Assembly: GCA_963781585.1 (NCBI GenBank)
Contig: CAWAGQ010000014.1
Coordinates: 32,001 to 96,000, forward strand
Direction of reading: 5' to 3'
Origin: an uncultured Gemmatimonadaceae bacterium
Lineage (GTDB): Bacteria; Gemmatimonadota; Gemmatimonadetes; Gemmatimonadales; Gemmatimonadaceae
DNA: 64,000 bases
Below the pieces are notes generated by a model. It had not been told where the DNA came from and did not search any database. It saw only the letters and a program-made list of their open reading frames with translations. This document shows, one piece after another, positions 1-64,000 of this stretch. The position numbers and the translations under genes were made by a program. Within the stretch, counting starts at the first letter, position 1. Each line of letters starts with the position of its first letter.

Positions 1-491
1 CCGCCTGAGAGCTGGGACGGATAGTGCTTCATGCGGTGCGACATCCCGACGCGTTCGAGCGCTTCGGTCACCCGCTTCTTGCGCTCGGACGACGACATCC
101 CGCGGTAGGTAAGCGGAAGCTCGACGTTCTCGTAGACGGTGAGATCGCCGATCAGGTTGAAGGCCTGGAAGATGAATCCGATCTGCCGATTGCGGATCCG
201 GGCGCGGTCGGCGGCCGAGAGGTTGGAGACGTCTTCGCTGCTGAGCGAGTACTTCCCGTCGGTCGGCGTGTCCAGCAATCCGAGGATCGACAGCAGCGTC
301 GTCTTCCCGCACCCCGACGGTCCGGCGATGGCGATGTACTCGCCGGGGCGGATCTCGAGGTGCACGTCGGCAAGCGCGTGCGTCTCCACCTCGTCGGTGT
401 AGAAGATCTTCTTGATCCCTTCCATCCGGATAAGTGGCTCGGCCAGTGTCGCGGAGGAACTCGAGGAGAGGAAGTCGCTGGGGCTGGTCAT
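1..491 (-). CDS. ABC transporter ATP-binding protein (MacB/LolD-like), 3' end outside window
   Basis: Not in ORF track. Manual translation from ATG at 491: MTSPSDF...IRMEGIKKIFYTDEVETHAL...GPSGCGKT (Walker A)...GFIFQAFNL (Q-loop)...HYPSQLSG. Follows the adaptor gene on the same strand. Confidence 0.92.
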   Translation of the reverse strand, partial: MTSPSDFLSSSSSATLAEPLIRMEGIKKIFYTDEVETHALADVHLEIRPGEYIAIAGPSGCGKTTLLSILGLLDTPTDGKYSLSSEDVSNLSAADRARIRNRQIGFIFQAFNLIGDLTVYENVELPLTYRGMSSSERKKRVTEALERVGMSHRMKHYPSQLSG

Positions 492-601
492 GGTTCGATG
501 CTCGTAGGTCGAGGGACGGAAACGGTCAGGGATCCAGTGCTATCGAATTGGTCTCGTCTTTGGTCCGGGCGTTCGCGCTGCGATCCCCGACCTCCGACCC
601 A

Positions 602-1846
602 TCAGTTGATTCTCACCTTGTTCGAATTGTCGAAGGGCGACATGTCGGAGATGATCACCTTGTCGCCCGGCTGCAGGCCCGCGACGACCTCGATCTGATT
701 CACCGACGCCTTGCCGAGCTGCACGTTCGTGCGAATGGCGGTCTTGCCGTCGGATTCCAGCTTGAACAGCCCGACTGTACTCTCCGCCTGACCGTAGGCC
801 GGCCGGCCAACGTACATCACGTTCGCGAGTCGGTCGATCTCGATGGTGCCGTCCACGGTCAGGTCGGCGCGGGCGCCAGGAGGCATGTCCCCTTCGAGCG
901 CCACGTCCACCGCCACCGTCCCGGCGTTCGACACCGGGTCGACGCGAATCACGTGACCCGGGATGATCGCCGGACGCGTGTCCACATCCACCCTCTGCCC
1001 CACCACCACGTCCTTGGCCTGCGTGTCGGGAACGTGCAGCACCGCCTTGAAGCGTCCCGGCTGCGCCACCCGCGCCAGCTCCTGACCGGGCACCACCCAT
1101 TGTCCGTCCTCGAGACTGAGCGTCTGGAGCACCCCGTCGAGACCAGCGGTCACGTGCAGCGACGCGAGGCGCTCCTGGTGGAAGGCCGCCACCGCCTTGA
1201 GCCGGTCGACGTTGGCCGCGGCCATCTTGAGCTGTTCGCCGGCGGCGGTGGTCATGCCGTCCAGCCGCCGCTGCTCGATGTCGAGCCGCGTGCTCAACTC
1301 GTCGGCGGTCTCCCGCGCGCTCTTCGCCTCGTTAGGCGACGTGAGGTGTTTGGGCAGCAGGCTGTCCTGCAGCGCTACGTTGCGCAGGGCAGCGCTGTAC
1401 TGCGTCTTCAGCGTGGCGATGGCGCCTTCCTGCGCGAGGCGGTTCGACTCGAGGTTGGTGCGGAGCGTGACCTGATCCTGTTCGGCCTGGGTCACGTTGC
1501 GCTGGGCCTCGAGCATCTGCAGTTGCTCGTCGGGATTGCTCAGTTCCAGGATGACCGTCGACTTCGTCACCTGCGATCCCGGGCGCAGCGGACGCGCCTC
1601 GACACGCCCGGCGGTTACCGCGGCGACGTAGCGCATGTTCTCCGAGACCAGGGTACCCGAGGCACGCACCTGTCTGATCAGCTCTCCCCGACGCACGGAA
1701 TCGATGATGACCTCGCCGCGAGCGACACTGGGAGGACGCGCTTCCAGTCTGCTCAACGCGACCGTGACTCCCGTGGCGGCTACGATCGCGCCCGCGATGA
1801 GGATGTTTCGCTTGGTTTTCTTGGGTGGTGCTCGCTTGACGTCCAC
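602..1846 (-). CDS. Efflux periplasmic adaptor subunit (HlyD/MacA family)
   Basis: N-terminal TM anchor, lipoyl-like halves (GRVEARPLRPGSQV; GVLQTLSLEDGQWV), long coiled coil, C-terminal GLQPGDKVI. Confidence 0.9.
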   Translation of the reverse strand: MDVKRAPPKKTKRNILIAGAIVAATGVTVALSRLEARPPSVARGEVIIDSVRRGELIRQVRASGTLVSENMRYVAAVTAGRVEARPLRPGSQVTKSTVILELSNPDEQLQMLEAQRNVTQAEQDQVTLRTNLESNRLAQEGAIATLKTQYSAALRNVALQDSLLPKHLTSPNEAKSARETADELSTRLDIEQRRLDGMTTAAGEQLKMAAANVDRLKAVAAFHQERLASLHVTAGLDGVLQTLSLEDGQWVVPGQELARVAQPGRFKAVLHVPDTQAKDVVVGQRVDVDTRPAIIPGHVIRVDPVSNAGTVAVDVALEGDMPPGARADLTVDGTIEIDRLANVMYVGRPAYGQAESTVGLFKLESDGKTAIRTNVQLGKASVNQIEVVAGLQPGDKVIISDMSPFDNSNKVRIN

Positions 1847-2065
1847 GCGGACAGACCTTTCAACCGGGGTGAGACACTCTTTCTACGGCATAGCGTTGGC
1901 ACCATGTTTCAATGAAAGGATTGTGCCCTCGCGTTGATTCGTCGCAACGCGTTGTCGCGCATTGTGTTGGGCGGCCTCATGAGATGCCTGACCGGCACAT
2001 GGCTGTGCGCCGGTGGGACTCGACGTCCCGGAACCGGACAGCGCCCTGGGGACCTCGGCTGTGAC

Positions 2066-2749
2066 CTATCGCCCTTTCCCCGCCGTGTCCACCGCGGCGA
2101 GCAGACGCCGAGCGCCCAGCCAGTGGCGCGTGTACCACGACCCGCGCTCGCCGATAATCGACTCCACCACCTGGCGTCGGGTGGTGCTGGCGTGCACGAA
2201 GTGTCCGTCACCCACGTAGATGCCAACGTGCGTCACCCCCTTCCCGGCGCCGAACGTCAGCAGATCCCCGGGGCGCAGCCGGGAGGTGTCGCGCTCGACC
2301 GCGCGCCCCACCAACGACTGGCTTCTCGCCGTGCGTGGCACGTCGAGGCGCAACAGCGACAGGACGAACCGAACGAGCCCGCTGCAATCGAAGCCGCGCG
2401 CGGGACTCTCGGCCCCCCACCGATAGTGTATTCCCAGCTGGGCGCGAACCAGCGTGACGATGGAATCCTGCAGTTCTTCCGCGTCCAGCGACTCGCCCGG
2501 CGCAGCAGCCGAGTCCGCGGCGGCAGCGGCGATCGCGACTGCCGCGCGGGAGCCCGCCACGATCGGCAGCGAACCAACAACCGAGTGGAGCCTGGCCGAA
2601 GCGGAGTCACGGAGTCGCTCAGCCGATGCGCTGAAGGCTTCGAACGGTTTTCGTCGCGCCAATCCGCTCGATGGCGAGAACTGTCCGGCGACCATCGAGG
2701 GTCCGGCCAGCATGAGCGAGGCGGCAACAACGAGGACGCGACGCAGCAA
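2066..2749 (-). CDS. NlpC/P60 (C40) cell-wall peptidase, secreted
   Basis: Signal peptide; YRWG, FDCSGL, PGDLL, HVGIY, FVHAS motifs. Confidence 0.92.
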   Translation of the reverse strand: MLRRVLVVAASLMLAGPSMVAGQFSPSSGLARRKPFEAFSASAERLRDSASARLHSVVGSLPIVAGSRAAVAIAAAAADSAAAPGESLDAEELQDSIVTLVRAQLGIHYRWGAESPARGFDCSGLVRFVLSLLRLDVPRTARSQSLVGRAVERDTSRLRPGDLLTFGAGKGVTHVGIYVGDGHFVHASTTRRQVVESIIGERGSWYTRHWLGARRLLAAVDTAGKGR

Positions 2750-2942
2750 GAAGTGTCGTTTCGCTATCGGTGGGTCGACCCCGGCGCATGCCGGACGATC
2801 GAGGCGAGCACGACTGAACTGCGCTTCAAGCTACGCGGACCCGCGTTCCGCGGTAGGGGTCGCCCCCGGGGGGCACGCCACGCTGGTGCCGATCTCGCTC
2901 CTGATTGCAACCATCACGTGCCGATATGTTGTCTCATGATAT

Positions 2943-3287
2943 ATGATCCTCGACTTCTTCGGGCGCGAAGTGAAGCGCGGCAGTGCGGAACTGCTCATCC
3001 TGGCGCTACTCGAACACGAGCCGCGTCACGGATATGAGATCGCGAAGCTCATCGAGCGGCGCTCTCGAGGCGCGATCTCGTTTCATCTGGGCTCACTCTA
3101 TCCGTCGCTCTACCGCCTCGAGGGGCGCGGCCTGATCGAGGGACGGTGGGTGGAGCGCGCAGGTGAACGACGACGTCGCTACTACCGGATTTCCGCCGAG
3201 GGCCGACGCGCTCTCGCCGAGCAGCGCAGCCGCTGGCGTGAATTCATCGACGGCCTGGAGCGGGCCGCCGGTCTCCGGCCCGCCTGA
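2943..3287 (+). CDS. PadR family transcriptional regulator
   Basis: LLILALL..PRHGYEI, GSLYPSLYRLE, RRRYYRIS; TGATG overlap with the next gene. Confidence 0.93.
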   Translation: MILDFFGREVKRGSAELLILALLEHEPRHGYEIAKLIERRSRGAISFHLGSLYPSLYRLEGRGLIEGRWVERAGERRRRYYRISAEGRRALAEQRSRWREFIDGLERAAGLRPA

Positions 3288-6043
3288 TGACAGTGGATTG
3301 GCGCGGTCAGGTCAGAGCGGTACTCCGGGACATCACCGGCGACCCGGCTCGCGATGAGGAGATCGTCGAGGAGCTCGCCGAGTATCTGGCCGAGCGGTAC
3401 GCCGAACACGTGGCGTCGGGAGCGACCCCGACCGACGCGCTCGCGCGGACCACCGCGGAACTCCGGGAAAACGAACGCCTGTCGCCTGCCTTGCGGCGCG
3501 CCGATCGGCCCAGGTCGGTCCATCCGATTCCACCACCGCAAACGGAGGAAAAATCCGTGTTCAGGGACTTCCGGCAGGACATCGGATACGCCGCCCGCCT
3601 GTTGTGGCGCAGCAAGGGGTTCACAATCGCGGCCGTGCTCACCCTTGGGCTGGGAATCGGCGCCACCACCGCGATCGTGAGCGTGGTGGATCGCGTTCTC
3701 CTGCGTCCCACGCCACTGGCCGACCCCGGCCGGTTGATGATGGTGTGGGAAACGGACCGGAACAGCGGCACGACGCGCGAGCCGTCGTCGCTCCCCGACT
3801 ACCTGGACTTCGTGAACCGAAGCCGACAGTTCGCCAGCCTGGCGGCGTTCATGGGAGGGGAGGCTACCCTCTCGCCTAACGATGGAGATCCGATGCGGCT
3901 GGCGGGTCTGGCCGTGACGCACGGTTTCCTCTCCACGCTGGGCATCCGGCCGCTGGTCGGACGGGCGTTCTCGCCGGACGAAGACCGGCCCGGCGGGCCG
4001 GCGGTGGTGCTGATCAGCGAGGGGCTCTGGGAGCGTCTGTTTCAGCGACGCCCCGATGTGATAGGTCAGACGATCCGGATCAACGACCGCGATCAGACCG
4101 TCGTCGGGGTCATGGCGCGCGACGCGGACTTCGGCGTGATGCAGGTATTGGGTGAAGCGGCCTACAGTCGCGCGTTCGCGGACCGCGACCTGCGAAGTCG
4201 CGTGGATGTCTGGATACCGCTGGCGGGCGATCCCGCGAGCCTGCCGAGGGAGACGCATCCCATCTTCGTGATCGGCCGCCTCGCGTCCGGAGCCACACGG
4301 ACCACCGCTCAGAGTGAGATGACCGCGATCGCGGCCGATCTGGAGCGCGCGTACCCCTCGAATCGGGCACGGGGCGCCTTCATCGAGCCGGTCCCCGACG
4401 TCGTCTTCGGTCGGGTACGCCCGGCGCTCCGCGTGCTGCTCGCCGCGGTCGCTGCCGTGCTGCTCATCGCCTGTGTCAACGTGGCCAACCTGCTGCTCGC
4501 CCGCGGCACCGTGCGAGCCAGAGAAGTCGCGCTGCGAACCGCACTCGGTGCCGCCACGTCAAGACTGCTGCGGCAATTCGTCGCCGAGAGCCTGGTGCTC
4601 ACGCTCGTCGCGGTGCTGCTTGGCGTGGCGCTGGCCGCAGCGGGCCTGCGCGCACTGCTGACCCTGGCGCCAGCCGACATTCCCCGCCTGACGTCGGTGG
4701 CGATTGACCTGCGCGTCTTCGGCATCGCACTCGCGATCGCGGTCGTGACCGGACTGGTGTTCGGCCTCGTGCCCGTGTGGCAGGCACGGCGGCTCGACGT
4801 TCAGGGTGCCCTCAAGTCCGACGACGACCGCGGCGCTTCCGCGGGGCGCGGCGGCGCCGCGGTGCGTTCTTCGCTGGTGGTGGGAGAAATCGCGTTGTCG
4901 GTTGTGCTGGTGATTGCCACCGGACTGCTGATCAAGAGTTTCTGGCGGGTCGAGCACGTGGACGCCGGCTTCGATGCCCGGCAGGTTGTGAAGGCGGAGT
5001 TCCAGCTGCCACCCAGCCGCTATCCCGCGGAGATGCGTCTGTGGCCCAATTTCGTGGCGGCGCGCCAGTTCAATGACGAACTCCTGAGACGCGTGCGGTC
5101 GCTGCCGGGAGTCGAGACAGCGGCCATCGCCGGCAACCATCCGCTCGACGCCGGCTTCACGAATTCCTTCCAGCTGGTGGGACGCGAGAGCGAGGCGCGA
5201 GACTGGCCGGAGATCTCGGTGCGACGGATGACGCCCGACTACTTCAGCACGGTGCGGCTCGCCCTGCGCCGGGGGCGACTGTTTGCTGATCGCGACAACG
5301 CCGAGGCTCCCCCGGTTGCCGTCATCAACGAGGCCGCTTCACGACGGTTCTTCGCGGGGAGGGAGGCGCTGGGGCAGCAGATCCGCTTCTGGGGATTCAC
5401 GCGAGCCATCATCGGCGTGGTGGCGGACGAGCGCTTTCACGGGCTGACCACCGCGAGCCCGCCTGCCGTCTACATTCCGCTGGCCCAGGCTCCATCGATC
5501 GACGGATCCGAAGTGCTGCTGGTGCGAGGGGCCACCCCTCCGGCCTCGCTCGAAGCCGCCGTCCGCGAGTCGATCACGGCGATCGATCCTCAGCTGGCGG
5601 TGTTCGGGATGGAGGCGCTCGAGGCCACAGTCTCTGAATCCATCGGACAGCGGCGCTTTCTTGTGCTGCTGCTGGCGGTCTTCGCCGCGCTCGCGCTGGC
5701 CCTGGCTGCGATCGGGATTCATGGGGTACTCAGCTACGCCGTCGCAAACCGGCGTCGCGAGATCGGCATCCGGATGGCGTTAGGCGCATCGCCGGACCGG
5801 GTCACGCGTCTGGTGCTCGGCCAGGGCCTGCGGCTCACCATCGTGGGGGTCACGATCGGGCTGGCCGGCACCCTGGCCGTGCGGCGACTGTTCGTCGCGC
5901 TCCTGTTCGACGTCGCGGCGACCGATGTGGCGACCATCGCAATCACACTCCCGGTGCTGACCGGGGTGGCATTGCTGGCGGCCTACGTGCCGGCACGGCG
6001 CGCCGTGCGGGTTGACCCCCTGGCGTCGCTCCGGCAGGAGTGA
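3287..6043 (+). CDS. ADOP-type duplicated ABC permease (MacB-PCD/FtsX x2) with N-terminal prefix domain
   Basis: QDIGYAARLL..KGFT..AVLTLGLGIGA, LLIACVNVANLLLAR, REIGIRMALGA, terminal PARRAVRVDP; EEIVEELAEYL prefix. Confidence 0.92.
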   Translation: MTVDWRGQVRAVLRDITGDPARDEEIVEELAEYLAERYAEHVASGATPTDALARTTAELRENERLSPALRRADRPRSVHPIPPPQTEEKSVFRDFRQDIGYAARLLWRSKGFTIAAVLTLGLGIGATTAIVSVVDRVLLRPTPLADPGRLMMVWETDRNSGTTREPSSLPDYLDFVNRSRQFASLAAFMGGEATLSPNDGDPMRLAGLAVTHGFLSTLGIRPLVGRAFSPDEDRPGGPAVVLISEGLWERLFQRRPDVIGQTIRINDRDQTVVGVMARDADFGVMQVLGEAAYSRAFADRDLRSRVDVWIPLAGDPASLPRETHPIFVIGRLASGATRTTAQSEMTAIAADLERAYPSNRARGAFIEPVPDVVFGRVRPALRVLLAAVAAVLLIACVNVANLLLARGTVRAREVALRTALGAATSRLLRQFVAESLVLTLVAVLLGVALAAAGLRALLTLAPADIPRLTSVAIDLRVFGIALAIAVVTGLVFGLVPVWQARRLDVQGALKSDDDRGASAGRGGAAVRSSLVVGEIALSVVLVIATGLLIKSFWRVEHVDAGFDARQVVKAEFQLPPSRYPAEMRLWPNFVAARQFNDELLRRVRSLPGVETAAIAGNHPLDAGFTNSFQLVGRESEARDWPEISVRRMTPDYFSTVRLALRRGRLFADRDNAEAPPVAVINEAASRRFFAGREALGQQIRFWGFTRAIIGVVADERFHGLTTASPPAVYIPLAQAPSIDGSEVLLVRGATPPASLEAAVRESITAIDPQLAVFGMEALEATVSESIGQRRFLVLLLAVFAALALALAAIGIHGVLSYAVANRRREIGIRMALGASPDRVTRLVLGQGLRLTIVGVTIGLAGTLAVRRLFVALLFDVAATDVATIAITLPVLTGVALLAAYVPARRAVRVDPLASLRQE

Positions 6044-6245
6044 GGGGACACACGCCGGGGGTCAGTCGCCAAGGGTCAAAGGCCAAGTGGCCGGGCAACC
6101 CGTTCCGAGGTTAGAGCCTGCTCATACAGGAAGGAATTCCCCCTCAAGCCGGCGCGGACCCCAGTCGAGACTCTGTTGAGAGGTTGCGGAAGCGCCCGTC
6201 GGGCGCTGTGTTGCCGCGCCGCCGGCCGTCAACAAACAGGGTCTC

Positions 6246-7070
6246 GTGAACCGACAGATACTCAGTACCGTCGCAGCAGCAGTCAGTGGGTTGTTCTGCA
6301 TGGCGGGCGCCGCGCAGGCGCAAGTCGACCTCGCGGTCGATGCCGGCGTGTCGAACGCCTACGTGTGGCGCGGGGTCACGTCGACCAATCGACCCGTGAT
6401 TCAGGCCGAGGCGATGGCCAGTGCACCGGTCGCCGGCGGATCGCTGCAGCTCGGCGCCTGGACGAACATCGAACCGCGGCGCTACAACGGCGTTGGTGAC
6501 ATCAGCTCGGTCTACGGCCGCCTCTCGTCCCCCGCGTTCACACAATACAGCGCGTGGCTGGAGCTGTCGCACGATGTGGCGGGCGCCACGCTGGTGGGCG
6601 GAACCACGGCGTATCTGTATCCGGCGGTAGCGGACCTGGCTTCGACGTACAATACCGTCGAGGCGTACGCATCGCTGGAGCTTCCTTTCCCGCTGGCGCC
6701 GAAGGTCGCGATCTACCAGGATCTGGTGGCGGTACGCGGGACCTACTTCGAGGGATCGTTCTCCGGCGATATCGCGCTTCACGGCGGCCATGCGCTCAGC
6801 GTCGGTGTGCTGGCCGCGGCGAGTCTGGCTCAGGGGCCTGATGCGAACGGCCGCGACGCCACCTACTTCGACCGCAACGGGATGACGCACCTGGACTTCT
6901 CGCTGTCGACGGACCTGCGCATTGGTGGGCTGTCGCTCACGCCCGAAGCGCACCTGATTCGCGGATTCGATCCTGAGACACGAATCACGGCGCCCGACGC
7001 CAACCGCGCCATCAAGGTCTGGGCCGGTGCCACGCTGCACTGGACCCACCGACTGGGTGTGTCACACTGA
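6246..7070 (+). CDS. Exported outer-membrane beta-barrel protein (TorF/Gcw_chp-like)
   Basis: Signal peptide ending AQA; NAYVWRGV..RPVIQ..LGAW pattern; alternating beta strands; TGATG overlap with the GGDEF gene. Confidence 0.7.
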   Translation: MNRQILSTVAAAVSGLFCMAGAAQAQVDLAVDAGVSNAYVWRGVTSTNRPVIQAEAMASAPVAGGSLQLGAWTNIEPRRYNGVGDISSVYGRLSSPAFTQYSAWLELSHDVAGATLVGGTTAYLYPAVADLASTYNTVEAYASLELPFPLAPKVAIYQDLVAVRGTYFEGSFSGDIALHGGHALSVGVLAAASLAQGPDANGRDATYFDRNGMTHLDFSLSTDLRIGGLSLTPEAHLIRGFDPETRITAPDANRAIKVWAGATLHWTHRLGVSH

Positions 7071-9835
7071 TGACCGCGAAACCGGCGATGCGCACGCGCG
7101 CGGATGGCGCGATTCGCGAACTGCGGGCATGGCTGCGCGACACCAATGGCACGGTCGTGGTCGCGGTGGTTTCGGTGCTGGCGGCGTACCTGCTGTGGCT
7201 CGTACTCACCCCCCGCGGACCGCACCGCTCGCTCATCGCCAACGTGGCAAACGTGCCGCTCGACGTGGCGGCGGGCATCTCGGCGCTGCTGACGTCGCGG
7301 GCGCGATCACTGAACGCACGGACCCGGCAGGCCTGGTTGTGGTGTGCGCTGGCCTTCTTCGCCGACGGCACGGGAAACCTGGGGTGGCTCATCCAGGAGA
7401 ACATCCGGGCCGCGGTCCCGTCGCCCTCGTGGGCGGACATCGGCTATCTGGCGTTTTACCCGCTCTGCCTGTATGCGCTGCTGCGCTTCCCGCGGTGGCG
7501 CCGTGGCTGGGAAGAGTCGCTCAAGTTCTGGCTTGACGTGGGGATCGTGATGGTGGCGGGCGGCACGGTGATCTGGTACGTGCTGGTCGCACCCGCCCTC
7601 GAGTCGCCGTCGGCCGGGCTGCTGGACACCATCCTGTCTCTCGCCTATCCGTTAGGCGATCTGGTGCTGGTATTCGGGTGCGCGGTGGTGTTGATGCGGA
7701 GATCGCCGCCCGAGAGCAGGCTCCCGATCATGCTGCTGGGCGCTGGCGGACTGGCGTTGCTTCTTGCCGACCTCCTCTATGGGTGGGCGGAGATGCGGGG
7801 CAACGGCTACCACAGCGGAACGTGGATCGACATCTGGTTCCAGCTGTCAGGCTTCCTCTGGTTCGTCTCCGCGCAATACCAGCGCTGGCGCGCGCGGCGC
7901 CCGGCGCTGGCGACAGCCGGAAGTCAGGAAGCATCACCGGACGTCAGTCCGCTTCCCTACGTCGCCATCCCGACGGGGTATGCGGTCCTGTTGCTGGTGG
8001 CGCTGCCGCACTGGTCACGCACTCTGGCGGGGGTGGTGCTCGCTGTCCTGGCGCTCACCGCGCTGGTGGTGATGCGTCAATTCACCGCGGTACACGAGAA
8101 TCAGCGGCTGCTGGCCGAGCGCGCGGCACGGGAAGCGAGATTCCGTTCACTGGTGCAGAACTCGTCGGACGTGATCATCGTCATCGACGGCGCGGGCGTC
8201 ATCCAGTTCTGCAGCCCCGCGGTCACACGGGTGTTCGGCTGGGATTCCGACGCGCTCACCGGCAAGAAGGTGTTCGACGTGAGCCACGCCGACGACGAGA
8301 CGCTGCTGCGCAACTTCCTGGCGCAGGTGAGCGCCCACGAAGGTGCGACGGCCTCGGCGGTCTGGCGACTGCGTCATGCGGCCGGCGACTGGCGGTACGT
8401 CGAGACCGTCGCCACCTGTCTGCTCGAGGATCCCGCGGTGGGCGGCATCGTCATGAATACCAGAGACGTGTCCGAGCGCACCGCACTGGAGCAGGAGCTG
8501 ACGCACCAGGCGTATCACGACGCACTGACGGGTCTCGTGAACCGGGTGCGCTTCCGCTCTCAGGTGGAGCGCGCCCTGCAGCAGGCCGGAGCGGTTCAGG
8601 CGAGCGTGGCGGTACTGTTCCTCGACCTCGACAACTTCAAGACCGTGAACGACAGCCTCGGACACGCCGAAGGAGACCGGCTGCTCCGCGAAGTCGCGAC
8701 CCGGCTCCTCAGTGCCACGCGCGGATCCGACATCGTGGCGCGGCTGGGCGGCGATGAGTTCGCGCTGCTGCTGGAGAAAGTGACGTCCGATGAGCAGGCC
8801 GTGGTCGTGGCCGAGCGCATCATCTCCGGCCTGCGGCGTCCGTTCACGCTCGACGCCGCGGAGGTGAACGTCGGTGCCAGCATCGGGATCGCCCGCGGTC
8901 GAGAGGGGCAGGGGACAACCGAACTGCTGCGCAATGCCGACGTGGCGATGTACGTCGCGAAGCGCCATCGCACCGGGCGCTACATGATCTTCGAGCCCGA
9001 GATGCACTCGGAGATTCGCGACCGGATGGCCCTCGAGGCGGATCTGCGCCACGCGGTCGAGCGGGCGGAGTTCACGGTGGAGTACCAGCCAATTGTGAAC
9101 CTGGGCACGGGCGAGATCGCGGGAGCCGAAGCGCTGGTGCGCTGGCAGCATCCGACGCGGGGAGCAATCTCGCCGGCCGAATTCATCCCGATCGCGGAGG
9201 ACAGCGGACTGATCATCCCACTGGGCCGCATCGTCCTGACGATGGCGTGCCGCGATGCGGCACGCTGGGTGGCGAGCGATTCGCGGCCGTTCAGCCTCAC
9301 GGTGAACATCTCCGGCAAGCAGTTGCAGTCGTCGCTGGCCGACGATCTGGCGCTCGCGCTCGACGACTCCGGCCTGCCAGCGGCGTCGCTGCTCCTCGAG
9401 ATCACCGAGAGCGTGGTCATGCGGAACACCGAGAGCATGCTGGCCAAGCTGCACGCGTTGAAGGGCCTTGGCGTGCAGCTGGCGATCGACGACTTCGGGA
9501 CGGGATACTCGTCGCTGGCGTATCTGCAACGCTTCCCGATCGACGTGCTCAAGATCGACAAGACGTTCGTGGACCACATGGGGAGCGACGACAGCGGCGG
9601 GTCGCTGTCGCGCACGGTCGTGGCGCTGGGGAACGCGCTGGGGCTGCGCACGGTGGCCGAAGGGGTCGAGCGGGTGGAGCAGGTGGCCGCGCTGCGCGCG
9701 ATCGGGTGCGACTACGCGCAAGGGTATTACTTCTCGGTTCCGGTGCGCGCGGCCGAGATGGACGCGCTGCTGACGGCGAACCGCAGTCGGAGTCCCGCCG
9801 CGCGGAAGCTGGCGATGTCGGCCGAGGCCGCCTGA
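7070..9835 (+). CDS. Membrane-bound PAS-GGDEF-EAL diguanylate cyclase/phosphodiesterase
   Basis: About 9 TM segments, PAS (FRSLVQNSSD), HDALTGL, RxxD I-site (RGSD) plus GGDEF, EAL (AEALVRW), DDFGTGYSS. Confidence 0.95.
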   Translation: MTAKPAMRTRADGAIRELRAWLRDTNGTVVVAVVSVLAAYLLWLVLTPRGPHRSLIANVANVPLDVAAGISALLTSRARSLNARTRQAWLWCALAFFADGTGNLGWLIQENIRAAVPSPSWADIGYLAFYPLCLYALLRFPRWRRGWEESLKFWLDVGIVMVAGGTVIWYVLVAPALESPSAGLLDTILSLAYPLGDLVLVFGCAVVLMRRSPPESRLPIMLLGAGGLALLLADLLYGWAEMRGNGYHSGTWIDIWFQLSGFLWFVSAQYQRWRARRPALATAGSQEASPDVSPLPYVAIPTGYAVLLLVALPHWSRTLAGVVLAVLALTALVVMRQFTAVHENQRLLAERAAREARFRSLVQNSSDVIIVIDGAGVIQFCSPAVTRVFGWDSDALTGKKVFDVSHADDETLLRNFLAQVSAHEGATASAVWRLRHAAGDWRYVETVATCLLEDPAVGGIVMNTRDVSERTALEQELTHQAYHDALTGLVNRVRFRSQVERALQQAGAVQASVAVLFLDLDNFKTVNDSLGHAEGDRLLREVATRLLSATRGSDIVARLGGDEFALLLEKVTSDEQAVVVAERIISGLRRPFTLDAAEVNVGASIGIARGREGQGTTELLRNADVAMYVAKRHRTGRYMIFEPEMHSEIRDRMALEADLRHAVERAEFTVEYQPIVNLGTGEIAGAEALVRWQHPTRGAISPAEFIPIAEDSGLIIPLGRIVLTMACRDAARWVASDSRPFSLTVNISGKQLQSSLADDLALALDDSGLPAASLLLEITESVVMRNTESMLAKLHALKGLGVQLAIDDFGTGYSSLAYLQRFPIDVLKIDKTFVDHMGSDDSGGSLSRTVVALGNALGLRTVAEGVERVEQVAALRAIGCDYAQGYYFSVPVRAAEMDALLTANRSRSPAARKLAMSAEAA

Positions 9836-9845
9836 CGCGTACCGC

Positions 9846-10490
9846 CTAACGGGATTCCGCGCGGCAGGCCACGAGCACGCCGTCCCGGATCGGCACGATC
9901 GACGAGATCCAGCGCGGGCGGTTCGTCACCAGCGCCGTGAAGTCCCGCACCCCCCGGGTCGCTGCTGACGTGTCGGCGTCATCGAAGACGCGACCGCTCC
10001 ACAGCAGATTATCGACCAGCAGGAGACCGCCGGTGCGCAGCTTCTGCTCGATCACCGGGAGCGACGCGGGGTAGCCCTCCTTGTTGATGTCATTGAAGAT
10101 CACGTCGAAGCTTCCTGACGACGCGCCCAGCGCGGCCACCGCCTCGCTCACCTGGAAAGTGACCTGATCGGCGAGGCCGAGGCGGCCCAGGTAGTCGCGT
10201 GCCTTGGCCGAGAGGGTCTCGTCCCAGACCACATGGTGGACCTTTCCTCCACCATTCTCCTTCACCGCCCGGGCGAACCAGGCCGTGGAGTAGCCGAAGC
10301 CCGATCCCATCTCGAACACCTGGCGGGCGCCCGTCATCCGCGTGAGCAGATAGCACAGGTGACCAGAGGCGGGTCCGATGATCGGAAAATCCGTGGCCGC
10401 CGCCTCGGCCTCCATTTCGGCGAGCACGGCATGGCGAGGCGGAACAAGGCGGTCGAGGTACGACGCGACCTGAGGGGCGATGAGGTCCAT
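9846..10490 (-). CDS. SAM-dependent O-methyltransferase (Methyltransf_3 / caffeoyl-CoA OMT-like)
   Basis: Start reset to MDLIAPQV; VFEMGSGFGYST, FDVIFND, GGLLLVDNLLWSG. Confidence 0.9.
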   Translation of the reverse strand: MDLIAPQVASYLDRLVPPRHAVLAEMEAEAAATDFPIIGPASGHLCYLLTRMTGARQVFEMGSGFGYSTAWFARAVKENGGGKVHHVVWDETLSAKARDYLGRLGLADQVTFQVSEAVAALGASSGSFDVIFNDINKEGYPASLPVIEQKLRTGGLLLVDNLLWSGRVFDDADTSAATRGVRDFTALVTNRPRWISSIVPIRDGVLVACRAESR

Positions 10491-10760
10491 GCTCGAAGAA
10501 GCGCGGTACGCCGGGCCTGGGCAAGAGGACGAGCAGCGCCCGCGGAGCCCAGCCGATCGTGACAGCGGACCGGCACCGCTCTTGACGCCGCTTGCCGTCG
10601 GGTCAATCGTCGGGGCGGACGCTGCGTGCGTCCGCGACCGGGAGGCAGCATGGCTTCTCTGCACGTCGCTCAGAGCGCGCATCCTGATACGCAAGGGGCG
10701 GCTGGTTCGCCCACGTTCGTCGGCGCCGGCATCAGCGTACCGCACGCTGGTCGCCCCATC

Positions 10761-12008
10761 GTGCGTCTGCCCGCCCGATGCATTGTCGCCGCACTCGCGT
10801 TTGCCGTGGAGCCATTGCATGCCCAGGCCGCGCGCGACAGCGCCGGCATCCAGATCGTCGAGAACAGCCAGCCGGCGCTCTCCGGCGCCCGTGCCTGGCG
10901 CCTGTCGCCGAAGCCGTTCCTGGAAATCGGATCCCGAGCCTCGGACGTCGGTGCTGCGCAGGATTCGCTCTACGGGCTGCTCCGCGTGAACGGCATCGCG
11001 CGGCTCAGCGACGGGCGCGTGGCGGTGGCGAACGACGGCTCGCTGACGATCCGGTTCTTCGACCAGGCGGGGAAGTTCGTCTCGTATGCTGGCCGCGAGG
11101 GACAGGGGCCCGGCGAATTCCAGCAGCTCCTGCGGATGACCCAGCGGGCGGGCGACACGCTTGTCATCACCGATCTGGGCGAGGTGGAGTACTTCTCGGG
11201 GGACGGCAAGTTCGTGCGTCGGGGCGTGCATCGCGGCGCCGAGCAGCCGCAATTCCACTTTCCACAGGCCTGGTTTCGCGACGGCTCGTTCCTGGCGGCC
11301 GACTACGCACCCACCGCGCCGCCCCCGGACGGACGCACCCTGATACGCGTCCCCCTGCTCAGGGTGTCGGCGGATGGCGCGCGGGTGGACACGTTAGGCA
11401 CATTCCCGCTGTGGGAGCAGATCTTCGATGGACGGACGCCGTACGGGAAGGGAATTGTCTTCAGTCCCACCGGGCAGCTGGCGTGCGACGGGGAGCGGGT
11501 GTACGTCGGGCTCCCGGATCGCTACCAGATCAGCGTCTACAGCGGCCTGGGCCGGTTGGAGCGCATTGTCCGGCGGTCCTGGCAACCGATCGTGGTCCGC
11601 GATGAGGACAAGGCGGCCTATCGGAAGCACACGCTCGACGGGAGCGGCGAGAACGGACGGCCATGGCCGCCGGAGGTCCGCGCCCGGCTTGAGAAATCGC
11701 TCGAATCCACTGTGTATGCCGACCGGTTTCCCGCGTTCTCGACCATGACGGCCGACCGTGCCGGGAACCTCTGGGTCCGGCAGTACGACTACCGCGCCGA
11801 GTTCCGGACCGCTGGTCGCGTACGCATGGAAACGCCGGTGGTCGCGACCCACTGGGATGTCTTCGATGGACAAGGGGGCTGGCTGACCACCCTCACAGTG
11901 CCAGCGCGATTCGCGCCGCTCGAGATCGGGGATGACTACATGGCCGGCCTTTCGCGGGATGACGACGATGTGGAGCACGTCCAGCTCTATCGTCTCATGA
12001 AGCCCTAG
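10761..12008 (+). CDS. Secreted beta-propeller-like protein (RDSAGI-type)
   Basis: Start reset to GTG 10761; signal peptide then RDSAGIQIVEN; GREGQGPGEF NHL-like motif; C-terminal RDDDDVEHVQLY. Confidence 0.7.
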   Translation: MRLPARCIVAALAFAVEPLHAQAARDSAGIQIVENSQPALSGARAWRLSPKPFLEIGSRASDVGAAQDSLYGLLRVNGIARLSDGRVAVANDGSLTIRFFDQAGKFVSYAGREGQGPGEFQQLLRMTQRAGDTLVITDLGEVEYFSGDGKFVRRGVHRGAEQPQFHFPQAWFRDGSFLAADYAPTAPPPDGRTLIRVPLLRVSADGARVDTLGTFPLWEQIFDGRTPYGKGIVFSPTGQLACDGERVYVGLPDRYQISVYSGLGRLERIVRRSWQPIVVRDEDKAAYRKHTLDGSGENGRPWPPEVRARLEKSLESTVYADRFPAFSTMTADRAGNLWVRQYDYRAEFRTAGRVRMETPVVATHWDVFDGQGGWLTTLTVPARFAPLEIGDDYMAGLSRDDDDVEHVQLYRLMKP

Positions 12009-12162
12009 CCGCGGGGACACGCAGCACGGGTCGGGCGATTCCACGAACAAGCCTCCACCGGTCCGGCACGGGCTCCCCAGCGAAGTGCGCGCGGATATCG
12101 TTAACAGCTCAGAGTGCTGGCCGGGCCGGTTGGGCCCGTCCATTCCCGTTTGCCGCCATCCC

Positions 12163-15100
12163 ATGCCACGCTTCGCAAGAACGTTCCTCGCCTCGTGCGC
12201 TCCAGCTCTCTTGCTCGCATTCCCTGTCGCGGCGCAACCGCGGGCGACGCGCCCGCCTTCGCCGGCCGCTGACGGCACGCCCCGCTCGACCACCGCGCTG
12301 GCCAGGAGCAGTGCGGCCGCGGTTGCCGACCTCCCTCCCGATTCCGTTCTGGTCCGTTCGCTCGAGTTCCGCTCCATTGGACCGGCATTCATGGGCGGCC
12401 GGATTGTCGACATCGCCGTGGCGGAGAATCGATCGCCCGCAGGTGGGGGCGGCCCGGGGACGGTGATCTTCATCGGCGCCGCGACCGGGGGCGTCTACAA
12501 GTCCACCAACGCCGGCGTATCGTGGAACGCCGTGTTCGATTCGGTCCGTGCCGGCTCGATCGGAGCGGTGGCGGTGGCGCCGTCGAACGGTGACGTGGTC
12601 TGGGTGGGGACGGGCGAGGCGAACAACATGCGCAGCTCGTCGTGGGGTGTTGGCGTCTTCAAATCGACCGACGGCGGGGAAACGTGGTCAGGTCCCATGC
12701 TCCCGAAGTCACAGCACATCGGACGCATCGTCATCGATCCGCGCGATCCGAACGTGGTGTACGTCGCCGCGATGGGGCCGCTCTGGGCCGCGGGCGGCGA
12801 GCGCGGCCTATTCAAGACCACGGACGGCGGCAAGACGTGGACCAACACGAATCAGATCAGCGAGCACACCGGCTTCATCGATCTGGCCATGGACCCGTCC
12901 GATCCGGACGTGCTCTACGGCGCGGCGATGGAACGGGAGCGGCGTGAATACGGATTCCTCCCGGCCGGTCCCGAGAGCGGGATCTTCAAGACGGCCGATG
13001 CAGGGCGGACCTGGACCCGCCTGACGAAGGGCCTCCCAACCGGCGACCTCGGACGCATCGGCCTCAGCGTGTGCCGGTCGAAGCCGAGTACCGTGTACGC
13101 GATCGTCCACGCGCGCGGGAATACCGGAGGCACGTTCCGCAGCGACGACGCGGGAGCGTCGTGGCGGCAGGTGAATGCGGTGAACGGCACAGCGTGGTAC
13201 TACAGTCAGATCCGCTGCGACCCCACCGATCCCGAGCACATCGTGAGGCTCAACGCGAGCTCGCAGGAATCATGGGACGGCGGCAAGACCTGGAGCGCCT
13301 TCGCGCAGGGCGGGGGCGTGCACGGCGACCATCACGCACTCTGGATCAATCCCGACGCGCCAGAGCAGATGATCCTCGGCAACGACGGCGGGCTGAACAT
13401 CTCGTGGGATCGCGGGCAAACGTGGGACCATGTCGAGAACTTCGTGGCCGCGCAGTTCTACGCGATCGCGGTCGATGACGCGCAGCCGTTCTACAACGTG
13501 TGTGGCGGGTTGCAGGACAACTTCTCCTGGTGCGGCCCCAGCCGCACGCGGAACGCCTATGGGCCAACGGCCGCCGAGTGGTATCGCACGCACGGCGGCG
13601 ACGGGTTCTTCGCGGTGCCCGATCAGTGGGACAACAACTTCGTCTACGCCGAGATGCAGAGCGGCGGCGTGGTGCGGTATGATGCGCGCACCGGGCTGAG
13701 CAAGAACATCAAGCCGGTACCGAAGGCTGGTGAGCGCCATCGCTACAACTGGAGCGCGCCTATCCTGCCGTCGCGTCACGAGCCGAAGACGATCTACATG
13801 GCGGCGAACTACCTGTTCCGGAGTCCCGATCGCGGCGACACGTGGGAGACGATCAGCCCGGATCTTACGCGCAACATCGATCGCAACACGCTGCCGCTCC
13901 GGGGATCGGTGCCCGACAGCAACGCGCTCGGACGCAACGAGGGAACCGCCGAATTCAGCAACATCACGACGATCGACGAATCCCCGGTTCGCGCGGGGCT
14001 GCTGGTGGTGGGCACCGACGACGGGCTGATCCAGGTCACGCGCGATGGTGGCAGGACCTGGGTGAAGACGGAGCGGTTCCCGACCGTTCCCGAGACGACG
14101 TACGTGAGCCGCGTGGCGTTCTCCCGATTCAACGAGGGGACGATCTACGCCACGCTGGACGGCCACCGCAGCAACGACTTCAAGCCGTATGTGGTGCTGA
14201 GCACGGACTACGGCCGGACGTGGGCGGCGATGACTGGCGACCTGCCCGACGGCGGCCCGGTGTACGTGGTACGGGAGGACGTGCGCGAGGCGGGTCTGCT
14301 GTTCGCGGGAACGGAGCACGGGGTGTTCTTCACGATCGATCGCGGGCAGCACTGGACGCAGCTCAGGAGCGGCATTCCCGGAGTGCCCGTGCACGATCTG
14401 CAGATCCAGGCGCGGGCAAACGACCTGGTGGTGGGGACGCACGGTCGCGGGATCTTCATTCTCGACGACCTCACCCCGCTGCAGCAGCTCGCGGCCGCGA
14501 AGCAGGCGGCGGTTGCCTACCTGTACCCGGTGCGCGACGCGCTGCTCTTCCAGCCTAACGCGAGCCGGAACTCGGGAATGGGCACGAGCGGCTGGAGCGG
14601 TGAGAACCCACCGCCCGGGGCGAGCATCGCCTACCTGTTACGCACCGTGCCCGCCGACGCGAAGCCGACCTTGTCCATTGTCGACGCGTCAGGCACCGTG
14701 GTTCGTGAATTGAGCGGCGAGAAGGAGCCGGGCCTGTATCGCACGACCTGGGACATGCGCGTGGGTCCGCCACTCACGGGTCCTGTCGACACGATGCCGC
14801 CGGGTCGCGGCGGTCGCGGTGGACGCGGGCAGCTCGCCGGTGGACAGGCGGGACGCGGTGGTGCGGTGGGCGGGCGTGGCGCTCAGGGTGCGCGCGGAGC
14901 CGCGCGCGGAGCCGCGCGCGGGGGCGGGGGCGGGGGCGGGGCGGGCTTTGGCGGCGGATTCGGCGGCCGGGGGAATGGCGAGATCACGTTCCTCGCACTC
15001 CCGGGTCCGTACCGGGCGCGCCTGACGATCGCCTCGCCGCACGGCGCGCCGACGGTGTTCGAGCGGCAGTTCACTCTGCTCAGGGATCCGATGGTGCTGC

Positions 15101-15696
15101 TCACCGACGCCGAGCTCCGCCAGCTCAACCAGTACCGTCTTGGCGTGGCGCGATTGCAGCGCGATCTGCGGGAGCAGGCGGCGCGAGCCGATACGGTGCA
15201 GCGCGCACTGGCGGAACTGAAGCGCGCCGCTGACAGCGCTGGCGCGAAGGTGCCGGAGTCAGTCCACCAGGAGATTGCGGCCGCCGACAAGGAACTCGCG
15301 GACATCGTGGCCCAGCTGGGCGCGGCCGGCGGGGGGCGGGGCGGTCGCGGTGGCCGCGGCGGGGGCGGGTTTGGCGCGCCCGCCGGAGCGGGCAGAGGCG
15401 GGGGCGGAGCCGGGAACGGAGCCGCAGGCGGAGGCAGTGACGATGATCAGAATGCGGCGGTGGCGGTCCCGCCCAGCCAGACCATACAGGCGCGTCTCGG
15501 CTCCACGACCGAACTGCTGAACGTTCCGTTCAGTCCAAGCGCGGACCAGCGAGCGACGCTGCAGGCATTGCCCGCCGAATTGCAGAAGCAGGCGGATCGT
15601 CTGCGGCGCCTGACGAGCGAACGGATGCCGGCTCTCGTCAAGACACTTCGAACCGCCGGTATCGACCTCAAGACGGGAGGCGGTTCGGCAGGGTAG
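12163..15696 (+). CDS. Large secreted VPS10/BNR-repeat (glycosyl hydrolase-like) protein with Gly/Arg-rich inserts
   Basis: Many Asp-box repeats (STDGGETW, TTDGGKTW, SDDAGASW, SWDGGKTW, STDYGRTW), FRSIGPAFMGGRI, GTHGRG; start reset to MPRFARTF. Confidence 0.88.
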   Translation: MPRFARTFLASCAPALLLAFPVAAQPRATRPPSPAADGTPRSTTALARSSAAAVADLPPDSVLVRSLEFRSIGPAFMGGRIVDIAVAENRSPAGGGGPGTVIFIGAATGGVYKSTNAGVSWNAVFDSVRAGSIGAVAVAPSNGDVVWVGTGEANNMRSSSWGVGVFKSTDGGETWSGPMLPKSQHIGRIVIDPRDPNVVYVAAMGPLWAAGGERGLFKTTDGGKTWTNTNQISEHTGFIDLAMDPSDPDVLYGAAMERERREYGFLPAGPESGIFKTADAGRTWTRLTKGLPTGDLGRIGLSVCRSKPSTVYAIVHARGNTGGTFRSDDAGASWRQVNAVNGTAWYYSQIRCDPTDPEHIVRLNASSQESWDGGKTWSAFAQGGGVHGDHHALWINPDAPEQMILGNDGGLNISWDRGQTWDHVENFVAAQFYAIAVDDAQPFYNVCGGLQDNFSWCGPSRTRNAYGPTAAEWYRTHGGDGFFAVPDQWDNNFVYAEMQSGGVVRYDARTGLSKNIKPVPKAGERHRYNWSAPILPSRHEPKTIYMAANYLFRSPDRGDTWETISPDLTRNIDRNTLPLRGSVPDSNALGRNEGTAEFSNITTIDESPVRAGLLVVGTDDGLIQVTRDGGRTWVKTERFPTVPETTYVSRVAFSRFNEGTIYATLDGHRSNDFKPYVVLSTDYGRTWAAMTGDLPDGGPVYVVREDVREAGLLFAGTEHGVFFTIDRGQHWTQLRSGIPGVPVHDLQIQARANDLVVGTHGRGIFILDDLTPLQQLAAAKQAAVAYLYPVRDALLFQPNASRNSGMGTSGWSGENPPPGASIAYLLRTVPADAKPTLSIVDASGTVVRELSGEKEPGLYRTTWDMRVGPPLTGPVDTMPPGRGGRGGRGQLAGGQAGRGGAVGGRGAQGARGAARGAARGGGGGGGAGFGGGFGGRGNGEITFLALPGPYRARLTIASPHGAPTVFERQFTLLRDPMVLLTDAELRQLNQYRLGVARLQRDLREQAARADTVQRALAELKRAADSAGAKVPESVHQEIAAADKELADIVAQLGAAGGGRGGRGGRGGGGFGAPAGAGRGGGGAGNGAAGGGSDDDQNAAVAVPPSQTIQARLGSTTELLNVPFSPSADQRATLQALPAELQKQADRLRRLTSERMPALVKTLRTAGIDLKTGGGSAG

Positions 15697-15712
15697 TCGG
15701 CATCGCGACCGG

Positions 15713-15736
15713 GCCGCCGACTGACGGGTCGGCGGC
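15713..15736. terminator. GC-rich hairpin between convergent genes
   Basis: GCCGCCGAC-N6-GTCGGCGGC, a perfect 9-bp stem with no U-tract. Confidence 0.4.
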
Positions 15737-15830
15737 GTGGAGCACCGCCCTCATCGGCGGCAAAGGGCCGGTTCAATCAGGCGGAGCGCGCCGTGCGTCC
15801 TCCGTGCCTGTCCTCGTGGCGGTCAGCCGG

Positions 15831-17849
15831 CTAGAAGCGGTGTCTGATGGTCACCCGCAGCGAGCGCCCGTCGCGCGGGAGCAGGATCTGCAGATGCTCC
15901 TCACCGCCCGGGTCGGCGTAGCGCGCGTCGAACAGGTTGCGAATGCTCACCGACATTTCGGTGCCCTGGCCTGGCCCCGCGACGTGGAGCGTGAGATTGG
16001 CGACCGTATACGCCGGGTCCGTGCCACCGCTGAGCGTGGGCCGCGAGCCGAGGTGGCGCACTTCGAGCGCCAGGTGGCCGCGCCCGTCGAGCAGCGGAAC
16101 CGACGCGCCGCCGTGCACGATGGTCCGAGGTGAATTCGCCGGCGTGGTCGACGAATCGCCGATGGCATGCTGGTACGCGTACGAGACCCTGCCCTCGATC
16201 GCCGGCAGGTGGCCAGCGATCTCGAACTCCACTCCGCGGCCCGTGGGTTGACCGCCGTTCGCGAATACGAGGAGCGAATCGGACGGGTCGGTGACGAGGT
16301 TGATCAGGTCACGCGTGCGGATGCGGTATGCCGACACTGAAGCGAAGAGTGTCGACCCGATCGCCTGCTCGATGGAGAGTTCCTCCGTCTGCACTCGTTC
16401 GGGTTTCAGCGAGGGCGGTGCCTTCTGGGTCTCGCCGCCATCCTGGTAGTAGAGTTCGTACAGATTGGGCGCCCGGAAGGCCTGGCCGTACAGGGCCTTG
16501 ATGCTCGTGGCGGAGAAGGGGTGCAGCACGAGCGCAGCGCGGGGATTTGTGGTTCCGCCGATTCCCTCGTACTGGTCATGACGCAGCCCGGCGTATGCAA
16601 CGGCGCGGGCGCTGAATCGCCATTCCAGCTGGCCGTAGGCCGCACCGGCCATCCGTGAACGATTCAGGTCCAGGTACGTGACCCGGGGATCGACGTCGTA
16701 CCCACCGATCTGGCCACTGCTCAGCCACTGCGTCTCGCCCCCAAAGGTCAGCTTGTGGCCGGATCCGAAGTACCGCAGGTACTCGCCCTGCAGCGACCAG
16801 GCCTGGCTGTGGTTGTAGTCGCGGAACAGAACGTCGGTGTATGGATACTGCCCGTCGTAGCGGTAGCTGTCGAAGGCCGCGGTGGCGAAGGCGCGCGAGA
16901 GATCCTCGAACGCATGTTCATAGCTCAGCGTGGCCGTGGCGGTCCGGTCGTGCGTGCGGAAGCGGGGATCGTCGAACACAGTCGAGTACGAGGCCGTGGG
17001 GACGTCGCGCTCCCGGGCGCTGTAGGCCGCGAGCGCCGAGAAATCACCCATCGATCCCTTCGCAAGACCGCGGTACGTCTGCTCGCTGTCCATCCCGCGC
17101 ACCACGCCGTTGTTGGTCTGCGGCGAATCGAACTCGGGATAGTAGAGGTTCTGTCCGCCCCGACGTTCGGCCGATCCGCTGAACAGCATCTCGTGCGATC
17201 CACGCACCCGCTTGCCCAGCGACAGCGCCCCGCGGGCATAGCCGAAACTCCCGGCCTCCGCCGTTCCCTGCAGGCCCGGGAGTTGCCGGCCACGCTTGGT
17301 CACCAGGTTCACCACGCCGAACAGGGCATTGGTGCCGAACAGCGCGGACCCCGGACCCATGATCACTTCGACGTGGTCGATCAGGTCCACGTCCACCAGG
17401 GCGTCCGTCCCGATCCCGGTGGCGTCGGTGGCCGCATCGTTGATGCGGTGGCCGTCGACGAGCAGCAGGATTCGGGTGTTGAAGTCACTCTGCCGCGACA
17501 TGCCGCGAATGGTCGCGTACGCGTACTCGCGATCGTAGTAGGTGAAGATGCCGCGCACTGCGCCCAGGATGTCGGCCAGCGTGCGATAACCCTGCCGGCG
17601 AATCTCATCGGCGGTGATGATCGTGACCGACGCCGGCGCCTCGCTCGCATCCTGCGCATAACGCGAAGCGCTGAAGACGAGACGCTGGCCGGCGAACGCC
17701 GGCGCGCTGTCCGCGGCAGGCGGAGCGGCGGCCTGCGCGGCGAGTGAGCCCGCAGCCGGCCTCAGCGTCGACGCGACCGCGAGGGCCACGAGTGCGCGAC
17801 GCCAGCCGCGCGCCGAGCCGCGTTGCCGGGAGGTCAATTGCGTCTTCAT
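15831..17849 (-). CDS. TonB-dependent outer-membrane receptor
   Basis: Plug motifs (PASVTIIT, LLLVDG, VEVIMGPGSALFG.NA.GVVN), RNLFD, C-terminal Phe. Confidence 0.93.
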   Translation of the reverse strand: MKTQLTSRQRGSARGWRRALVALAVASTLRPAAGSLAAQAAAPPAADSAPAFAGQRLVFSASRYAQDASEAPASVTIITADEIRRQGYRTLADILGAVRGIFTYYDREYAYATIRGMSRQSDFNTRILLLVDGHRINDAATDATGIGTDALVDVDLIDHVEVIMGPGSALFGTNALFGVVNLVTKRGRQLPGLQGTAEAGSFGYARGALSLGKRVRGSHEMLFSGSAERRGGQNLYYPEFDSPQTNNGVVRGMDSEQTYRGLAKGSMGDFSALAAYSARERDVPTASYSTVFDDPRFRTHDRTATATLSYEHAFEDLSRAFATAAFDSYRYDGQYPYTDVLFRDYNHSQAWSLQGEYLRYFGSGHKLTFGGETQWLSSGQIGGYDVDPRVTYLDLNRSRMAGAAYGQLEWRFSARAVAYAGLRHDQYEGIGGTTNPRAALVLHPFSATSIKALYGQAFRAPNLYELYYQDGGETQKAPPSLKPERVQTEELSIEQAIGSTLFASVSAYRIRTRDLINLVTDPSDSLLVFANGGQPTGRGVEFEIAGHLPAIEGRVSYAYQHAIGDSSTTPANSPRTIVHGGASVPLLDGRGHLALEVRHLGSRPTLSGGTDPAYTVANLTLHVAGPGQGTEMSVSIRNLFDARYADPGGEEHLQILLPRDGRSLRVTIRHRF

Positions 17850-18361
17850 GGCGTCACCGCCACGTCATGCACCGTGCCATTCACCACGGCGGCCGCCGCG
17901 ACGTAGCCGATGGCTCCGGGTGTGCTGCTCACGTAGGCCACGATCGCGGCGTCGGTGTTCTTGACCGGTGGCGGCTCCGATCGGCCGGCGAAGATCTCCT
18001 GGACCCAGTACGCCGACACCGCGCCCGGTGTCCGATGGAGGATCTGCCGCGAAAACGTGTCTCGCACCGCGGTCTCGGCCGGCAGGTCCACCGGCGCGAC
18101 CGGACCGCCGTCGGGCCATGAGGTGCGGCGACGCAGGAAGTAAGCCGCCACGTCCTCGCGGCTCAGCGATCTGACGGGATTGGAGGCGTTGACGATCACG
18201 CGAAACTCTGTCGACAAGGGAGATGGCGCGGCCGCGCCGACCGCGAACGCCGACACGGCGAACGGAGTCAGAAGGACGAACACCGCCGCCAGCCAGCGAG
18301 CCCGCCTGGCTGGTCGGAACGGGAGCGTTCCGCCGCGCGCGAACAACGGACGAGAGGCCAC
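17846..18361 (-). CDS. Small periplasmic binding-protein-like protein (single PBP/PstS-like lobe)
   Basis: Signal-like N-terminus; VIVNASNP..LS, W.DG, PGAIGYV. Confidence 0.75.
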   Translation of the reverse strand: MASRPLFARGGTLPFRPARRARWLAAVFVLLTPFAVSAFAVGAAAPSPLSTEFRVIVNASNPVRSLSREDVAAYFLRRRTSWPDGGPVAPVDLPAETAVRDTFSRQILHRTPGAVSAYWVQEIFAGRSEPPPVKNTDAAIVAYVSSTPGAIGYVAAAAVVNGTVHDVAVTP

Positions 18362-19476
18362 TATGCGAACGCGGGTATTCCGGCCACGGGCAATTCCGGC
18401 ACGGCGTCATCGGCCAGGCGCTCGCGCGCCTCGAGCACCGCGCCCCACTGCGCGAGGAAGGCGTCCACACAGACCGGATCGAAGTGCTTGCGCGAGCCCT
18501 GCTGGATCAACGCGCGGGCGTCGGCCAGCGGCCAGGCGGCCTTGTAGGGACGCCGTGAGGTGAGCGCATCGAACACGTCGGCCACGGCGACGATGCGTCC
18601 GGCCATCGGAATCGCCTCGCCGGCGAGCGCCCGCGGGTAACCGCTCCCGTCGAACTTCTCGTGATGCGTGAGCGCGATCTCGGCACCGAGCTGCAACAGC
18701 CGAGAATTGCTGTCGCGGAGGATCTCGTGACCGATCACGGTGTGCCGTTGCATCAGCGCGTATTCCTCCGGATCCAGGCGATCCGGCTTGCGGAGGATGA
18801 AGTCGGGGATGCCGATCTTGCCGATGTCGTGGAGCGGAGCGGCGAGCACCACTTCCTCGGCGAAATCCGGCGACAGCGTGAGCTCGCCGGTGATGAGCCG
18901 CGTGTACTCGACGATGCGCAGGATGTGCTGCCCTGTCTCCCAGTCCCGATATTCCGCCGCGCGTGCCAGCCTGATGATGGTCTCCCGCTCGCGATTCGCG
19001 ATGGTGGTGGTGGCGCGACGCACTTCGTCAGCCAGCCATTTCGACTTGTCCGCCAGCTTCCTCTTGGCGCGCGCCAGCGTCACCATGTTGCGTGTCCGAG
19101 CCCGGATCTCGTCGGCGTCCAGCGGCTTGGTGAGAAAGTCGATGGCGCCGAGCATCAGCGCGCGCTGGCGCAGCTCGCGCTCCGTGGATGCGGTGACCAC
19201 CATGATCGGGGCGTCGCCGCCGCGATCGTCCATCGTGCAGGCCTGGATCAGCTGCAGCCCGTCCATCACGGGCATCTGCAGATCGGTAATGAGCAGGTCG
19301 CAGGGACCCTCGCGGTACGCGGCGAGCGCCTCTTCCGGATTCTCGAACGCCCGCACCTGAACGTCATTCAGGCCGGCCAGGGCATGCTCGAGCAGCTTGA
19401 GGCTGATTACCGAGTCGTCAACAATGATGACGATGGCTCGTTCGTCGGAGTCGGGCGTAAGGGGAGTGCTGATCAT
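18361..19476 (-). CDS. Response regulator with HD-GYP c-di-GMP phosphodiesterase domain (RpfG-like)
   Basis: REC (IVDD, TDLQMP, KP), LHDIGKIG, HHEKFDGSGYP, VADVFDAL; start reset to the ATGA overlap at 19476. Confidence 0.93.
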   Translation of the reverse strand: MISTPLTPDSDERAIVIIVDDSVISLKLLEHALAGLNDVQVRAFENPEEALAAYREGPCDLLITDLQMPVMDGLQLIQACTMDDRGGDAPIMVVTASTERELRQRALMLGAIDFLTKPLDADEIRARTRNMVTLARAKRKLADKSKWLADEVRRATTTIANRERETIIRLARAAEYRDWETGQHILRIVEYTRLITGELTLSPDFAEEVVLAAPLHDIGKIGIPDFILRKPDRLDPEEYALMQRHTVIGHEILRDSNSRLLQLGAEIALTHHEKFDGSGYPRALAGEAIPMAGRIVAVADVFDALTSRRPYKAAWPLADARALIQQGSRKHFDPVCVDAFLAQWGAVLEARERLADDAVPELPVAGIPAFA

Positions 19477-22202
19477 GAGAGCGCTCGTACGAAGGTGGTG
19501 GCGCGCTCGAAGGCGTCGCCCAGGCGCTCGCGAATTGGTTCGACGAGCTCCCATTGCTCCTGCTTTGCTGCGTGTTCCAGTTCACGCGCGAGTTCGGCTA
19601 CTTCCCGGGACCCGACGGACGCCGCCGATCCCTTGAGGCTGTGCGACGCACTCTGCAGCGCCTTCGCTTCGCGCGACGCGATGGCGCCATCGACCTGTTG
19701 AAGAACCGGCCCGCTGCTCTCGACGAACAGATCGAGGAACTGCCGCACGGTGTCGGCGTCGTCGCCGACCAGCGACTGCAGCTGCGTCAGGTCGATCGCG
19801 GCCGGCGGCTCGGCGGCCTCGCCGCTACCGGCGGCTGGCGCGTCGCGAACTGCGGGGGCGAGCAGGCCGGGGGGATCGGCTGTCCGCGCGGGGTCAGGGC
19901 GGATCCAGCGGGCGAGCGTCGTCCGCAGCACTTCGCGACGCAGGGGCTTCGCCATGAAATCATCCATCCCGGCGCTGAGACAGGCGTGCCGGTCGTCCTC
20001 CGTCGCGCTGGCGGTGAGCGCGACGATCGGCAGGCGATCCGAGGTGAACCCCAGTCGCCGCATCGCCGCTGTGGCCTGGAAGCCGTCGAGGTTTGGCATC
20101 CGGCAGTCCATGAGCACCAGGTCGTAGGACGCCTGCAATACCATGTCGACCGCGCGCTGGCCGTCGGCCGCGACTTCGGCATCGTAGCCGAGCCGGCGCA
20201 GCAGCTCGAGCGCGACCTGCTGGTTCACCGTATTGTCCTCGGCCAGCAGCACGCGGCCGCGCACGCCACCGACCGTCGCATCCGCACCCAGGTCCGCGAT
20301 GGCGAACGCATTTGGCGTGAGCCGTCTCACGGATCCGGAGCGTCCGGCGCCGAACAGGGCGTCGGTTGCCTGCAGCAACTGCGAACGGCGAACCGGCTTC
20401 AGGATCACGGCGCAGTCGTAGAGACTCGCGGCGTGACGCGCGTCCTCCCGACGGCGCAGCGTGCTCAGAAGCAGAATGGGGACTCCGGAATGCTTCGAGT
20501 CGCCCCGGATCTTCCCGGCGAGTTCGATTCCGTCGGTCCCCGGCATCTCGATGTCGCTGATGATCAGGCGCGGCGTATCACCGGCCGCACCCAGCCTGTG
20601 CAAGGCATCGAGCGCCTCGTCCGCGCCGCCGGCTGTCGAGCAGACGGCTCCGTTTCGCGACAGGACGCGCTCGAGCATTCGGCGGCTCTCGTCGCTGTCA
20701 TCCACGATGAGCACGCGGCATCCGTCGAGTCCGATGGACCGCGGCGCGGGCATTGCGTCCTTGGCGTTCCGGAGATGCACGGTGAAGCCGAACGTGCTGC
20801 CGACTCCAAGCTCGCTGCGGACCCAGGCCTGGCCTCCCATCATGGCGGCCAGCTGGCGGGAGATACTGAGCCCCAGCCCGGTGCCGCCGTATCGCCGCGT
20901 GGTCGAGGCATCGGCCTGCGTGAACGGGTGGAACAGGCGCTCCTGATCCTCGGGCGAGAGCCCGATGCCGGTGTCCCGCACCTCGAACTGGAGCTGGACT
21001 TCGCGATCGCTGAGCGACAGCAGATTCGCCTCGATCACGACAGCGCCGGCGCTCGTGAACTTGACGGCGTTGCCGGCCAGGTTGACCAGGATCTGCCGCA
21101 GGCGACCGGGATCGCCGCGCAGCGCGTCAGGGGCGTTGTCGGCGGCGATGCAGACCAGCTCCAGCCCCTTGCTCTCGGCCCGTTCGGCGAGCAGTTCGGT
21201 CACGTCCTCCAGCACGCCACGCAGCGAGAAGTCGATCTCCTCGAGGACCAGCTTGCCGGCCTCGATCTTGGAGAAGTCGAGGATGTCGTCGATGATGCCG
21301 AGCAGCGCTTCGGCGGAGCGGTGCGCTGTGAGGCAGAACTCGTGCTGCTCGGACGTCAGGTGTTCGTGCGCGAGCAGGTCCAGCATGCCGAGGACGCCGT
21401 TCATCGGGGTGCGAATCTCGTGGCTCATCACGGCGAGAAACGCCGACTTGGCCCGGGTGGCGTCGACCGCCGTGTCGCGCGCCGCCGCCAGCTCGCGCGC
21501 CTGATGCGCCAGATCCTCCACCTGGCTCCGGATGCGCTCCACCATGGTGGCGAACGCCGAGGCGAGCGCGCCGATTTCGTCGCTCTCCGCACGAGGGATC
21601 ACCACGTGATACTCCCCGGCAGCCATCCGGTCGGCCGCGCGACGCAACGACACGATCGGACGCACGATGCGACCGGCGATGATGAGCGACAGCAGACCGC
21701 CCACGCCGAACACCAGCAGGCTGACCGTCAGGCCAAGACGGCGTTGACGGGCGATCCGGCGCTGAAGGGGTGCCAGTGACGACCCCACAACCAGCGTTCC
21801 GAGCGTGTCGTCGCGAAAGTGAATTGGCGCTGCCACGAACAGGAGCCCGCGCCATTCATGCATGTCGCTGCGCGAAGCCTCGCGTATCGGATCCACGGGG
21901 AGGCTGTCGCGGTTGAACGCGGCGAACACGTTATCCGAAGTGTCGACCACCGCCAGGTAGGCCAACGCGCTGTCGCGCCGCGCCCAGGCGAACGCTGCCG
22001 CCACCGACGACGGGACGTTGAGACGCAGCGCCACTCCCACGCTCATTGCCACCATCTCGGCGGTGCCCGCCACCTGTTCGCGCCTGGCGCTCAGCGCCTC
22101 CTCGCGGTACTGCGCCGGATAGTAGAAGCCGACGAACAACGAAATCAGAAACGCGACCACGGCACCGCTGGCGGCAACCTTGATCCGAATCGGCCAGCGC
22201 AT
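19473..22202 (-). CDS. Hybrid sensor histidine kinase (TM-HAMP-HisKA-HATPase-REC-REC-Hpt)
   Basis: MSHEIRTPMNG, NLAGNAVKFT, DTGIG, GGTGLGL, two REC domains, Hpt SHSLKGSA. Start uncertain (22202 or upstream). Confidence 0.95.
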   Translation of the reverse strand: MRWPIRIKVAASGAVVAFLISLFVGFYYPAQYREEALSARREQVAGTAEMVAMSVGVALRLNVPSSVAAAFAWARRDSALAYLAVVDTSDNVFAAFNRDSLPVDPIREASRSDMHEWRGLLFVAAPIHFRDDTLGTLVVGSSLAPLQRRIARQRRLGLTVSLLVFGVGGLLSLIIAGRIVRPIVSLRRAADRMAAGEYHVVIPRAESDEIGALASAFATMVERIRSQVEDLAHQARELAAARDTAVDATRAKSAFLAVMSHEIRTPMNGVLGMLDLLAHEHLTSEQHEFCLTAHRSAEALLGIIDDILDFSKIEAGKLVLEEIDFSLRGVLEDVTELLAERAESKGLELVCIAADNAPDALRGDPGRLRQILVNLAGNAVKFTSAGAVVIEANLLSLSDREVQLQFEVRDTGIGLSPEDQERLFHPFTQADASTTRRYGGTGLGLSISRQLAAMMGGQAWVRSELGVGSTFGFTVHLRNAKDAMPAPRSIGLDGCRVLIVDDSDESRRMLERVLSRNGAVCSTAGGADEALDALHRLGAAGDTPRLIISDIEMPGTDGIELAGKIRGDSKHSGVPILLLSTLRRREDARHAASLYDCAVILKPVRRSQLLQATDALFGAGRSGSVRRLTPNAFAIADLGADATVGGVRGRVLLAEDNTVNQQVALELLRRLGYDAEVAADGQRAVDMVLQASYDLVLMDCRMPNLDGFQATAAMRRLGFTSDRLPIVALTASATEDDRHACLSAGMDDFMAKPLRREVLRTTLARWIRPDPARTADPPGLLAPAVRDAPAAGSGEAAEPPAAIDLTQLQSLVGDDADTVRQFLDLFVESSGPVLQQVDGAIASREAKALQSASHSLKGSAASVGSREVAELARELEHAAKQEQWELVEPIRERLGDAFERATTFVRALS

Positions 22203-22340
22203 CCTGGCCCGTTGGAACAACACGCACCTCACGGAAAGAGTCCTGTGCGACACCGCATATCGGCGCGGTGACGGCATGCAGTCGCTCACGGCAGACCTGC
22301 CAGTGCTTCGACTGCGCCCTATAGTCTCGACCCACCCGGT

Positions 22341-22367
22341 TCATCGGCTTAACCCCCTTCCGGATTA
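22341..22367 (-). promoter_or_regulatory. Possible sigma28 (FliA)-type promoter for the kinase operon
   Basis: Minus strand TAAT-N15-GCCGATGA versus consensus TAAA-N15-GCCGATAA. Confidence 0.4.
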
Positions 22368-22566
22368 GGGCTGCCTCATGCGCGCACGGGTTCCGAGCGG
22401 GCCGCTCAGGGTGCGGAATCGGCCATTCTGTCCGGGACTGGCGACCTCGGGGTCCGGTATTCGAGGGTGTTTGAGCCGGATTCGCACCTGGGCCGGCGCT
22501 GTTCTGGAGCGGGGCCGGAACGCGAGGCTGGCGGGACCCGCGACTTTCCTCCATCCTCGGCCCCCA

Positions 22567-23598
22567 ATGACCGCTCTGCGCATCGGCATTCTCGGCTGCG
22601 GCCGGATCGTACGGCTGGCCCACCTCCACGCACTGGCCGCTCTTCCGGACGTGCAGGTGGCGGGCGTCGCTGATCCCGATCCCGAAGCGGCCGCCTTCGT
22701 CGCACGCCTGGCACCCGGCGTCCCGGTGGTTGGTGACTATCGTGAGCTGCTCGACGCCCAGGCGCTCGACGCCGTGGTCATCGCCATGCCGCCACTGCTG
22801 CATCGGGCGGCCGCGGTCGCGGCGTTCGAGCGCGGGCTGCATGTCTACCTCGAGAAGCCCATCGCGCCGTCACTTGCCGACGGCGAGGCGATTGTGTCGG
22901 CGTGGCGAACCGCGGGAACGATTGGAATGATCGGGTTCAACCTCCGCCGCAACCGCCTGTACGCCGACCTGGGTCGGGCACTCGCGAACGGCGCGGCCGG
23001 TCACCCGATCGCGGTGCGCAGCGCGTACACCGCGCTGTGGCCCGACGTCGCGCCCTGGCGTGTCTCGCCCGAAGCCGGCGGGGGCGCGCTGCTCGAACTC
23101 GCGTCGCACCACGTCGATCTGGTTCGCATTCTGCTGCGCGACGAGATAGAGTCGGTGCAGGCGGATACCTGGTCCACTCGTGGCGAAGACGAGGCGGCGA
23201 TGCTGCAGATGCGGCTGAGTGGTGGCGTTCGCGCTCAGACCCTGGTCTGCTATGGCACCGTGGAGGAAGACCGGTTCGAGCTGTATGGCGCGAGCGGAAA
23301 GCTGGTGGTGGACCGATACAATTCACTCGCGGTCGAGCAGGTGCCGACGCACGCGGTGGGCGCCATGACGAAAGTGGCGCAGCACGTGGTGCGCGAGGTG
23401 TCGGCGGCGCGGTACGGCCTGGAGAAGCGGCGCGATCCCGGTCAGGAACCGTCATACGCGGCGGCGCTCGCCGCCTTCGTGGCGGCGGCGCGAACCGGTG
23501 GTGGGGCGGTCGCGCCCGATCTCGATGATGGCCTTCGCGCGCTGCGCGTAATTGACGCGGCGCGGAAGGTGGCGGGCCGGCGCGAGCAAATCCATTGA
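22567..23598 (+). CDS. Gfo/Idh/MocA family oxidoreductase
   Basis: IGILGCGRI Rossmann motif, HVYLEKP, GFNLR, GGGALLELASH. Confidence 0.92.
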   Translation: MTALRIGILGCGRIVRLAHLHALAALPDVQVAGVADPDPEAAAFVARLAPGVPVVGDYRELLDAQALDAVVIAMPPLLHRAAAVAAFERGLHVYLEKPIAPSLADGEAIVSAWRTAGTIGMIGFNLRRNRLYADLGRALANGAAGHPIAVRSAYTALWPDVAPWRVSPEAGGGALLELASHHVDLVRILLRDEIESVQADTWSTRGEDEAAMLQMRLSGGVRAQTLVCYGTVEEDRFELYGASGKLVVDRYNSLAVEQVPTHAVGAMTKVAQHVVREVSAARYGLEKRRDPGQEPSYAAALAAFVAAARTGGGAVAPDLDDGLRALRVIDAARKVAGRREQIH

Positions 23599-24554
23599 CG
23601 GCGGGAATGCAGTCGCAGCCGGCGCTTACCGTGGCACTGCTCACCCCCGACCTGTTCGCCACAGTGGAGCGCACCGTGCGTCAGGTGGCTGCGCAGAACA
23701 TCGCGTCGTGCATTGAACTCCTGATGGTTGCCCCCGCGTCTGTATCGTTATGCATCGATGCCGACCTCGCGCGATCGTTCCAGTCGGTACGAGTGGTGGA
23801 GGGCGACTTCTCGGGCGGGAGCGGCGTAGTGCGGGCCGCCGCGGTTCACGCCGCCGCCGCTCCGATCATCGCGTTCGCCGAGGATCACTGCTTCCCCGAC
23901 CCCGGGTGGGCCGAGGCACTCCTCGCCGCGCATGCCGGACCGTGGTGCGCCGTCGGCCCGGTGGTGCGGAACGCGAACCCGGACACGCTCGTCAGCTGGG
24001 CAGATCTGCTGATGGGCTATGGTCCCTGGCTCGCGCCCGGGTCGTCCGGCGAACGCGACCATCTGCCGGGCCACAACACGAGCTACAAGGTCGAGCCATT
24101 GCGGAAACTCGGAGCACTGCTCGATGAGCTGCTCGAGGCGGAGACACCCCTCCAATGGCGGCTGCGTGCAGCGGGCGGGCGCCTGTATCAGGAGCAACGC
24201 GCGTGCGTGGCCCATACCAACTTCTCGTGGTGGAGCACCTGGGTGCACGTCGTCTATCATGCCGGGCGCGTGTTCGCCGCGACCAGAGCGCTCGACTGGT
24301 CGCGGATGCACCGCCTGGCATTCGCCCTTGCCGCACCGCTGGTGCCCTTCGTACGGATGGCACGTCACGTCGCCCAGGGGTGGCGAGCCGGCCTGCCGCG
24401 GATCCTTCTGGTGCGTATGGTTCCCGTGCTGTTCGCGGGCCTGGCATGCAACGCAGCTGGCGAGGCAGTGGGCGCGCTGACCGGCGCCGGAACGTCGCGC
24501 GCGAAAATGCTGGCCTGGGAGTTCCATCGGAACGCGCCGTCGGGGCGTCGGTAG
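23595..24554 (+). CDS. Glycosyltransferase family 2-like protein with C-terminal membrane segments
   Basis: IIAFAEDHC (DxD variant), GHNTSYK; overlaps the upstream stop. Confidence 0.75.
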   Translation: MTAGMQSQPALTVALLTPDLFATVERTVRQVAAQNIASCIELLMVAPASVSLCIDADLARSFQSVRVVEGDFSGGSGVVRAAAVHAAAAPIIAFAEDHCFPDPGWAEALLAAHAGPWCAVGPVVRNANPDTLVSWADLLMGYGPWLAPGSSGERDHLPGHNTSYKVEPLRKLGALLDELLEAETPLQWRLRAAGGRLYQEQRACVAHTNFSWWSTWVHVVYHAGRVFAATRALDWSRMHRLAFALAAPLVPFVRMARHVAQGWRAGLPRILLVRMVPVLFAGLACNAAGEAVGALTGAGTSRAKMLAWEFHRNAPSGRR

Positions 24555-24565
24555 GTGGAGGGACC

Positions 24566-25486
24566 ATGACCGTGGCGGGCGGCCTCTCCTTTTCGGTGAT
24601 CGTGCCGACGCGCAACCGGCCGGCAGCGCTCGAGCGGTGCCTCGCGTCGCTCGCCGCGCAGTCGTACGCGAGGGACTCCATCGAGGTGGTCGTGGTGGAC
24701 GATGGAAGCGTGCCCCCACTGAGGGCGCCGATCGAGACGGCCGGTCGCCTGTCGCGATGCGTGCTCGTCTCCACTCCTGGTGTGGGGCCCGCCGCCGCGC
24801 GCAACGCCGGAGTCGCCGCGAGCCACGGCGATGCCCTGGCCTTCATCGATGACGACTGCGTCGCCGATCCCGGATGGTTGACGGCGCTGGCCGGGCGCCT
24901 GTGCGCTCAGCCCGGCGCCGCGGTTGGCGGGCGCGTCCGGAACGCGCTGACCGGCAACCGATATGCGCGGGCCAGTCAGTCACTGATTGATTTTCTGTAT
25001 CGATACTACCATGTGGAAGGGCGCGGCAGCGTGCCGTTCTTCACCACCAACAACCTGGCCGTGCGACGCGAGGTGTTCGAGGACGTCGGTCCCTTCGATC
25101 CTTCATTCCCGTTTGCGTCGGAGGATCGCGACTGGAGTGACCGCTGCCGCCACCGCGGCCGGGCACTCTGCTACGCCGGGGAGGCGTTGGTCTTCCACGC
25201 GAACGAGCTTGGCTGGCGCTCGTTCGTGCGGCAGCACTTTCGGTATGGCGAAGGGGCACTGCGGTTTCATCGCGCGCGGTCCCGGCGCCGCCGCGAACCG
25301 GTGGGGATGGAATCGCCGCGCTTCTATGCAAGAATGTTCCGGGAGCCATTCGCGACGCACGACCCGAACGCGCTCCGGCAGGTGGGGCTGCTGCTGATCT
25401 CGCAGGTCGCATCGGCGGCCGGCTTCGCGGACGCCTACCTGCGCGACCCGGCGCATCGCCGGCCTCCACCGACCGTCGGGCGCTAG
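24566..25486 (+). CDS. Glycosyltransferase family 2
   Basis: SVIVPTRNR, VVVDDGS, GPAAARN, AFIDDD, ASED; RBS GGAGG before ATG 24566. Confidence 0.92.
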   Translation: MTVAGGLSFSVIVPTRNRPAALERCLASLAAQSYARDSIEVVVVDDGSVPPLRAPIETAGRLSRCVLVSTPGVGPAAARNAGVAASHGDALAFIDDDCVADPGWLTALAGRLCAQPGAAVGGRVRNALTGNRYARASQSLIDFLYRYYHVEGRGSVPFFTTNNLAVRREVFEDVGPFDPSFPFASEDRDWSDRCRHRGRALCYAGEALVFHANELGWRSFVRQHFRYGEGALRFHRARSRRRREPVGMESPRFYARMFREPFATHDPNALRQVGLLLISQVASAAGFADAYLRDPAHRRPPPTVGR

Positions 25487-26460
25487 TGGCATTTGCCGCC
25501 GCCGACGTCCCACGGCCGCCCCGTCACGTCGATGAAGGCGCGCTGGTATTCGCCGCCGCCCAGCGTGAGCTTCAGCACACCGAAGTGCCCCTGAATGCGA
25601 GCCACCGAATGCGCCGCCAGCGACCGACGAAAACCTCGGAGCTCGCCGCCGCCCGTTCCGACCACGATCTCGGCAATGCCGCGCAGCGTGTCGAGCGCCC
25701 CGGCCGGAGTCATCGGAAGGAAACGCTCGTAGTCGTGGTCGTGCCCGTTCAGCACGAGGTCGACGTTGGCGTCGTAGAGAACCTGCCAGAGGCTCCGCAG
25801 TCGCGTGTCGCTGCCGTGATACCCCGAGGTGAACCGCGGATGGTGCCAGTAGGCCAGCGTGCAGGCCTTGCGGTGCGCCGCCAAGTCGGCGCGCAGCCAG
25901 TCCTCCTGCGCCTTGCGCTCTTCGGGCAGGAACGCCGGGTCGACGATGATCTCGCTGTTCAGCGAGACGACGTGCCACTCGCCGATGTCGTAGCTGTAGT
26001 AACCCTCCTCAACCTTCCCGGCGCGGGTGCCGAAATAGAGGTAGTAGGGAGCTGCCTCCTCCGTCTCGTGCTCGTGATTCCCCGGCGCGGGATGGATCTC
26101 CTTCATGATGCGCTTCTGGGGATCGCCCCATGACGGCGTGAAGCACTGGTTGAAGTTCTGGATCGAACCTGCCGGGTAGGCGTTGTCCCCCAGCGTGAAG
26201 ACGCCGTCCTTCACATGCGCGGCGCTGTCGGCCCGGATGATGCTGTCCACGATCGCCGCGGTCCCCTCGTCACCGTGCGAGGCGCAGTCGGCGATGTCAC
26301 CAGCGCCGATCAGGACCGACGCGCCCGCCAGCGCCACCAGCTTTGGCGGTGCGTCGGCAGGAGGTGGCGTGGTCTGTACCGGTTGCGCGCAGAGCACCGG
26401 AATGGCCGGCAGCGTCACGATCAGCAGAGCATGGATGGGAGAGCGCATCCGCAGGGCCAC
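25483..26460 (-). CDS. Secreted metallophosphoesterase (calcineurin-like / purple acid phosphatase-like)
   Basis: AGDIA, GDNAY, GNHE, HHP, GHDHDYER; signal peptide. Confidence 0.92.
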   Translation of the reverse strand: MALRMRSPIHALLIVTLPAIPVLCAQPVQTTPPPADAPPKLVALAGASVLIGAGDIADCASHGDEGTAAIVDSIIRADSAAHVKDGVFTLGDNAYPAGSIQNFNQCFTPSWGDPQKRIMKEIHPAPGNHEHETEEAAPYYLYFGTRAGKVEEGYYSYDIGEWHVVSLNSEIIVDPAFLPEERKAQEDWLRADLAAHRKACTLAYWHHPRFTSGYHGSDTRLRSLWQVLYDANVDLVLNGHDHDYERFLPMTPAGALDTLRGIAEIVVGTGGGELRGFRRSLAAHSVARIQGHFGVLKLTLGGGEYQRAFIDVTGRPWDVGGGKCH

Positions 26461-26500
26461 GAGAGGTCGGTGAAAACAGAGCGGGGCGACCGCGCCTCAC

Positions 26501-29128
26501 TCAATAGGAGACGCCGAAGCCGAACAGCACTCTTCGGTCGCGGCGATTAGTCAGGGACATGGTGATGCCGGTGGCCGGGCCAAGCACGCCGAGCCAGAAT
26601 CCGGCGCCCGCCGCGCTGTGCCAGCCGCCCGGCGACGCGCCCTGGACGTAGACCCGCCCTGCGTCGAACCAGCCGATCGCGCCAACGTCGAGGGGCAGGA
26701 CGAACGCGAACCGCGCCAGCGGCACCCGCAGTTCCGCACCTCCGAAGACCGATGCATCGCCCAGAACCTGGTGATGGGGAATCGTCCGGACCGTTTCCGA
26801 GCCTCCAATGTAAGCCGCCTCGTAGAACGGATACGCGCCGAACAGCTTCTCCCCGCCGCCGCGCAGGGCGAGTACGGCGTGCGGCGGCAATGACAACGGG
26901 AAGTAGGTCGCCGCCGAGGCCGTGACCTGCTGGAATCCCGTCTTCAGGTTCCAGATGCCCGGATAGGCGGCACCCGATGCATCCACCACCAGCCCGCGAT
27001 GGGGATTCTGCGGGTCGTCTCGCGTGTCATGGTGCACCGCCAGCTCGAGCCCCGCCTGGCCCACGTGTCCCGCACCATACAACTCCTGCTTCGACAGAAA
27101 CCCCTCGGCCGGACCGGAGGTCGATACGTATTTCGCAATTGGTCCGACCGACACGTCGCTGTGCGGGCCGACCGAGACCCCCACCGCGGGATGGAGCACC
27201 CACTGTTGCTGCCTGACCTCGTAGAATGACCCCCGGAGGTCCGGCACGTCGTTGCCCAGCCCATGGAACTCCACCATCTCCAGTTGCGACATGCGCGCTT
27301 CCCCCAGGAGGTGGAGGCGTGACGCTTCGAATCGCCGGTCCCCCTCAACGCCGACATCCCACCCGTTCAAGCCGCTGGAATACGAGGCCTCGGCGCCCAT
27401 CATTGCTGCGTACGGGACTTCACGGAAGCCGTAGACGTACCGGGTGACGGCGATCTTCGGGACGAGGCCAAGACCGCGTCCGGTCCGGATGCCCACAACT
27501 GCCCGGAGCTGCGCGCCGCGGTCCCGGTACGGCGGAACCGCACTGCCGAACGCGAATTGCCACGGACGCCGGTTCCAGGCGGTATCGGGGTCGTAGCTCA
27601 CGCCGTGCACCGTGTCGCCCCGATAGCTCCAGCGCGTCACCGTCCCGGTGTCGTACAGGTGCGTTGGATGGGGACGCCCTGCCACGGTGGAAGAGTCAAC
27701 CAGTGTGTTCGTGCCATTGCCGCCGATGATGCGCACGGTGATGCTCCGGTCCGCGTGCCCCACCACCACCGCGCTGTCGTCACCGTTGTGCAGGTAGAGC
27801 CGGATTTCGCGGGTTGTTCCGGAGTCGAAGTGTCGCGTGAAGTACGGCGCACCGCGGCCGGAGCGGAGCCGCACTTCCACCACTCCGCCATTGCGGCGGA
27901 CCACCGTCGCCTGATCGTCGGCATCGGTGCCGTGGATGTCGGCAACCGCATTGACGACCTGGAAATAATGGAGGGCGGCGACGAGCAGGTGGTCGCGTCG
28001 TGCCCGAAGCGCCCCGCGCAGGGGGGGCGTCGCTGCCCGCTCACCAGGCGGCATGGCTGCGAGGGCGGCGTCGATGACCGAATCCGTGATGACGCGCGTG
28101 AGATGCCTGCCCACCGAATCCCACACGGCCTGGTCGAGGCCGACGAGGAGGCGACGGTCGAAGTCGATCGCGTTGTACGATAGCGCGGCGAGGTTCGGAT
28201 ACGTGCTGGTGAACGCCACCAGTTTCGGAGCCGCGACCCGCACCAGTCGGAGGAGCAGCCCGTCGTACGATTCGAACGCCTTGTCCCGATCCCGCGCGAT
28301 GGGCTCCCAGAGCGCGTCGGGCCCGGGACGCAGCTTGGCCCACTTCCATTGGCCGGGGTGGCGATCGTTGTCATTGATCATCATGTCGACTAGCCGGGCA
28401 GCGAGGAGCGCCCGACGGTCGACACGCGTGCGCGGATCGTGGTTGAGATCCTTGAGCAGGTCATCGCTGCCTATGACCGCCACGGCACCCGCGAACCCCG
28501 GCGCGTCCTCCGGCATGATCGGGTCCTCTTCGATCGTCCCTACCTTGCCCGCGAATTCGTCGCAGAACTTTCCGAGCAGCGAGTCGTCGGGCATCACGAC
28601 CAGTTGAGGAGTGGGATGAAGGACTCCGGCCGCCGCCACGACCGGCGGCGCCATGACCGTCGCGGCCGGGTGCGAGGCGCCCAGCTGGTCGCGGAATACC
28701 GTCTCGAAGACCGTTCCCCTGAATTCCCGATGGATTCCGAGACGCTCCTTGCGCACCGGCCGGAACACGTACTCGACGCCGTTGCGCGCGGCCAAGTGCA
28801 GATTCTTCGTCTGTGCCCCGCCGCCAGTCTTCCGTGGACGAAGCCCACCGGCGAAATGCGACAGATCCAGCAGCGGCACCCGGATCGAAGCCGCCCACGC
28901 GTCGCGATAGTCGTTGCCCAGCAGCAGGCGCCGCAGTCCGCCGGCCTCGAATTCCGGATCCGTTCGAACTACCGTATCGCGCGCGGTCGTGGGGTGCGAG
29001 ACCGGCCGCGCGGTAGCGCACGGCGCCGCCACCGGCGACGGCGGACGCTGGGCGCTCGCCGCGACCGGCCAGATGGCCGTCACAAGCGCGATCGCCCACG
29101 GGCGGACCGGCACGCATCGAGGGCTCAT
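26501..29128 (-). CDS. Omp85/BamA-TamA-type outer-membrane protein with N-terminal atypical-kinase-like region
   Basis: C-terminal barrel (DTRD..NP.RG, IGGSETVR, AELRVPL, FDAGRV, terminal Tyr); N-terminal GGGAQT, DNDRH, RDRD. Confidence 0.75.
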   Translation of the reverse strand: MSPRCVPVRPWAIALVTAIWPVAASAQRPPSPVAAPCATARPVSHPTTARDTVVRTDPEFEAGGLRRLLLGNDYRDAWAASIRVPLLDLSHFAGGLRPRKTGGGAQTKNLHLAARNGVEYVFRPVRKERLGIHREFRGTVFETVFRDQLGASHPAATVMAPPVVAAAGVLHPTPQLVVMPDDSLLGKFCDEFAGKVGTIEEDPIMPEDAPGFAGAVAVIGSDDLLKDLNHDPRTRVDRRALLAARLVDMMINDNDRHPGQWKWAKLRPGPDALWEPIARDRDKAFESYDGLLLRLVRVAAPKLVAFTSTYPNLAALSYNAIDFDRRLLVGLDQAVWDSVGRHLTRVITDSVIDAALAAMPPGERAATPPLRGALRARRDHLLVAALHYFQVVNAVADIHGTDADDQATVVRRNGGVVEVRLRSGRGAPYFTRHFDSGTTREIRLYLHNGDDSAVVVGHADRSITVRIIGGNGTNTLVDSSTVAGRPHPTHLYDTGTVTRWSYRGDTVHGVSYDPDTAWNRRPWQFAFGSAVPPYRDRGAQLRAVVGIRTGRGLGLVPKIAVTRYVYGFREVPYAAMMGAEASYSSGLNGWDVGVEGDRRFEASRLHLLGEARMSQLEMVEFHGLGNDVPDLRGSFYEVRQQQWVLHPAVGVSVGPHSDVSVGPIAKYVSTSGPAEGFLSKQELYGAGHVGQAGLELAVHHDTRDDPQNPHRGLVVDASGAAYPGIWNLKTGFQQVTASAATYFPLSLPPHAVLALRGGGEKLFGAYPFYEAAYIGGSETVRTIPHHQVLGDASVFGGAELRVPLARFAFVLPLDVGAIGWFDAGRVYVQGASPGGWHSAAGAGFWLGVLGPATGITMSLTNRRDRRVLFGFGVSY

Positions 29129-30063
29129 GAGCGTCGCTCCGGCAGCGGCGGAGGCGGCCAATGGTACAGAGTGATCATCGCCTCGCCGCCGGCTGCCTCG
29201 TCGCTCACGATCAGCACGCGGTCGCGCGTGACCGCGACGCCCTCGGCCTGCGGATGCGAGCCCGGAAGGGCGGTGACCCGCACCACGCCACCGGTCGGGG
29301 TGATTTCGACCAACGCGTGCTCGATCGACGCCACCATGACGTAGTCACCGGTGGCCGGGTCGATGGCAATGTCGGATGGGTGCAGACTGCTCCATCGAGT
29401 GGAGCCGATCAGGCGGCCGAGCGGCACTGTCATCATCGAAATGCGCGGTGACTCGGCCCCTTGCAAATTCCAGCGATAGATCACGAGCTGATCGCGCAAT
29501 GCCTTCTTCCTCACTTTCTTGCACGGAAGCAGCAGCGACTCGGAGCGGGGCTCGAACGCCACGCCCTCGAATTCGCATTCGTGCCCGAGCCGGGTGTCAT
29601 GGATCGCGAACGGCACGTGCGCTCCATCGGCGCCCTCGCGGAACTCGTACAGGGTGCCGTTGCTCTCGATCATGTAGATCGTGCCGTTGGCGATCGTCAG
29701 GCCTTCGAAGTCGCCGTGGATCGCGGTTGCGCCGACCGCGAAGCGCTTGAGAATGGTGCCGCCGCGCGGGTCGATCACGGTGATCAGGCCGCGTTCATCG
29801 CCGTTCGTCAGGAGACGCCCGTCGGCCGTGAGCGCGATGCCGGAGATCTCGCGCAGCGCCTTCGGCAACCACCAGCGCGCCAGCGGGACGGTGTCGTCGG
29901 CGAGCCGGGCGGGAGGCGACATGAGCCGGGTCGCGAACCGCACCCGGCGGGCCGCGCTTTCCGCCATCTGCGCGCGCGCGCTCATGCCGTCGCCCGCTGG
30001 ACGGCATCCCATCCACGCCATCAGCGCACACACCGATCCGATGAGCAGCCGATGGCGCGTCAC
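29125..30063 (-). CDS. SdiA-regulated (YjiK-like) beta-propeller protein, probable lipoprotein
   Basis: LREISGI, DFEGL, EFEGV, HPSDI, QAEGV, IVSDE; start reset to the GTGA overlap at 30063. Confidence 0.8.
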   Translation of the reverse strand: MTRHRLLIGSVCALMAWMGCRPAGDGMSARAQMAESAARRVRFATRLMSPPARLADDTVPLARWWLPKALREISGIALTADGRLLTNGDERGLITVIDPRGGTILKRFAVGATAIHGDFEGLTIANGTIYMIESNGTLYEFREGADGAHVPFAIHDTRLGHECEFEGVAFEPRSESLLLPCKKVRKKALRDQLVIYRWNLQGAESPRISMMTVPLGRLIGSTRWSSLHPSDIAIDPATGDYVMVASIEHALVEITPTGGVVRVTALPGSHPQAEGVAVTRDRVLIVSDEAAGGEAMITLYHWPPPPLPERRS

Positions 30064-31148
30064 GATGTCTCCTGGTGCTTGCGCTGTATCGCCTCCCCCA
30101 GCTCGAGCTCGGCGTTCCCGATGCAATCGACTCCACGCGCCCGGACCGCCGTGATGAGTTCTTCGCGCGACAGCGACTTGCCGATCCGGACCAGGTAATG
30201 GAGCTGCGACGGCTTGCCGACATGCGACACGACTTCATCGAGCAGCCAGCGCTTGGTCATCTTGTCGAGCACTTTCTGAACGGCGACCTGCGCCTCGCCG
30301 ACCTGGTCGGTGGTGACTGTCAGCACGGCGTTGAATCGCGGCTTTTTCGTCCTGGGACCCAGCACCTGGCGCATACGATCGAAGCGTTCGGCGAGCACCT
30401 CGACCTTCTTGGGAGTCAGCGCGAGCATCAGATCGCGATCAGGGACGTGACCGTTCCCGTTGGACCGGGCCAGGCTGTCGAGCGGCTGACTCCACTGGGC
30501 GACCGGCGTCGGCACGAGCACGTTTCGCCCGAAGTCGTAGCGCCAGGTGAGGAGGAGGACGAAGTTGAAGATCATCGATACGAAGGCGCCCAGGGCCAGC
30601 GTCTGCACGCCCGCGGCGAAGCCCACTGCGATCGCGAGGAAGATGAAGACGCTGTCGCGCGCGTCGCGCAGGGTGGTGCGGAATCGCACCGCCGCGACCA
30701 CGCCCGCCAGACTCAGGGCGAGGGCCAGACTGTCCCGCACCACGAAGACCACGCCCGCGATCACCAGCGGGAGGATGATGAGGGCCTGAGCGACCGACTG
30801 GTTATGGCCCGGCGTTTCCCGCGCCGACATGTACACCCAGGACACGGGGAGCATGAGCGCCAGTGTCCCCAGCAGCGACACGAAGGTGGTGATCCCGATT
30901 CCCGGCAGCGAGTCGGACGTGAAGACGGGCAGCTGGGCGCTCGCCGGACTCAGTCCGTCCTGGAGCAGCCGGGTGGGCCCGGCTCCCGCGCCGAGCGTAT
31001 CGCCGAGGAGCAGGTGATTCAGAGGAGGAAACAGCCACAGCAGCAGGGTGGTCACCCCGGCGAGCACCGCGTAGTACGCGAGCAGGCACCGCAGGGGACG
31101 ATCCGAGCCGCGAGTGATGAAACCGATGGTGCGTGAGACGATGGACAT
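30060..31148 (-). CDS. DUF4956-like membrane protein
   Basis: SLALALSLAGVVAAVRFRTTLRDARD..FIFLAIAVG signature; multiple TM segments. Confidence 0.8.
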   Translation of the reverse strand: MSIVSRTIGFITRGSDRPLRCLLAYYAVLAGVTTLLLWLFPPLNHLLLGDTLGAGAGPTRLLQDGLSPASAQLPVFTSDSLPGIGITTFVSLLGTLALMLPVSWVYMSARETPGHNQSVAQALIILPLVIAGVVFVVRDSLALALSLAGVVAAVRFRTTLRDARDSVFIFLAIAVGFAAGVQTLALGAFVSMIFNFVLLLTWRYDFGRNVLVPTPVAQWSQPLDSLARSNGNGHVPDRDLMLALTPKKVEVLAERFDRMRQVLGPRTKKPRFNAVLTVTTDQVGEAQVAVQKVLDKMTKRWLLDEVVSHVGKPSQLHYLVRIGKSLSREELITAVRARGVDCIGNAELELGEAIQRKHQETS

Positions 31149-31450
31149 GCCTGGTTCCGTTGAGAGGGCCGATGAAGGCGCGGACAGGGATCCCATCATA
31201 CCCGTCGTTTCGTCGGGTGAGTTCCGCGGAGGCGCCCTGCTCAGCCATACCGCGTCCGGATGAGCGCGTCGTGTGCCGCGATCGGAGAAGGCCGGTCTGA
31301 TGCCAGCGGGGGATACGGCGGCCTGATCGGGGTTTCGGCGTGCCGCGTCGCGGCCGATCGGCGTGGCCGCCGGAGCGCGCCGTGCGGCCTGTTGGAAAGG
31401 AAGGCGCGCCCGGTCAGCCGGTCGCCGGTGCGCCTAACGAGTGACCGGCG

Positions 31451-32623
31451 TCAGGCGGGGGATGTGGAGGCGCACGGGTCGCTGTTGTGGGCCAGGCAGA
31501 ATTCCGCGGCTGCTTCGATCGAGAGCTGAAACGTGAACGTCGCCGGATTGCCGGTCGGGTAGTAGAGCGAGCCCTGATGCTGCACCAGCGTACAGACGAT
31601 CGCGGCGAACGACGGATCGGTCCACAGCGACGTGTACGTCTTCAGGACCGACGCCGGGTCCTGGGTGGGATCGAACGCCATCGAGAGCTGCCACCCGGCG
31701 GCGATCAGATCCTGCACCATGATCTTCTGGGCGCCCGCGCAGTTGGCAGGCAGCAGCTTCCCCGAGCCTACGGTCTTGAAGCCCTGCGCCCGGGCATAGA
31801 AATAGTAGGGATGATTGGCGGCCAGCACCGGCGTCGTCAGGCCGGACACGATTTCGACCGTGGCCGCCTGGTTGACGCCAAGCGAGACCCCGAACAACTC
31901 GCTGAACACGGTGCGGGCCGGCGCGCCGTAGACCATCAGCGGAATGGAGTAGGCCGGGCTCAACGCGCTCGGGGTCAGCAGCGTCGTGAGCTGCGCCAGT
32001 TGATAGTTCTTGAAGTAGTCGGTCGGCGTCACCGTCGGCGAGATGTTCGTCCCCTGATCGTCCGACGCCGCGATTGGCGCGCTGTCGATGACCACGTTCA
32101 GCCGTTGCTGTACGCCGGCGTCCACTGCGCCATTCATCTCCAGCAGCTCGGTCCAGCGCGCCGGAACCGCGTCGTTCAGGTAATCCTGCGACGGGTTGAG
32201 CAGGTTCATGGGCGGATAGTGGAAAAGCTGGAGCCCCAGCGGATTCACCATCGCCATGCCCAGCGGCAGCATGAAGCGCCAGCCGTCGCTGGTCGGATCC
32301 CAGAGCCCGGCCGTCTTGATGGCCGGGATATCCGTGAAGAGGGCGCCAGCGCCGTTCGCCAGGAACGCCGGCAGCCGGGTCTGATAGGTCGTCACGCCTG
32401 GAGGCAGGTCGCCGGCGGCGCTGATGTCGAGAACGAGGCTCGATCCGTCCTGCCGTACTGCCGCGGACACGCCCTGGGCGACGTAGCCATCGCGATCCAG
32501 TGTCTGCTGAAACCAGTGCAGAATGGTGTCGGACAGCGTCGCGCCGCTGCCGGGAACGTTTGGACACGAGTAGAGCTGCGTTAGGCGGTCGGCATCGCCG
32601 AGGGATACCGAAACGGTAGTCAT
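31451..32623 (-). CDS. Hypothetical protein (possible uracil-DNA-glycosylase-like fold)
   Basis: 390 aa ORF with protein-like composition; LMVYGAPA and LAANHPY motifs; start reset to MTTVSV. Confidence 0.7.
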   Translation of the reverse strand: MTTVSVSLGDADRLTQLYSCPNVPGSGATLSDTILHWFQQTLDRDGYVAQGVSAAVRQDGSSLVLDISAAGDLPPGVTTYQTRLPAFLANGAGALFTDIPAIKTAGLWDPTSDGWRFMLPLGMAMVNPLGLQLFHYPPMNLLNPSQDYLNDAVPARWTELLEMNGAVDAGVQQRLNVVIDSAPIAASDDQGTNISPTVTPTDYFKNYQLAQLTTLLTPSALSPAYSIPLMVYGAPARTVFSELFGVSLGVNQAATVEIVSGLTTPVLAANHPYYFYARAQGFKTVGSGKLLPANCAGAQKIMVQDLIAAGWQLSMAFDPTQDPASVLKTYTSLWTDPSFAAIVCTLVQHQGSLYYPTGNPATFTFQLSIEAAAEFCLAHNSDPCASTSPA

Positions 32624-32834
32624 GAGCGCCTTCGCGTGGGGGGGGGAAGCGGCCCCAGCCTGTCGGACGGGGCGCAATATACACACCCCGGCCGCCCTGT
32701 CGACTTCAGCGGTGTCCCGAACCGACGCCCGGTGAATCGAGCCAACCAGTAGCGCGAGATCCACTGCGAGTCGGATGGTGCGCTTCGCGGCCGGACCGTG
32801 CCCGGCAGCGAACGCGAGATTGGCGGGCGCTAAC

Positions 32835-34769
32835 CTACAGCGCCGCCACGAGCTGCCTGAGTGCCGTCAGCCGCTGCGTGAGCGCGTCACGCCCACCCAG
32901 TTTCTCCATCCGTTGCAGGATCGGATCGGGAAGGAACTCGCGGTCCGTGCACTCGATCATCGCCGCCACTTCCTGCAGCTCGCGTTCGATGCCCTGGGTG
33001 GAAGGCATGAATCGCGCGACGACCTCGCGGAGCGCGTCGGCGGTGACCCCGCTCGCTCCCGCCAGCAGCGACCGCCGCCACGCCCGACCCACCATCCCTT
33101 CGATGTCGGCACCGGAAATCTGCCCCTTCTGCGGAATCGCCGGTACGTCCCCGGCGCGGAGCGTCGTGCCGAGCTTCTTCGCCATCACCACGAACAGCTG
33201 GCGGACTTCGTCCTCGTCGTGCGGATAGAACAGCGGAATGTGCACCTCGGCCCGCCCCTGCCGCTTGATGTCGATCGGCAGGAGATCGGGCCGCGCCGTG
33301 AGCAGCATCCACAGGATCCGCCCGCGATAGCGCGTGTCGCCCATCTGGGTGGCGATCATGCCGAACACCCGGCTCGACGTGCCCGAATCGCCCTCCATGT
33401 CGCGGTCGCCTAACGCCGCGTCGGCTTCGTCGATGATCACCATCACCGGCCCCATCGCCCGCAGCACCGACAACACGCGCTCGAGGTTTCCTTCCGTCTC
33501 GCCGACGTATTTGGACCGGAAGTTCTTCAGCATCACGCACGGAATGCCGATCTCGCCGGCGGCGCACATCGCCAGAAAGGACTTGCCCGTTCCCACCGGT
33601 CCGCACAGCAGGTATCCCATGGGCACGCAGTCGAGCGCGCCACGGGCCAGCAGCGCCGCGTCGTCCCGCAGCCGCTGCTTCGCCGCGTCGTGTCCGATGA
33701 CCGTGTCGAGCTTCCACTTCGACTCGACGAACTCCAGCAGGCCCTGCCCCTGACGTTCCAGCAGGCGTTTCTTCTGCGCGCGGAACAGCGGGGCGTCGAG
33801 CCGCTCGCCGCCATCGGCTGCCGAACGAATGAGCACCGACAGGTCGTTGAGCGACATGCCCGCGCTCAGCGTCGCCAGCTGCTCAGGCGAATAGTCCGAA
33901 ATCGCGCTCCAGGTGACCACGGCCGGAGCGTATTGGGGGGGCGCGAGCGACCCACCGCCGGCCGCGTCGGGACGCCCGATGGTAGCCTCCTTCGCCCCAC
34001 CGGTTCGCGGGGGGTCGGTCGCGCTGGGCGCCGAGGCCGCGTCGCGCACGAAACCGAGTCGTTCGCGCTCGCCAGGGAGCGGGACCTCGATGGTGGCGAC
34101 GTGCGGATTTCCCGTGATGCGGTCGCTCAGGTCGGTCCGGCGCTCATCGATCAGCACGAACGCCATCTCCAGCCGCTTCACCTGCGTGCTGGTGGCCCAG
34201 TTGAGCAGCGTGACCGCCATGCCAGACGCCGGAAAGCTCAGACGCCCCGGCTCGCCGGCCGGGAGGAGATACGACGCGCTGCTGACGATGAACGCGAAGC
34301 GCAACCGCTTCTCGGGCGGCGCCATGATGTTCTCGCGCACGAACAGGTCGATCACGTTGAAAACGATCGTGGGATCGTTCTTCAGCGTCGACAGGTCGCC
34401 GATGCGTCGGGTGGCCAGCGCCACCATGTCCTTCAATCGCCGCTCGTTGCGCCCGGCGAACGCGCGCAGCCCGCGCCCCAGGTCGTAGTGCAGGATGAGG
34501 TCCCACTGGCCGAACATCTGCTCGGACAGGAAGTCCACCAGCCCGCCGAACGGCGCGCGCTCGGGCGCATCCACATCGGCCAGCGCGACCAGGTCGTAGG
34601 CGTTCCCGTGCAGCACGAACACTGACGTGGTGCCGGAGAAGTACAGATCGGCGAGCGAAATCGCCCACCCCGGATACCAGGCAGGCAATTCGTCGCGACG
34701 GGGCCGACGTCGCTCCGACTCCCCGGTGTCCGTCACGCCGGCAGGTGTCGCGGCCGACTCAGTGCTCAC
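32835..34769 (-). CDS. Classical AAA+ ATPase with degenerate N-terminal domain (Ycf46-like architecture)
   Basis: Walker A GPVGTGKS, pore loop SKYVGETE, Walker B IIDEAD, arginine-finger region KRQGR; start reset to GTG 34769, overlapping the upstream gene. Confidence 0.9.
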   Translation of the reverse strand: MSTESAATPAGVTDTGESERRRPRRDELPAWYPGWAISLADLYFSGTTSVFVLHGNAYDLVALADVDAPERAPFGGLVDFLSEQMFGQWDLILHYDLGRGLRAFAGRNERRLKDMVALATRRIGDLSTLKNDPTIVFNVIDLFVRENIMAPPEKRLRFAFIVSSASYLLPAGEPGRLSFPASGMAVTLLNWATSTQVKRLEMAFVLIDERRTDLSDRITGNPHVATIEVPLPGERERLGFVRDAASAPSATDPPRTGGAKEATIGRPDAAGGGSLAPPQYAPAVVTWSAISDYSPEQLATLSAGMSLNDLSVLIRSAADGGERLDAPLFRAQKKRLLERQGQGLLEFVESKWKLDTVIGHDAAKQRLRDDAALLARGALDCVPMGYLLCGPVGTGKSFLAMCAAGEIGIPCVMLKNFRSKYVGETEGNLERVLSVLRAMGPVMVIIDEADAALGDRDMEGDSGTSSRVFGMIATQMGDTRYRGRILWMLLTARPDLLPIDIKRQGRAEVHIPLFYPHDEDEVRQLFVVMAKKLGTTLRAGDVPAIPQKGQISGADIEGMVGRAWRRSLLAGASGVTADALREVVARFMPSTQGIERELQEVAAMIECTDREFLPDPILQRMEKLGGRDALTQRLTALRQLVAAL

Positions 34770-35634
34770 GAGCCATCGTCCGGCCCAAGTCGGCCTCCAG
34801 GATCGCCGGCGGGTCGGCAATCTGATCGGCCAGTCCCGAAAGACTCTGCAGCTGCTTCACGGCGTCCTCCGTCTGCTGCATGCTGTCCACGGCGGCCGTC
34901 ACCTGCGTGCTGAAGGTGTCGGGATCCTGCCGGCTCACCCCCATCTCCAGGAGCGCCTGGATCTTGGTCTCGATCCGGTCGAGCTCCACCGAGACGAACT
35001 CGGCGTCCTTCATACTCTTCTTATAGTTGTCGAGCCGCAGCTGGGCGTCTGCCAGGCTGTCCTGGAGTGATCGCGTCACGCGCTCGTCCTTCTCCTTCTG
35101 CGCGGCCGCCAGGCGATCCTGCACGTCCTTCAGCCGCAGCGACAGCTCTTCTTCACTGGTGCTCTTGAGGAATCGGTCCAGGCCGGCCTGGGACACGAGC
35201 AGCCGGAGGAAGAGAAAGAGCAGGCGGTCGAGGGCCGGCGTCCGGATCGAATCGGCGGAGTCGGAGCCGGTCGACGTCCGGCCCATCACGCCCGAGGCGA
35301 TGTCGCGCATCTCGAAACAGCGCTGGCGCAGCAGCAGAAAGCGCCGGAGCGATTGCGGCGGCAGGCCATTGATCATCCGCTGCAATTGTGCCGACGCCGT
35401 CGCGCTGGCCACGCGCCCGTCGATGCCCGCCCGTCCGGCGCTGGCGGCCTTCGCGTCAATGGCGGTACGGAAGCGCGGAATGGCAGTGAGACCCGTGAGG
35501 TAGGCGAGCTCCAGCCCGAAGGTGATGGGGACGAGCGCGTCCGGCCAGGGCGACAACGTTGCCAGCCCCACTCCTCCGAAGAAGAAGAGCAGGTTCCAGG
35601 GATACAGGAAGGCGGCCTTGAAGTATTTGAGCAA
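34759..35634 (-). CDS. Membrane-anchored coiled-coil protein
   Basis: Two N-terminal hydrophobic helices followed by long charged helical heptads. Confidence 0.8.
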   Translation of the reverse strand: MLKYFKAAFLYPWNLLFFFGGVGLATLSPWPDALVPITFGLELAYLTGLTAIPRFRTAIDAKAASAGRAGIDGRVASATASAQLQRMINGLPPQSLRRFLLLRQRCFEMRDIASGVMGRTSTGSDSADSIRTPALDRLLFLFLRLLVSQAGLDRFLKSTSEEELSLRLKDVQDRLAAAQKEKDERVTRSLQDSLADAQLRLDNYKKSMKDAEFVSVELDRIETKIQALLEMGVSRQDPDTFSTQVTAAVDSMQQTEDAVKQLQSLSGLADQIADPPAILEADLGRTMAREH

Positions 35635-35651
35635 GACGGCGGGTGGGGTGG

Positions 35652-35700
35652 GAGTCCAGAGTCCAGGGTCAAGAGTTGAGGGTCGAGAGTCCGGAGTCCA
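35652..35700. repeat. Degenerate 7-bp tandem array, 7 units
   Basis: GAGTCCA GAGTCCA GGGTCAA GAGTTGA GGGTCGA GAGTCCG GAGTCCA. Confidence 0.8.
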
Positions 35701-35780
35701 GCCGGAGATCGGAGGTTGATGGTCAGACGTCGGGAGTCAACGCACCGAACTGCCGGCACCTGGACCGCTCTTGTCTGCCT

Positions 35781-36719
35781 TCATTCGTCCCCCGCGCGTG
35801 TGGAGCTTTCCAGTCCTTCCATCACGTCGCGAATCTCGAACACCAGATCCATGAAGTGCTTCTGGCGCTGCATCTCGCGCGCCGGAAAATCCGGGGGCGG
35901 AACGGAGAGCTGCTTCAGGATGGTGCCGGGTGCCGACGAGATGATGAACGTGCGGTCGCCAAGATACACGGCTTCTTCGACATCGTGCGTCACGAAGAAC
36001 ACCGTCGCTTGCGTCTCACGCGCCAGGTTCACCAGCAGATCCTGCATGTTGAGCCGGGTGCGCGGATCGAGCGCGCCAAAGGGTTCGTCCATCAGCACGA
36101 TCTTCGGTTCGAGAATGAGGGTGCGCGCGATGGCGACCCGCTGGCGCATGCCGCCCGAGAGCTGGTGCGGATACTTCTCGGCATCACGGGCGACGTCGAG
36201 CCCCACCTTCCCGATCCAGGCGGACGCCCGCTCCCGGCGTTCGTGGGCGCCGACGCCGCGGCATTCGAGGCCGAACGCCACGTTCTCCAGCACCGTGCGG
36301 TTATCGAACGACGTGTAGTCCTGGAACACCATGCCGCGGTCGGCGCCCGGACCGATGACCCCGCGCCCCATCACCAGCACAGCTCCCGACGTCGCCGGGT
36401 GCTGAGGCCCCAGCCCCGCGATCAGCCGGAGGATGGTGGACTTGCCGCATCCGGAGGGGCCGAGGATGGTGATGAACTCCATGCCCTCGGGCCGGTCGGC
36501 GATCGAGAACGAGATGTCCTTGATGGCCGTGAAGCCGTTGTCGTAGGTCTTGGTGACGCGGTCGAACGACACCACAGGGGGCGGTGCAATGGCCGCGGCG
36601 GCCGGCCGCGCACCGAGGGCCGCCGAGGTCTCGCCCGCCGGCAGACCAGACGCGCTCGTGTCGCGAAACGCCGTGCCGCCGGAGGCGTCGGCGCCCGCGT
36701 GCCGGGATGGCGTGCTCAC
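35781..36719 (-). CDS. ABC transporter ATP-binding protein (NitT/TauB/SsuB type)
   Basis: GPSGCGKS, MVFQ, LSGGMRQR, LMDEPFGALD, VTHD. Confidence 0.95.
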   Translation of the reverse strand: MSTPSRHAGADASGGTAFRDTSASGLPAGETSAALGARPAAAAIAPPPVVSFDRVTKTYDNGFTAIKDISFSIADRPEGMEFITILGPSGCGKSTILRLIAGLGPQHPATSGAVLVMGRGVIGPGADRGMVFQDYTSFDNRTVLENVAFGLECRGVGAHERRERASAWIGKVGLDVARDAEKYPHQLSGGMRQRVAIARTLILEPKIVLMDEPFGALDPRTRLNMQDLLVNLARETQATVFFVTHDVEEAVYLGDRTFIISSAPGTILKQLSVPPPDFPAREMQRQKHFMDLVFEIRDVMEGLESSTRAGDE

Positions 36720-37561
36720 TCTCGCTGGAAGCGGTACGGGAAGAGGCCGCGCTGAAACCAGTACAGCAGGCGGTCGATGCCGTAGGCCAGCAACCCGATG
36801 AGGAACAGAATGGCGAAGATGTGTTCGGTGAGGCCCCGCCGCTGGCTCGTCATCAGCAGATAGCCCAGGCCGTGCTTCGCGTTCACCAGCTCGGCGAGCA
36901 TGATGTAGCCGAACGCGAGCCCGAACAGGCTGCGCAGGCTGCTGAAGATGTCGGGCAGCGCCAGGGCGATCAGTACCTTGGTGATCACCTGCCGCGACGA
37001 GGCGCCTAACGTCTGGGCGGTCTCGACGTACCGGTTCTGCACGCTGCTCACCGCCTGGGCCGCATTGAAGAACACGAACGGCACAGTGGAAATGAAGATG
37101 AACATCGTCTTCTGCGCTTCGTCGATCCCGAACCAGAGGATCGTGAGCGGGATCAGGACCGCCACCGGGATGTTGCGCGCGAAGACCGACAACGGGTTGG
37201 TCAGGGCGTCGAACAGCCGGTAGGCGCCGGCCAGGATGCCCAGTGGTACGCCGATGGCGATGGCCAGCAGAAAGCCGCTGAACACCCGCTGGAGCGTAGC
37301 CGCCACCGACGCGAGCAACGCCCGCTCACGGAACAGCGACGGCAGGCTGCGGATCACTTCGCCCGGACTCGGGAGGAGCACCGGCGAGACGAGGCGCGTC
37401 TCCGGCGTCTTCCCCAGCGTGAGCCCCCACCAGATCAGCACCGCGATGGCGATCCCCACCAGGCCAAGCGCGTTCCGGACCAGCACCGGAGGCTCGCTGC
37501 GCAGCGCGAACAGGCGCTGCAGCGATGACGGCTTGCGCTCCGCCACGGCGACGCCTTCCAC
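36716..37561 (-). CDS. ABC transporter permease (TauC/SsuC type)
   Basis: LLPSP, about 6 TM segments, EAA-like ETAQTLGAS, AELV..GLGY. Confidence 0.93.
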   Translation of the reverse strand: MEGVAVAERKPSSLQRLFALRSEPPVLVRNALGLVGIAIAVLIWWGLTLGKTPETRLVSPVLLPSPGEVIRSLPSLFRERALLASVAATLQRVFSGFLLAIAIGVPLGILAGAYRLFDALTNPLSVFARNIPVAVLIPLTILWFGIDEAQKTMFIFISTVPFVFFNAAQAVSSVQNRYVETAQTLGASSRQVITKVLIALALPDIFSSLRSLFGLAFGYIMLAELVNAKHGLGYLLMTSQRRGLTEHIFAILFLIGLLAYGIDRLLYWFQRGLFPYRFQRE

Positions 37562-37567
37562 GGCCGG

Positions 37568-39298
37568 CTACTTCGCCTCCAGCGGATATACCTTGATCTC
37601 GACGCGCCGGTTCTTGGCGTTGTTGTTGGGATCGTTCGCATCCGCCGGACGGTCCCAGCCCACCCCCACCGTGCTGAACTGGTTCGGCTGCAGCGAGGGG
37701 AACTTCCGCAGGAGCGACTGCTTGACCGCGTTCGCGCGCCGCAGCGACAGCTCCTGCACGTCGGCCGCGGTCACCCCCCCTGACCCGCGCATCGACGCGT
37801 CGGTGTGCCCTTCGATGACGATCCGGGCGGCACCGAACTGGCCCGACAGGCGTCCGGCCTCCTCGATCACGGCCGGGGCCTCGGGATCGTACAGTTCTTC
37901 GACCGCTTTCCCGTTCTCCTGCTTGGTGATTTTCTTGTCGATCTCGTCGGAATTGGGATAGAAGTGGATGACGATCGTCTTGGTCAGGATTTCATTGCTC
38001 TCGGCCTGGATCGTGGAGGCCGAGGCCGGCACGAACTGGACGTCGTACTCGCTCTTCTGGTTGGCGTAGAAGGGCTCGCTGCCGAGCTTCTTGATGATCG
38101 AGAAGTCCATGACTTCGTCGAACGGCACCGGTGTCCCGGACACGCTGCCGATGCGCTTGTAGAGGAAGTACGCGGTGTTCCAGGTACGCTCGAAGTTGGT
38201 GGGGTTGTTCTGGTTGAGGAAGAACTCGCGATTCTCGGCGTAGTTGGTCGAGTGCGCGTCGCCGAGCATCGCCAGCGCGTCCTTCTCCGGAATGGAATAG
38301 CCTGCGGCCATCAGCGACGCCGCCTGCGCCTTCCCGTCCTGGGACTTCAGGGTCTCCATCGACTCGAAGATCCCGCGCACCAGTCCTTCGACGATCCCCG
38401 GGTTGTCCTTGGCAAAATCGGCCCGGGCGAACCAGACGTCGGCGATCAGCTTGTTGGCCGTCTGCGTGTTCACCAGCATGCGGTTGCCCTTGGCCTCCGA
38501 CAGATTGTAGATGTCGGGCGACCAGCTCACCGCACAGGCCACGCTGCGGTCGGCGTTGAACGCCGCCGCGGCCTGGAAGGCATCCTGCGTGAACTTGGTG
38601 TTGATCTCGTTCGGCTGGACGCCGCCGCTGATCAGCGTATTGAGCAAGAAGTAGTGCGAAGGGGAGTTCTGCGCGAGCACCACCGTCTTGCCCTTCATGT
38701 CGCTCACGCTCTTGATGGTCTGGCGGCAGACGATTCCGTCTCCCCCGTTCGACCAGTCGATCTGCTGATAGATCCGCGGCATGGTCCGCGAGTCCTTGCG
38801 GAGCTGCTCCACGAACAGCGGCACCATGTCGAGTGTCGCCCAGCCGATGTGGATCTTGCCCGACGCATACGCGTCGCGCATCGCCACCGGGTCGTCGATC
38901 AGCACCAGCTCGAGCTTGAACGTCTTTCCATTTGGCGCCTTCCACGCCTTGCCGGCCTTGAAGCCGCCGTTGGCGAGAATCACCGGGGCCCAGCCGGCCC
39001 ACACGTTGAGCGCCATCCGCACCGTGTTGTCGACCAGCGGCTCATACGCCGACGTGCCCTTCACCTCGGGCAGCTTCGCACCGGGGACGTAGGTGTACTC
39101 CTTCACCGTAGTGGCCGTGGAGTTGTCCGGCGCCTCGGACACGTTCCCCTTCATCTTCGCCAGCTCGTCGGCCGACACCGAACCGCCCGTGTCTCCCGCG
39201 CCGCGACCGCTGAACCGGTTGACGCCGAAATACACCAGCGCTCCCACGATCAGGAGCATGACCACGTAGAATGCGGGTCTTGGCTTGCCGTTAGCCAT
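37568..39298 (-). CDS. Membrane-anchored NMT1/SsuA-like binding protein fused to an OmpA-like peptidoglycan-binding domain
   Basis: N-terminal TM; WAGWAP, DWSNGGDGI, SWSP; C-terminal IEGHTD..LSLRRANAV..NRRVEI. Confidence 0.9.
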   Translation of the reverse strand: MANGKPRPAFYVVMLLIVGALVYFGVNRFSGRGAGDTGGSVSADELAKMKGNVSEAPDNSTATTVKEYTYVPGAKLPEVKGTSAYEPLVDNTVRMALNVWAGWAPVILANGGFKAGKAWKAPNGKTFKLELVLIDDPVAMRDAYASGKIHIGWATLDMVPLFVEQLRKDSRTMPRIYQQIDWSNGGDGIVCRQTIKSVSDMKGKTVVLAQNSPSHYFLLNTLISGGVQPNEINTKFTQDAFQAAAAFNADRSVACAVSWSPDIYNLSEAKGNRMLVNTQTANKLIADVWFARADFAKDNPGIVEGLVRGIFESMETLKSQDGKAQAASLMAAGYSIPEKDALAMLGDAHSTNYAENREFFLNQNNPTNFERTWNTAYFLYKRIGSVSGTPVPFDEVMDFSIIKKLGSEPFYANQKSEYDVQFVPASASTIQAESNEILTKTIVIHFYPNSDEIDKKITKQENGKAVEELYDPEAPAVIEEAGRLSGQFGAARIVIEGHTDASMRGSGGVTAADVQELSLRRANAVKQSLLRKFPSLQPNQFSTVGVGWDRPADANDPNNNAKNRRVEIKVYPLEAK

Positions 39299-39402
39299 CT
39301 TGAACCTCAGCGCACAGGTACGGGCTCATCGCGCGGAGCAGCCCCGGTCCCGACGCCCATGGCGCCGGGCGCCGTGGGTGCTGATCTCCGGGCGACGAGC
39401 GT

Positions 39403-40149
39403 TCAGGACGATGCCTTCTCCACGGTCGGTCCCAGGTTCTTCACTGCTTCGGCAACCGGCGTCGTCTCGGGGGATTTGAGCCCGAGCTGCACCTCGTACT
39501 TCGAGAGCAGATCCTCGGCCATCGCCTTGTCGGCCGCTTCATCCGCCTTGATCTGTTCGATGCCCTTCGACGAGAGATCGGCGGCCACCCGGGCCTTCCC
39601 CCGGTTGGTGTCGATCTTCCGCTGGATCACATCCTCGATCTGCCCGAAATCGGTGGTGACGTTCATGTCGAACGATTCGGAGATCTGCGCGATCTCGGCT
39701 TCCGCCGCGCTCATCTTCAGCTCGGCATGGTACTTCTGGATCTTCTCGCGGACCTTGATGAGATCCTTGTTCGCCTTCTGGATCTTCAGCAGGTTGTTCT
39801 GGTACGCGGACTCGTGCATCTGGAGCTGCTGTTCGTTCTGCGCCAGCTCCGTCTGCACCTTCTGCAGCTGGATCGCCATCTGGCCGGCCACGTCGCGATT
39901 GCCCGCCTTCAGGTGCGCCTTGATCTGCGCCTCGAGCTGCGCGGCGTTCGCCTTGCCGTTGGCCACCTGACGCGCCACGGTTTCCACCAGACCGCGGTAC
40001 ATTTCCAGCCCTTTGCGTCCTTCCTGCAGCCGCTCGGTGGCCTGGTCCACTTCGAGCTGCATCACCGCAATCGGATCAGACTCGAAGAAGACGTTCGCGA
40101 TCTTGTTCAGCTGCGCGCGAATGGCCCGAAAGAACTTTTCCAGAATCAT
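39403..40149 (-). CDS. PspA/IM30 (Vipp1/ESCRT-III-like) family protein
   Basis: Amphipathic N-terminal helix MILEKFFRAIRAQLNK, ESDP hinge, continuous coiled coil, 248 aa. Confidence 0.82.
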   Translation of the reverse strand: MILEKFFRAIRAQLNKIANVFFESDPIAVMQLEVDQATERLQEGRKGLEMYRGLVETVARQVANGKANAAQLEAQIKAHLKAGNRDVAGQMAIQLQKVQTELAQNEQQLQMHESAYQNNLLKIQKANKDLIKVREKIQKYHAELKMSAAEAEIAQISESFDMNVTTDFGQIEDVIQRKIDTNRGKARVAADLSSKGIEQIKADEAADKAMAEDLLSKYEVQLGLKSPETTPVAEAVKNLGPTVEKASS

Positions 40150-41021
40150 GGCGTCGGCTTCCTCGGTCGCGGTGGAGTGACGGGCTTGGGCGTGGGAGGA
40201 GCGGGGGCCACCACCGATGACGAGTCAGCGGTGCGGGATGTGTCGTTGAGCGTCTCGCCCGCGTTCATCGCTTCGGCGAGAATCCGGCCGCGATAGATCG
40301 AGTCCAGGTTGGCGCGCAGGGCGAGACCGTTGCGCGCCTCCAGCACCTCGCCGCGCACATCGCGCACGAAGTTGAAGCGCGACGCGTCGACGTCGAACGC
40401 GACGAAGTACATCCGGACCGCGCCTTCGCTTCGGGCGTCTATCTCGCGAGCCACTACCCTGGGCGAACGCCCGGAGGTGTTCTCGCCGTCGGTGACGACC
40501 AGAATGTATTTCCGGATTGTTCCGGCGCGATACAGGTCCGCGCGTGCGACATCCATGGCGGTGCCGATCGCCGTGGCGCCATCGGGCATCGTCATCGCGT
40601 TGATCGCGCTGCGCAGCGCCTCCCGGTCGTACGGCTTCACGGGAACGAGCGGGACCACATTGGACGCGAACTGGTAGATCCCCACGTTCACGGGAAAGTC
40701 CAGTTGTCGCGCGACGAAGGAATCGGTGGTGGCCAGCATCGCCTCGAGGGCCTCGCGTGCCACCACGTACTTCGGCCGCGAATCGCCGGACGCCGTCCCG
40801 GTCATCGAGCCGGAGTTGTCGATCAGGATGGCCACCGAGGCCCCCAGCCCCTCGGAATGCTCGGGGACGTACCTCGGCATCGACGCCGGGTCGTTCTCCG
40901 GGGCGCCCTCGCCGGAATGCGCCGAACGCGCGCCACGCCGCGTCCAGAGGAACGCCGCCATCAACGCGAGGACGATGATGAACCCACGGGCGCTGCTTCT
41001 TCCGCGTCTCGCTGTGGTCAT
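40146..41021 (-). CDS. Membrane-anchored von Willebrand factor A domain protein
   Basis: MIDAS motif DNSGS, TAIG, VVTDGE; N-terminal TM; Pro-rich tail; ATGA overlap with pspA-like gene; start reset to MTTARR. Confidence 0.9.
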   Translation of the reverse strand: MTTARRGRSSARGFIIVLALMAAFLWTRRGARSAHSGEGAPENDPASMPRYVPEHSEGLGASVAILIDNSGSMTGTASGDSRPKYVVAREALEAMLATTDSFVARQLDFPVNVGIYQFASNVVPLVPVKPYDREALRSAINAMTMPDGATAIGTAMDVARADLYRAGTIRKYILVVTDGENTSGRSPRVVAREIDARSEGAVRMYFVAFDVDASRFNFVRDVRGEVLEARNGLALRANLDSIYRGRILAEAMNAGETLNDTSRTADSSSVVAPAPPTPKPVTPPRPRKPTP

Positions 41022-41209
41022 CGACCTGCTGCACCCTCCGACAGGGGAATCACGACAGGATGAGTATAGGAACCGGAGGGCCCCGCCAACAGACGCGCCG
41101 GGTCCGAAAGGGACAGCCGCGAGTTCGGGGCGTCTCCCCGGTGCTCCGCCATCGATGTCGCCAGCGGCGATCTCCTGGCGGCGGCCGCCGGATCCCGCGC
41201 CCGCGCCGC

Positions 41210-41839
41210 CTAGCGGATCCCCAGCAGCTTGTGGGTCTGAATGCTCAGTCGCCAGCGGGGGTGCGCCAGGCAATACTCGAGCGCCGCGCGCGTGTTCTGG
41301 TCACGGCCCGGACCGTCCATGGGCTGGAGGAAGAAGTGCGCGAACGCCCAGTCGGCGAACTGCTCGGGCAGCGCCCCGGGCTGGGGATAGACCAGCTTCA
41401 GCTCGTGGCCGCTACGGAGTACGGTGTCCGCCCCGGCTTTCGGGCTCACGCAGATCCAGTCGATGCCGGGCGGCGCCGGGCGGGTGCCGTTGGTCTCGAT
41501 CGCGACTTCGAACCGCTCGGCGTGGAAGGCGTCCACGGCGGCGCGGTCCAGTTGCAGCAACGGCTCCCCGCCGGTGCAGACGACGTACCGGTCGCCCCCG
41601 GAATCGTTAGGCCAGGCCGCGCCGACGGCGCCCGCCAGGTCGGCGGCTCCCGTGAACCGTCCCCCGTCCGGTCCCACCCCCACGAAGTCGGTGTCGCAGA
41701 AGTCGCATATCGCCGACGCGCGATCCTCCTCGCGGCCCGTCCACAGGTTGCATCCGCTGAACCGGCAGAACACCGCCGGCCGGCCGGTGCGCGACCCCTC
41801 CCCCTGCAGCGTGTAGAAGATCTCGCGGACCGTGTACAT
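41210..41839 (-). CDS. queE: 7-carboxy-7-deazaguanine synthase (radical SAM, CX14CX2C type)
   Basis: EIFYTLQGEG, CNLWTGREEDRASAICDFCDT, TGGEPLLQ, ETNG, QTHK. Confidence 0.95.
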   Translation of the reverse strand: MYTVREIFYTLQGEGSRTGRPAVFCRFSGCNLWTGREEDRASAICDFCDTDFVGVGPDGGRFTGAADLAGAVGAAWPNDSGGDRYVVCTGGEPLLQLDRAAVDAFHAERFEVAIETNGTRPAPPGIDWICVSPKAGADTVLRSGHELKLVYPQPGALPEQFADWAFAHFFLQPMDGPGRDQNTRAALEYCLAHPRWRLSIQTHKLLGIR

Positions 41840-42552
41840 CAGCGCACCGCGGCCGCTGCATAACGCGCCGGGTCGGGAATGCCGGCCTCGGCAAAGCCCT
41901 TGAGCCGGAGACGGCACGCGTCGCAGCGCCCACACGCCATGCCCTCCGGCGTTGGATCGTAGCAGCTGCTGGTAATGCCGTAGTCCAGACCCAGCGACAG
42001 TCCCAGTTCGATGATCCCGCGCTTCGACCGATCGATCAAAGGGGTCCGAATGCGAGTCGCGCGCCCCTCCTCCACCGCCGCCCGCGTCGCCAGGCCGGCC
42101 ATCCGCTCGAATGCCGCGATGTACTCCGGCCGGCAGTCGGGATAGCCGGAATAGTCCAGCGCGTTGACCCCGATGAAAATGTCCTGCGCCCCGAGTACCT
42201 CCGCCCAGGCCAGCGCGAACGACAGGAAGATGGTGTTGCGAGCCGGAACGTAGGTGATCGGAATGCCCCCGCCCCCCGGTGCCGGCGCCCCGTCCTTTGG
42301 CACCGCGAGATCGCTGGTGAGCGCCGAGCCGCCGAAGACCCGCAGATCGATGTCCGCGACGACGTGCTCCGCCACCCCCATGGCCTGCGCCACGCGCCGC
42401 GCCGCCGCCACCTCATGCGTATGGCGCTGCCCATAGCGGAAGGTGAGCGCGTGCACTGCGAACCCGTCGCGTTGTGCCAGCGCGAGCAGCGTCGCAGAGT
42501 CGAGACCGCCGCTCAGCAGGAGAACAGCGGGGGGGTGGTTCGCGGAAAGCAT
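41839..42552 (-). CDS. queC: 7-cyano-7-deazaguanine synthase
   Basis: SGGLDS, YGQRH, TYVPARN, GYPDCR, CY..CGRCDAC. Confidence 0.97.
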
Positions 42553-42647
42553 GGCTGATGCTCCAAGCTATCCGGGGCGCGACGCGGCTGGTATCGGCGC
42601 CGGGGCATCCAAATCCGCGGGCCCTCACTGCGACGCCGCGGTTCGTC

Positions 42648-44360
42648 TCAGGCGACGGCCTTGAGCGCCCCCACGAGCTCCTTGAGCTGTACGGATCCCT
42701 GCAGCAGCTGCGTGGATGCGCTGCTCATCTGCTCGCACGCGGCGCTCTGCTCCTGTGTGGCCGCGCTCACCTGCTGCGCCGCGGCCGCGTGTCCCTCGGC
42801 GGTCTTGGCGATCGACTGTACGCCCTTGGCCGCGCTGGCCACGATATGCGCGTTCCGCTCGGCGCGCAGGGCCACGCTGCCCGCCGCCTCACGGGTGCGT
42901 GCTGCCGCGCCGGAGATGGTCGTGAGCGCCTCATCGATGTCGCGCGAAACGGTCTCGATTTCGTTGACGTTCGCCACGCCGGCCTCCATGGCGCGGGTCG
43001 TCGATGAGACTCTCGCGGTCACTGCGCGCGTGAGCTGCACGACGTCCTCGGCCGCCGCCTGGGCCTGCTCGGCCAGGCTGCGCACTTCGTCCGCCACGAC
43101 CGCGAAACCGCGTCCGGCCGCGCCGGCGCGCGCCGCCTCGATCGCGGCATTCAGCGCGAGGAGGTCGGTCTGCTCGGCGATCCGTCCCACGGTCGCGACG
43201 AACTTGTTGATGTCGTCGGCGGTCTGGGTCAACGCGACCACCTCGCCCGCGGCATCGCGCACCGTCGCCCGGATCGTGGTGAGGATGGTCAGCGCCCGTT
43301 CGATCTCGGCGCGTCTGGTGCGCGCGGAGTCCTCGATGGCCCCGGCCAGCCCCGTGACCTCGCTGGCACCCTCCAGCATCTCGTCGGCATTCACGCGAAT
43401 CGACCGGAGGGCTTCGTCGACGGTACGGAGCTGGCGCACCTGGCTCTCGGCGCCGCTCGAGACCTCGGTCATCGACGCCGCCATCTGGGTGGCTGAGGCC
43501 GAGATCTGTTCCGAGACCGACGCCAGATCGCGTGCCGAACTGGCGACGTCGTCGGCCGTATGGGAGCTCACCGACACCACGCGCGCGAGCGAGTCGGCGG
43601 TGCTGTTCATGGCTTCCGCGAGCTCGCGGAGTTCGCCCGGCAGATTGCCCTCCGTCCGCACCCCGAAGTTGCCGGTACTGAGCGCGCGGGCGTGCAGCAC
43701 CAGGCGCCGCATCGGTTCGGAGATCCACGACACGGTGCTGACGACCACGAACAATCCGACCAGCACCGCAATCGCCGCGAAGCCGAGCATCCAGGCGGCG
43801 CGCCGTTCGGCATTGTTGCGCAGCGTGGTGGAGGCCTCGGCCACCTTGCGGCTCTTGAGCTGGGCGAGTTTGTCCACGTCGTCGAGCAGCGCCCCGACCA
43901 TCTGTCTCGCGCGCTCGGCCTCGCGCGCGGCTTCGTCGCGTCGCCCGAGATCAGCCAGGCGATGCGCCAGATCGTACCGGATCTCGACCGACGACAGCGA
44001 CGCATCGATGTTGGCCACCAACGCGACCTCGTCGGGCGTCTGGCCGCCGTTCAGGTTCATCGCCCGTTGCACGGCGTGCGCGTCGCGTCCGTAGCGCCTG
44101 AATTCCTCGAGCGACGCCGAGTCACGCTGCTGCGGGTAGCGCGCCGCAGCCGCGAGTTCCTCGGTGATCTCGGCGGACAGGCGCGCCGCCATCTGGGCGT
44201 CGCTCTGCACGGTGGCGAGCGTCTCGCCGATCACCGACGACATCGCGAGCATCGAAGCGCGGGCGACCAGGCCGGCGATCACGCTCAGCCCCACCAGGAG
44301 CCCGAGGCCACTCACCAGGCGCTGGCGGATGCTGCGGAAGCCCATCAGGCGCCCGGTCAT
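42648..44360 (-). CDS. Methyl-accepting chemotaxis protein
   Basis: Two TM segments, [36 protein letters not shown]. Confidence 0.95.
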
Positions 44361-45466
44361 CGGCCGTCGCTCCCGTGTTCGACCAGCAGCGCGCCATGGC
44401 GGGCGCGGGTGATGACCACGCCTTTGCCGACTACGTCGCCGCTTGGACGGAAGCGGATCGCTCCGGTCACGCCGGCGAATGCCGAGCCGTCGCCTAACGA
44501 CGTGAGCCAGCGGCGCACCGCGGCACGCGACGGGCCGGCCTCCTGGATGGCGCGCGCCACCAGCATGGTCGCGTCATAGGCAAGTGCCGCGTTACCGTCG
44601 GGTTCGAGGTGGTACTTCTCGCGAAAGGCCTTCACGAAGCGTTGCGCGGCGGGACGGGGGTCCTGCGCACTGAACGGCGTCGCCACGAAGGCCCCTTCGG
44701 CGGCGGCCGTGTCGGCCACGATGCTGCTCCAGCCATCGCCGCCGATAAACGCACTGGCCAGATGCTGACGCCGCGCCTCGAGCAGAATCGACCGGCCGGA
44801 TGCGTTCGTTCCGGCCACGAACACCACGTCGGGCGAACGGGAGGCAAGGTAGCTGACGTACGGCTCGAAGTTCGCGTCGCCGTTGCCCGGGATTGGATCC
44901 ACGGCGACGATCTCCCCGCCGAACGCGCCGCGGAACGACTCGGTGAGCCCGCGTCCGTAGGCCGTGTTCTCGTACAGAATCGCCGCGCGATGCCAACCGC
45001 GGGCATCGGCGAAGCGCGCGATGGTCATGCCGTTGGCCGAGTCGCTCGAGATCACCCGGAACACCCAGGGAGAAATGCCGCTCAGGTCGGGAGAACTGGC
45101 CGTGGTCGATACCGCGGGCAGTCCCTTGTCGTAGATCCTCGCCGCCGCCACCATCGCCCCCGACGTCACGTGCCCGACCACCGCCACGACCGAGCGATTG
45201 GCGTAGAACTCGCTCGCAATCGCAACCGCCTTCCCGCCGTCGGCGTGGTCGTCGCGCGCGATGACCACGAGTCGCCGACCTCCCACGCCGCCCGCAGCGT
45301 TGATCTCTTCCAACGCGAGATCCAGCCCACGCTTGTTCATCGCCCCGTACAACTCGGTCCACGGACCGGCCGTCGCGATCACGACCGGCGAGGAGTTCCG
45401 TGCGCAGGCCAGGGATGTCAGGAGGGCGGCAAGAACAACGGAGCGGCGAAGCACCGCGAGGGTCAT
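44357..45466 (-). CDS. LivJ/Leu-BP family substrate-binding lipoprotein
   Basis: Lipobox [30 protein letters not shown]; start reset to MTLAVL; ATGA overlap with the MCP gene. Confidence 0.9.
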
Positions 45467-45585
45467 CGGGGGTCCGGCGTCGAAGGGAGCTGACTGACCT
45501 ACAGACGCCGTCCCGACGGCCTCCGCAACCGTAGAGGCGGCCGCCGCGCATCCCAGGATGTAGCCCGCAAACAACTCTTTGACAA

Positions 45586-47283
45586 CTACTTATGAGATTG
45601 CACCAGCCACACCTTGTCGCGTGGGAGTTGCTGCGCGGCGGGGATCCACCAGAGCCTCAGGTCCCGCCACCAGTAGTCGGACCCGTCGAGCACCGCGTGA
45701 ACCCGCCGGTTGAGTGCCGCCTCCGGTCGCGACTCGTATAGCCAGACGGCCGGCACGTCGTCGGCGATCATCCGATATGCGCGGCGATACAAGGCGCGGC
45801 TCCTTGTCGGATCGAATTCAGCGATCGCGCTGTCGAGTGTGGCATCGACGCGTGGGTTGGAATACGCCGCGAAGTCGGACCCGCGATTGGTCGCCGGGGC
45901 GCTCTTCCACGCCTGGCGAATCCCGCTGGGTGAGGGGTCGCCCGTGACGCCGTGGAGCAGGGCATCGAATTTTCCGCTGAACATCAGCGGTCCGATGGCC
46001 GAGTAGTCCACCTGCTCGATGTCGACCTGCACGCCCACGCGCCGCAGTTGCTCCTGAATGAGCACCGCGTACCGCATCCGGGTGGTGCTCGAAGTTGGAA
46101 CGAGAACCGAAAAGCGCAGCGGACGACCACCGCGTTCGCGGATGCCGCGGTGGTTCGTGTCCCGCCACTGCAGGGAATCCAGCAGCCGATCCGCCGCCAC
46201 CGTGTCATAGGGGATTTGCGGGATGGTCGTATCCGCAGAGACGTACAGGCGGGAGAAGGGCCCGAGGCTGAGCACGCCGAGGCTGTCGAGCGCATTCTGC
46301 ACCATCGCGCGACGGTCGAGCGCCATGCTGATCGCCAGCCGGAGGCTGTGGTCGGCGAACAGCGGATGCGGGCGTCGGGGGTTCTTCGGGTCGGCGAAGT
46401 TGAAGAGCAGGTAGCCGTAACTGATCGCGCGATAGCGCACCGCCTGGACGTTGCCGGTGGCGGCAACGCGTGGCAGGGCATCCGCAGAGAGAGACTCGAA
46501 GAAATCCGCGTCGCCGGTGAGCACGTTGGTGGTGGCGGACGACGGGTCGGCGTTCCATGTCCACACGAGGCCGTTGAGCTTTGGGCGGCCCCGGTAGTAA
46601 GTCGTGTCGGCGGTGAGTTCGATGCGGGCGCGTGGTTCCCAGCGCACAAGGCGGTACGGTCCGCTCCCGACCGGCGCGTGTGCGAACGCGCTGGCCCCGA
46701 GGTTCGCCGGATCGGCGCTGGCGAGCAGGTGTTCCGGGACCACCATGAGGTTGTAGGCGAGCTCGAAGAACTGTTCTGGTGTGCGCTTGCTGAACCAGAC
46801 GACAGCCGTGCGCTCGTCCGGGGCCGTCACCGAGTCGACGTTGTCAAAGCTTCCGGCGGCGCCCGACTGAACGCGTGGATCCTTGTAGAGCTTCGTGGAG
46901 AAGCGTACGTCGCTCGCCGTCACCGGCGTGCCATCCTGCCAGCGGGCCCGCGGGTCGAGGTGAAAGGCGATCGAGAGCGAATCGGGAGCCCAGGTCCACG
47001 ACTGTGCCAGGCGCGGTATCCAGCCTCCGTCACCCACGGTGTTGAGGTCCGGACCGATCTCGGCCAGGTAGTCGAAGATCTGATCGACGATCTCCTTCTC
47101 GATCGTGCCGGTGATGATTTGCGGGATGAGCACGCTGGGCTCGGCGCCCGCGCTGATGATCAGGTTGCCCCCGAAATCGCCGGTGCCGGCGCCGCCGCCC
47201 GGGCGTTCTCCTCCTCCGCACGCCAGCACTGCGGCGAAGACCAGCAGCGTGCTGCGCATCCGTGAAATCCGCATCGGCATCAA
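45586..47283 (-). CDS. Family 5 (peptide/nickel) ABC substrate-binding lipoprotein
   Basis: Lipobox VLAC, PRLAQSW, WQDGTPVTASDV, PVGSGPY. Exact start ambiguous among nearby Met codons. Confidence 0.92.
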   Translation of the reverse strand: MMPMRISRMRSTLLVFAAVLACGGGERPGGGAGTGDFGGNLIISAGAEPSVLIPQIITGTIEKEIVDQIFDYLAEIGPDLNTVGDGGWIPRLAQSWTWAPDSLSIAFHLDPRARWQDGTPVTASDVRFSTKLYKDPRVQSGAAGSFDNVDSVTAPDERTAVVWFSKRTPEQFFELAYNLMVVPEHLLASADPANLGASAFAHAPVGSGPYRLVRWEPRARIELTADTTYYRGRPKLNGLVWTWNADPSSATTNVLTGDADFFESLSADALPRVAATGNVQAVRYRAISYGYLLFNFADPKNPRRPHPLFADHSLRLAISMALDRRAMVQNALDSLGVLSLGPFSRLYVSADTTIPQIPYDTVAADRLLDSLQWRDTNHRGIRERGGRPLRFSVLVPTSSTTRMRYAVLIQEQLRRVGVQVDIEQVDYSAIGPLMFSGKFDALLHGVTGDPSPSGIRQAWKSAPATNRGSDFAAYSNPRVDATLDSAIAEFDPTRSRALYRRAYRMIADDVPAVWLYESRPEAALNRRVHAVLDGSDYWWRDLRLWWIPAAQQLPRDKVWLVQSHK

Positions 47284-47409
47284 GGATGAGGGTCAATCGT
47301 TAGGCAGTCCCGGTCGACCGTGGCCGCCGGCCGTCGCGCGCTCGCCTTGGTTGGACGATCGAGCGATTGGTGTGGAACATGTATCCGAGCCGGCGGGAGG
47401 CCGGCCGAC

Positions 47410-48531
47410 TCATCCCGCCGGCGGCAATGGCTGCTGCTGCGTCAGGCAGTGCATCGACCCGAGACCCCAGACCAGGTCCACCGAGTGGATGCCCACCACC
47501 GTGTGATTCGGGAAACAGGCGGTGAGGGCGTTCAGCGCCATCCGGTCGTTGGGGTCGTTGAAGGTCGGCACCAGCACCACATGATTGGCGATGTAGAAGT
47601 TGGCATAGCTGGCGGGGAGGCGCTGGCCGTCCATCATCACCGGCCGCGGGAACGGCAGATGCACCACGCGGAGGCGGCCTCCCTCGAACGCCTTCAGTCG
47701 CCGGAGGTTGTCGGCCGACCGCGCATGGTTCGCGTCCGCCGGGTCCTCCTCGAAGGCCAGGACCACCGTGTCGGGCGAGACGAAGCGCGCGACGTCGTCC
47801 ACGTGACCGTGGGTGTCGTCGCCCACGCACCCTTCGCCAAGCCAGATTGTGCGCCCCGCTCCGAGGTACTCCCGGAACGCCGCCTCGTAGTCCCCGCGCT
47901 CCAGTCCGGGATTGCGCGCCTGAACCGACGAGAGCAGGCACTCCTCCGTGGTCATGACGATGCCGTCGCCGTTCCAGTCGACCGCGCCGCCTTCGAGCAC
48001 CAGGCGCCACCCGCTCCCCGGTCGGGTCGGGGTCACCCGCCGAAAGCCGGTGATGCGCTCCATCGCTTCGCCGATCTTCTCGTCGAACACATAGTCGTCG
48101 TACTTCGCCCATCCGTTGAAACGCCAGTTCAGCAGGACGGTGTGGCGCCCCGCGTCGAACGCCACCGTGGGTGCGGAGTCGCGGAGCCACGCCCGGTCGT
48201 TGGGCACGAGATGAAGCCGGTATCCGCCAGGGTCGCACCCGTGCGCATCGAGCTTGTGCCTGGCATCCTCGCGCACCGATTCGTCGTGGCAGAGGATCTC
48301 GACGCGCTCGCGCCGGTGCAGCACGCGCACGATCTCGGCGTAGGCCCATCGAATGGCCAGCAGCTTCCCGGGCCAGTCCGGCTCGTGATGGGGCCAGGCG
48401 ATCCAGGTTGCGGCATGCGGCGCCCACTCCGGCAGGACCGAAAACCGCGAAGCCGGCGCCGCACGCGAATCGGTCACCGCGGCTTCCGGCGTGCGCGACC
48501 CCACGGCCGGCTGCCCGTCGGGCGGCGTCAC
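47410..48531 (-). CDS. aguA: Agmatine deiminase family protein
   Basis: PEWAPH..W, WLRD, FNGW, LEGG, DDTHGHVDD, ASYANF, GSMHCLTQQ; start reset to the GTGA overlap. Confidence 0.92.
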   Translation of the reverse strand: MTPPDGQPAVGSRTPEAAVTDSRAAPASRFSVLPEWAPHAATWIAWPHHEPDWPGKLLAIRWAYAEIVRVLHRRERVEILCHDESVREDARHKLDAHGCDPGGYRLHLVPNDRAWLRDSAPTVAFDAGRHTVLLNWRFNGWAKYDDYVFDEKIGEAMERITGFRRVTPTRPGSGWRLVLEGGAVDWNGDGIVMTTEECLLSSVQARNPGLERGDYEAAFREYLGAGRTIWLGEGCVGDDTHGHVDDVARFVSPDTVVLAFEEDPADANHARSADNLRRLKAFEGGRLRVVHLPFPRPVMMDGQRLPASYANFYIANHVVLVPTFNDPNDRMALNALTACFPNHTVVGIHSVDLVWGLGSMHCLTQQQPLPPAG

Positions 48532-49454
48532 GCGAGGTAGCGGCTGAGAATCCCCTCGTAGGCGTCGACGCGGCGATCGCGCAGGAAGGGCCAGTTCCGG
48601 CGGGTTTCCTCGATCACCGCCGGATCGCATCGCGCCACCAGCACGCCGGCCTCGCCGCCGGCCTCCGCGACCACGCGGCCGAACGGGTCGCTGATGAACG
48701 AATGCCCGAAGAACTCCAGTCCGTCCGTGCCGGTCTCCGGTTCGAATCCGATCCGGTTGGCGGCGGCCACGTACACGCCGTTGGCAATCGAGTGCGCGCG
48801 CTGGATCGTGCGCCACGCCTCGACCTGCGCCGTCCCGGTCTCGGCCTTCTCCCGGGGATGCCATCCGATGGCGGTCGGATAGAACAGGATGTCCGCTCCG
48901 AGCAGGGCCGTGATCCGCGCCCCTTCGGGGTACCACTGATCCCAGCAGATCAGGACGCCGACGTCTGCATAACGAGTTCGCCAGACGCGGAATCCCGCCG
49001 ACGCCCGTTCGTTCGCTTCGGCGCCACGCCCGTTCCCGTCCACGTCGCCGGGGGTGAAATAGTACTTTTCCTCGAACAGCGGGTCGTGCGGAATGTGCAT
49101 CTTGCGGTAGACCCCGAGCAGCGCACCGTCGGCGTCGATCACGGCGGCGGAGTTCCGGTAGAGTCCGGCCGCCTGGCGTTCGTACAGCGGCACGATCAGC
49201 ACGACCGCGAGTTCGGAGGCGAGGCGCTGCATCCGCTCCGTGGTCGGCCCGGGAATGGGCTCGGCCAGGTCGAAGCGGTCCACCCGAAGCGACTTCGCGA
49301 AATACGGGGCGCTGAACAATTCCGGCAGACAGATGATCTGCGCCCCACGGGCGTGGGCCTCGCGGATCCGCGCGACGTATCGCTCCACATTGCCCGCGAC
49401 ATCGTCTGTCGCCCGGTCCTGGACGAGCCCTGCGAAGAACGGTGTGCGATTCAT
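48528..49454 (-). CDS. aguB: N-carbamoylputrescine amidase (nitrilase superfamily)
   Basis: LPELF, YRKMHIP, EKYYFTPGD, ICWDQWYPE, YPTAIGW, FLRDRR; adjacent to aguA. Confidence 0.9.
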   Translation of the reverse strand: MNRTPFFAGLVQDRATDDVAGNVERYVARIREAHARGAQIICLPELFSAPYFAKSLRVDRFDLAEPIPGPTTERMQRLASELAVVLIVPLYERQAAGLYRNSAAVIDADGALLGVYRKMHIPHDPLFEEKYYFTPGDVDGNGRGAEANERASAGFRVWRTRYADVGVLICWDQWYPEGARITALLGADILFYPTAIGWHPREKAETGTAQVEAWRTIQRAHSIANGVYVAAANRIGFEPETGTDGLEFFGHSFISDPFGRVVAEAGGEAGVLVARCDPAVIEETRRNWPFLRDRRVDAYEGILSRYLA

Positions 49455-49620
49455 CCGATGCCCTCGACACGAGGTCCCGGTCACAGCCACCGAGGTCAGG
49501 CTGCGCCGCGCGAGTCCGTTCCGGAACGGCCTCGATGCGAGCAAGCTAATCGCCCTGGTATCGCTTTCGCATCCGCGCGCCGGCAGGTTGCCCGGGGATG
49601 CGTCGGCCCGCACCGGCCCG

Positions 49621-50214
49621 CTACGCGTCGTCGAGCGGCCAGACCGTTCGCAACGGAATCTCCAGCGGCTCGCACATCGACGGGAGCGCACACGAGCGTT
49701 GCGCGTGCAGACAGAACTCGCGCGCGGGCCCGAAGGTCATCTGTCGCGCCCACAGTGCGCCGCCGGCACTCCGCACCAGAGGCCGCATCGCTTCATACAG
49801 GTCCGCGTACGATGCCGCGTGTGGCTTCGCGAACCAGTAGGCGAACCGCGGCGGCTCCTCCGAGCTGCCGAGCCGCAGGCTGTACAGCCCCGCGGTGCCT
49901 CCCGCGCTCGCCACCGCGGCGTCGTCGTGCGCAACCTTCCGGCCCGCCGTCACCGCGGCCTCGTTCAGTGGATCGAGCGCGGCCGAGCCGCTCAGCAGGT
50001 ACCAGTCCTCGTACGAGTCTCCGCCCTGATTCGCCCACGGCGCGCCGTGCACCGCAAGGCAATAGGAGTTGGAAAAACCCGCCGACGGCCCGGCGGCCAG
50101 CGTGAGATGAAAATGCCGGAGACGCGCCTCGTAGTCGTCGCTGGCCACCGAAGGCACGCGCCAGTGGAAGAAGAGATAGGCGAGCACGTCAGGTCGGGAT
50201 TCGAAGGTGGACAA
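49621..50214 (-). CDS. Hypothetical protein
   Basis: Protein-like ORF (LAYLFFHW, YEDWYL, LWARQMTFGP) filling the gap between same-strand genes. Confidence 0.7.
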   Translation of the reverse strand: MSTFESRPDVLAYLFFHWRVPSVASDDYEARLRHFHLTLAAGPSAGFSNSYCLAVHGAPWANQGGDSYEDWYLLSGSAALDPLNEAAVTAGRKVAHDDAAVASAGGTAGLYSLRLGSSEEPPRFAYWFAKPHAASYADLYEAMRPLVRSAGGALWARQMTFGPAREFCLHAQRSCALPSMCEPLEIPLRTVWPLDDA

Positions 50215-50371
50215 CGCCCGGTGCTGGATCCGGGCGCCGGCGCGGCGGAGTTCGACAGTCCCTCGGAGCAGGGAGCCGGGCGGCTCTCCCGCGAGCGCCG
50301 GCCCGCGGCCCGCAATCCCCCCCGCATCGGCCGACTCCGCCCGTTAGGCTGGCCCGGGCGGTCGAGACAAC

Positions 50372-51754
50372 CTAGTCCCCGTTCAGTCCATCTACGAGTC
50401 CCAGCACGACATCGTTCACATTGGTGCCCGTTAATCCCGTGCGCAGCAGCCCGCCCACCGCATCGAGCGATGCGTACGATGCGTGGGCGCCAAGATCGGA
50501 CGCGGGGTCCCGCCCGCGGCCCGCGATTCGCGACCAGGTGGTCGCATCGACCACCGCGCCCGCCGCGTCGGTGGGACCATCGCGACCGTCCGTCCCGGCC
50601 GCCAGCACGGTGATCCCTCGCGCCGCCGATCCTGCCCGGTGCAGCGCAGCCGCGCAGGCGAGCGCCAATTCCTGGCACCGCCCCCCCGGCGCGGCGGGGG
50701 ATGGGCCAAGACGCACGGTCGTCTCGCCTCCCCAGATTGCAAGCACTCGCGGCCGCGCGCCTAACGACTGACCTCGCGCGCGCTCCCGCGCTCGAACCAG
50801 CTCGCCGGCCACCATCGCGCCGGCGGCGGCGGCATCACCGCGCAGCGCGGCGGGTTCGACCCGCACCGCGGTGATGGCCGCCGCCGCCGCCGCCCGTTCG
50901 GCGCCGCGGAGCGCGTCACCGTTGTCCAGAATTACCGACACCGTCGTCCGGGCGAACATTGCGTCGCCCGGCTTCGGGGTCTCCGCCTCCGTCCCCGCGG
51001 CCACACGACGCAAATAGGCGCGCACACTGGAGGGCAGTGCCGGTTCGAGCTGGCGCTCGGCCAACAGAGTGAGCAGCCCGTCCGCCGTCAGGCGATCCGG
51101 CGTGCATGGGCCGGAGCCGATATGCGCCGGGTCGTTCCCCGGAACGTCGGACACGATCAGGCAGTGTGTCCGGTCCCCGCTGAGCGCGGCGGCGAGTCGC
51201 CCCGCTCCCCACCGCAGGACGCGTTTGCGAACCGCGTTCATGGTCGTGATGTCCACGCCCGAGGCGAGCAGCAGGGTGAACAGCTTCTGCAGGTCCGCGA
51301 ACGTCACCGCGTCCACCGGGCCGGCAATCAGACTGGTCGTGCCGCCCGATAGCAGCACCAGGACATCGGCACCCTTCGGGATCCCCGCCACCACTTCTCC
51401 CAGCCGGATCGCGGCCTGCCGCGACCCCTCGCCCGGGACCGGGTGCTCTCCCGTCAGCGATTCGAGCGCGGGAATCGCGGTCGATGGATGATCGGGAGCG
51501 ACGATTGCGCCGCCGGCCAGCGAAAGATCGCGAGCGCGTAGTGCTTGAGCCGCGCCGGCGCACATTGCATGGGCCGCCTTTCCGACAGCGACCACCCACA
51601 CCGGGCCACCAACCGGGCCGAGGGCGGCGACTGCCTGCCGTGTCGCGTGCTCCGCGTCGGCCGCCCGGACCGCTGCCGCGAAGAGGCTCTCGAGAAGGAC
51701 GCGCGCGGACGAAGGGACCGTTGACTGACTCCCCACGCCGTCACGCCCCGGCAT
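50372..51754 (-). CDS. Glycerate 2-kinase (DUF4147/MOFRL family)
   Basis: GKAA, HPVP, LSGG, SDVPG, GGETTV, GGRCQE, GTDGRDG, TGTNVND. Confidence 0.93.
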   Translation of the reverse strand: MPGRDGVGSQSTVPSSARVLLESLFAAAVRAADAEHATRQAVAALGPVGGPVWVVAVGKAAHAMCAGAAQALRARDLSLAGGAIVAPDHPSTAIPALESLTGEHPVPGEGSRQAAIRLGEVVAGIPKGADVLVLLSGGTTSLIAGPVDAVTFADLQKLFTLLLASGVDITTMNAVRKRVLRWGAGRLAAALSGDRTHCLIVSDVPGNDPAHIGSGPCTPDRLTADGLLTLLAERQLEPALPSSVRAYLRRVAAGTEAETPKPGDAMFARTTVSVILDNGDALRGAERAAAAAAITAVRVEPAALRGDAAAAGAMVAGELVRARERARGQSLGARPRVLAIWGGETTVRLGPSPAAPGGRCQELALACAAALHRAGSAARGITVLAAGTDGRDGPTDAAGAVVDATTWSRIAGRGRDPASDLGAHASYASLDAVGGLLRTGLTGTNVNDVVLGLVDGLNGD

Positions 51755-51777
51755 ACCACCGGAGCGTAACGCGTGCG

Positions 51778-52374
51778 TCAGAACGAACCTTCCTTCGGCT
51801 GTGGCACAAGTTTGTGGACTTCGACGGCGAGTGTGTCGTAGTCCGATTTCACCAGTACCCGGAACGGCTGCATCTTGAAGGTGATCCGTCCATCAGGGCC
51901 AATCACGTAGACGTGGCGGCTGTCCATCCCGCTCTTCTCGCCGTACACGTCGTACATGCGACTCACCTTCGCCCCGGTGTCGCTCACGAACATGATCGGG
52001 AACGCGGACTCGCGCGACCAGCTTGTCAGCGCGGTGTCGGGATCCACGCTGATGCCGAGTACGACGACGTGCTGGCCGTTGTTGAAGATCGTGGCGTACT
52101 GATCACGGTACGCCTCCATTTGGACCGTTCAACCCTTGGTTCGCGCCTTGGGGAAGAACGCGAGCACGACCGTACTGCCGCGCAGGTCCGAGAGCTTCTG
52201 TCGCCCTCTCAGGGCGCCGTATCGCGTGATGCCGGTGAATTCGAAATCTGGCGCGACCGTTCCCACAGCTGGTCCAACGGGAGCCGGCGCAGCCGGCTGC
52301 TGACCGGCGAGCGGCCACACCATCGCGCTGGCCAGCACTGCGGCGGCGGAAGATCTCCGGAACGCCTTCCTCAT
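51778..52374 (-). CDS. Exported peroxiredoxin (BCP/AhpC-TSA), predicted selenoprotein with UGA=Sec at codon 82
   Basis: ORFs 52129-52374 and 51778-52119 are in the same frame, joined as FFPKARTKG-UGA-TVQMEAYRD. This matches PxxxTxxC with UGA at the Cys position. Downstream GISVD, SD, RHVYVIGPDG. Confidence 0.88.
52093..52114 (-). promoter_or_regulatory. Candidate bacterial SECIS hairpin
   Basis: mRNA GGCGUAC-CGUGAUCA-GUACGCC, a perfect 7-bp stem starting 14 nt after the UGA, with G at the second loop position. Confidence 0.7.
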
Positions 52375-52637
52375 GATGACTCCGCGTCAGGTGTCCGAAT
52401 CGAGCTGGTCGGAGCCTCAACGATGAAACGTGGAACGCGTGCGCGCAACGCCGACGGACGACGTTCCACACGCAATCGACCCGCTGGGTCTGCAATGCGC
52501 AGTGCTCGATTCCCGGCCCCGCGAGCGCGCGTCGCGAGACCACGGTTCAGCTCCGAAGGGTCCCGCGAAGTGGACATTGCTTTGTCCTGATGGTGGACAA
52601 TCACCACGGCATCCTCTACCCGCTGGGGCAGGAGGAC

Positions 52638-52653
52638 AGGCACGATGCGTGCT
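52638..52653 (+). promoter_or_regulatory. Possible sigma54 -24/-12 promoter
   Basis: AGGCACGATGCGTGCT (GG-N10-GC), 35 bp upstream of ATG 52688. Confidence 0.45.
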
Positions 52654-52687
52654 TGAGCCACGGTCGTGACGAACGCCCGGAGGGACG

Positions 52688-53167
52688 ATGTCGAGAACAA
52701 CGCTGATTCCATTGCTCGCGCTGCCGGGTCTGGCGCTGCTCGCCGCCTGCGGTTCGGACGCACCGCGACCGGACGCGGGTCTTCAACAGGACTTGTCGCT
52801 GGCGGCGCAGTCGTACCCGTACCAGCCGACCCTCTCGCCAGCAGAGCAGGGGTACGTCGCTGGCTATCCGAACCAGGCCGGCTATCGAGCTCCAGGTGGA
52901 AACGGGGGCTACCACCCGGTGGCGACGAGAGCACCCGGCAGCGGGACTATCTACCGCGCGCCTGCCCCAACCGGGACGGCACGACAGCCGAGCCATGTGG
53001 TCAAGAACACCAGGCGTGACGCGGCGATAGGGGCCGTGGCGGGAGCCGCCATCGGCGCCGTCACGAGTCGCGACAAGTTGAAGGGCGCGGTGATCGGAGC
53101 GGCGGCCGGCGGGCTACTTGGGGCCGTCCTGGGAAACAACGTCGACAAGAAGCGCGTGCCGGATTAA
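52688..53167 (+). CDS. Glycine-zipper lipoprotein
   Basis: Lipobox LAAC; C-terminal [25 protein letters not shown]. Confidence 0.85.
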
Positions 53168-55959
53168 GCGGGTCGCGCCAATTGCCTCAGGACGTACTGC
53201 AGGATGCCGCCGTGGCGCAGGTAGTGCATTTCCTCGGGCGTGTCCACCCGCGCCTGCACCGTTAACGTGATGCTCGTGCCGTCAGCGCTCCCCGCGGTCA
53301 CAGCGAGTCGGGCCCGCGGCTTCAGCTGGTCGGACAGACCTTCGATCTCATAGGTCTCGAATCCCGAGAGACCGAGCGAATGCCGGGTCTGCCCGTCGGT
53401 AAACTCGAGCGGAAGCACCCCCATGCCGATGAGGTTGGATCGGTGAATGCGCTCGAACGACTCCGCGATCACTGCCCGTACGCCGAGGAGTGCCGTCCCC
53501 TTGGCGGCCCAGTCGCGCGACGATCCCGTTCCATACTCCTTGCCCGCGATGATCAGCAGCGGGACGCCCTGCCGCTGATATTCCATCGCCGCGTCGTAGA
53601 CGGGCACCGGATCGCCTCCCGGTGCCGTGGCCGTCCACCATCCCTCCTTCCCCGGGGCGAGCTCGTTCCGCAGCCGGATGTTCGCGAACGTGCCTCGCAT
53701 CATCACCTCGTGATTCCCGCGCCGCGATCCGTAGGAGTTGAAGTCCTTCCTCTGCACGCCCTGCGACAGCAGCCACTGACCGGCCGGACTTCGCTCGGCG
53801 ATCGACCCCGCCGGCGAGATGTGATCGGTGGTGATGGAGTCGCCGTACATGCCCAGCACCCGCGCCCCGGTCACGGCCCGAATGGGTGAGGGCTCGCGGG
53901 TCATGTTGTCGAAGAACGGCGGATGTTTCACGTAGGTCGACGAGTCGTCCCACGCATAGCGGTCGCCGGACGGCACCGGCAACGACTGCCACTGCTCGTC
54001 GCCGGCGAACACGTTGGCGTACTCGGCGCCGAACATCTCACTCTTCACCGAGCGCAGGATCTCCTCCTGCACCGCACTGGGTGACGGCCAGATGTCGCGC
54101 AGGAATACCGGACCCTGGGAGCCGATGCCTAACGGCTCGCGTTCCAGGTCGATGTCCATGCGGCCGGCCAGGGCATACGCCACCACCAGCGGCGGCGAGG
54201 CCAGGTAGTTGAATCGGGTCTGCGGGTTGATGCGACCCTCGAAGTTCCGATTCCCGGAGAGCACCGCGGCCACGATCAGCTTGCCGTCGTCGACCGCGTG
54301 GGCCACGGTCTCGGGCAGGGGACCGGAATTGCCGATACAGGTGGTGCAGCCGTATCCCACCACCGCGAAGCCGAGCTGCTCCAGGTCGGACAGGACGCCC
54401 GACTTGCGGAAGTAATCGGTGACCACCTTCGACCCGGGCGCTAGTGACGTCTTGACCCAGGGTTTCGACTGCAGCCCCTTCCGGACGGCGTTGCGCGCGA
54501 GCAATCCGGCCGCGAGCATGACCGACGGGTTTGACGTGTTCGTGCAACTGGTAATGGCGGCGATGACAACCGACCCGTGGCGGAGGGTATACGGCATCTC
54601 CGACTCCTCCGTCAGGACGGTGGCGTTCTCCTGGGCGGCGCCCTCCGCGTCCATCTTCTTCGCGTCGGCGGTGGTCGGACTGTCGTTGCTCGCCGTAGCG
54701 GCGGCGGGACTCGATGCCGGGACCGCGCCGGCCAGTCGTCGCAGCTCGGCGCCCAGCGCCTCTTCGAACATCCTCTTCGATTGTCGGAGCGGGATCCGGT
54801 CCTGGGGCCGCTTGGGTCCGGCCAGACTCGGTTCCACGCTTGCCAGATCGAGCTCGACGATGTCCGTGAAGACCGGGTCAGGCGTGTCGTCGGTGCGGAA
54901 GATCCCCTGCTCCCGGCAGTAGGCCTCCACGAGCTGCACCTGCTCCTCGCTCCGTCCCGTGAGGCGCAGGTAGCGGAGAGTCTCCACGTCCACGGGAAAG
55001 AACCCCATCGTGGCGCCGAACTCCGGAGACATGTTTCCGATCGTCGCGCGGTCGGCCACTGACAGGGTGGAAAGCGCGGAGCCGAAGAACTCAACGAACT
55101 TCCCAACGACTTTTTTCTTCCGCAGGATTTCGGTGACCGTCAGCACCAGGTCGGTGGCCGTGGCGCCCGCCGGCAACTTCCCGCGGAGCTTGAATCCCAC
55201 CACTTCGGGCACCAGCATCGAGACCGGCTGGCCCAGCATTGCCGCCTCCGCCTCGATACCGCCAACCCCCCACCCCATCACGCCCAGGCCGTTGATCATC
55301 GTGGTGTGAGAATCGGTCCCAACCAGCGAGTCGGGGTAGGCGAGTGTCTCCTTGCCGTCGCCGTTGACGGGTCTGGTGAAGACCACCCGTCCGAGGTACT
55401 CGAGGTTGACCTGATGGCAGATGCCCGTCCCGGGAGGGACCACCCGGAAGTTCCGGAAGGCATTCTGGCCCCATCGCAGAAACTCGTAGCGCTCGCGATT
55501 GCGCTCCACCTCGAGCGCCGTGTTGATGAGGAGCGATGCTTCCGATCCGTATTGATCCACCTGGACGGAGTGGTCGATGACCAGGTCCACCGGTTGGAGA
55601 GGGTTGATTTGCGTCGCGTCACCGCCCAGCTGGACGATGGCGTCGCGCATGGCAGCGAGGTCCACGACGCAGGGGACGCCGGTGAAATCCTGGAGGAGTA
55701 CGCGGCTCGTTCGGAACGCGATCTCCTTTTCTGTCCGGCCTTTGACATCCCACCGGGCCAGCGCTTCGATATCCGACGCCTTTACCGAGGCACCATCTTC
55801 ACCGCGAAGGAGGTTCTCGAGGAGGATCCTGAGAGAGAATGGCAACCGGTCCGCGTTGCCACCGGAGACACTTTGCAGAGCAGCGAGCCGGAAGATCGTG
55901 TAGCGCCGATCGCCCACTGCAAGCGTCGAGCGCGCGTTGAACGAATCTGGGTGGGACAT
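53164..55959 (-). CDS. acnA: Aconitate hydratase A
   Basis: [66 protein letters not shown]; start reset to MSHPDSF. Confidence 0.97.
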
Positions 55960-56164
55960 GACCCGTGAGACGGTGACGGGGACCAGGCACTGGGGTCTTC
56001 CTCGCCCGTGATCCTCCCGGCGGTTGTGCCGACGGCTCGGCAGCTCGACGGAGTCCGCAGCCCCACTCCCTGGCTCCGCCATGTGATGGCGAGGCGCCTT
56101 GTAATTTAGCAGCTTGGATCAGCCGATGTTCGGTGCTCCGCCTCTCCGACTCATGCATTCTGCC

Positions 56165-56437
56165 ATGTCTCGTGCATTTGTCGACGACGACCGCGACGAC
56201 GCCCGCCCCGGGCGATCGTTCCACCTTCCTCCGCGCGACGACCCTTCGTTCGACGCGGCGGCGGCGCTTGCGCTTCTCGAGGCAGCTCGGGTCGGCGACA
56301 CCGGGGCCGCAGAGCGCGCGACGGGATACTACTGGGGGGAACCGAGGCTGCGGCCGTTCGTGCAAGTCGCGTTGGACGATGCGATTCGCGCGGGAGACGA
56401 GCGGCTCGAGCAGCTGGCGCGCCGCTTTCTGCGCTAG
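56165..56437 (+). CDS. Small helical hypothetical protein (MSRAFV N-terminus)
   Basis: 90 aa, protein-like sequence, fills the gap divergent from acnA. Confidence 0.7.
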   Translation: MSRAFVDDDRDDARPGRSFHLPPRDDPSFDAAAALALLEAARVGDTGAAERATGYYWGEPRLRPFVQVALDDAIRAGDERLEQLARRFLR

Positions 56438-56447
56438 CGCGACACGG

Positions 56448-57512
56448 CTACGCCGCGGTGACCGCGGTCAACGCTCCCGTTGGGCAGTGGCGTACGAAGT
56501 CACCGTCGGCCGGAGACCACTCAGCCACCCGAGAGCGCGGAACCGCTTTGCCGGCCTTGTCGAGCGCCATCGTGCGCGGGGCGTTCGCCACGCACAGTCC
56601 ACAGCCGTTGCACCGCGCGCGATCGACGCGGATCTGAACGCGCCGGCGCGGGAAGATCCGCCCGCGTGCCCCGATGCAGGTCTCGAGGTCCCGCAGCGCC
56701 TCGGTCGCGGCCACGTAACCGGACTCGATGAACTCGGTCGCGGCGCCGAACCGGAACCAGGCGTGCTGGGCTACCTTGGGACGAATGAGGATCATCGGCG
56801 GACCCTCCCAGCGTGCCAGAGGGATGCCCTGAAGGGCGTGCATCATGACCATCGCGGCGCGCATGGAGATGGACGCGAACCCGCTGGCCGCCACCGTCGT
56901 GTCGGGTGGCAGTTCACCGTTGCCTACGTCAACAGCCACAATGAGGTCCGATTCCCGAGCCACCAGGCCCACCGGGAGGTTGTCCACCGTGCCGCCGTCG
57001 ATGCAGAACCGGCCGTCGACGCGACCGGGCGGGAAGAATCCAGGAAGCGCACAGGACGCGTAGACCGCGTCGTCGACGAACACGTCGCGAAGACCCGGAA
57101 GTCCCCACACCACCTGGGTGCCTAACTGCACGTCCACGGTGTTGACGTACAGCGGCATGGGAATCTCGTCGAACCGCACGTGGGGGACGATGGAGTGAAC
57201 CAGCGCACGCAACGGCTCTTCCAGATAGATTGACGGCGAGTGCATCCGCTCCAGCAGCATCCCCACGTGATTGATCCGAAGGAGATCGCGCCGGCGGAGT
57301 CGTCGGGCGCGCTCGGCGAGGTCCGACACGCTGGCACCGGTGGCGGTCGCGGCGCCCAGCATTGCTCCGACGCTGCTGCCGGCGAGAATCGCCGGCCGGA
57401 TCCCGCGCTCCTCGAGCGCCCGCAGCACCCCGATGTGCGCAAACCCCTTCAGGCCACCCCCGCCCAGGACGAGAGCGATACGAGCAGGCGTTCGGTGTTT
57501 CGCGTTAGGCAT
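56448..57512 (-). CDS. Patatin-like phospholipase with C-terminal ferredoxin domain
   Basis: GGGGLKG, GSSVG, DGG; C-terminal CNGCGLC...CPTGAL; start reset to MPNAKH. Confidence 0.9.
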   Translation of the reverse strand: MPNAKHRTPARIALVLGGGGLKGFAHIGVLRALEERGIRPAILAGSSVGAMLGAATATGASVSDLAERARRLRRRDLLRINHVGMLLERMHSPSIYLEEPLRALVHSIVPHVRFDEIPMPLYVNTVDVQLGTQVVWGLPGLRDVFVDDAVYASCALPGFFPPGRVDGRFCIDGGTVDNLPVGLVARESDLIVAVDVGNGELPPDTTVAASGFASISMRAAMVMMHALQGIPLARWEGPPMILIRPKVAQHAWFRFGAATEFIESGYVAATEALRDLETCIGARGRIFPRRRVQIRVDRARCNGCGLCVANAPRTMALDKAGKAVPRSRVAEWSPADGDFVRHCPTGALTAVTAA

Positions 57513-57879
57513 CGGATCTCCGGAGTGACCGAGCGACGCGAACCGTCCAGCTTGCGCCGTCCGTCTGCTGACCGATACCCCAGGTGCGCATCTATCGTGC
57601 CGCGACCGACGCATCGGACCGGCGCACCGTGACGCGCGCCACCGAACCGCCGGGCCTCTTGCGCACTCCGGGGGTCTGGCGCGTGGATCGGCGGCACTGC
57701 ATCCGGAGGTGGGGACCCCGGACCCGCTGGCGGCAAAGTAGGCCGGTGATACCTTTGGCGCCTATGTCAGGGATCACGGCAGCGCCGCGGCTGTGCCGGC
57801 GCGACCCGGCGAGCGCGATGACGGGTGCGATTGGATCGCTCCGGCTCGTCCGGGGAGTCCGGTTCGCGGAAAGGGCCCG

Positions 57880-59076
57880 GTGACTGCGCGCGATCCACTG
57901 CTCGCGTTCCGCGCCGAGTTCCCGATCCTCGCCCGGACGAACTATCTCGTCTCGAATTCGCTTGGGGCGATGCCCCGCGCAGTTCCAGAGCGGCTGGCGG
58001 AGTACGTCGACGCGTGGGCGGAGCTCGGCGTGCGGGCGTGGGCAAGCGGGTGGTGGGAAATGCCCGTGACGGTGGGCGACGCGATTGCTCCGCTCATTGG
58101 CGCGTCGCCCGGCGAGGTGGTCATGGTGCCGAACGTGACGTTGGCCCAGGCCACGGTACTCTCCTCGCTCTCGTATGCCGCGCCGCGCTCGAGAATCGTC
58201 ATGTCGTCGCTGGATTTCCCATCGGTGCGTTACGTCTACGACCATCTGGCCCGGCGGCTCGGCGCCGAGATCGTGGTGGTGAACTCGGACGATGGAATCG
58301 CGATCGACGAGGACCGCCTGCTTGCGGCAGTGGACGAGCGCACGGCGCTGGTGGCCATCTCCAGCGTGCTGTTTCGGTCGGCCTACATCATGGATGTGGA
58401 TCGGATCTGCCGGCACGCGCACTCGGTCGGCGCGCTGGTGTCGCTCGATGCGTTTCACGCGGTGGGGGTCATGCCGGTGGACGTCCGGCGGACCAGTGTC
58501 GACTTCCTGTCAGGCGGCGTGCTGAAGTGGCTGTGCGGCGGTCCCGGCGGATGCTTCCTCTATGCGTCCCCGGAAATGACCGCGCGCACCGCGCCGGCAC
58601 TCACCGGTTGGCAGGCCCACGCGCGTCCGTTCGCGTTCGAGCCCGAGATGGCGTACGCCGAGAGCGCCTTTCGCTGGTTAGGCGGTACACCCGTCATCCC
58701 GGCGCTGTACGCCGCGATCGAGGGACCGCGCATCGTGCGGCAGGCTGGGATCGCTGCCATTCGAGAGAAAAGCACGCGCCAGACCAGCCGCCTGATCACG
58801 CTGGCGGATGAGCGGGGGTACGTGGTGAGGGCGCCTCGGGACGCCGCGCGTCGGGGGGGAACAGTCGCTCTCGACGTCCCGCATGGGTACGAGGTGGCCC
58901 GGTACCTGCTCGCCCGTGACATCCTGGTGGACTTCAGGCCCGGTGCCGGCATTCGCCTGGCGCCGCATTTCTACACCCGGGACGACGAGCTGGATGGCGC
59001 CGTGGCTGCGATCGACGAGGCCCTGGCCACGGGTGACTGGAAGCAGTACTGCGCGACCTCGTCGGTCGTCACCTGA
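57880..59076 (+). CDS. Kynureninase-like PLP enzyme (aminotransferase class V)
   Basis: FRAEFP, NSLGAMP, DFPS, DAFHAVG, LKWLCGGPG, RGG, IRLAPHFY. Confidence 0.85.
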   Translation: MTARDPLLAFRAEFPILARTNYLVSNSLGAMPRAVPERLAEYVDAWAELGVRAWASGWWEMPVTVGDAIAPLIGASPGEVVMVPNVTLAQATVLSSLSYAAPRSRIVMSSLDFPSVRYVYDHLARRLGAEIVVVNSDDGIAIDEDRLLAAVDERTALVAISSVLFRSAYIMDVDRICRHAHSVGALVSLDAFHAVGVMPVDVRRTSVDFLSGGVLKWLCGGPGGCFLYASPEMTARTAPALTGWQAHARPFAFEPEMAYAESAFRWLGGTPVIPALYAAIEGPRIVRQAGIAAIREKSTRQTSRLITLADERGYVVRAPRDAARRGGTVALDVPHGYEVARYLLARDILVDFRPGAGIRLAPHFYTRDDELDGAVAAIDEALATGDWKQYCATSSVVT

Positions 59077-59115
59077 ACGCAGATCCTACGCCATTGGATG
59101 CTATATTCCTGCACA

Positions 59116-59177
59116 CAGCTTTCGGCTGTCAGCTATCAGGTTGAGCAGTCAGTTGCCAGTTCGCAGTCACCCGTCAC
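59116..59177. repeat. Degenerate 7-bp tandem array
   Basis: CAGCTTT CGGCTGT CAGCTAT CAGGTTG (AGCAGT) CAGTTGC CAGTTCG CAGTCAC CCGTCAC. Confidence 0.7.
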
Positions 59178-59228
59178 GAGCCGCACGCTCCGGCGTATGC
59201 CCAGGCTTCTCCGACCTCCGACCCCGTC

Positions 59229-59459
59229 ATGCCCACTCCCCCAAAGAAGCTCCGCAAGCAGTTCGGTAACGAGAAGTATCCCGAGATCGTGCTCCGGTTC
59301 GAAGATGGGCATGAGATTCACATTGCGAAGGGCTCCACGAAGTCGTTCGACGCCTGGGCTGGCGAGCGAATCAAGATCCTCGCGATCTGGGATCACACGT
59401 CGGGCGAGCGGGAAAAGGTCGACACCTGGCTGGCGGAGCGCTTCCCGGACGAGGCCTAG
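59229..59459 (+). CDS. Small hypothetical protein (76 aa)
   Basis: Codon use and composition typical of a real gene; lies between same-strand genes. Confidence 0.7.
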   Translation: MPTPPKKLRKQFGNEKYPEIVLRFEDGHEIHIAKGSTKSFDAWAGERIKILAIWDHTSGEREKVDTWLAERFPDEA

Positions 59460-59556
59460 GGTCGGCGGATCCGTGCGGCCGGCCAGTCCGTGACCCACGC
59501 GGACGCTGACCCCGCGTCCAGGCATCGCCTCGATCGGGCACCGATTCGCCATCGCC

Positions 59557-60474
59557 TTGCCGACGAGTGACATCCAGTTCACGCCTGAGGTTGACGCGGC
59601 GCGGCGCGACGGGAGGCCCATAGTCGCGCTGGAGAGTTCGGTGCTGGCGCAGGGACTGCCACATCCCGCGAATTCCGAAGCGGCCCGTCGCATGGCGACC
59701 GCCGCGCGCGCCGCGGGGGCGGTCCCGGCCATTACCGCGATCGTTTCCGGCACTCCCACGGTGGGCCTGACGCCCGACGAACTCACTCGGTTCCTGGCTG
59801 GTGACCGGATTGCCAAGGCCTCGGCGCGCGACCTGCCTGCTGCAATGGCTACCGGCGCCGACGCTGCCACCACGGTGGCCGGTGCGCTGGCGATCTGCCG
59901 GGTGGCGGGACTGCCCGTGTTCGCAACGGGGGGAATCGGCGGAGTGCATCGCGAGCCCGCCTTTGACGAATCGGCCGACCTCACGGAGCTCGGCCGTACT
60001 CCGTTGGTGGTTGTCTGCGCCGGCGCGAAGTCGGTGCTCGACATCGCGGCGACGTTGGAGCGACTGGAAACACTGAGCGTGACGGTGGTCGGGTACCGCA
60101 CGGCCGAGTTCCCGGGATTCCTGGTCGCGAGTACAGGTCTTCCAGTTCCCGCGGTGGTCTCCGACGCGGACGCCATTGCGACGATGTTCCTGAGACACCG
60201 ACTTCTGGGGCTCCCCGGCGCCATTCTCGTCGTTCAGTCGCCGCCGGCCGAGCACGCCTTGGTCCGCGGCGTGGTGGACGAGGCCACAACTCGGGCGCTG
60301 GATGAGGCCAGACGCGCCGGCGTGCGCGGATCAGCCAGCACCCCGTTCCTGCTGGCCGCCATCAACCGGGCGACCGGCGGACGATCGCTGCAGGCAAACG
60401 TTGCGCTGCTGGAAGCCAACGCCCGGCTCGCCGGCGAGATTGCGGTATCGCTCAAGCGGGCTGGCGTGCGGTAA
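59557..60474 (+). CDS. psuG: Pseudouridine-5'-phosphate glycosidase
   Basis: PIVALESSVLAQGLP, ATTVA, FATGGIGGVH, DESADL, GAKSVLD, TPFLL. Confidence 0.93.
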   Translation: MPTSDIQFTPEVDAARRDGRPIVALESSVLAQGLPHPANSEAARRMATAARAAGAVPAITAIVSGTPTVGLTPDELTRFLAGDRIAKASARDLPAAMATGADAATTVAGALAICRVAGLPVFATGGIGGVHREPAFDESADLTELGRTPLVVVCAGAKSVLDIAATLERLETLSVTVVGYRTAEFPGFLVASTGLPVPAVVSDADAIATMFLRHRLLGLPGAILVVQSPPAEHALVRGVVDEATTRALDEARRAGVRGSASTPFLLAAINRATGGRSLQANVALLEANARLAGEIAVSLKRAGVR

Positions 60475-60623
60475 CAGCGTGTGGTGTGCCCGGGGCGCCC
60501 GTCCAACCGTCAAATCATGAGAGGCGTGCTCGAGGGTGATGTGCGTCTTCCCCGGCGGTTGAACTTGGCGCCTCTCCAATAGTACTATAGGCACGCTCGC
60601 TCGCACCGGAGGTCAGTCAAGAG

Positions 60624-61736
60624 ATGCCGGCTCCTTTCATGAGTTCCGAGGAGTACGATGAACGCGCTCACACTCTGTACAACGAAGGGCGGTACGATGA
60701 GGCGCTTGGCGTACTTCGCGAGGGACTCGCGCTCTACCCGAATGCGGTAGAGCTGCACATAGGAGTTGGCTACGCGCGCATCGCACGAGAGGAGTACGCG
60801 TGGGCGCGCCGGAGCTTCGAGGAAGCGCTCATTCTCGACGCGGACCACGAGGATGCGCTCGCCGGGCTCGGAGAGACGCTGCTCAAGTTCGGTCAGACCG
60901 AAGATGCGCTGAAGACGCTGCATCGCGTGCTCGAGCTCGGTTATGAAGACGACGTCGAGCTCATGCTGCAGATGGGCCGCGCTCTGTTCCGCGACGGCCT
61001 GATCGATGCCGCAAAGCAGTATTTCGATATCGCGATGCGGCAGTCTCCCGAGTCGGCGGAAGCGGTGGCTCTGGTGGGATACGCGCAGCATCGGCTGGGC
61101 GACGACGACGCGGCGATTGCCACCCTGCGCCGCGCGCTGCAGCTCGATTCGGATCACGCCGAGGCGCGGATCTATCTCGGCAACATTCTGTATGACCGGG
61201 GGAACTACGAGGCAGCGCTCTACCACCTCGATCACTCTGCGCCCGAGGACCATTGGGATGAACTGGGAATCTGGCGCCTGATCGAGCTGAAGAAGACGAT
61301 CCACCGGTTGAGCGACGATGATCCGGACGTGAAGCGCTGGGAATCGCGCCTGAGCGATCTGGCGGGAGAACCCGACGACATCGACGATATGCTGGCACAG
61401 ATCGAGCAGCGCGCGGCGGATGAGGCGCAGAACCAGTCAAAGAACCAACTGGAGTTGTTCGGGCAGATGCTCGTTGATCTGGCCGACAATCAGCTCGACG
61501 CGGCCCAGCACCGGGTCCTGACCCGTGAAGGGCGGCCGTTCGAAGGGACATGGGACGAGATCGTGGACGAAATGCGCTCGGCAAACACGACTTTCGCGGG
61601 TCGCTCGATCGGTGAGTTCATGCTCAACGAGGCGCGCCGCGGATATTCGCTGACGGGCGTGATCATCCCCACCGAGGACGCCGAGAGCTTCATCAGGGGG
61701 AGTGCGGACGCCGGATTGCTCCGCATCCTCAAATGA
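60624..61736 (+). CDS. Tetratricopeptide repeat protein
   Basis: Several tandem TPR-like helical repeats plus an acidic linker and small C-terminal domain. Confidence 0.88.
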   Translation: MPAPFMSSEEYDERAHTLYNEGRYDEALGVLREGLALYPNAVELHIGVGYARIAREEYAWARRSFEEALILDADHEDALAGLGETLLKFGQTEDALKTLHRVLELGYEDDVELMLQMGRALFRDGLIDAAKQYFDIAMRQSPESAEAVALVGYAQHRLGDDDAAIATLRRALQLDSDHAEARIYLGNILYDRGNYEAALYHLDHSAPEDHWDELGIWRLIELKKTIHRLSDDDPDVKRWESRLSDLAGEPDDIDDMLAQIEQRAADEAQNQSKNQLELFGQMLVDLADNQLDAAQHRVLTREGRPFEGTWDEIVDEMRSANTTFAGRSIGEFMLNEARRGYSLTGVIIPTEDAESFIRGSADAGLLRILK

Positions 61737-62737
61737 CCGGCGCGGGCCTCCGCTCCGCGCAGGCAGCGATCGACGGAGTCCGTGCCGCAATCGAGCGGCT
61801 GGACGAAGGGCGACACCCCGAGGAAAACGCGGCGGACCTGCTCGAGGTCTGGGAAGGCGTCCAGGCAGCCCTGCGCTCGCTGACAGGCGCACCCGCGCTG
61901 ACCGGCCAGGCGGTGATTCGCGAGGCCCGGCAGCGCAATCTGCTGTCGCTGGATGAGGCCCACGCCCTGGTGGATTTCAGCGCCGCCGCCGAGCGGTCAC
62001 ATGACGCGGGTTACCGGCCCAACGCCAGCGATCTGGTCGCCGCGCGCGGGGCGTACCACCTGTTCGAGGCGGCACTGGCCCGTACCGAGGCACCGGCAGC
62101 AAGTCCGCCGCTCCAGCCGTCCGCCGCGCCGCCTGCCGCCGAATCCGAGATCAGTCCCCTTCCGGAACCGCGAGCGCGCAGGCCCAATGTGCTGGTCCGC
62201 GTCATCGTCCTGGTGGCCCTTCTCGCGGTGGTGGGAGTGGCGGGATACTACGCGCTCCAATATCGATCGCGCGTAAGCCATCTGCAGCGGGGCACGGCGG
62301 CCTACGTGGCCGGCGATCGCTCCACCGCGAAGCGGGAACTCGCGGCCGCGGCGGCAGCCGACCCGAAAGCGGCCATCCCGCACGTTTACCTGGCGCGCAT
62401 TGCGCGCGAGGAAGGGGATCCGCTGACCGCTGCGCGCGAGCTCACGACGGCCCTCAACCTCGAGCCGGAGAACGCGCTCGCGCTTCGCGAGATGGGAGCG
62501 CATCTGCTTGCCCTCGGCAACCTCGATCTCGCGCGACGGTTCTATGTTCGCGCGGTTCAGGCGGACCCCGCGGACAAGCCGGCACTGGGCTACCTTGCGT
62601 GTACGCTGGCTCGCCTCGGCCGGTTTGACGAAGCGCAGCGCTTCCTCCAGCGGGCGGGTCCCGGGGAATGGAGTGCGTGCGTGTCGGCCGTGGTTCCTCC
62701 TCCCGGAGCACCCCCGCGGGTCGGCGTGCCGAAGTAA
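61733..62737 (+). CDS. Membrane-anchored TPR protein
   Basis: Central TM segment, C-terminal TPRs, ATGA overlap with the upstream gene. Confidence 0.82.
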   Translation: MTGAGLRSAQAAIDGVRAAIERLDEGRHPEENAADLLEVWEGVQAALRSLTGAPALTGQAVIREARQRNLLSLDEAHALVDFSAAAERSHDAGYRPNASDLVAARGAYHLFEAALARTEAPAASPPLQPSAAPPAAESEISPLPEPRARRPNVLVRVIVLVALLAVVGVAGYYALQYRSRVSHLQRGTAAYVAGDRSTAKRELAAAAAADPKAAIPHVYLARIAREEGDPLTAARELTTALNLEPENALALREMGAHLLALGNLDLARRFYVRAVQADPADKPALGYLACTLARLGRFDEAQRFLQRAGPGEWSACVSAVVPPPGAPPRVGVPK

Positions 62738-62807
62738 GTCCGGGTCGGGAAGCAGACCCGGTCGTTTCCGCCCGTGGCATCTCCGCCTGCCGACACCGCA
62801 AGGTCAC

Positions 62808-64000
62808 GTGTTCGAGCCAGAGTCCGTTCTTCGCCATACGCTTCCCAACGGCTTGACCGTTCTCGTACGTGCGGACCGGTCCGCGCCGGTTGGCGCGATC
62901 GTGACTTACGTCAAGACGGGGTACTTCGATGAGCCGGACGAGGTCGCAGGCATCTCGCACGTGCTGGAGCACATGTTCTTCAAGGGCACACCGACGCGCG
63001 GGGTGGGTGAGATCGCGCGCGAGACGAAGGCGGTCGGCGGGTACCTGAACGCGCACACGATCTACGATCACACGTCGTATTTCGCGGTGCTGCCACGGGA
63101 GGGATTCCAGCGCGGTCTCGAGATCCAGGCGGACGCGTATGCACACGCCCTTCTCGATGGCGACGAGTTGGCCAGGGAACTCGAAGTCATCATCCAGGAA
63201 GCCAGGCGCAAGCTGGATTCACCGGGCGCGGTTGCGATGGAGACCCTGTTCGAGGTACTCCACGACCGCCATCGCATTCGACGCTGGCGGATCGGGCACG
63301 AAGGGTCGCTGCGCGCGCTCACCCGCGACCGGGTCCAGGCGTTCTACCGCAACTTCTACCGTCCCGGCAACACGATTCTCGCGGTGGTCGGCGACGTGGA
63401 CGTGGACGTGACGTTGCGCGAGATCGAGGTCCTGTACGGCCCGCTGGCCGACGGGGCGGTAGCGCGGGAGCCCGGATTGCAGGAGTCGAGTGCGCCGGGA
63501 TTTCGTTATCGGGAGCTCTCGGGCGACATCACGCAGACACACCTGGTGTTCGGGTGGCGGACGCCGGGGGCGCTGCACCGCGACACGCCGCTGCTGGATC
63601 TGTTCGCGGTGGTGCTCGGCACCGGGCGCGGATCGCGATTGTACCGTGCGGTGCGCGAGCGACAGCTCGCGTCCGCCGTTGCGGCTGAGAACTACACGCC
63701 CGCCGAGATTGGCGTCTTCACGATGCGCGCGGAGGGACCCCCGCCTCATGGACGGGCCGCGGCGGCGGCTATGTGGCGGGAGCTGGAGCAGGCCAGGGAC
63801 CGCGGCATCGACCCGCGCGAGGTCGCGCGGGCGCAGCGTCTGGTCGAGTCGCGCTGGCTACGGCGTCTGGAGTCGATGGAGGGGCAGGCGACATTTCTTG
63901 CGGAGTGGGAGGCGTTAGGCGACTGGCGGCTGTCGCAGCGGTACTACGACGCCACGCTGTCGGCCGGTGCCGGGGAGGTGGCCGATGCCGCGCGTCGCTT
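62808..64000 (+). CDS. M16 (pitrilysin) family zinc peptidase, 3' end outside window
   Basis: Not in ORF track. Manual translation from GTG 62808: MFEPESVLRHTLPNGLTV...GISHVLEHMFFKGT (HxxEH)...GGYLNAHT. Confidence 0.93.
   Translation, partial: MFEPESVLRHTLPNGLTVLVRADRSAPVGAIVTYVKTGYFDEPDEVAGISHVLEHMFFKGTPTRGVGEIARETKAVGGYLNAHTIYDHTSYFAVLPREGFQRGLEIQADAYAHALLDGDELARELEVIIQEARRKLDSPGAVAMETLFEVLHDRHRIRRWRIGHEGSLRALTRDRVQAFYRNFYRPGNTILAVVGDVDVDVTLREIEVLYGPLADGAVAREPGLQESSAPGFRYRELSGDITQTHLVFGWRTPGALHRDTPLLDLFAVVLGTGRGSRLYRAVRERQLASAVAAENYTPAEIGVFTMRAEGPPPHGRAAAAAMWRELEQARDRGIDPREVARAQRLVESRWLRRLESMEGQATFLAEWEALGDWRLSQRYYDATLSAGAGEVADAARR

Follow-up and report, generated by a model that had tools for sequence, protein, structure and literature searches.

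A candidate lineage-restricted 'self' word in some Gemmatimonadales has the letters of an integron core site

The word and its copies in the window

The window, the whole 64,000-nt stretch of DNA that was analysed, comes from an uncultured Gemmatimonadaceae bacterium whose 5.7-Mb genome is called G000 here. A short non-palindromic word recurs in it on both strands. The sequence-only reading had listed the heptamer GTTAGGC or its complement at 21 places, 19 of them extending to the octamer CGTTAGGC, and on recounting all 19 octamers and 21 heptamers lie exactly where it had put them. Each copy is given below with its strand, its surroundings and, for all octamers but the one in aconitase, the letters at the same place in G001, a congener of G000.

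1330..1337, +, CGTTAGGC; antisense frame G-CCT-AAC-G (Pro-Asn) of an HlyD-family gene, 602-1846(-); G001 identical
3874..3881, -, CGTTAGGC; antisense G-CCT-AAC-G, MacB/FtsX permease gene 3287-6043(+); G001 has CGCCAGGC, the word being private to G000
5778..5785, +, CGTTAGGC; sense NCG-TTA-GGC (Leu-Gly), same gene 3287-6043(+); G001 identical
7650..7657, +, CGTTAGGC; sense NCG-TTA-GGC, PAS-GGDEF-EAL gene 7070-9835(+); G001 identical
9844..9851, -, CGTTAGGC; uncalled DNA, would give the TAG stop of ORF 9846-11258(-); G001 has CGTCGGGC
11392..11399, +, CGTTAGGC; sense NCG-TTA-GGC, gene 10626-12008(+); G001 identical
14553..14560, -, CGTTAGGC; antisense G-CCT-AAC-G, BNR/sortilin-like gene 12085-15696(+); G001 identical
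31432..31439, -, CGTTAGGC; uncalled DNA, would give the TAG stop of ORF 31434-32684(-); G001 identical
32579..32586, +, CGTTAGGC; antisense GC-CTA-ACG (Leu-Thr), gene 31451-32764(-); G001 has CGTCAGGC
33408..33415, -, CGTTAGGC; sense NCG-TTA-GGC, AAA ATPase gene 32835-34820(-); G001 identical
37004..37011, -, CGTTAGGC; sense NCG-TTA-GGC, ABC permease gene 36716-37561(-); G001 identical
41605..41612, +, CGTTAGGC; uncalled DNA; G001 identical
44492..44499, -, CGTTAGGC; sense NCG-TTA-GGC, periplasmic binding protein gene 44357-45574(-); G001 has CGTTGGGC (TTG Leu codon)
47298..47305, +, CGTTAGGC; uncalled DNA right after gene 45586-47283(-); G001 has CGGCAGCT
50342..50349, +, CGTTAGGC; uncalled DNA; G001 identical
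50759..50766, -, CGTTAGGC; sense NCG-TTA-GGC, DUF4147/MOFRL gene 50372-51754(-); G001 identical
54127..54134, -, CGTTAGGC; sense CCG-TTA-GGC (Pro-Leu-Gly), aconitase gene 53164-56082(-)
57120..57126, -, heptamer only, AGTTAGGC
57503..57510, +, CGTTAGGC; antisense G-CCT-AAC-G, patatin-like gene 56448-57614(-); G001 identical
58677..58683, +, heptamer only, GGTTAGGC
63913..63920, +, CGTTAGGC; sense NCG-TTA-GGC, peptidase M16 gene from 62508(+); G001 identical

Nine of the 19 octamers are read as NCG-TTA-GGC, four as G-CCT-AAC-G and one as GC-CTA-ACG, and five lie in uncalled DNA, which bears out the codon use first described. Is this more than chance would give? In the window CGTTAGGC is found 19 times (10 on the plus strand, 9 on the minus) against 1.04 expected (sd 0.90, maximum 3; 100 dinucleotide-preserving shuffles), and the heptamer 21 times against 2.05. 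Across the genome the octamer is the rank-1 8-mer, with 1442 copies (724 on the plus strand, 718 on the minus) against 44.3 predicted by an order-2 Markov model, a 32-fold excess, and the enrichment extends outside the window to each of the 17 contigs, at 0.19-0.34 per kb. The claimed over-representation also survives a null that preserves codons: the genes of the window hold 15 copies against 0.77 (maximum 3 in 100 shuffles), and the called genes of G000 hold 1063 against 50.5 (sd 7.7; 10 within-gene synonymous codon-preserving shuffles). The sequence-only reading had named two outcomes that would refute it, counts matching such a null and no enrichment beyond the window, and neither was obtained. 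Called genes differ little from the rest of G000 in density (0.234 and 0.251 per kb, respectively), where it should be kept in mind that the calls come from a simple caller (3663 genes, 79% of G000) and that uncalled DNA therefore includes missed genes. The flanks of the 1442 copies show codon periodicity and nothing else. In G000 and in the word-rich relative G009, the enriched or tolerated form is YGTTAGGY, including the variant CGTTAGGT, and the commonest near-matches have T in place of C at one or the other end.

A force acting on DNA

CGTTAGGC makes use of the rarest codons of G000. About half of the TTA codons in the called genes, 697 of 1352, lie inside it, a fraction that the sequence-only reading had proposed to check. 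The word is carried by 697 of 4501 [SPTA]LG places (15.5%) and by 258 of 807 xPN[VADEG] places (32%), and the two costly frames, which need two rare codons or CTA, are occupied at 42 of 3099 (1.4%) and 66 of 2277 (2.9%) places. Stop codons take part as well, with 62 of 1140 TAG and 33 of 266 TAA stops inside CGTTAGGC. The [SPTA]LG tripeptides stand at 1.13 of expectation (0.95 in a reversed control, 0.97 in word-poor relatives) and PN[VADEG] at 1.36 (1.26 and 0.85, respectively). Both orientations, four frames, stop codons and uncalled DNA are in use and the excess outlasts the codon-preserving null, so that the earlier claim of selection on the DNA itself is supported. The data favour selection or drive at the DNA level as the cause of the excess over an effect of protein sequence or codons.

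Could the word guide recombination-repair or chromosome segregation, in the manner of Chi or KOPS? Chi and KOPS/AIMS are octamers that occur roughly once per few kb and are strongly polar with replication, and CGTTAGGC, with 8 nt and one copy per 4 kb, resembles E. coli Chi in length and density. Chi-like polarity, tested by GC skew, is nevertheless absent: the copies divide 678:636 between the G-rich and the C-rich strand (17 contigs, weak skew), and uncalled DNA gives 141:137, in keeping with the strand balance, unlike that of Chi or KOPS, reported from the window. A search for RecBCD or AddAB, the enzymes that read Chi, turned up no member of the RecC family in G000 (93.5% complete) and only two weak matches to PDDEXK_1, one in a frame of 557 aa and one in a frame of 576 aa. 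Known Chi sites fall far short of a 32-fold excess. A guide of this kind is hardly credible.

The copies also keep apart. In G000, 91 inter-copy gaps are shorter than 600 bp, compared with 201-203±12 in 300 simulations (lowest 165), and 545 gaps measure 1-3 kb, compared with 444±17. Spacing in G009 is likewise over-even (CV 0.85; 59 gaps below 300 bp against 97.6). Close pairs, inverted ones included, are depleted in G000, and there is no terminator-type pairing. Density follows gene GC: taking low GC as a stand-in for foreign origin, the 5% of G000 genes with the lowest GC have 0.033 per kb, and the quartile with the highest has 0.395 per kb.

Conservation, gain and spread among relatives

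How stable are the sites? In a 332-kb alignment of G000 and G001 (88.3% identity), 76 word sites are common to both, while G000 alone has a further 23 and G001 alone 5. NCG-TTA-GGC is unchanged in G001 at 37 of 48 places, compared with 81 of 209 other [SPTA]LG 8-mers (Fisher p = 2e-6); orthologous sites, a suggested check, are kept about twofold better than matched controls. At private sites the two genomes are separated by C/T, T/C, G/A and C/A changes, frequently two together. Word density is flat over the identity classes of the alignment (0.25-0.33 per kb in all), and since it does not rise in the most similar stretches, recent exchange guided by the word has left no visible sign between G000 and G001. 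The aconitase gene holds one copy in G000, five in G009, three in G298, two in G402, four in G241 and none in G294. Its alignment has a single word column common to three genera; at the window site 54127..54134 the word stands on the same codons in G009, G402 and G241, and the word-poor G294 has CCGCTGGGA. Several aconitase sites are accompanied by an amino-acid change, e.g. PAGA -> PLGA. Word sites have been gained repeatedly and independently, at times at an amino-acid cost.

Forty-one genomes were compared, 12 word-rich and 29 others. The enrichment is restricted to the order Gemmatimonadales, where it is patchy across three families and among close genera. Densities range from 0.25 to 1.25 per kb, and the richest genome, G009, has 6360 copies, about one per 0.8 kb. 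Do the word-poor relatives use a dialect? No word was over-represented in 100-kb samples of four out of four word-poor relatives, and AAGCGACG is not enriched in G000. ComEC occurs in 40 of the 41 genomes and prepilin domains in all 41, which speaks for an uptake model in that the machinery exists; being just as common in the word-poor genomes, they account for nothing in the patchy spread.

The cyanobacterial HIP1 (GCGATCGC), a palindrome tied to cognate methyltransferases, resembles the word in being a hyper-abundant genic octamer of patchy occurrence among relatives and unsettled function. If the word were HIP1-like or driven by very-short-patch repair, a methyltransferase would target it and a mismatch-specific repair enzyme would turn near-matches into matches. 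One G000 ORF does fuse an HTH, an m5C methylase and Vsr, and the prevalence of C-to-T changes among the near-matches would suit such repair. This gene, the only one of its kind in G000, was rejected as the driver because its relatives are confined to word-poor genomes: 4 of the 40 other genomes have one (G002, G007, G019 and G034), and 0 of the 11 other word-rich genomes do, in a survey confined to m5C methylases. Moreover, the range of changes at private sites goes beyond T:G-specific repair, mutual avoidance of copies would not arise from site-by-site repair, and the word, unlike HIP1, is asymmetric. The HIP1-like or methylation-driven option of the sequence-only reading is disfavoured by the missing palindrome, the failure of the m5C/Vsr gene to track the word and the varied base changes, and we consider it very improbable.

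The word as an integron core

What had been missed before, and is new here, is that the word coincides with the R' core (GTTRRRY) at which the attC sites of Gemmatimonadales integrons terminate. Excerpts of PMC3053210 and PMC12901181 describe GTTRRRY as the R' core, with the crossover between nucleotides 1 and 2. GTTAGGC fits this consensus, and its complement GCCTAAC fits the inverse core RYYYAAC. In the cassette arrays of the word-poor genomes G027, G025 and G380, the spacers are 90-103-nt imperfect bulged hairpins that start with GCCTAAC(A) and finish with (C)GTTAGGC, and an IntI fragment adjoins one of the arrays (G027:C80). The intI-adjacent arrays of G000 terminate in the same 8-mer CGTTAGGC. 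Word and attC end are identical at 8 of 8 letters, including a 5' C that lies beyond the 7-nt consensus.

Are the scattered copies, then, integron sites themselves? Integron recombination sites comprise attC with its R'/R'' boxes, attI with an R box and the secondary attG sites. The R box made by R''/R' pairing in a folded attC equals one double-stranded copy of the word, and the intracellular reader could be a tyrosine recombinase of integron type (IntI or a relative). The copies would then act as secondary sites of recombination or as decoys, or would supply the material from which new cassettes form. The consensus match, the cassette arrays ending in the word, the shared extra 5' C and the tolerated variant CGTTAGGT, which suits the Y of the consensus, all favour this possibility. 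Other observations argue against it. Unlike attC, an imperfect palindrome of the form R''-L''...L'-R', or attI, with L and R boxes plus direct repeats, more than 99% of the copies come without hairpin partner, L box or cassette, and attC-like sequence lies upstream of only about 5 of the 1442 copies in G000. IntI over the family cut-off is present in 26 of the 41 genomes and does not track word richness (8 of 12 word-rich genomes, 18 of 29 others; Fisher p = 1, the MAGs being incomplete), and G009, the richest, has intI only in three pieces. G000 and G001 were compared at 22 indels of at least 200 bp, and the word borders none of them. The purine swaps CGTTAAGC, CGTTAGAC and CGTTGGGC, all allowed by GTTRRRY, are not enriched in G000 or G009. 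Short-range avoidance is not expected of independent decoys or targets, and sites lying in frame within housekeeping genes bring no evident benefit. Reading of the copies by such a recombinase appears rather unlikely.

The putative reader of the word may still be linked to integron biology. Given the 8/8 identity and the wide presence of IntI in the order, the word might have been chosen as the integron crossover site, with one reader serving both cassettes and genome-wide tags. Two versions can be imagined. An import step tuned to the cassette tag would harvest cassette arrays plus the DNA of kin; or an IntI-family recombinase would join attC with scattered perfect cores, excising new gene-plus-attC units; if true, cassettes would come into being in this way. 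This choice of word, proposed from the letters, seems improbable. Excerpts of a 2025 paper (PMC12614218) link natural transformation to cassette shuffling. The core identity would join uptake specificity with cassette recombination and may offer a handle on cassette movement or origin.

A putative uptake tag

What force would write such a word? Our best reading, to which we give a probability of roughly 0.4, is a DUS-like self tag maintained by biased DNA transfer and recognised by a putative reader: CGTTAGGC would be a lineage-restricted 'self' word written by a directional DNA-level force in some Gemmatimonadales. As is known of DUS and USS, DNA import, or the recombination of incoming DNA, would prefer word-bearing fragments; word-creating mutations would then be transmitted more often (molecular drive), and accumulation would run until codon and protein cost offset the gain. 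The excess, its independence of frame and strand, conservation, repeated gains, avoidance at short range, absence from foreign-looking genes and patchiness are observed; that the force is biased uptake or transfer we infer.

A lineage-specific uptake sequence was among the options first offered, and all computed properties fit it. Excerpts of PMC2817400 and PMC1939737 describe for DUS and USS tripeptide enrichment (about twofold in Haemophilus and Neisseria), codon-biased frames, absence from homologue-less genes, a lack of orientation bias, an even distribution and an excess of mismatched forms. Like the DUS of Neisseriaceae and the USS of Pasteurellaceae, CGTTAGGC is short, non-palindromic and present on both strands without replication polarity; it uses the cheapest frames, with encodable tripeptides enriched (1.13 and 1.36, weaker than the twofold in those excerpts), is absent from foreign-looking genes, is spaced over-evenly, has some enriched one-letter variants and is common to related genera. 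Lack of polarity, frame use, tripeptides, absence from atypical genes, spacing and conservation speak for the option. Dialects, which DUS are known to have, were not found, and there are further differences from DUS/USS: the phylum is another one, without known competence, receptor or uptake bias; one word is patchy over three families; copies are not paired as terminators; and the rarest codons are used. The word is also identical to an integron core site, which the uptake model does not predict and which counts against it. So do the missing dialects, the weakness of the tripeptide enrichment, the flat density over the identity classes of G000 and G001, and ComEC and prepilins that do not follow word richness. 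No natural transformation, uptake bias or reader protein is known to us from the phylum Gemmatimonadota, and literature searches yielded no paper on uptake sequences in this phylum or on the word.

The reader could instead act inside the cell, in a cell-level function under ordinary selection, for example as a chromosome-organising protein, in line with the nucleoid-protein site among the options first offered, or as a defence sparing word-bearing DNA. Conservation, over-even spacing, absence from foreign genes and lack of polarity would suit a binding-site array or self mark of this kind. However, at each of thousands of sites selection would have to exceed what rare codons and amino-acid changes cost, no candidate reader is known, and patchiness among close genera is odd for a core chromosome function. 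It seems reasonable to call this alternative unlikely.

If the self-tag reading is correct, what does it mean? Sequence-specific uptake tags are known from two proteobacterial families only, and a third, unrelated case in a soil phylum would indicate that self tags evolve repeatedly and would hint that natural transformation takes place in Gemmatimonadota. The matter is open to direct test in a cultured strain, Gemmatirosa kalamazoonensis KBS708, which has the word: in 50 kb of its plasmid 1 it appears 30 times, where 0.88 would be expected. In these genomes the word also tells native from foreign DNA sharply, and it may help to check binning.

Abundance and spacing of the word

From the sequence alone, 21 copies of the heptamer GTTAGGC (complement GCCTAAC) had been read in the window, 19 of them extending to the octamer CGTTAGGC. 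Both counts hold, and the octamer coordinates are exact: shuffles expect 1.04 octamers (maximum 3) and 2.05 heptamers, and the two heptamer-only copies are AGTTAGGC and GGTTAGGC. Is this a peculiarity of the window? Its genes are ordinary chromosomal ones (MacB/FtsX, GGDEF-EAL, TonB receptor, aconitase, QueC, MCP), the best aconitase relatives listed (71–78% identity) all carry the label Gemmatimonadaceae, and Rfam gave 0 matches on the 64 kb. Over the whole assembly of the source genome (G000; 5.72 Mb, 17 contigs, 67% G+C) the word occurs 1442 times (724 forward, 718 reverse), at 0.19–0.34/kb on each contig, and is the most over-represented 8-mer (44.3 expected, order-2 Markov); the 5' C is present in 1442 of the 1591 heptamers. 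Codon usage does not account for it, as 1063 copies lie in called genes against 50.5±7.7 after within-gene synonymous shuffles. Genes were called with a simple caller of our own (3663 genes, covering 79% of G000), and density is 0.234/kb inside them and 0.251/kb elsewhere, an 'uncalled' remainder that includes missed genes. The 5% of genes lowest in GC have 0.033/kb and the top quartile 0.395/kb, low GC serving as a proxy for foreign origin; density also rises from 0.143 to 0.339/kb with codon typicality. By maximal-order Markov the top 8-mer is GCCTGACG/CGTCAGGC, one letter off the word (1519 vs 1197), an excess that may stem from the GCC-TGA stop context.

Word orientation tracks gene orientation (rho 0.47). 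The absence of replication polarity proposed by the sequence-only reading is borne out, with copies split 678:636 relative to GC skew overall and 141:137 in uncalled DNA, on 17 contigs of weak skew. A Chi-like polarity is thus rejected, orientation being unrelated to GC skew; RecC was not found in this genome, which is 93.5% complete. The gaps as a whole have a CV of 1.00, yet close neighbours are depleted.

Gaps between neighbouring copies in G000 (observed; simulated)
Below 300 bp: 29; 105
Below 600 bp: 91; 201–203±12, lowest 165 of 300
1–3 kb: 545; 444±17

In a 311-kb sample of the word-richest relative (G009; 1.11 copies/kb) the gaps have a CV of 0.85, and 59 of them are shorter than 300 bp vs 97.6. 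The window also has a 16.9-kb word-free stretch (14561–31431; TonB receptor, HD-GYP response regulator, hybrid kinase, Omp85-like gene) of normal G+C (68.4%), which is within chance: 30 gaps in G000 exceed 15 kb, 30.3 being expected.

Reading frames and variants

That several frames are used proved correct, four frames, gene ends and uncalled DNA all carrying copies.

Placement of the 8-mer in G000
NCG-TTA-GGC, in genes: 696
G-CCT-AAC-G, in genes: 257
GC-CTA-ACG, in genes: 64
C-GTT-AGG-C, in genes: 40
Straddling a gene end: 83
Outside gene calls: 302

More than half of all TTA codons (697 of 1352) fall within the word, which also supplies 62 of 1140 TAG and 33 of 266 TAA stops. Places where the peptide permits the word are occupied in 15.5% of cases for [SPTA]LG and 32% for xPN[VADEG]; occupancy is low in the other frames (xVR[LPHQR] 1.4%, [SCRG]LT 2.9%). 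The apparent sense bias arises from the places offered per frame and the cost of each, and does not reflect transcription. The encodable tripeptides are themselves mildly enriched in G000 (ratios 1.13 and 1.36; reversed controls 0.95 and 1.26, word-poor pools 0.97 and 0.85).

How strictly is the word spelled? Apart from codon periodicity and R at +9, its flanks in G000 share no further pattern. Four one-letter variants, and these alone, are enriched (TGTTAGGC 5.2x, CGTTAGGT 7.8x, CGTTATGC 4.8x, CGTCAGGC 2.7x), and AAGCGACG is not. In the G009 sample the two pyrimidine variants are again prominent (56 and 88 vs 347 perfect copies), and the synonymous variant CATTAGGC has 3 copies. Neutral decay does not account for these variants. 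From the spectrum in both genomes, the putative reader of the word seems to tolerate Y as its first and last letter.

Distribution and turnover among relatives

In the set of 41 nearest genomes, 12 lie above the reversed-word control, with 177–6360 copies (maximum in G009), and the remainder hold 6–200; a third family has rich members here (G036, G038, G040). A 401-genome sample of the phylum has 18 above control, including G000 and the borderline G079, all of them members of two families in the order to which the window belongs, and none among 135 genomes of other orders or classes. Four unpublished genomes (G008, G086, G125, G204) enter these tallies as word-poor rows only. The cultured Gemmatirosa kalamazoonensis KBS708 has 30 copies in the first 50 kb of its plasmid 1 (0.88 expected). 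No dialect words were found in 100-kb samples of four word-poor relatives, where the top matches were a 7-bp microsatellite (G035) and a Tyr-Asn codon word (G021). On G035:C4 (L114:10776-10920) a pair of 7-bp microsatellites face each other, one (TTACCTC)n and the other (TTACTTC)n.

Sites are conserved between G000 and its congener G001: over 332 kb aligned at 88.3% identity, 76 are shared, 23 private to G000 and 5 to G001 (p = 0.0009, binomial), where 8-mers at large are conserved at 45%. Compared with controls of the same peptide class, the word is unchanged in G001 at 37 of 48 sites, the controls at 81 of 209; 14 of the 19 window sites are identical. At sites private to G000 the congener uses common Leu codons instead (CGCTGGGC, CGCTCGGC and CGTTGGGC among others), and therefore gains or losses take several kinds of base change. 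Word density bears no relation to local G000–G001 identity. Aconitase orthologues of word-rich genomes hold 1–5 sites, whose codon positions for the most part differ between genomes; G000, G009, G402 and G241 have one column in common (Pro-Leu-Gly-Ile), and an amino-acid change accompanies several sites. The word-poor G294 has 0, and its protein is just 77% identical to those of its genus mates.

Identity with the integron R' box

In the sister family, word-poor genomes have few copies, arranged in same-strand runs about 550 bp apart. These copies are the ends of 90–103-nt imperfect, bulged hairpins, with GCCTAAC(A) at one end and (C)GTTAGGC at the other, which separate short cassettes of lower G+C; one array adjoins a fragment of the integron integrase IntI. 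The attC consensus has R'' as RYYYAAC and R' as GTTRRRY, the crossover point following the initial G of R' (PMC3053210, PMC12901181). The hairpins are integron attC sites. G000 itself encodes an intI (C7:185885-186829), and the attC sites of its two cassette arrays close with this 8-mer. Together with the published consensus, the attC ends in the relatives and in G000 identify the genome-wide word, letter for letter, with the R' box of the lineage's integrons, and the duplex word corresponds to the R box of the folded attC.

Are the scattered copies then att sites? They are not: attC-like flanks occur at only about 5 of 1442, and none of 22 G000–G001 indels is bounded by the word. IntI passes the cut-off in 8 of 12 word-rich genomes and 18 of 29 other relatives, no association being seen among these incomplete MAGs. 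Letter-for-letter identity suggests a reader shared with the integron or a recombinase-linked role, either of which we consider rather unlikely. Among 55 cassette-array ORFs of G000, Pfam revealed no candidate reader, just toxin–antitoxin modules, GNAT, hydrolases, kinases, an IS21 pair and an IS91-type block.

Arrays in G000
C7:158001-186900 (L094:1-20000 and L095:1-8900): array with intI
C13:307000-318000 (L148:7000-18000): array without integrase

Among the cassette contents are BrnT/BrnA, PIN and HTH antitoxin-like genes, GNAT and a beta-lactamase-fold protein. A 2572-bp block with a tyrosine recombinase and an IS91-type Y2 transposase is present in three identical copies; it has GCCTAACG at its start and CGTTAG at its end.

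Copies of the 2572-bp block
L094:14353-16475
L095:4952-7074
L148:7783-9905, reverse strand

A 2515-bp stretch of it is 100% identical at G001:C13:6229-8743, despite 88% genome likeness. In G009, which has 6360 copies of the word, intI lies in three adjacent pieces in different frames (C182:835-1781; L155 region), either a dead gene or an assembly error. At G000:C4:657711-657852 a tRNA-like sequence (by eye) is flanked by inverted word copies, an arrangement kept in G001 with CGTTAGGT at one end.

What maintains the word?

The force behind the word acts on the whole DNA word, whichever way it is oriented, and has arisen or acted independently in several lineages; it levels off at about one copy per DNA segment, and foreign DNA escapes it. 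To our knowledge, biased DNA uptake is the sole process with this signature, and we tentatively favour, at a probability of roughly 0.4, that the word may be maintained by the molecular drive of biased uptake, by analogy with the DNA uptake sequences of Neisseriaceae and Pasteurellaceae (DUS/USS). Such a drive is described for DUS/USS (PMC2817400, PMC1939737). Some different intracellular reader of the word is rather unlikely. Among the matches listed, no paper treats the 8-mer as a genome word in either orientation, none a DNA uptake sequence in Gemmatimonadetes and none integron attC sites there in a relevant way; for gemmatimonads with the heptamer there was only a 16S community study. ComEC (in 40 of 41 relatives) and prepilin domains (in all 41) occur throughout the set, so that their presence is uninformative.

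Of the options in the sequence-only reading, uptake fits this signature, and methylation, as an m5C methylase/Vsr driver, is not supported: the single such ORF of G000 has relatives solely in word-poor genomes (4 of 40 others). Within that ORF (C7:476949-478673; L093:6949-8673) a single frame spans an HTH region, an m5C DNA methylase and a Vsr mismatch endonuclease; in G007 and G019 the matches to methylase and to Vsr are in different open frames.

Follow-up and report, generated by a model that had tools for sequence, protein, structure and literature searches.

A conserved bacterial operon joining a divergent PspA paralogue to a tandem AAA+ ATPase, a two-transmembrane helical protein and an OmpA-type binding protein

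How polymers of bacterial PspA and Vipp1 are disassembled is an open question, and it is raised directly by an operon in the window (the whole stretch of DNA analysed, 64,000 nucleotides from a Gemmatimonadaceae genome), in which a gene for a PspA-like protein stands in line with one for a classical AAA+ ATPase. According to a 2025 review, bacteria appear to have no Vps4-like ATPase (PMC7619361); a structural paper of 2024 likewise reports that no Vps4 counterpart is known, describing PspA rods that themselves hydrolyse ATP and PspA proteins that in most bacteria work without such an ATPase (PMC11746142). Could the ATPase of this operon act on its PspA?

Operon layout and conservation

Seven co-oriented genes at 32835-41021 were delimited from the ORF list and assigned by Pfam and NCBIfam profile searches (Table 1), and both the gene positions and the domains claimed in the first-pass annotation agreed with these results. 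The three overlapping junctions and the single short gap that it described also followed from the ORF coordinates: the VWA/PspA and permease/ABC ATPase junctions overlap by 4 bp each, the 2TM and AAA+ genes overlap by 62 bp (longest ORF) or 11 bp (if the AAA+ gene starts at the GTG at 34769), and the SBP-OmpA and permease genes are separated by 6 bp. The overlaps are consistent with translational coupling, which we count in favour of a joint machine. Two wider gaps, not stressed in that annotation, lie between the PspA and SBP-OmpA genes (104 bp) and between the ABC ATPase and 2TM genes (146 bp). The operon is flanked by the housekeeping genes queC and queE (Pfam).

Table 1. Features of the operon, with positions in the window
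Feature	Position	Strand	Description
VWA protein	40146-41021	-	291 aa from ATG at 41021; Pfam VWA_2, VWA
PspA-like protein	39403-40149	-	248 aa; PspA_IM30 PF04012
PspA-SBP spacer	39299-39402	-	104 bp; GC-rich hairpin
SBP-OmpA	37568-39298	-	576 aa; Pfam OmpA, NMT1
ABC permease	36716-37561	-	281 aa; BPD_transp_1
ABC ATPase	35781-36719	-	312 aa; ABC_tran
2TM helical protein	34759-35634	-	291 aa; no Pfam family above cut-off
AAA+ ATPase	32835-34820	-	661 aa; PF00004

The RNA fold of the PspA-SBP spacer was predicted at -64.5 kcal/mol (z = -3.70), and 0 of 200 shuffles were as stable. A z-score below -2 was obtained for only 7 of 41 related PspA-SBP spacers, the long ones, and the hairpin is lineage-specific and no general feature of the operon. 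A simple promoter and terminator scan gave nothing within the operon, and the sigma-54 -24/-12 consensus had no match in the operon region (15 matches in the window versus 21 expected by chance).

By using a 7-sequence alignment as query, we collected 80 related loci from Gemmatimonadota, Acidobacteriota and Myxococcota, which share the fixed order PspA, SBP-OmpA, permease, ABC ATPase, 2TM and AAA+ on the same strand. When only loci whose contig extends far enough were counted for each gene, the AAA+ gene was present in 77/77, the ABC ATPase in 69/69, the permease in 64/64, SBP-OmpA in 51/51 and PspA in 47/47. With order and strand identical in every assessable related locus, chance is no plausible explanation of the arrangement; the operon is a real, strongly conserved bacterial unit, and the co-conservation of PspA, AAA+ and 2TM genes has no exception across the three phyla. 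The six-gene arrangement also occurs in genomes of the same family (G001, G002 and G009). Its distribution is patchy, with 23 of the 401 genomes sampled from the phylum carrying it, and the loci were grouped largely by phylum in a tree of the AAA+ protein, which suggests that inheritance was mainly vertical.

A rearranged variant, in the order 2TM, AAA+, PspA and SBP-OmpA (25-37% identity), has dropped the permease and ABC ATPase genes and retained SBP-OmpA. Since exactly these four genes are kept, the variant points to a functional core that would consist of PspA, the 2TM protein, the AAA+ ATPase and SBP-OmpA.

The ATPase, the PspA paralogue and their partners

The AAA+ protein matched PF00004 at aa 403-529 (76.6 bits, E-value 3.1e-21) and has a tandem build, in which a degenerate, motif-less module 1 (~aa 60-345) precedes an intact classical module 2 (~aa 400-600). 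The translation and an alignment to Cdc48 placed in module 2 a Walker A (GPVGTGKS), a Walker B (VIIDEAD), a pore loop (SKYVGE) and both arginine fingers (KRQGR), in accordance with the intact Walker motifs and aromatic pore loop of the first-pass annotation; Walker A and B, the YVG of the pore loop and the arginine fingers were invariant in 38 homologues. At sensor 1, where classical AAA proteins have Asn, the protein has Ala (TARPD). The C-terminal half had Cdc48, VAT and p97 as its top PDB matches (E-value 8.4e-30). Single-sequence searches of the N-terminal half gave no match in Pfam (E-value ≤ 10) or PDB; a profile of this half (A9) matched the AAA domains of p97, Cdc48, Rix7, NSF and Vps4 from the Walker B strand to the lid (E-value 1.4e-6), both D1 and D2 of p97/Cdc48 being among them. 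Residues 1-400 contain no GK[ST], the Walker B position is occupied by SS, and the first module is, as judged from these residues, dead or degenerate. An hhalign comparison of the two halves (14 columns, probability 1.5%) was discarded for its false register, which paired the sensor-1 strand of module 1 with the Walker B of module 2.

No MIT domain was found in the AAA+ protein (Pfam, E-value ≤ 0.01; N-terminal half at E-value ≤ 10), and since the conserved sequence begins near aa 45, with ~15 conserved residues ahead of module 1, there is no room for one. Pfam gave no match to Vps4_C, nor to CDC48_N with the N-terminal half included. Among NCBIfam models, CdvC (NF041006) scored 33.8 bits against a cut-off of 650 and CDC48 (TIGR01243) 57.5 bits against 802.65. 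By these relative HMM scores the ATPase is placed in the classical clade with Cdc48-type models scoring best, and the Vps4-like build proposed earlier was not upheld, given the tandem modules with a dead first member and the missing MIT and Vps4_C domains. The protein carries no export signal.

The 248-aa protein matched PF04012 over nearly the full profile (aa 1-217 to positions 1-213 of 220) at 45.4 bits against a curated cut-off of 33.9, so that its assignment to the PspA family held. A genome-wide PF04012 search gave it 45.2 bits; a second, canonical PspA, encoded elsewhere in the genome (contig C3), scored 148.5 bits. We take the operon protein to be a divergent PspA/IM30 paralogue, as its sequence indicates. 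Its conserved C-terminal tail ends in K-[DNE]-[LMI]-G-P, a motif kept between the operon variants despite ~25% overall PspA identity and missing from the canonical PspA of the same genome.

The 2TM protein consists of a two-transmembrane hairpin and a ~240-aa predicted cytoplasmic, all-helical domain, and belongs to a family of 673 clusters at 50% identity. Its C-terminal tail (G..D.L...P) is likewise conserved, also between operon variants. The AF2 model was all helical (pLDDT 91.4, pTM 0.77). A Foldseek search of PDB with this model gave CdvB2 (E-value 0.21, probability 0.77) and no specific match; in a second look with VIA, Vipp1 (Z 7.8), PspA (Z 7.0) and CHMP3 (Z 6.9) were on a par with BAR domains and other helical folds, and in the wide VIA search no ESCRT-III chain stood among the best 50 matches listed. 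These fold matches appear to be non-specific helical ones. The 25 families matched most frequently by 81 relatives of the protein included neither Snf7 nor PspA, and an hhalign profile comparison with the operon PspA gave a probability of 0.13%. The published Snf7 (ESCRT-III) assignment of this gene could thus not be confirmed by these profile and model comparisons.

SBP-OmpA matched Pfam OmpA at aa 486-564 (41.5 bits, E-value 1.7e-10) and NMT1 (26.2 bits, E-value 8.9e-6), with TauA (6ssy, E-value 1.2e-8) and SsuA as the nearest solved structures. It is predicted to be a periplasmic binding protein of TauA/SsuA/NMT1 type with an N-terminal membrane anchor and a C-terminal OmpA-like domain that would bind peptidoglycan.

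The VWA protein matched VWA_2 (55.7 bits against a cut-off of 27, E-value 8.7e-15) and VWA (E-value 2e-13), and its MIDAS motif is intact (DxSGS...T...D). Its longest ORF reaches 41273, and GGAGGG lies upstream of the start codon listed in Table 1. A lipobox-like Cys follows an N-terminal hydrophobic segment in 14 of 17 aligned VWA homologues, from which an extracytoplasmic location follows; in the window protein and its two nearest relatives the hydrophobic stretch is retained and the Cys is absent. The gene was present in 19 of 42 assessable loci and missing from 23, and we regard its product as a probable optional accessory in the periplasm. As the protein is optional and exported and the ATPase cytoplasmic, the role of AAA+ adaptor given to it earlier is unlikely. 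A pairing of VWA with a MoxR-type AAA+ was considered separately and rejected on the classical clade of the ATPase, the export of VWA in 14/17 homologues and its absence from those 23 loci.

Proposed working of the operon and alternative readings

We read the operon as a PspA-centred inner-membrane maintenance machine, with a probability of roughly 0.45. The divergent PspA paralogue would polymerise on the cytoplasmic face of the membrane, and the 2TM protein would anchor this polymer or co-assemble with it. In the ATPase, the dead first ring may serve as scaffold or substrate platform for the live second ring, whose Tyr-Val-Gly pore loop would pull subunits from PspA/2TM assemblies at the expense of ATP, so that the polymer is remodelled or recycled; the action would resemble that of Vps4 on ESCRT-III in function and Cdc48 in build, and the conserved C-terminal tails of PspA and the 2TM protein are its likely handles. 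The binding protein, presumably anchored in the membrane by its N-terminal helix and attached to peptidoglycan through its OmpA domain, would report or exploit the state of the periplasm and act with the ABC importer and with the VWA lipoprotein wherever each is present. What the sequences show is the gene and domain content, the strict co-conservation, the tandem build and intact catalytic motifs of the ATPase, and the export signals; all physical contacts, the ATPase substrate and the part played by the binding protein are what we infer here. Counting against this reading are the Ala at sensor 1, the patchy distribution, the unconfirmed Snf7 assignment of the 2TM protein, and the ability of PspA rods to hydrolyse ATP themselves and of PspA in most bacteria to work without such an ATPase. 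More tentatively still, the operon might be a bacterial working counterpart of ESCRT-III/Vps4, in which the AAA+ protein grips the PspA and 2TM tails and disassembles the polymers with ATP, and the membrane-to-peptidoglycan binding protein signals where or when. Of the first-pass annotation as a whole, PspA membership and co-conservation with the AAA+ and 2TM genes stand, and the VWA adaptor and the Vps4-like build do not.

The ATPase could instead extract damaged or mislocalised membrane proteins in the manner of Cdc48 or FtsH, with the 2TM protein as its membrane adaptor and with PspA sealing the membrane and not serving as substrate. The best HMM and PDB matches of the AAA+ protein, which are Cdc48/VAT/AFG2-type unfoldases and not Vps4, fit this, as do the overlap of the 2TM and AAA+ genes and the existence of AAA+ homologues without PspA or 2TM protein (loci L012 and L013); one look-alike given for the 2TM protein by a language model is the family of Rv2743c (PspM), a membrane partner of PspA, at a score of 0.87 that we treat as a lead only. 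We consider extraction unlikely, however, as PspA accompanies the ATPase in all 47 assessable loci and also in the rearranged variant, the conserved tail peculiar to this PspA paralogue is suggestive of direct recognition, and no protease or ubiquitin-like partner was found among the genes of the operon (Pfam).

An operon that is mainly a solute importer of sulfonate, taurine or nitrate type, with PspA, 2TM and AAA+ as co-regulated stress genes that are physically uncoupled from it, seems improbable to us. Its binding protein, permease (BPD_transp_1, 81.2 bits, E-value 1e-22; NCBIfam SaoP 145.7 and TauC 117.5 bits) and ABC ATPase (ABC_tran, 92.9 bits, E-value 3.5e-26; best NCBIfam model the taurine ABC ATP-binding subunit TauB, 205.2 bits against a cut-off of 357) do have their best matches among NitT/TauT-type importers, namely TauA/SsuA, SaoP/TauC and TauB, all under the equivalog cut-offs, and the two wider gaps could hold internal signals. 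Against this reading, the gene order is fixed across three phyla, and the variant without permease and ABC ATPase keeps SBP-OmpA beside PspA, 2TM and AAA+. The binding protein is moreover tethered twice, by a transmembrane helix and an OmpA domain, which is unusual for a plain uptake system.

Anti-phage defence acting through the membrane, to which PADLOC matches (IetA-like for the AAA module, 46.7 bits; ZorB-like for the OmpA domain, 27.1 bits; mad3 for the ABC ATPase) and NCBIfam IteA (40.9 bits against a cut-off of 510) might point, is very improbable, since all of these are matches to generic domains far under family cut-offs, PspA, 2TM, VWA and permease have no PADLOC match, the flanks are housekeeping genes, the mostly phylum-wise AAA+ tree suggests mainly vertical descent, and the 2TM protein had zero matches in phage and plasmid collections.

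Relation to known systems

The caution in the first-pass annotation that surveys of Psp neighbourhoods might already list such loci proved justified: Table S3 of Ravi et al. (mSystems 2024) gives the identical six-gene order on one strand (row OGG56892.1), Handelsmanbacteria being named in connection with the operon, and the authors propose ATP-dependent membrane remodelling like that of Snf7/Vps4, tied to solute binding and peptidoglycan. All six of the components named there occur in the window operon, co-oriented and in the published order, and by its gene content the operon is a member of this class, whose function was proposed from comparative genomics; the linkage of PspA, AAA+ and 2TM genes leads to ATP-dependent remodelling in that account as in ours. 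With genes, order and proposed function the same, the window copy differs from the published row in its upstream VWA lipoprotein-type gene and its Gemmatimonadaceae genome; VWA has 0 occurrences in the main text and supplement of Ravi et al. The gene given there as 'TM+Snf7' corresponds to the 291-aa 2TM protein here, for which the Snf7 assignment was not reproduced, and the rearranged ABC-less arrangement is seen here in addition to the published one.

As the operon class is already in print, the value of the window does not lie in discovery. What is added is the four-gene variant with SBP-OmpA, the C-terminal tails found to be conserved on PspA and the 2TM protein, and the second, canonical PspA. 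For the disassembly of PspA/Vipp1 polymers this class is the most direct genomic candidate motor, and its parts, small, soluble or easily truncated, suit in vitro reconstitution; the experiment is sharpened by a VWA gene that may be omitted, a likely four-gene core, a dead first AAA module and two candidate tail handles. If the ESCRT-III/Vps4-counterpart reading were true, it would contradict the review's statement on bacteria (PMC7619361).

With the classical Psp systems (E. coli pspF-pspABC, B. subtilis liaIH, M. tuberculosis clgR-pspA-rv2743c) the operon shares PspA and a small integral membrane partner. It differs in having no PspB, PspC, LiaI or PspF and no sigma-54 -24/-12 match, in an AAA+ protein of the classical clade and not of the NtrC-type enhancer-binding kind, and in the separate canonical PspA of the genome. 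The type II unfoldases Cdc48, p97 and VAT have the same tandem AAA build, and each half of the AAA+ protein has its best sequence matches among them; the protein differs from Cdc48/p97 in a module 1 without Walker A/B, in having no Cdc48-type N domain and in scoring under the family cut-off.

In comparison with ESCRT-III/Vps4 (CdvB/CdvC) of archaea and eukaryotes, the AAA+ protein lacks MIT and Vps4_C and has two AAA modules in place of the single one of Vps4/CdvC, and the operon has PspA in the place of the Snf7 family, together with periplasmic and transporter parts. Common to both is a presumed polymer former of the ESCRT-III superfamily, here PspA, that is genetically tied to a classical AAA+ ATPase with an aromatic pore loop, and the conserved C-terminal tails on the presumed substrates of the AAA+ protein recall the MIM motifs of ESCRT-III.

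Layout of the operon and its flanks

The operon consists of seven consecutive minus-strand ORFs, all running in one direction (32835-41021), of which Pfam named six (see table). By the names given to its close homologues, the source bacterium belongs to the Gemmatimonadaceae. The first-pass annotation had described a seven-gene operon with three overlapping junctions and one 6-bp gap, and the ORFs, shared orientation, coordinates, domains and junctions were all found as claimed. Two junctions are 4-bp overlaps, one is the 6-bp gap, and the 2TM and AAA+ genes overlap by 11 to 62 bp depending on the choice of start codon; two wider intergenic gaps measure 104 bp and 146 bp. The VWA start codon (ATG at 41021) is preceded by GGAGGG. 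Upstream of the operon lie queE and queC (Pfam), and downstream an unrelated 437-aa gene that has a promoter-like site of its own and is kept only in the same-genus genome. A promoter-like site (TCGACA-16-TATATT; 32676-32703, minus strand) follows the AAA+ stop codon and precedes the conserved portion of the downstream gene, which fits an operon ending at the AAA+ gene. The spacer between the PspA and SBP-OmpA genes (39299-39402, minus strand) forms a GC-rich hairpin (-64.5 kcal/mol, z -3.7); of 41 related loci, only 7 had long structured spacers of this kind, and the hairpin probably represents either a palindromic element that was inserted here or an attenuator acting locally.

Genes of the operon, with their presence at assessable related loci (tblastn, best 80 of 236 relatives)
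Gene	Coordinates	Strand	Domain assignment	Present/assessable
VWA	40146-41021	-	Pfam VWA_2, 55.7 bits	
PspA-like	39403-40149	-	Pfam PspA_IM30, 45.4 bits (cut-off 33.9), full length	47/47
Binding protein (SBP-OmpA)	37568-39298	-	Pfam NMT1-type domain + C-terminal OmpA domain	51/51
Permease	36716-37561	-	Pfam BPD_transp_1	64/64
ABC ATPase	35781-36719	-	Pfam ABC_tran	69/69
2TM helical protein	34759-35634	-	no Pfam family	
AAA+	32835-34820	-	PF00004 at aa 403-529	77/77

Conservation across phyla and the optional VWA gene

The best marker of the system is the 2TM protein; its family falls into 1169 clusters when grouped at 90% identity and 673 when grouped at 50%. Related loci were collected with the peptide pattern ELDRIExKI from this protein, each species being represented by a single genome; the pattern matched 347 times, 236 relatives were confirmed, and the best 80 of these were analyzed (34 Gemmatimonadota, 44 Acidobacteriota and 2 Myxococcota, assigned by name). 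Gene presence was determined by tblastn with the window's proteins at loci where the contig extends far enough; because the 2TM protein served to pick the loci, the counts apply only to loci that have it. Among these best 80 of 236, the six operon genes other than VWA keep one order and one strand wherever the contig extends, and the same gene order in all three phyla bears out the conservation of the neighborhood. Within Gemmatimonadota the spread is patchy: the 2TM protein was detected at E ≤ 1e-10 in 23 of 401 sampled genomes (8 of 148 genera), and AAA+ homologues in 6 of 41 near relatives. A FastTree phylogeny of 63 AAA+ sequences (root: a homologue from a different gene context; sequences under 570 aa and those interrupted by stop codons were excluded) grouped the loci largely by phylum; both Myxococcota loci and one from Acidobacteriota were nested next to Gemmatimonadota.

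In L062 (3296-6625) the PspA-SBP distance is 3.3 kb greater than in other loci, which suggests an insertion, and in L085 (4231-5592) a reverse-transcriptase gene lies immediately upstream of PspA. Two acidobacterial loci (L069 and L071, 5700-9100) give tblastn matches that are split into several pieces for PspA, SBP and permease, which could reflect frameshifts, assembly errors or decaying copies.

The VWA gene was present in 19 of 42 assessable loci (Gemmatimonadota 5/14, Acidobacteriota 14/27, Myxococcota 0/1). At loci lacking it, 14 upstream ORFs were scanned with Pfam; nine matched families unrelated to VWA (among them M50B peptidase, DUF3604, reverse transcriptase, SusD, MalQ, ABC-F and DUF4159) and five matched none. 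On the AAA+ tree, VWA occurs in all assessable members of one acidobacterial clade and in none of the other, and its occurrence within Gemmatimonadaceae is patchy. The MIDAS residues are invariant, and 14 of 17 aligned homologues carry a Cys directly after the N-terminal hydrophobic segment, as in lipoproteins; the window's protein and its two nearest relatives keep the segment and lack the Cys. This N-terminus places VWA in the periplasm, and a periplasmic, optional protein argues against an AAA+ adaptor role.

The ATPase and its partners

The C-terminal half of the AAA+ protein aligned to Cdc48 D1 and D2 at E 8.4e-30. This alignment shows intact Walker A (GPVGTGKS) and Walker B (IIDEAD) motifs, a KYVG pore loop and both arginine fingers, and the motif residues are invariant in 38 homologues, in agreement with the earlier reading of intact Walker motifs and an aromatic pore loop. 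The N-terminal half as a single sequence had no match in Pfam or PDB. A profile of 40 N-halves matched the AAA domains of p97, Cdc48, Rix7, NSF, paraplegin and Vps4 (best E 1.4e-6; the best 60 of 117 matches at E ≤ 10 are all AAA ATPases), with an alignment spanning the Walker B strand and sensor-1 strand up to the lid. The Walker B position of this first module reads SS in the window and DH in the family consensus, and GK[ST] is absent from aa 1-400. The AAA matches of the profile, together with the missing Walker motifs, confirm the "inactive AAA + AAA" build already in print.

AAA+ homologues also occur in another context, in genomes G038 (L013, 8566-11059) and G036 (L012), where they adjoin a PAS-domain protein and unnamed genes; they align over the full length (36-37% identity) and are therefore also tandem. 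Profile search found neither PspA nor the 2TM protein near them.

The window's genome encodes a second, canonical PspA (PF04012, 148.5 bits; contig C3:24217-24879, locus L094) apart from the operon, and the operon's PspA (45 bits) is a divergent paralogue. Its C-terminal tail reads ELGL[KR]SPET...K[DN]LGP, the last motif of which is shared by a four-gene variant of the operon but not by the canonical paralogue. A C-terminal motif, G..D.L...P, is also retained by the 2TM protein in the operon variants, and we infer only that the two tails are candidate handles for the ATPase.

An AF2 model of the 2TM protein (81 relatives) was confident and all-helical (pLDDT 91.4, pTM 0.77), with a TM hairpin (aa 12-51), two helices, a loop, helices at 127-158, 161-180, 184-234, 238-251 and 253-266, and a tail. 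Fold searches returned ESCRT-III matches (CdvB2, E 0.21; Vipp1, Z 7.8; PspA, Z 7.0; CHMP3, Z 6.9) that rank no higher than BAR domains, VirB5/6 and designed helical proteins. The 25 families that the 81 relatives hit most frequently include neither Snf7 nor PspA, and hhalign of the family against the operon's PspA was null. Since the ESCRT-III matches are non-specific and these searches null, we regard the protein as one that anchors PspA to the membrane or co-polymerizes with it, and its ancestry as unproven. A language-model likeness to the Rv2743c (PspM, PF25587) family (score 0.87) is a lead only.

Proposed mechanism and relation to known systems

We give the highest probability, roughly 45%, to a reading in which the 2TM protein would organize a PspA polymer, the tandem AAA+ would remodel it, and the binding protein, tethered from membrane to wall, would act as the periplasmic arm. 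Alternatively, the ATPase might pull proteins out of the membrane in the manner of Cdc48 while PspA seals it, which we consider unlikely; NCBIfam ranked CDC48 first (57.5 bits), above PAN, FtsH, IteA and CdvC (33.8 bits), with all scores far under the family cut-offs.

That the operon is simply an importer accompanied by co-regulated stress genes is less likely again. Of the 23 Gemmatimonadota 2TM matches, 15 score just 124-146 bits, and the three examined (G149, G384 and G239) have the order 2TM > AAA+ > PspA > SBP-like-OmpA at 25-37% identity (loci L097, 8956-14029, L098 and L099; L097 is flanked by hrcA-dnaJ and mutS2-dnaG). No permease or ABC ATPase was found within about 5 kb in these genomes by tblastn (E ≤ 1e-3), Pfam on ORFs or profile searches. 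Because this ABC-less variant retains all four genes, 2TM, AAA+, PspA and SBP-OmpA form a linked set, and the binding protein with its two tethers is therefore independent of the transporter. Anti-phage defense is very improbable, the PADLOC matches being generic only.

Remodeling of PspA by the ATPase, as proposed in the first-pass annotation, is supported in part and was already in print; an adaptor role for VWA is not supported. Section 18, supplementary Text S2.2 and Table S3 of Ravi et al. (mSystems 2024, PMC11237479) describe the system, give the gene order seen in the window and propose ATP-dependent membrane remodeling comparable to Snf7/Vps4; VWA has 0 occurrences in the main text and supplement. 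Among the listed papers from 2024 on about bacterial PspA/ESCRT-III disassembly by AAA+, none describes in its title or abstract an experiment on the operon's ATPase, and the locus is a further member of an already published, experimentally untouched class. According to a passage in a 2025 review (PMC7619361), a Vps4-like ATPase appears absent in bacteria. The operon's ATPase differs from Vps4 and Cdc48 in that its conserved sequence starts near aa 45, which leaves no room for the MIT domain of the one or the Cdc48-N domain of the other. Whereas classical AAA modules carry Asn at sensor-1, this family has Ala (TARPD, aa 505-509, 33294-33308, minus strand; consensus LLTARPD); an invariant Thr stands two positions before the Ala.
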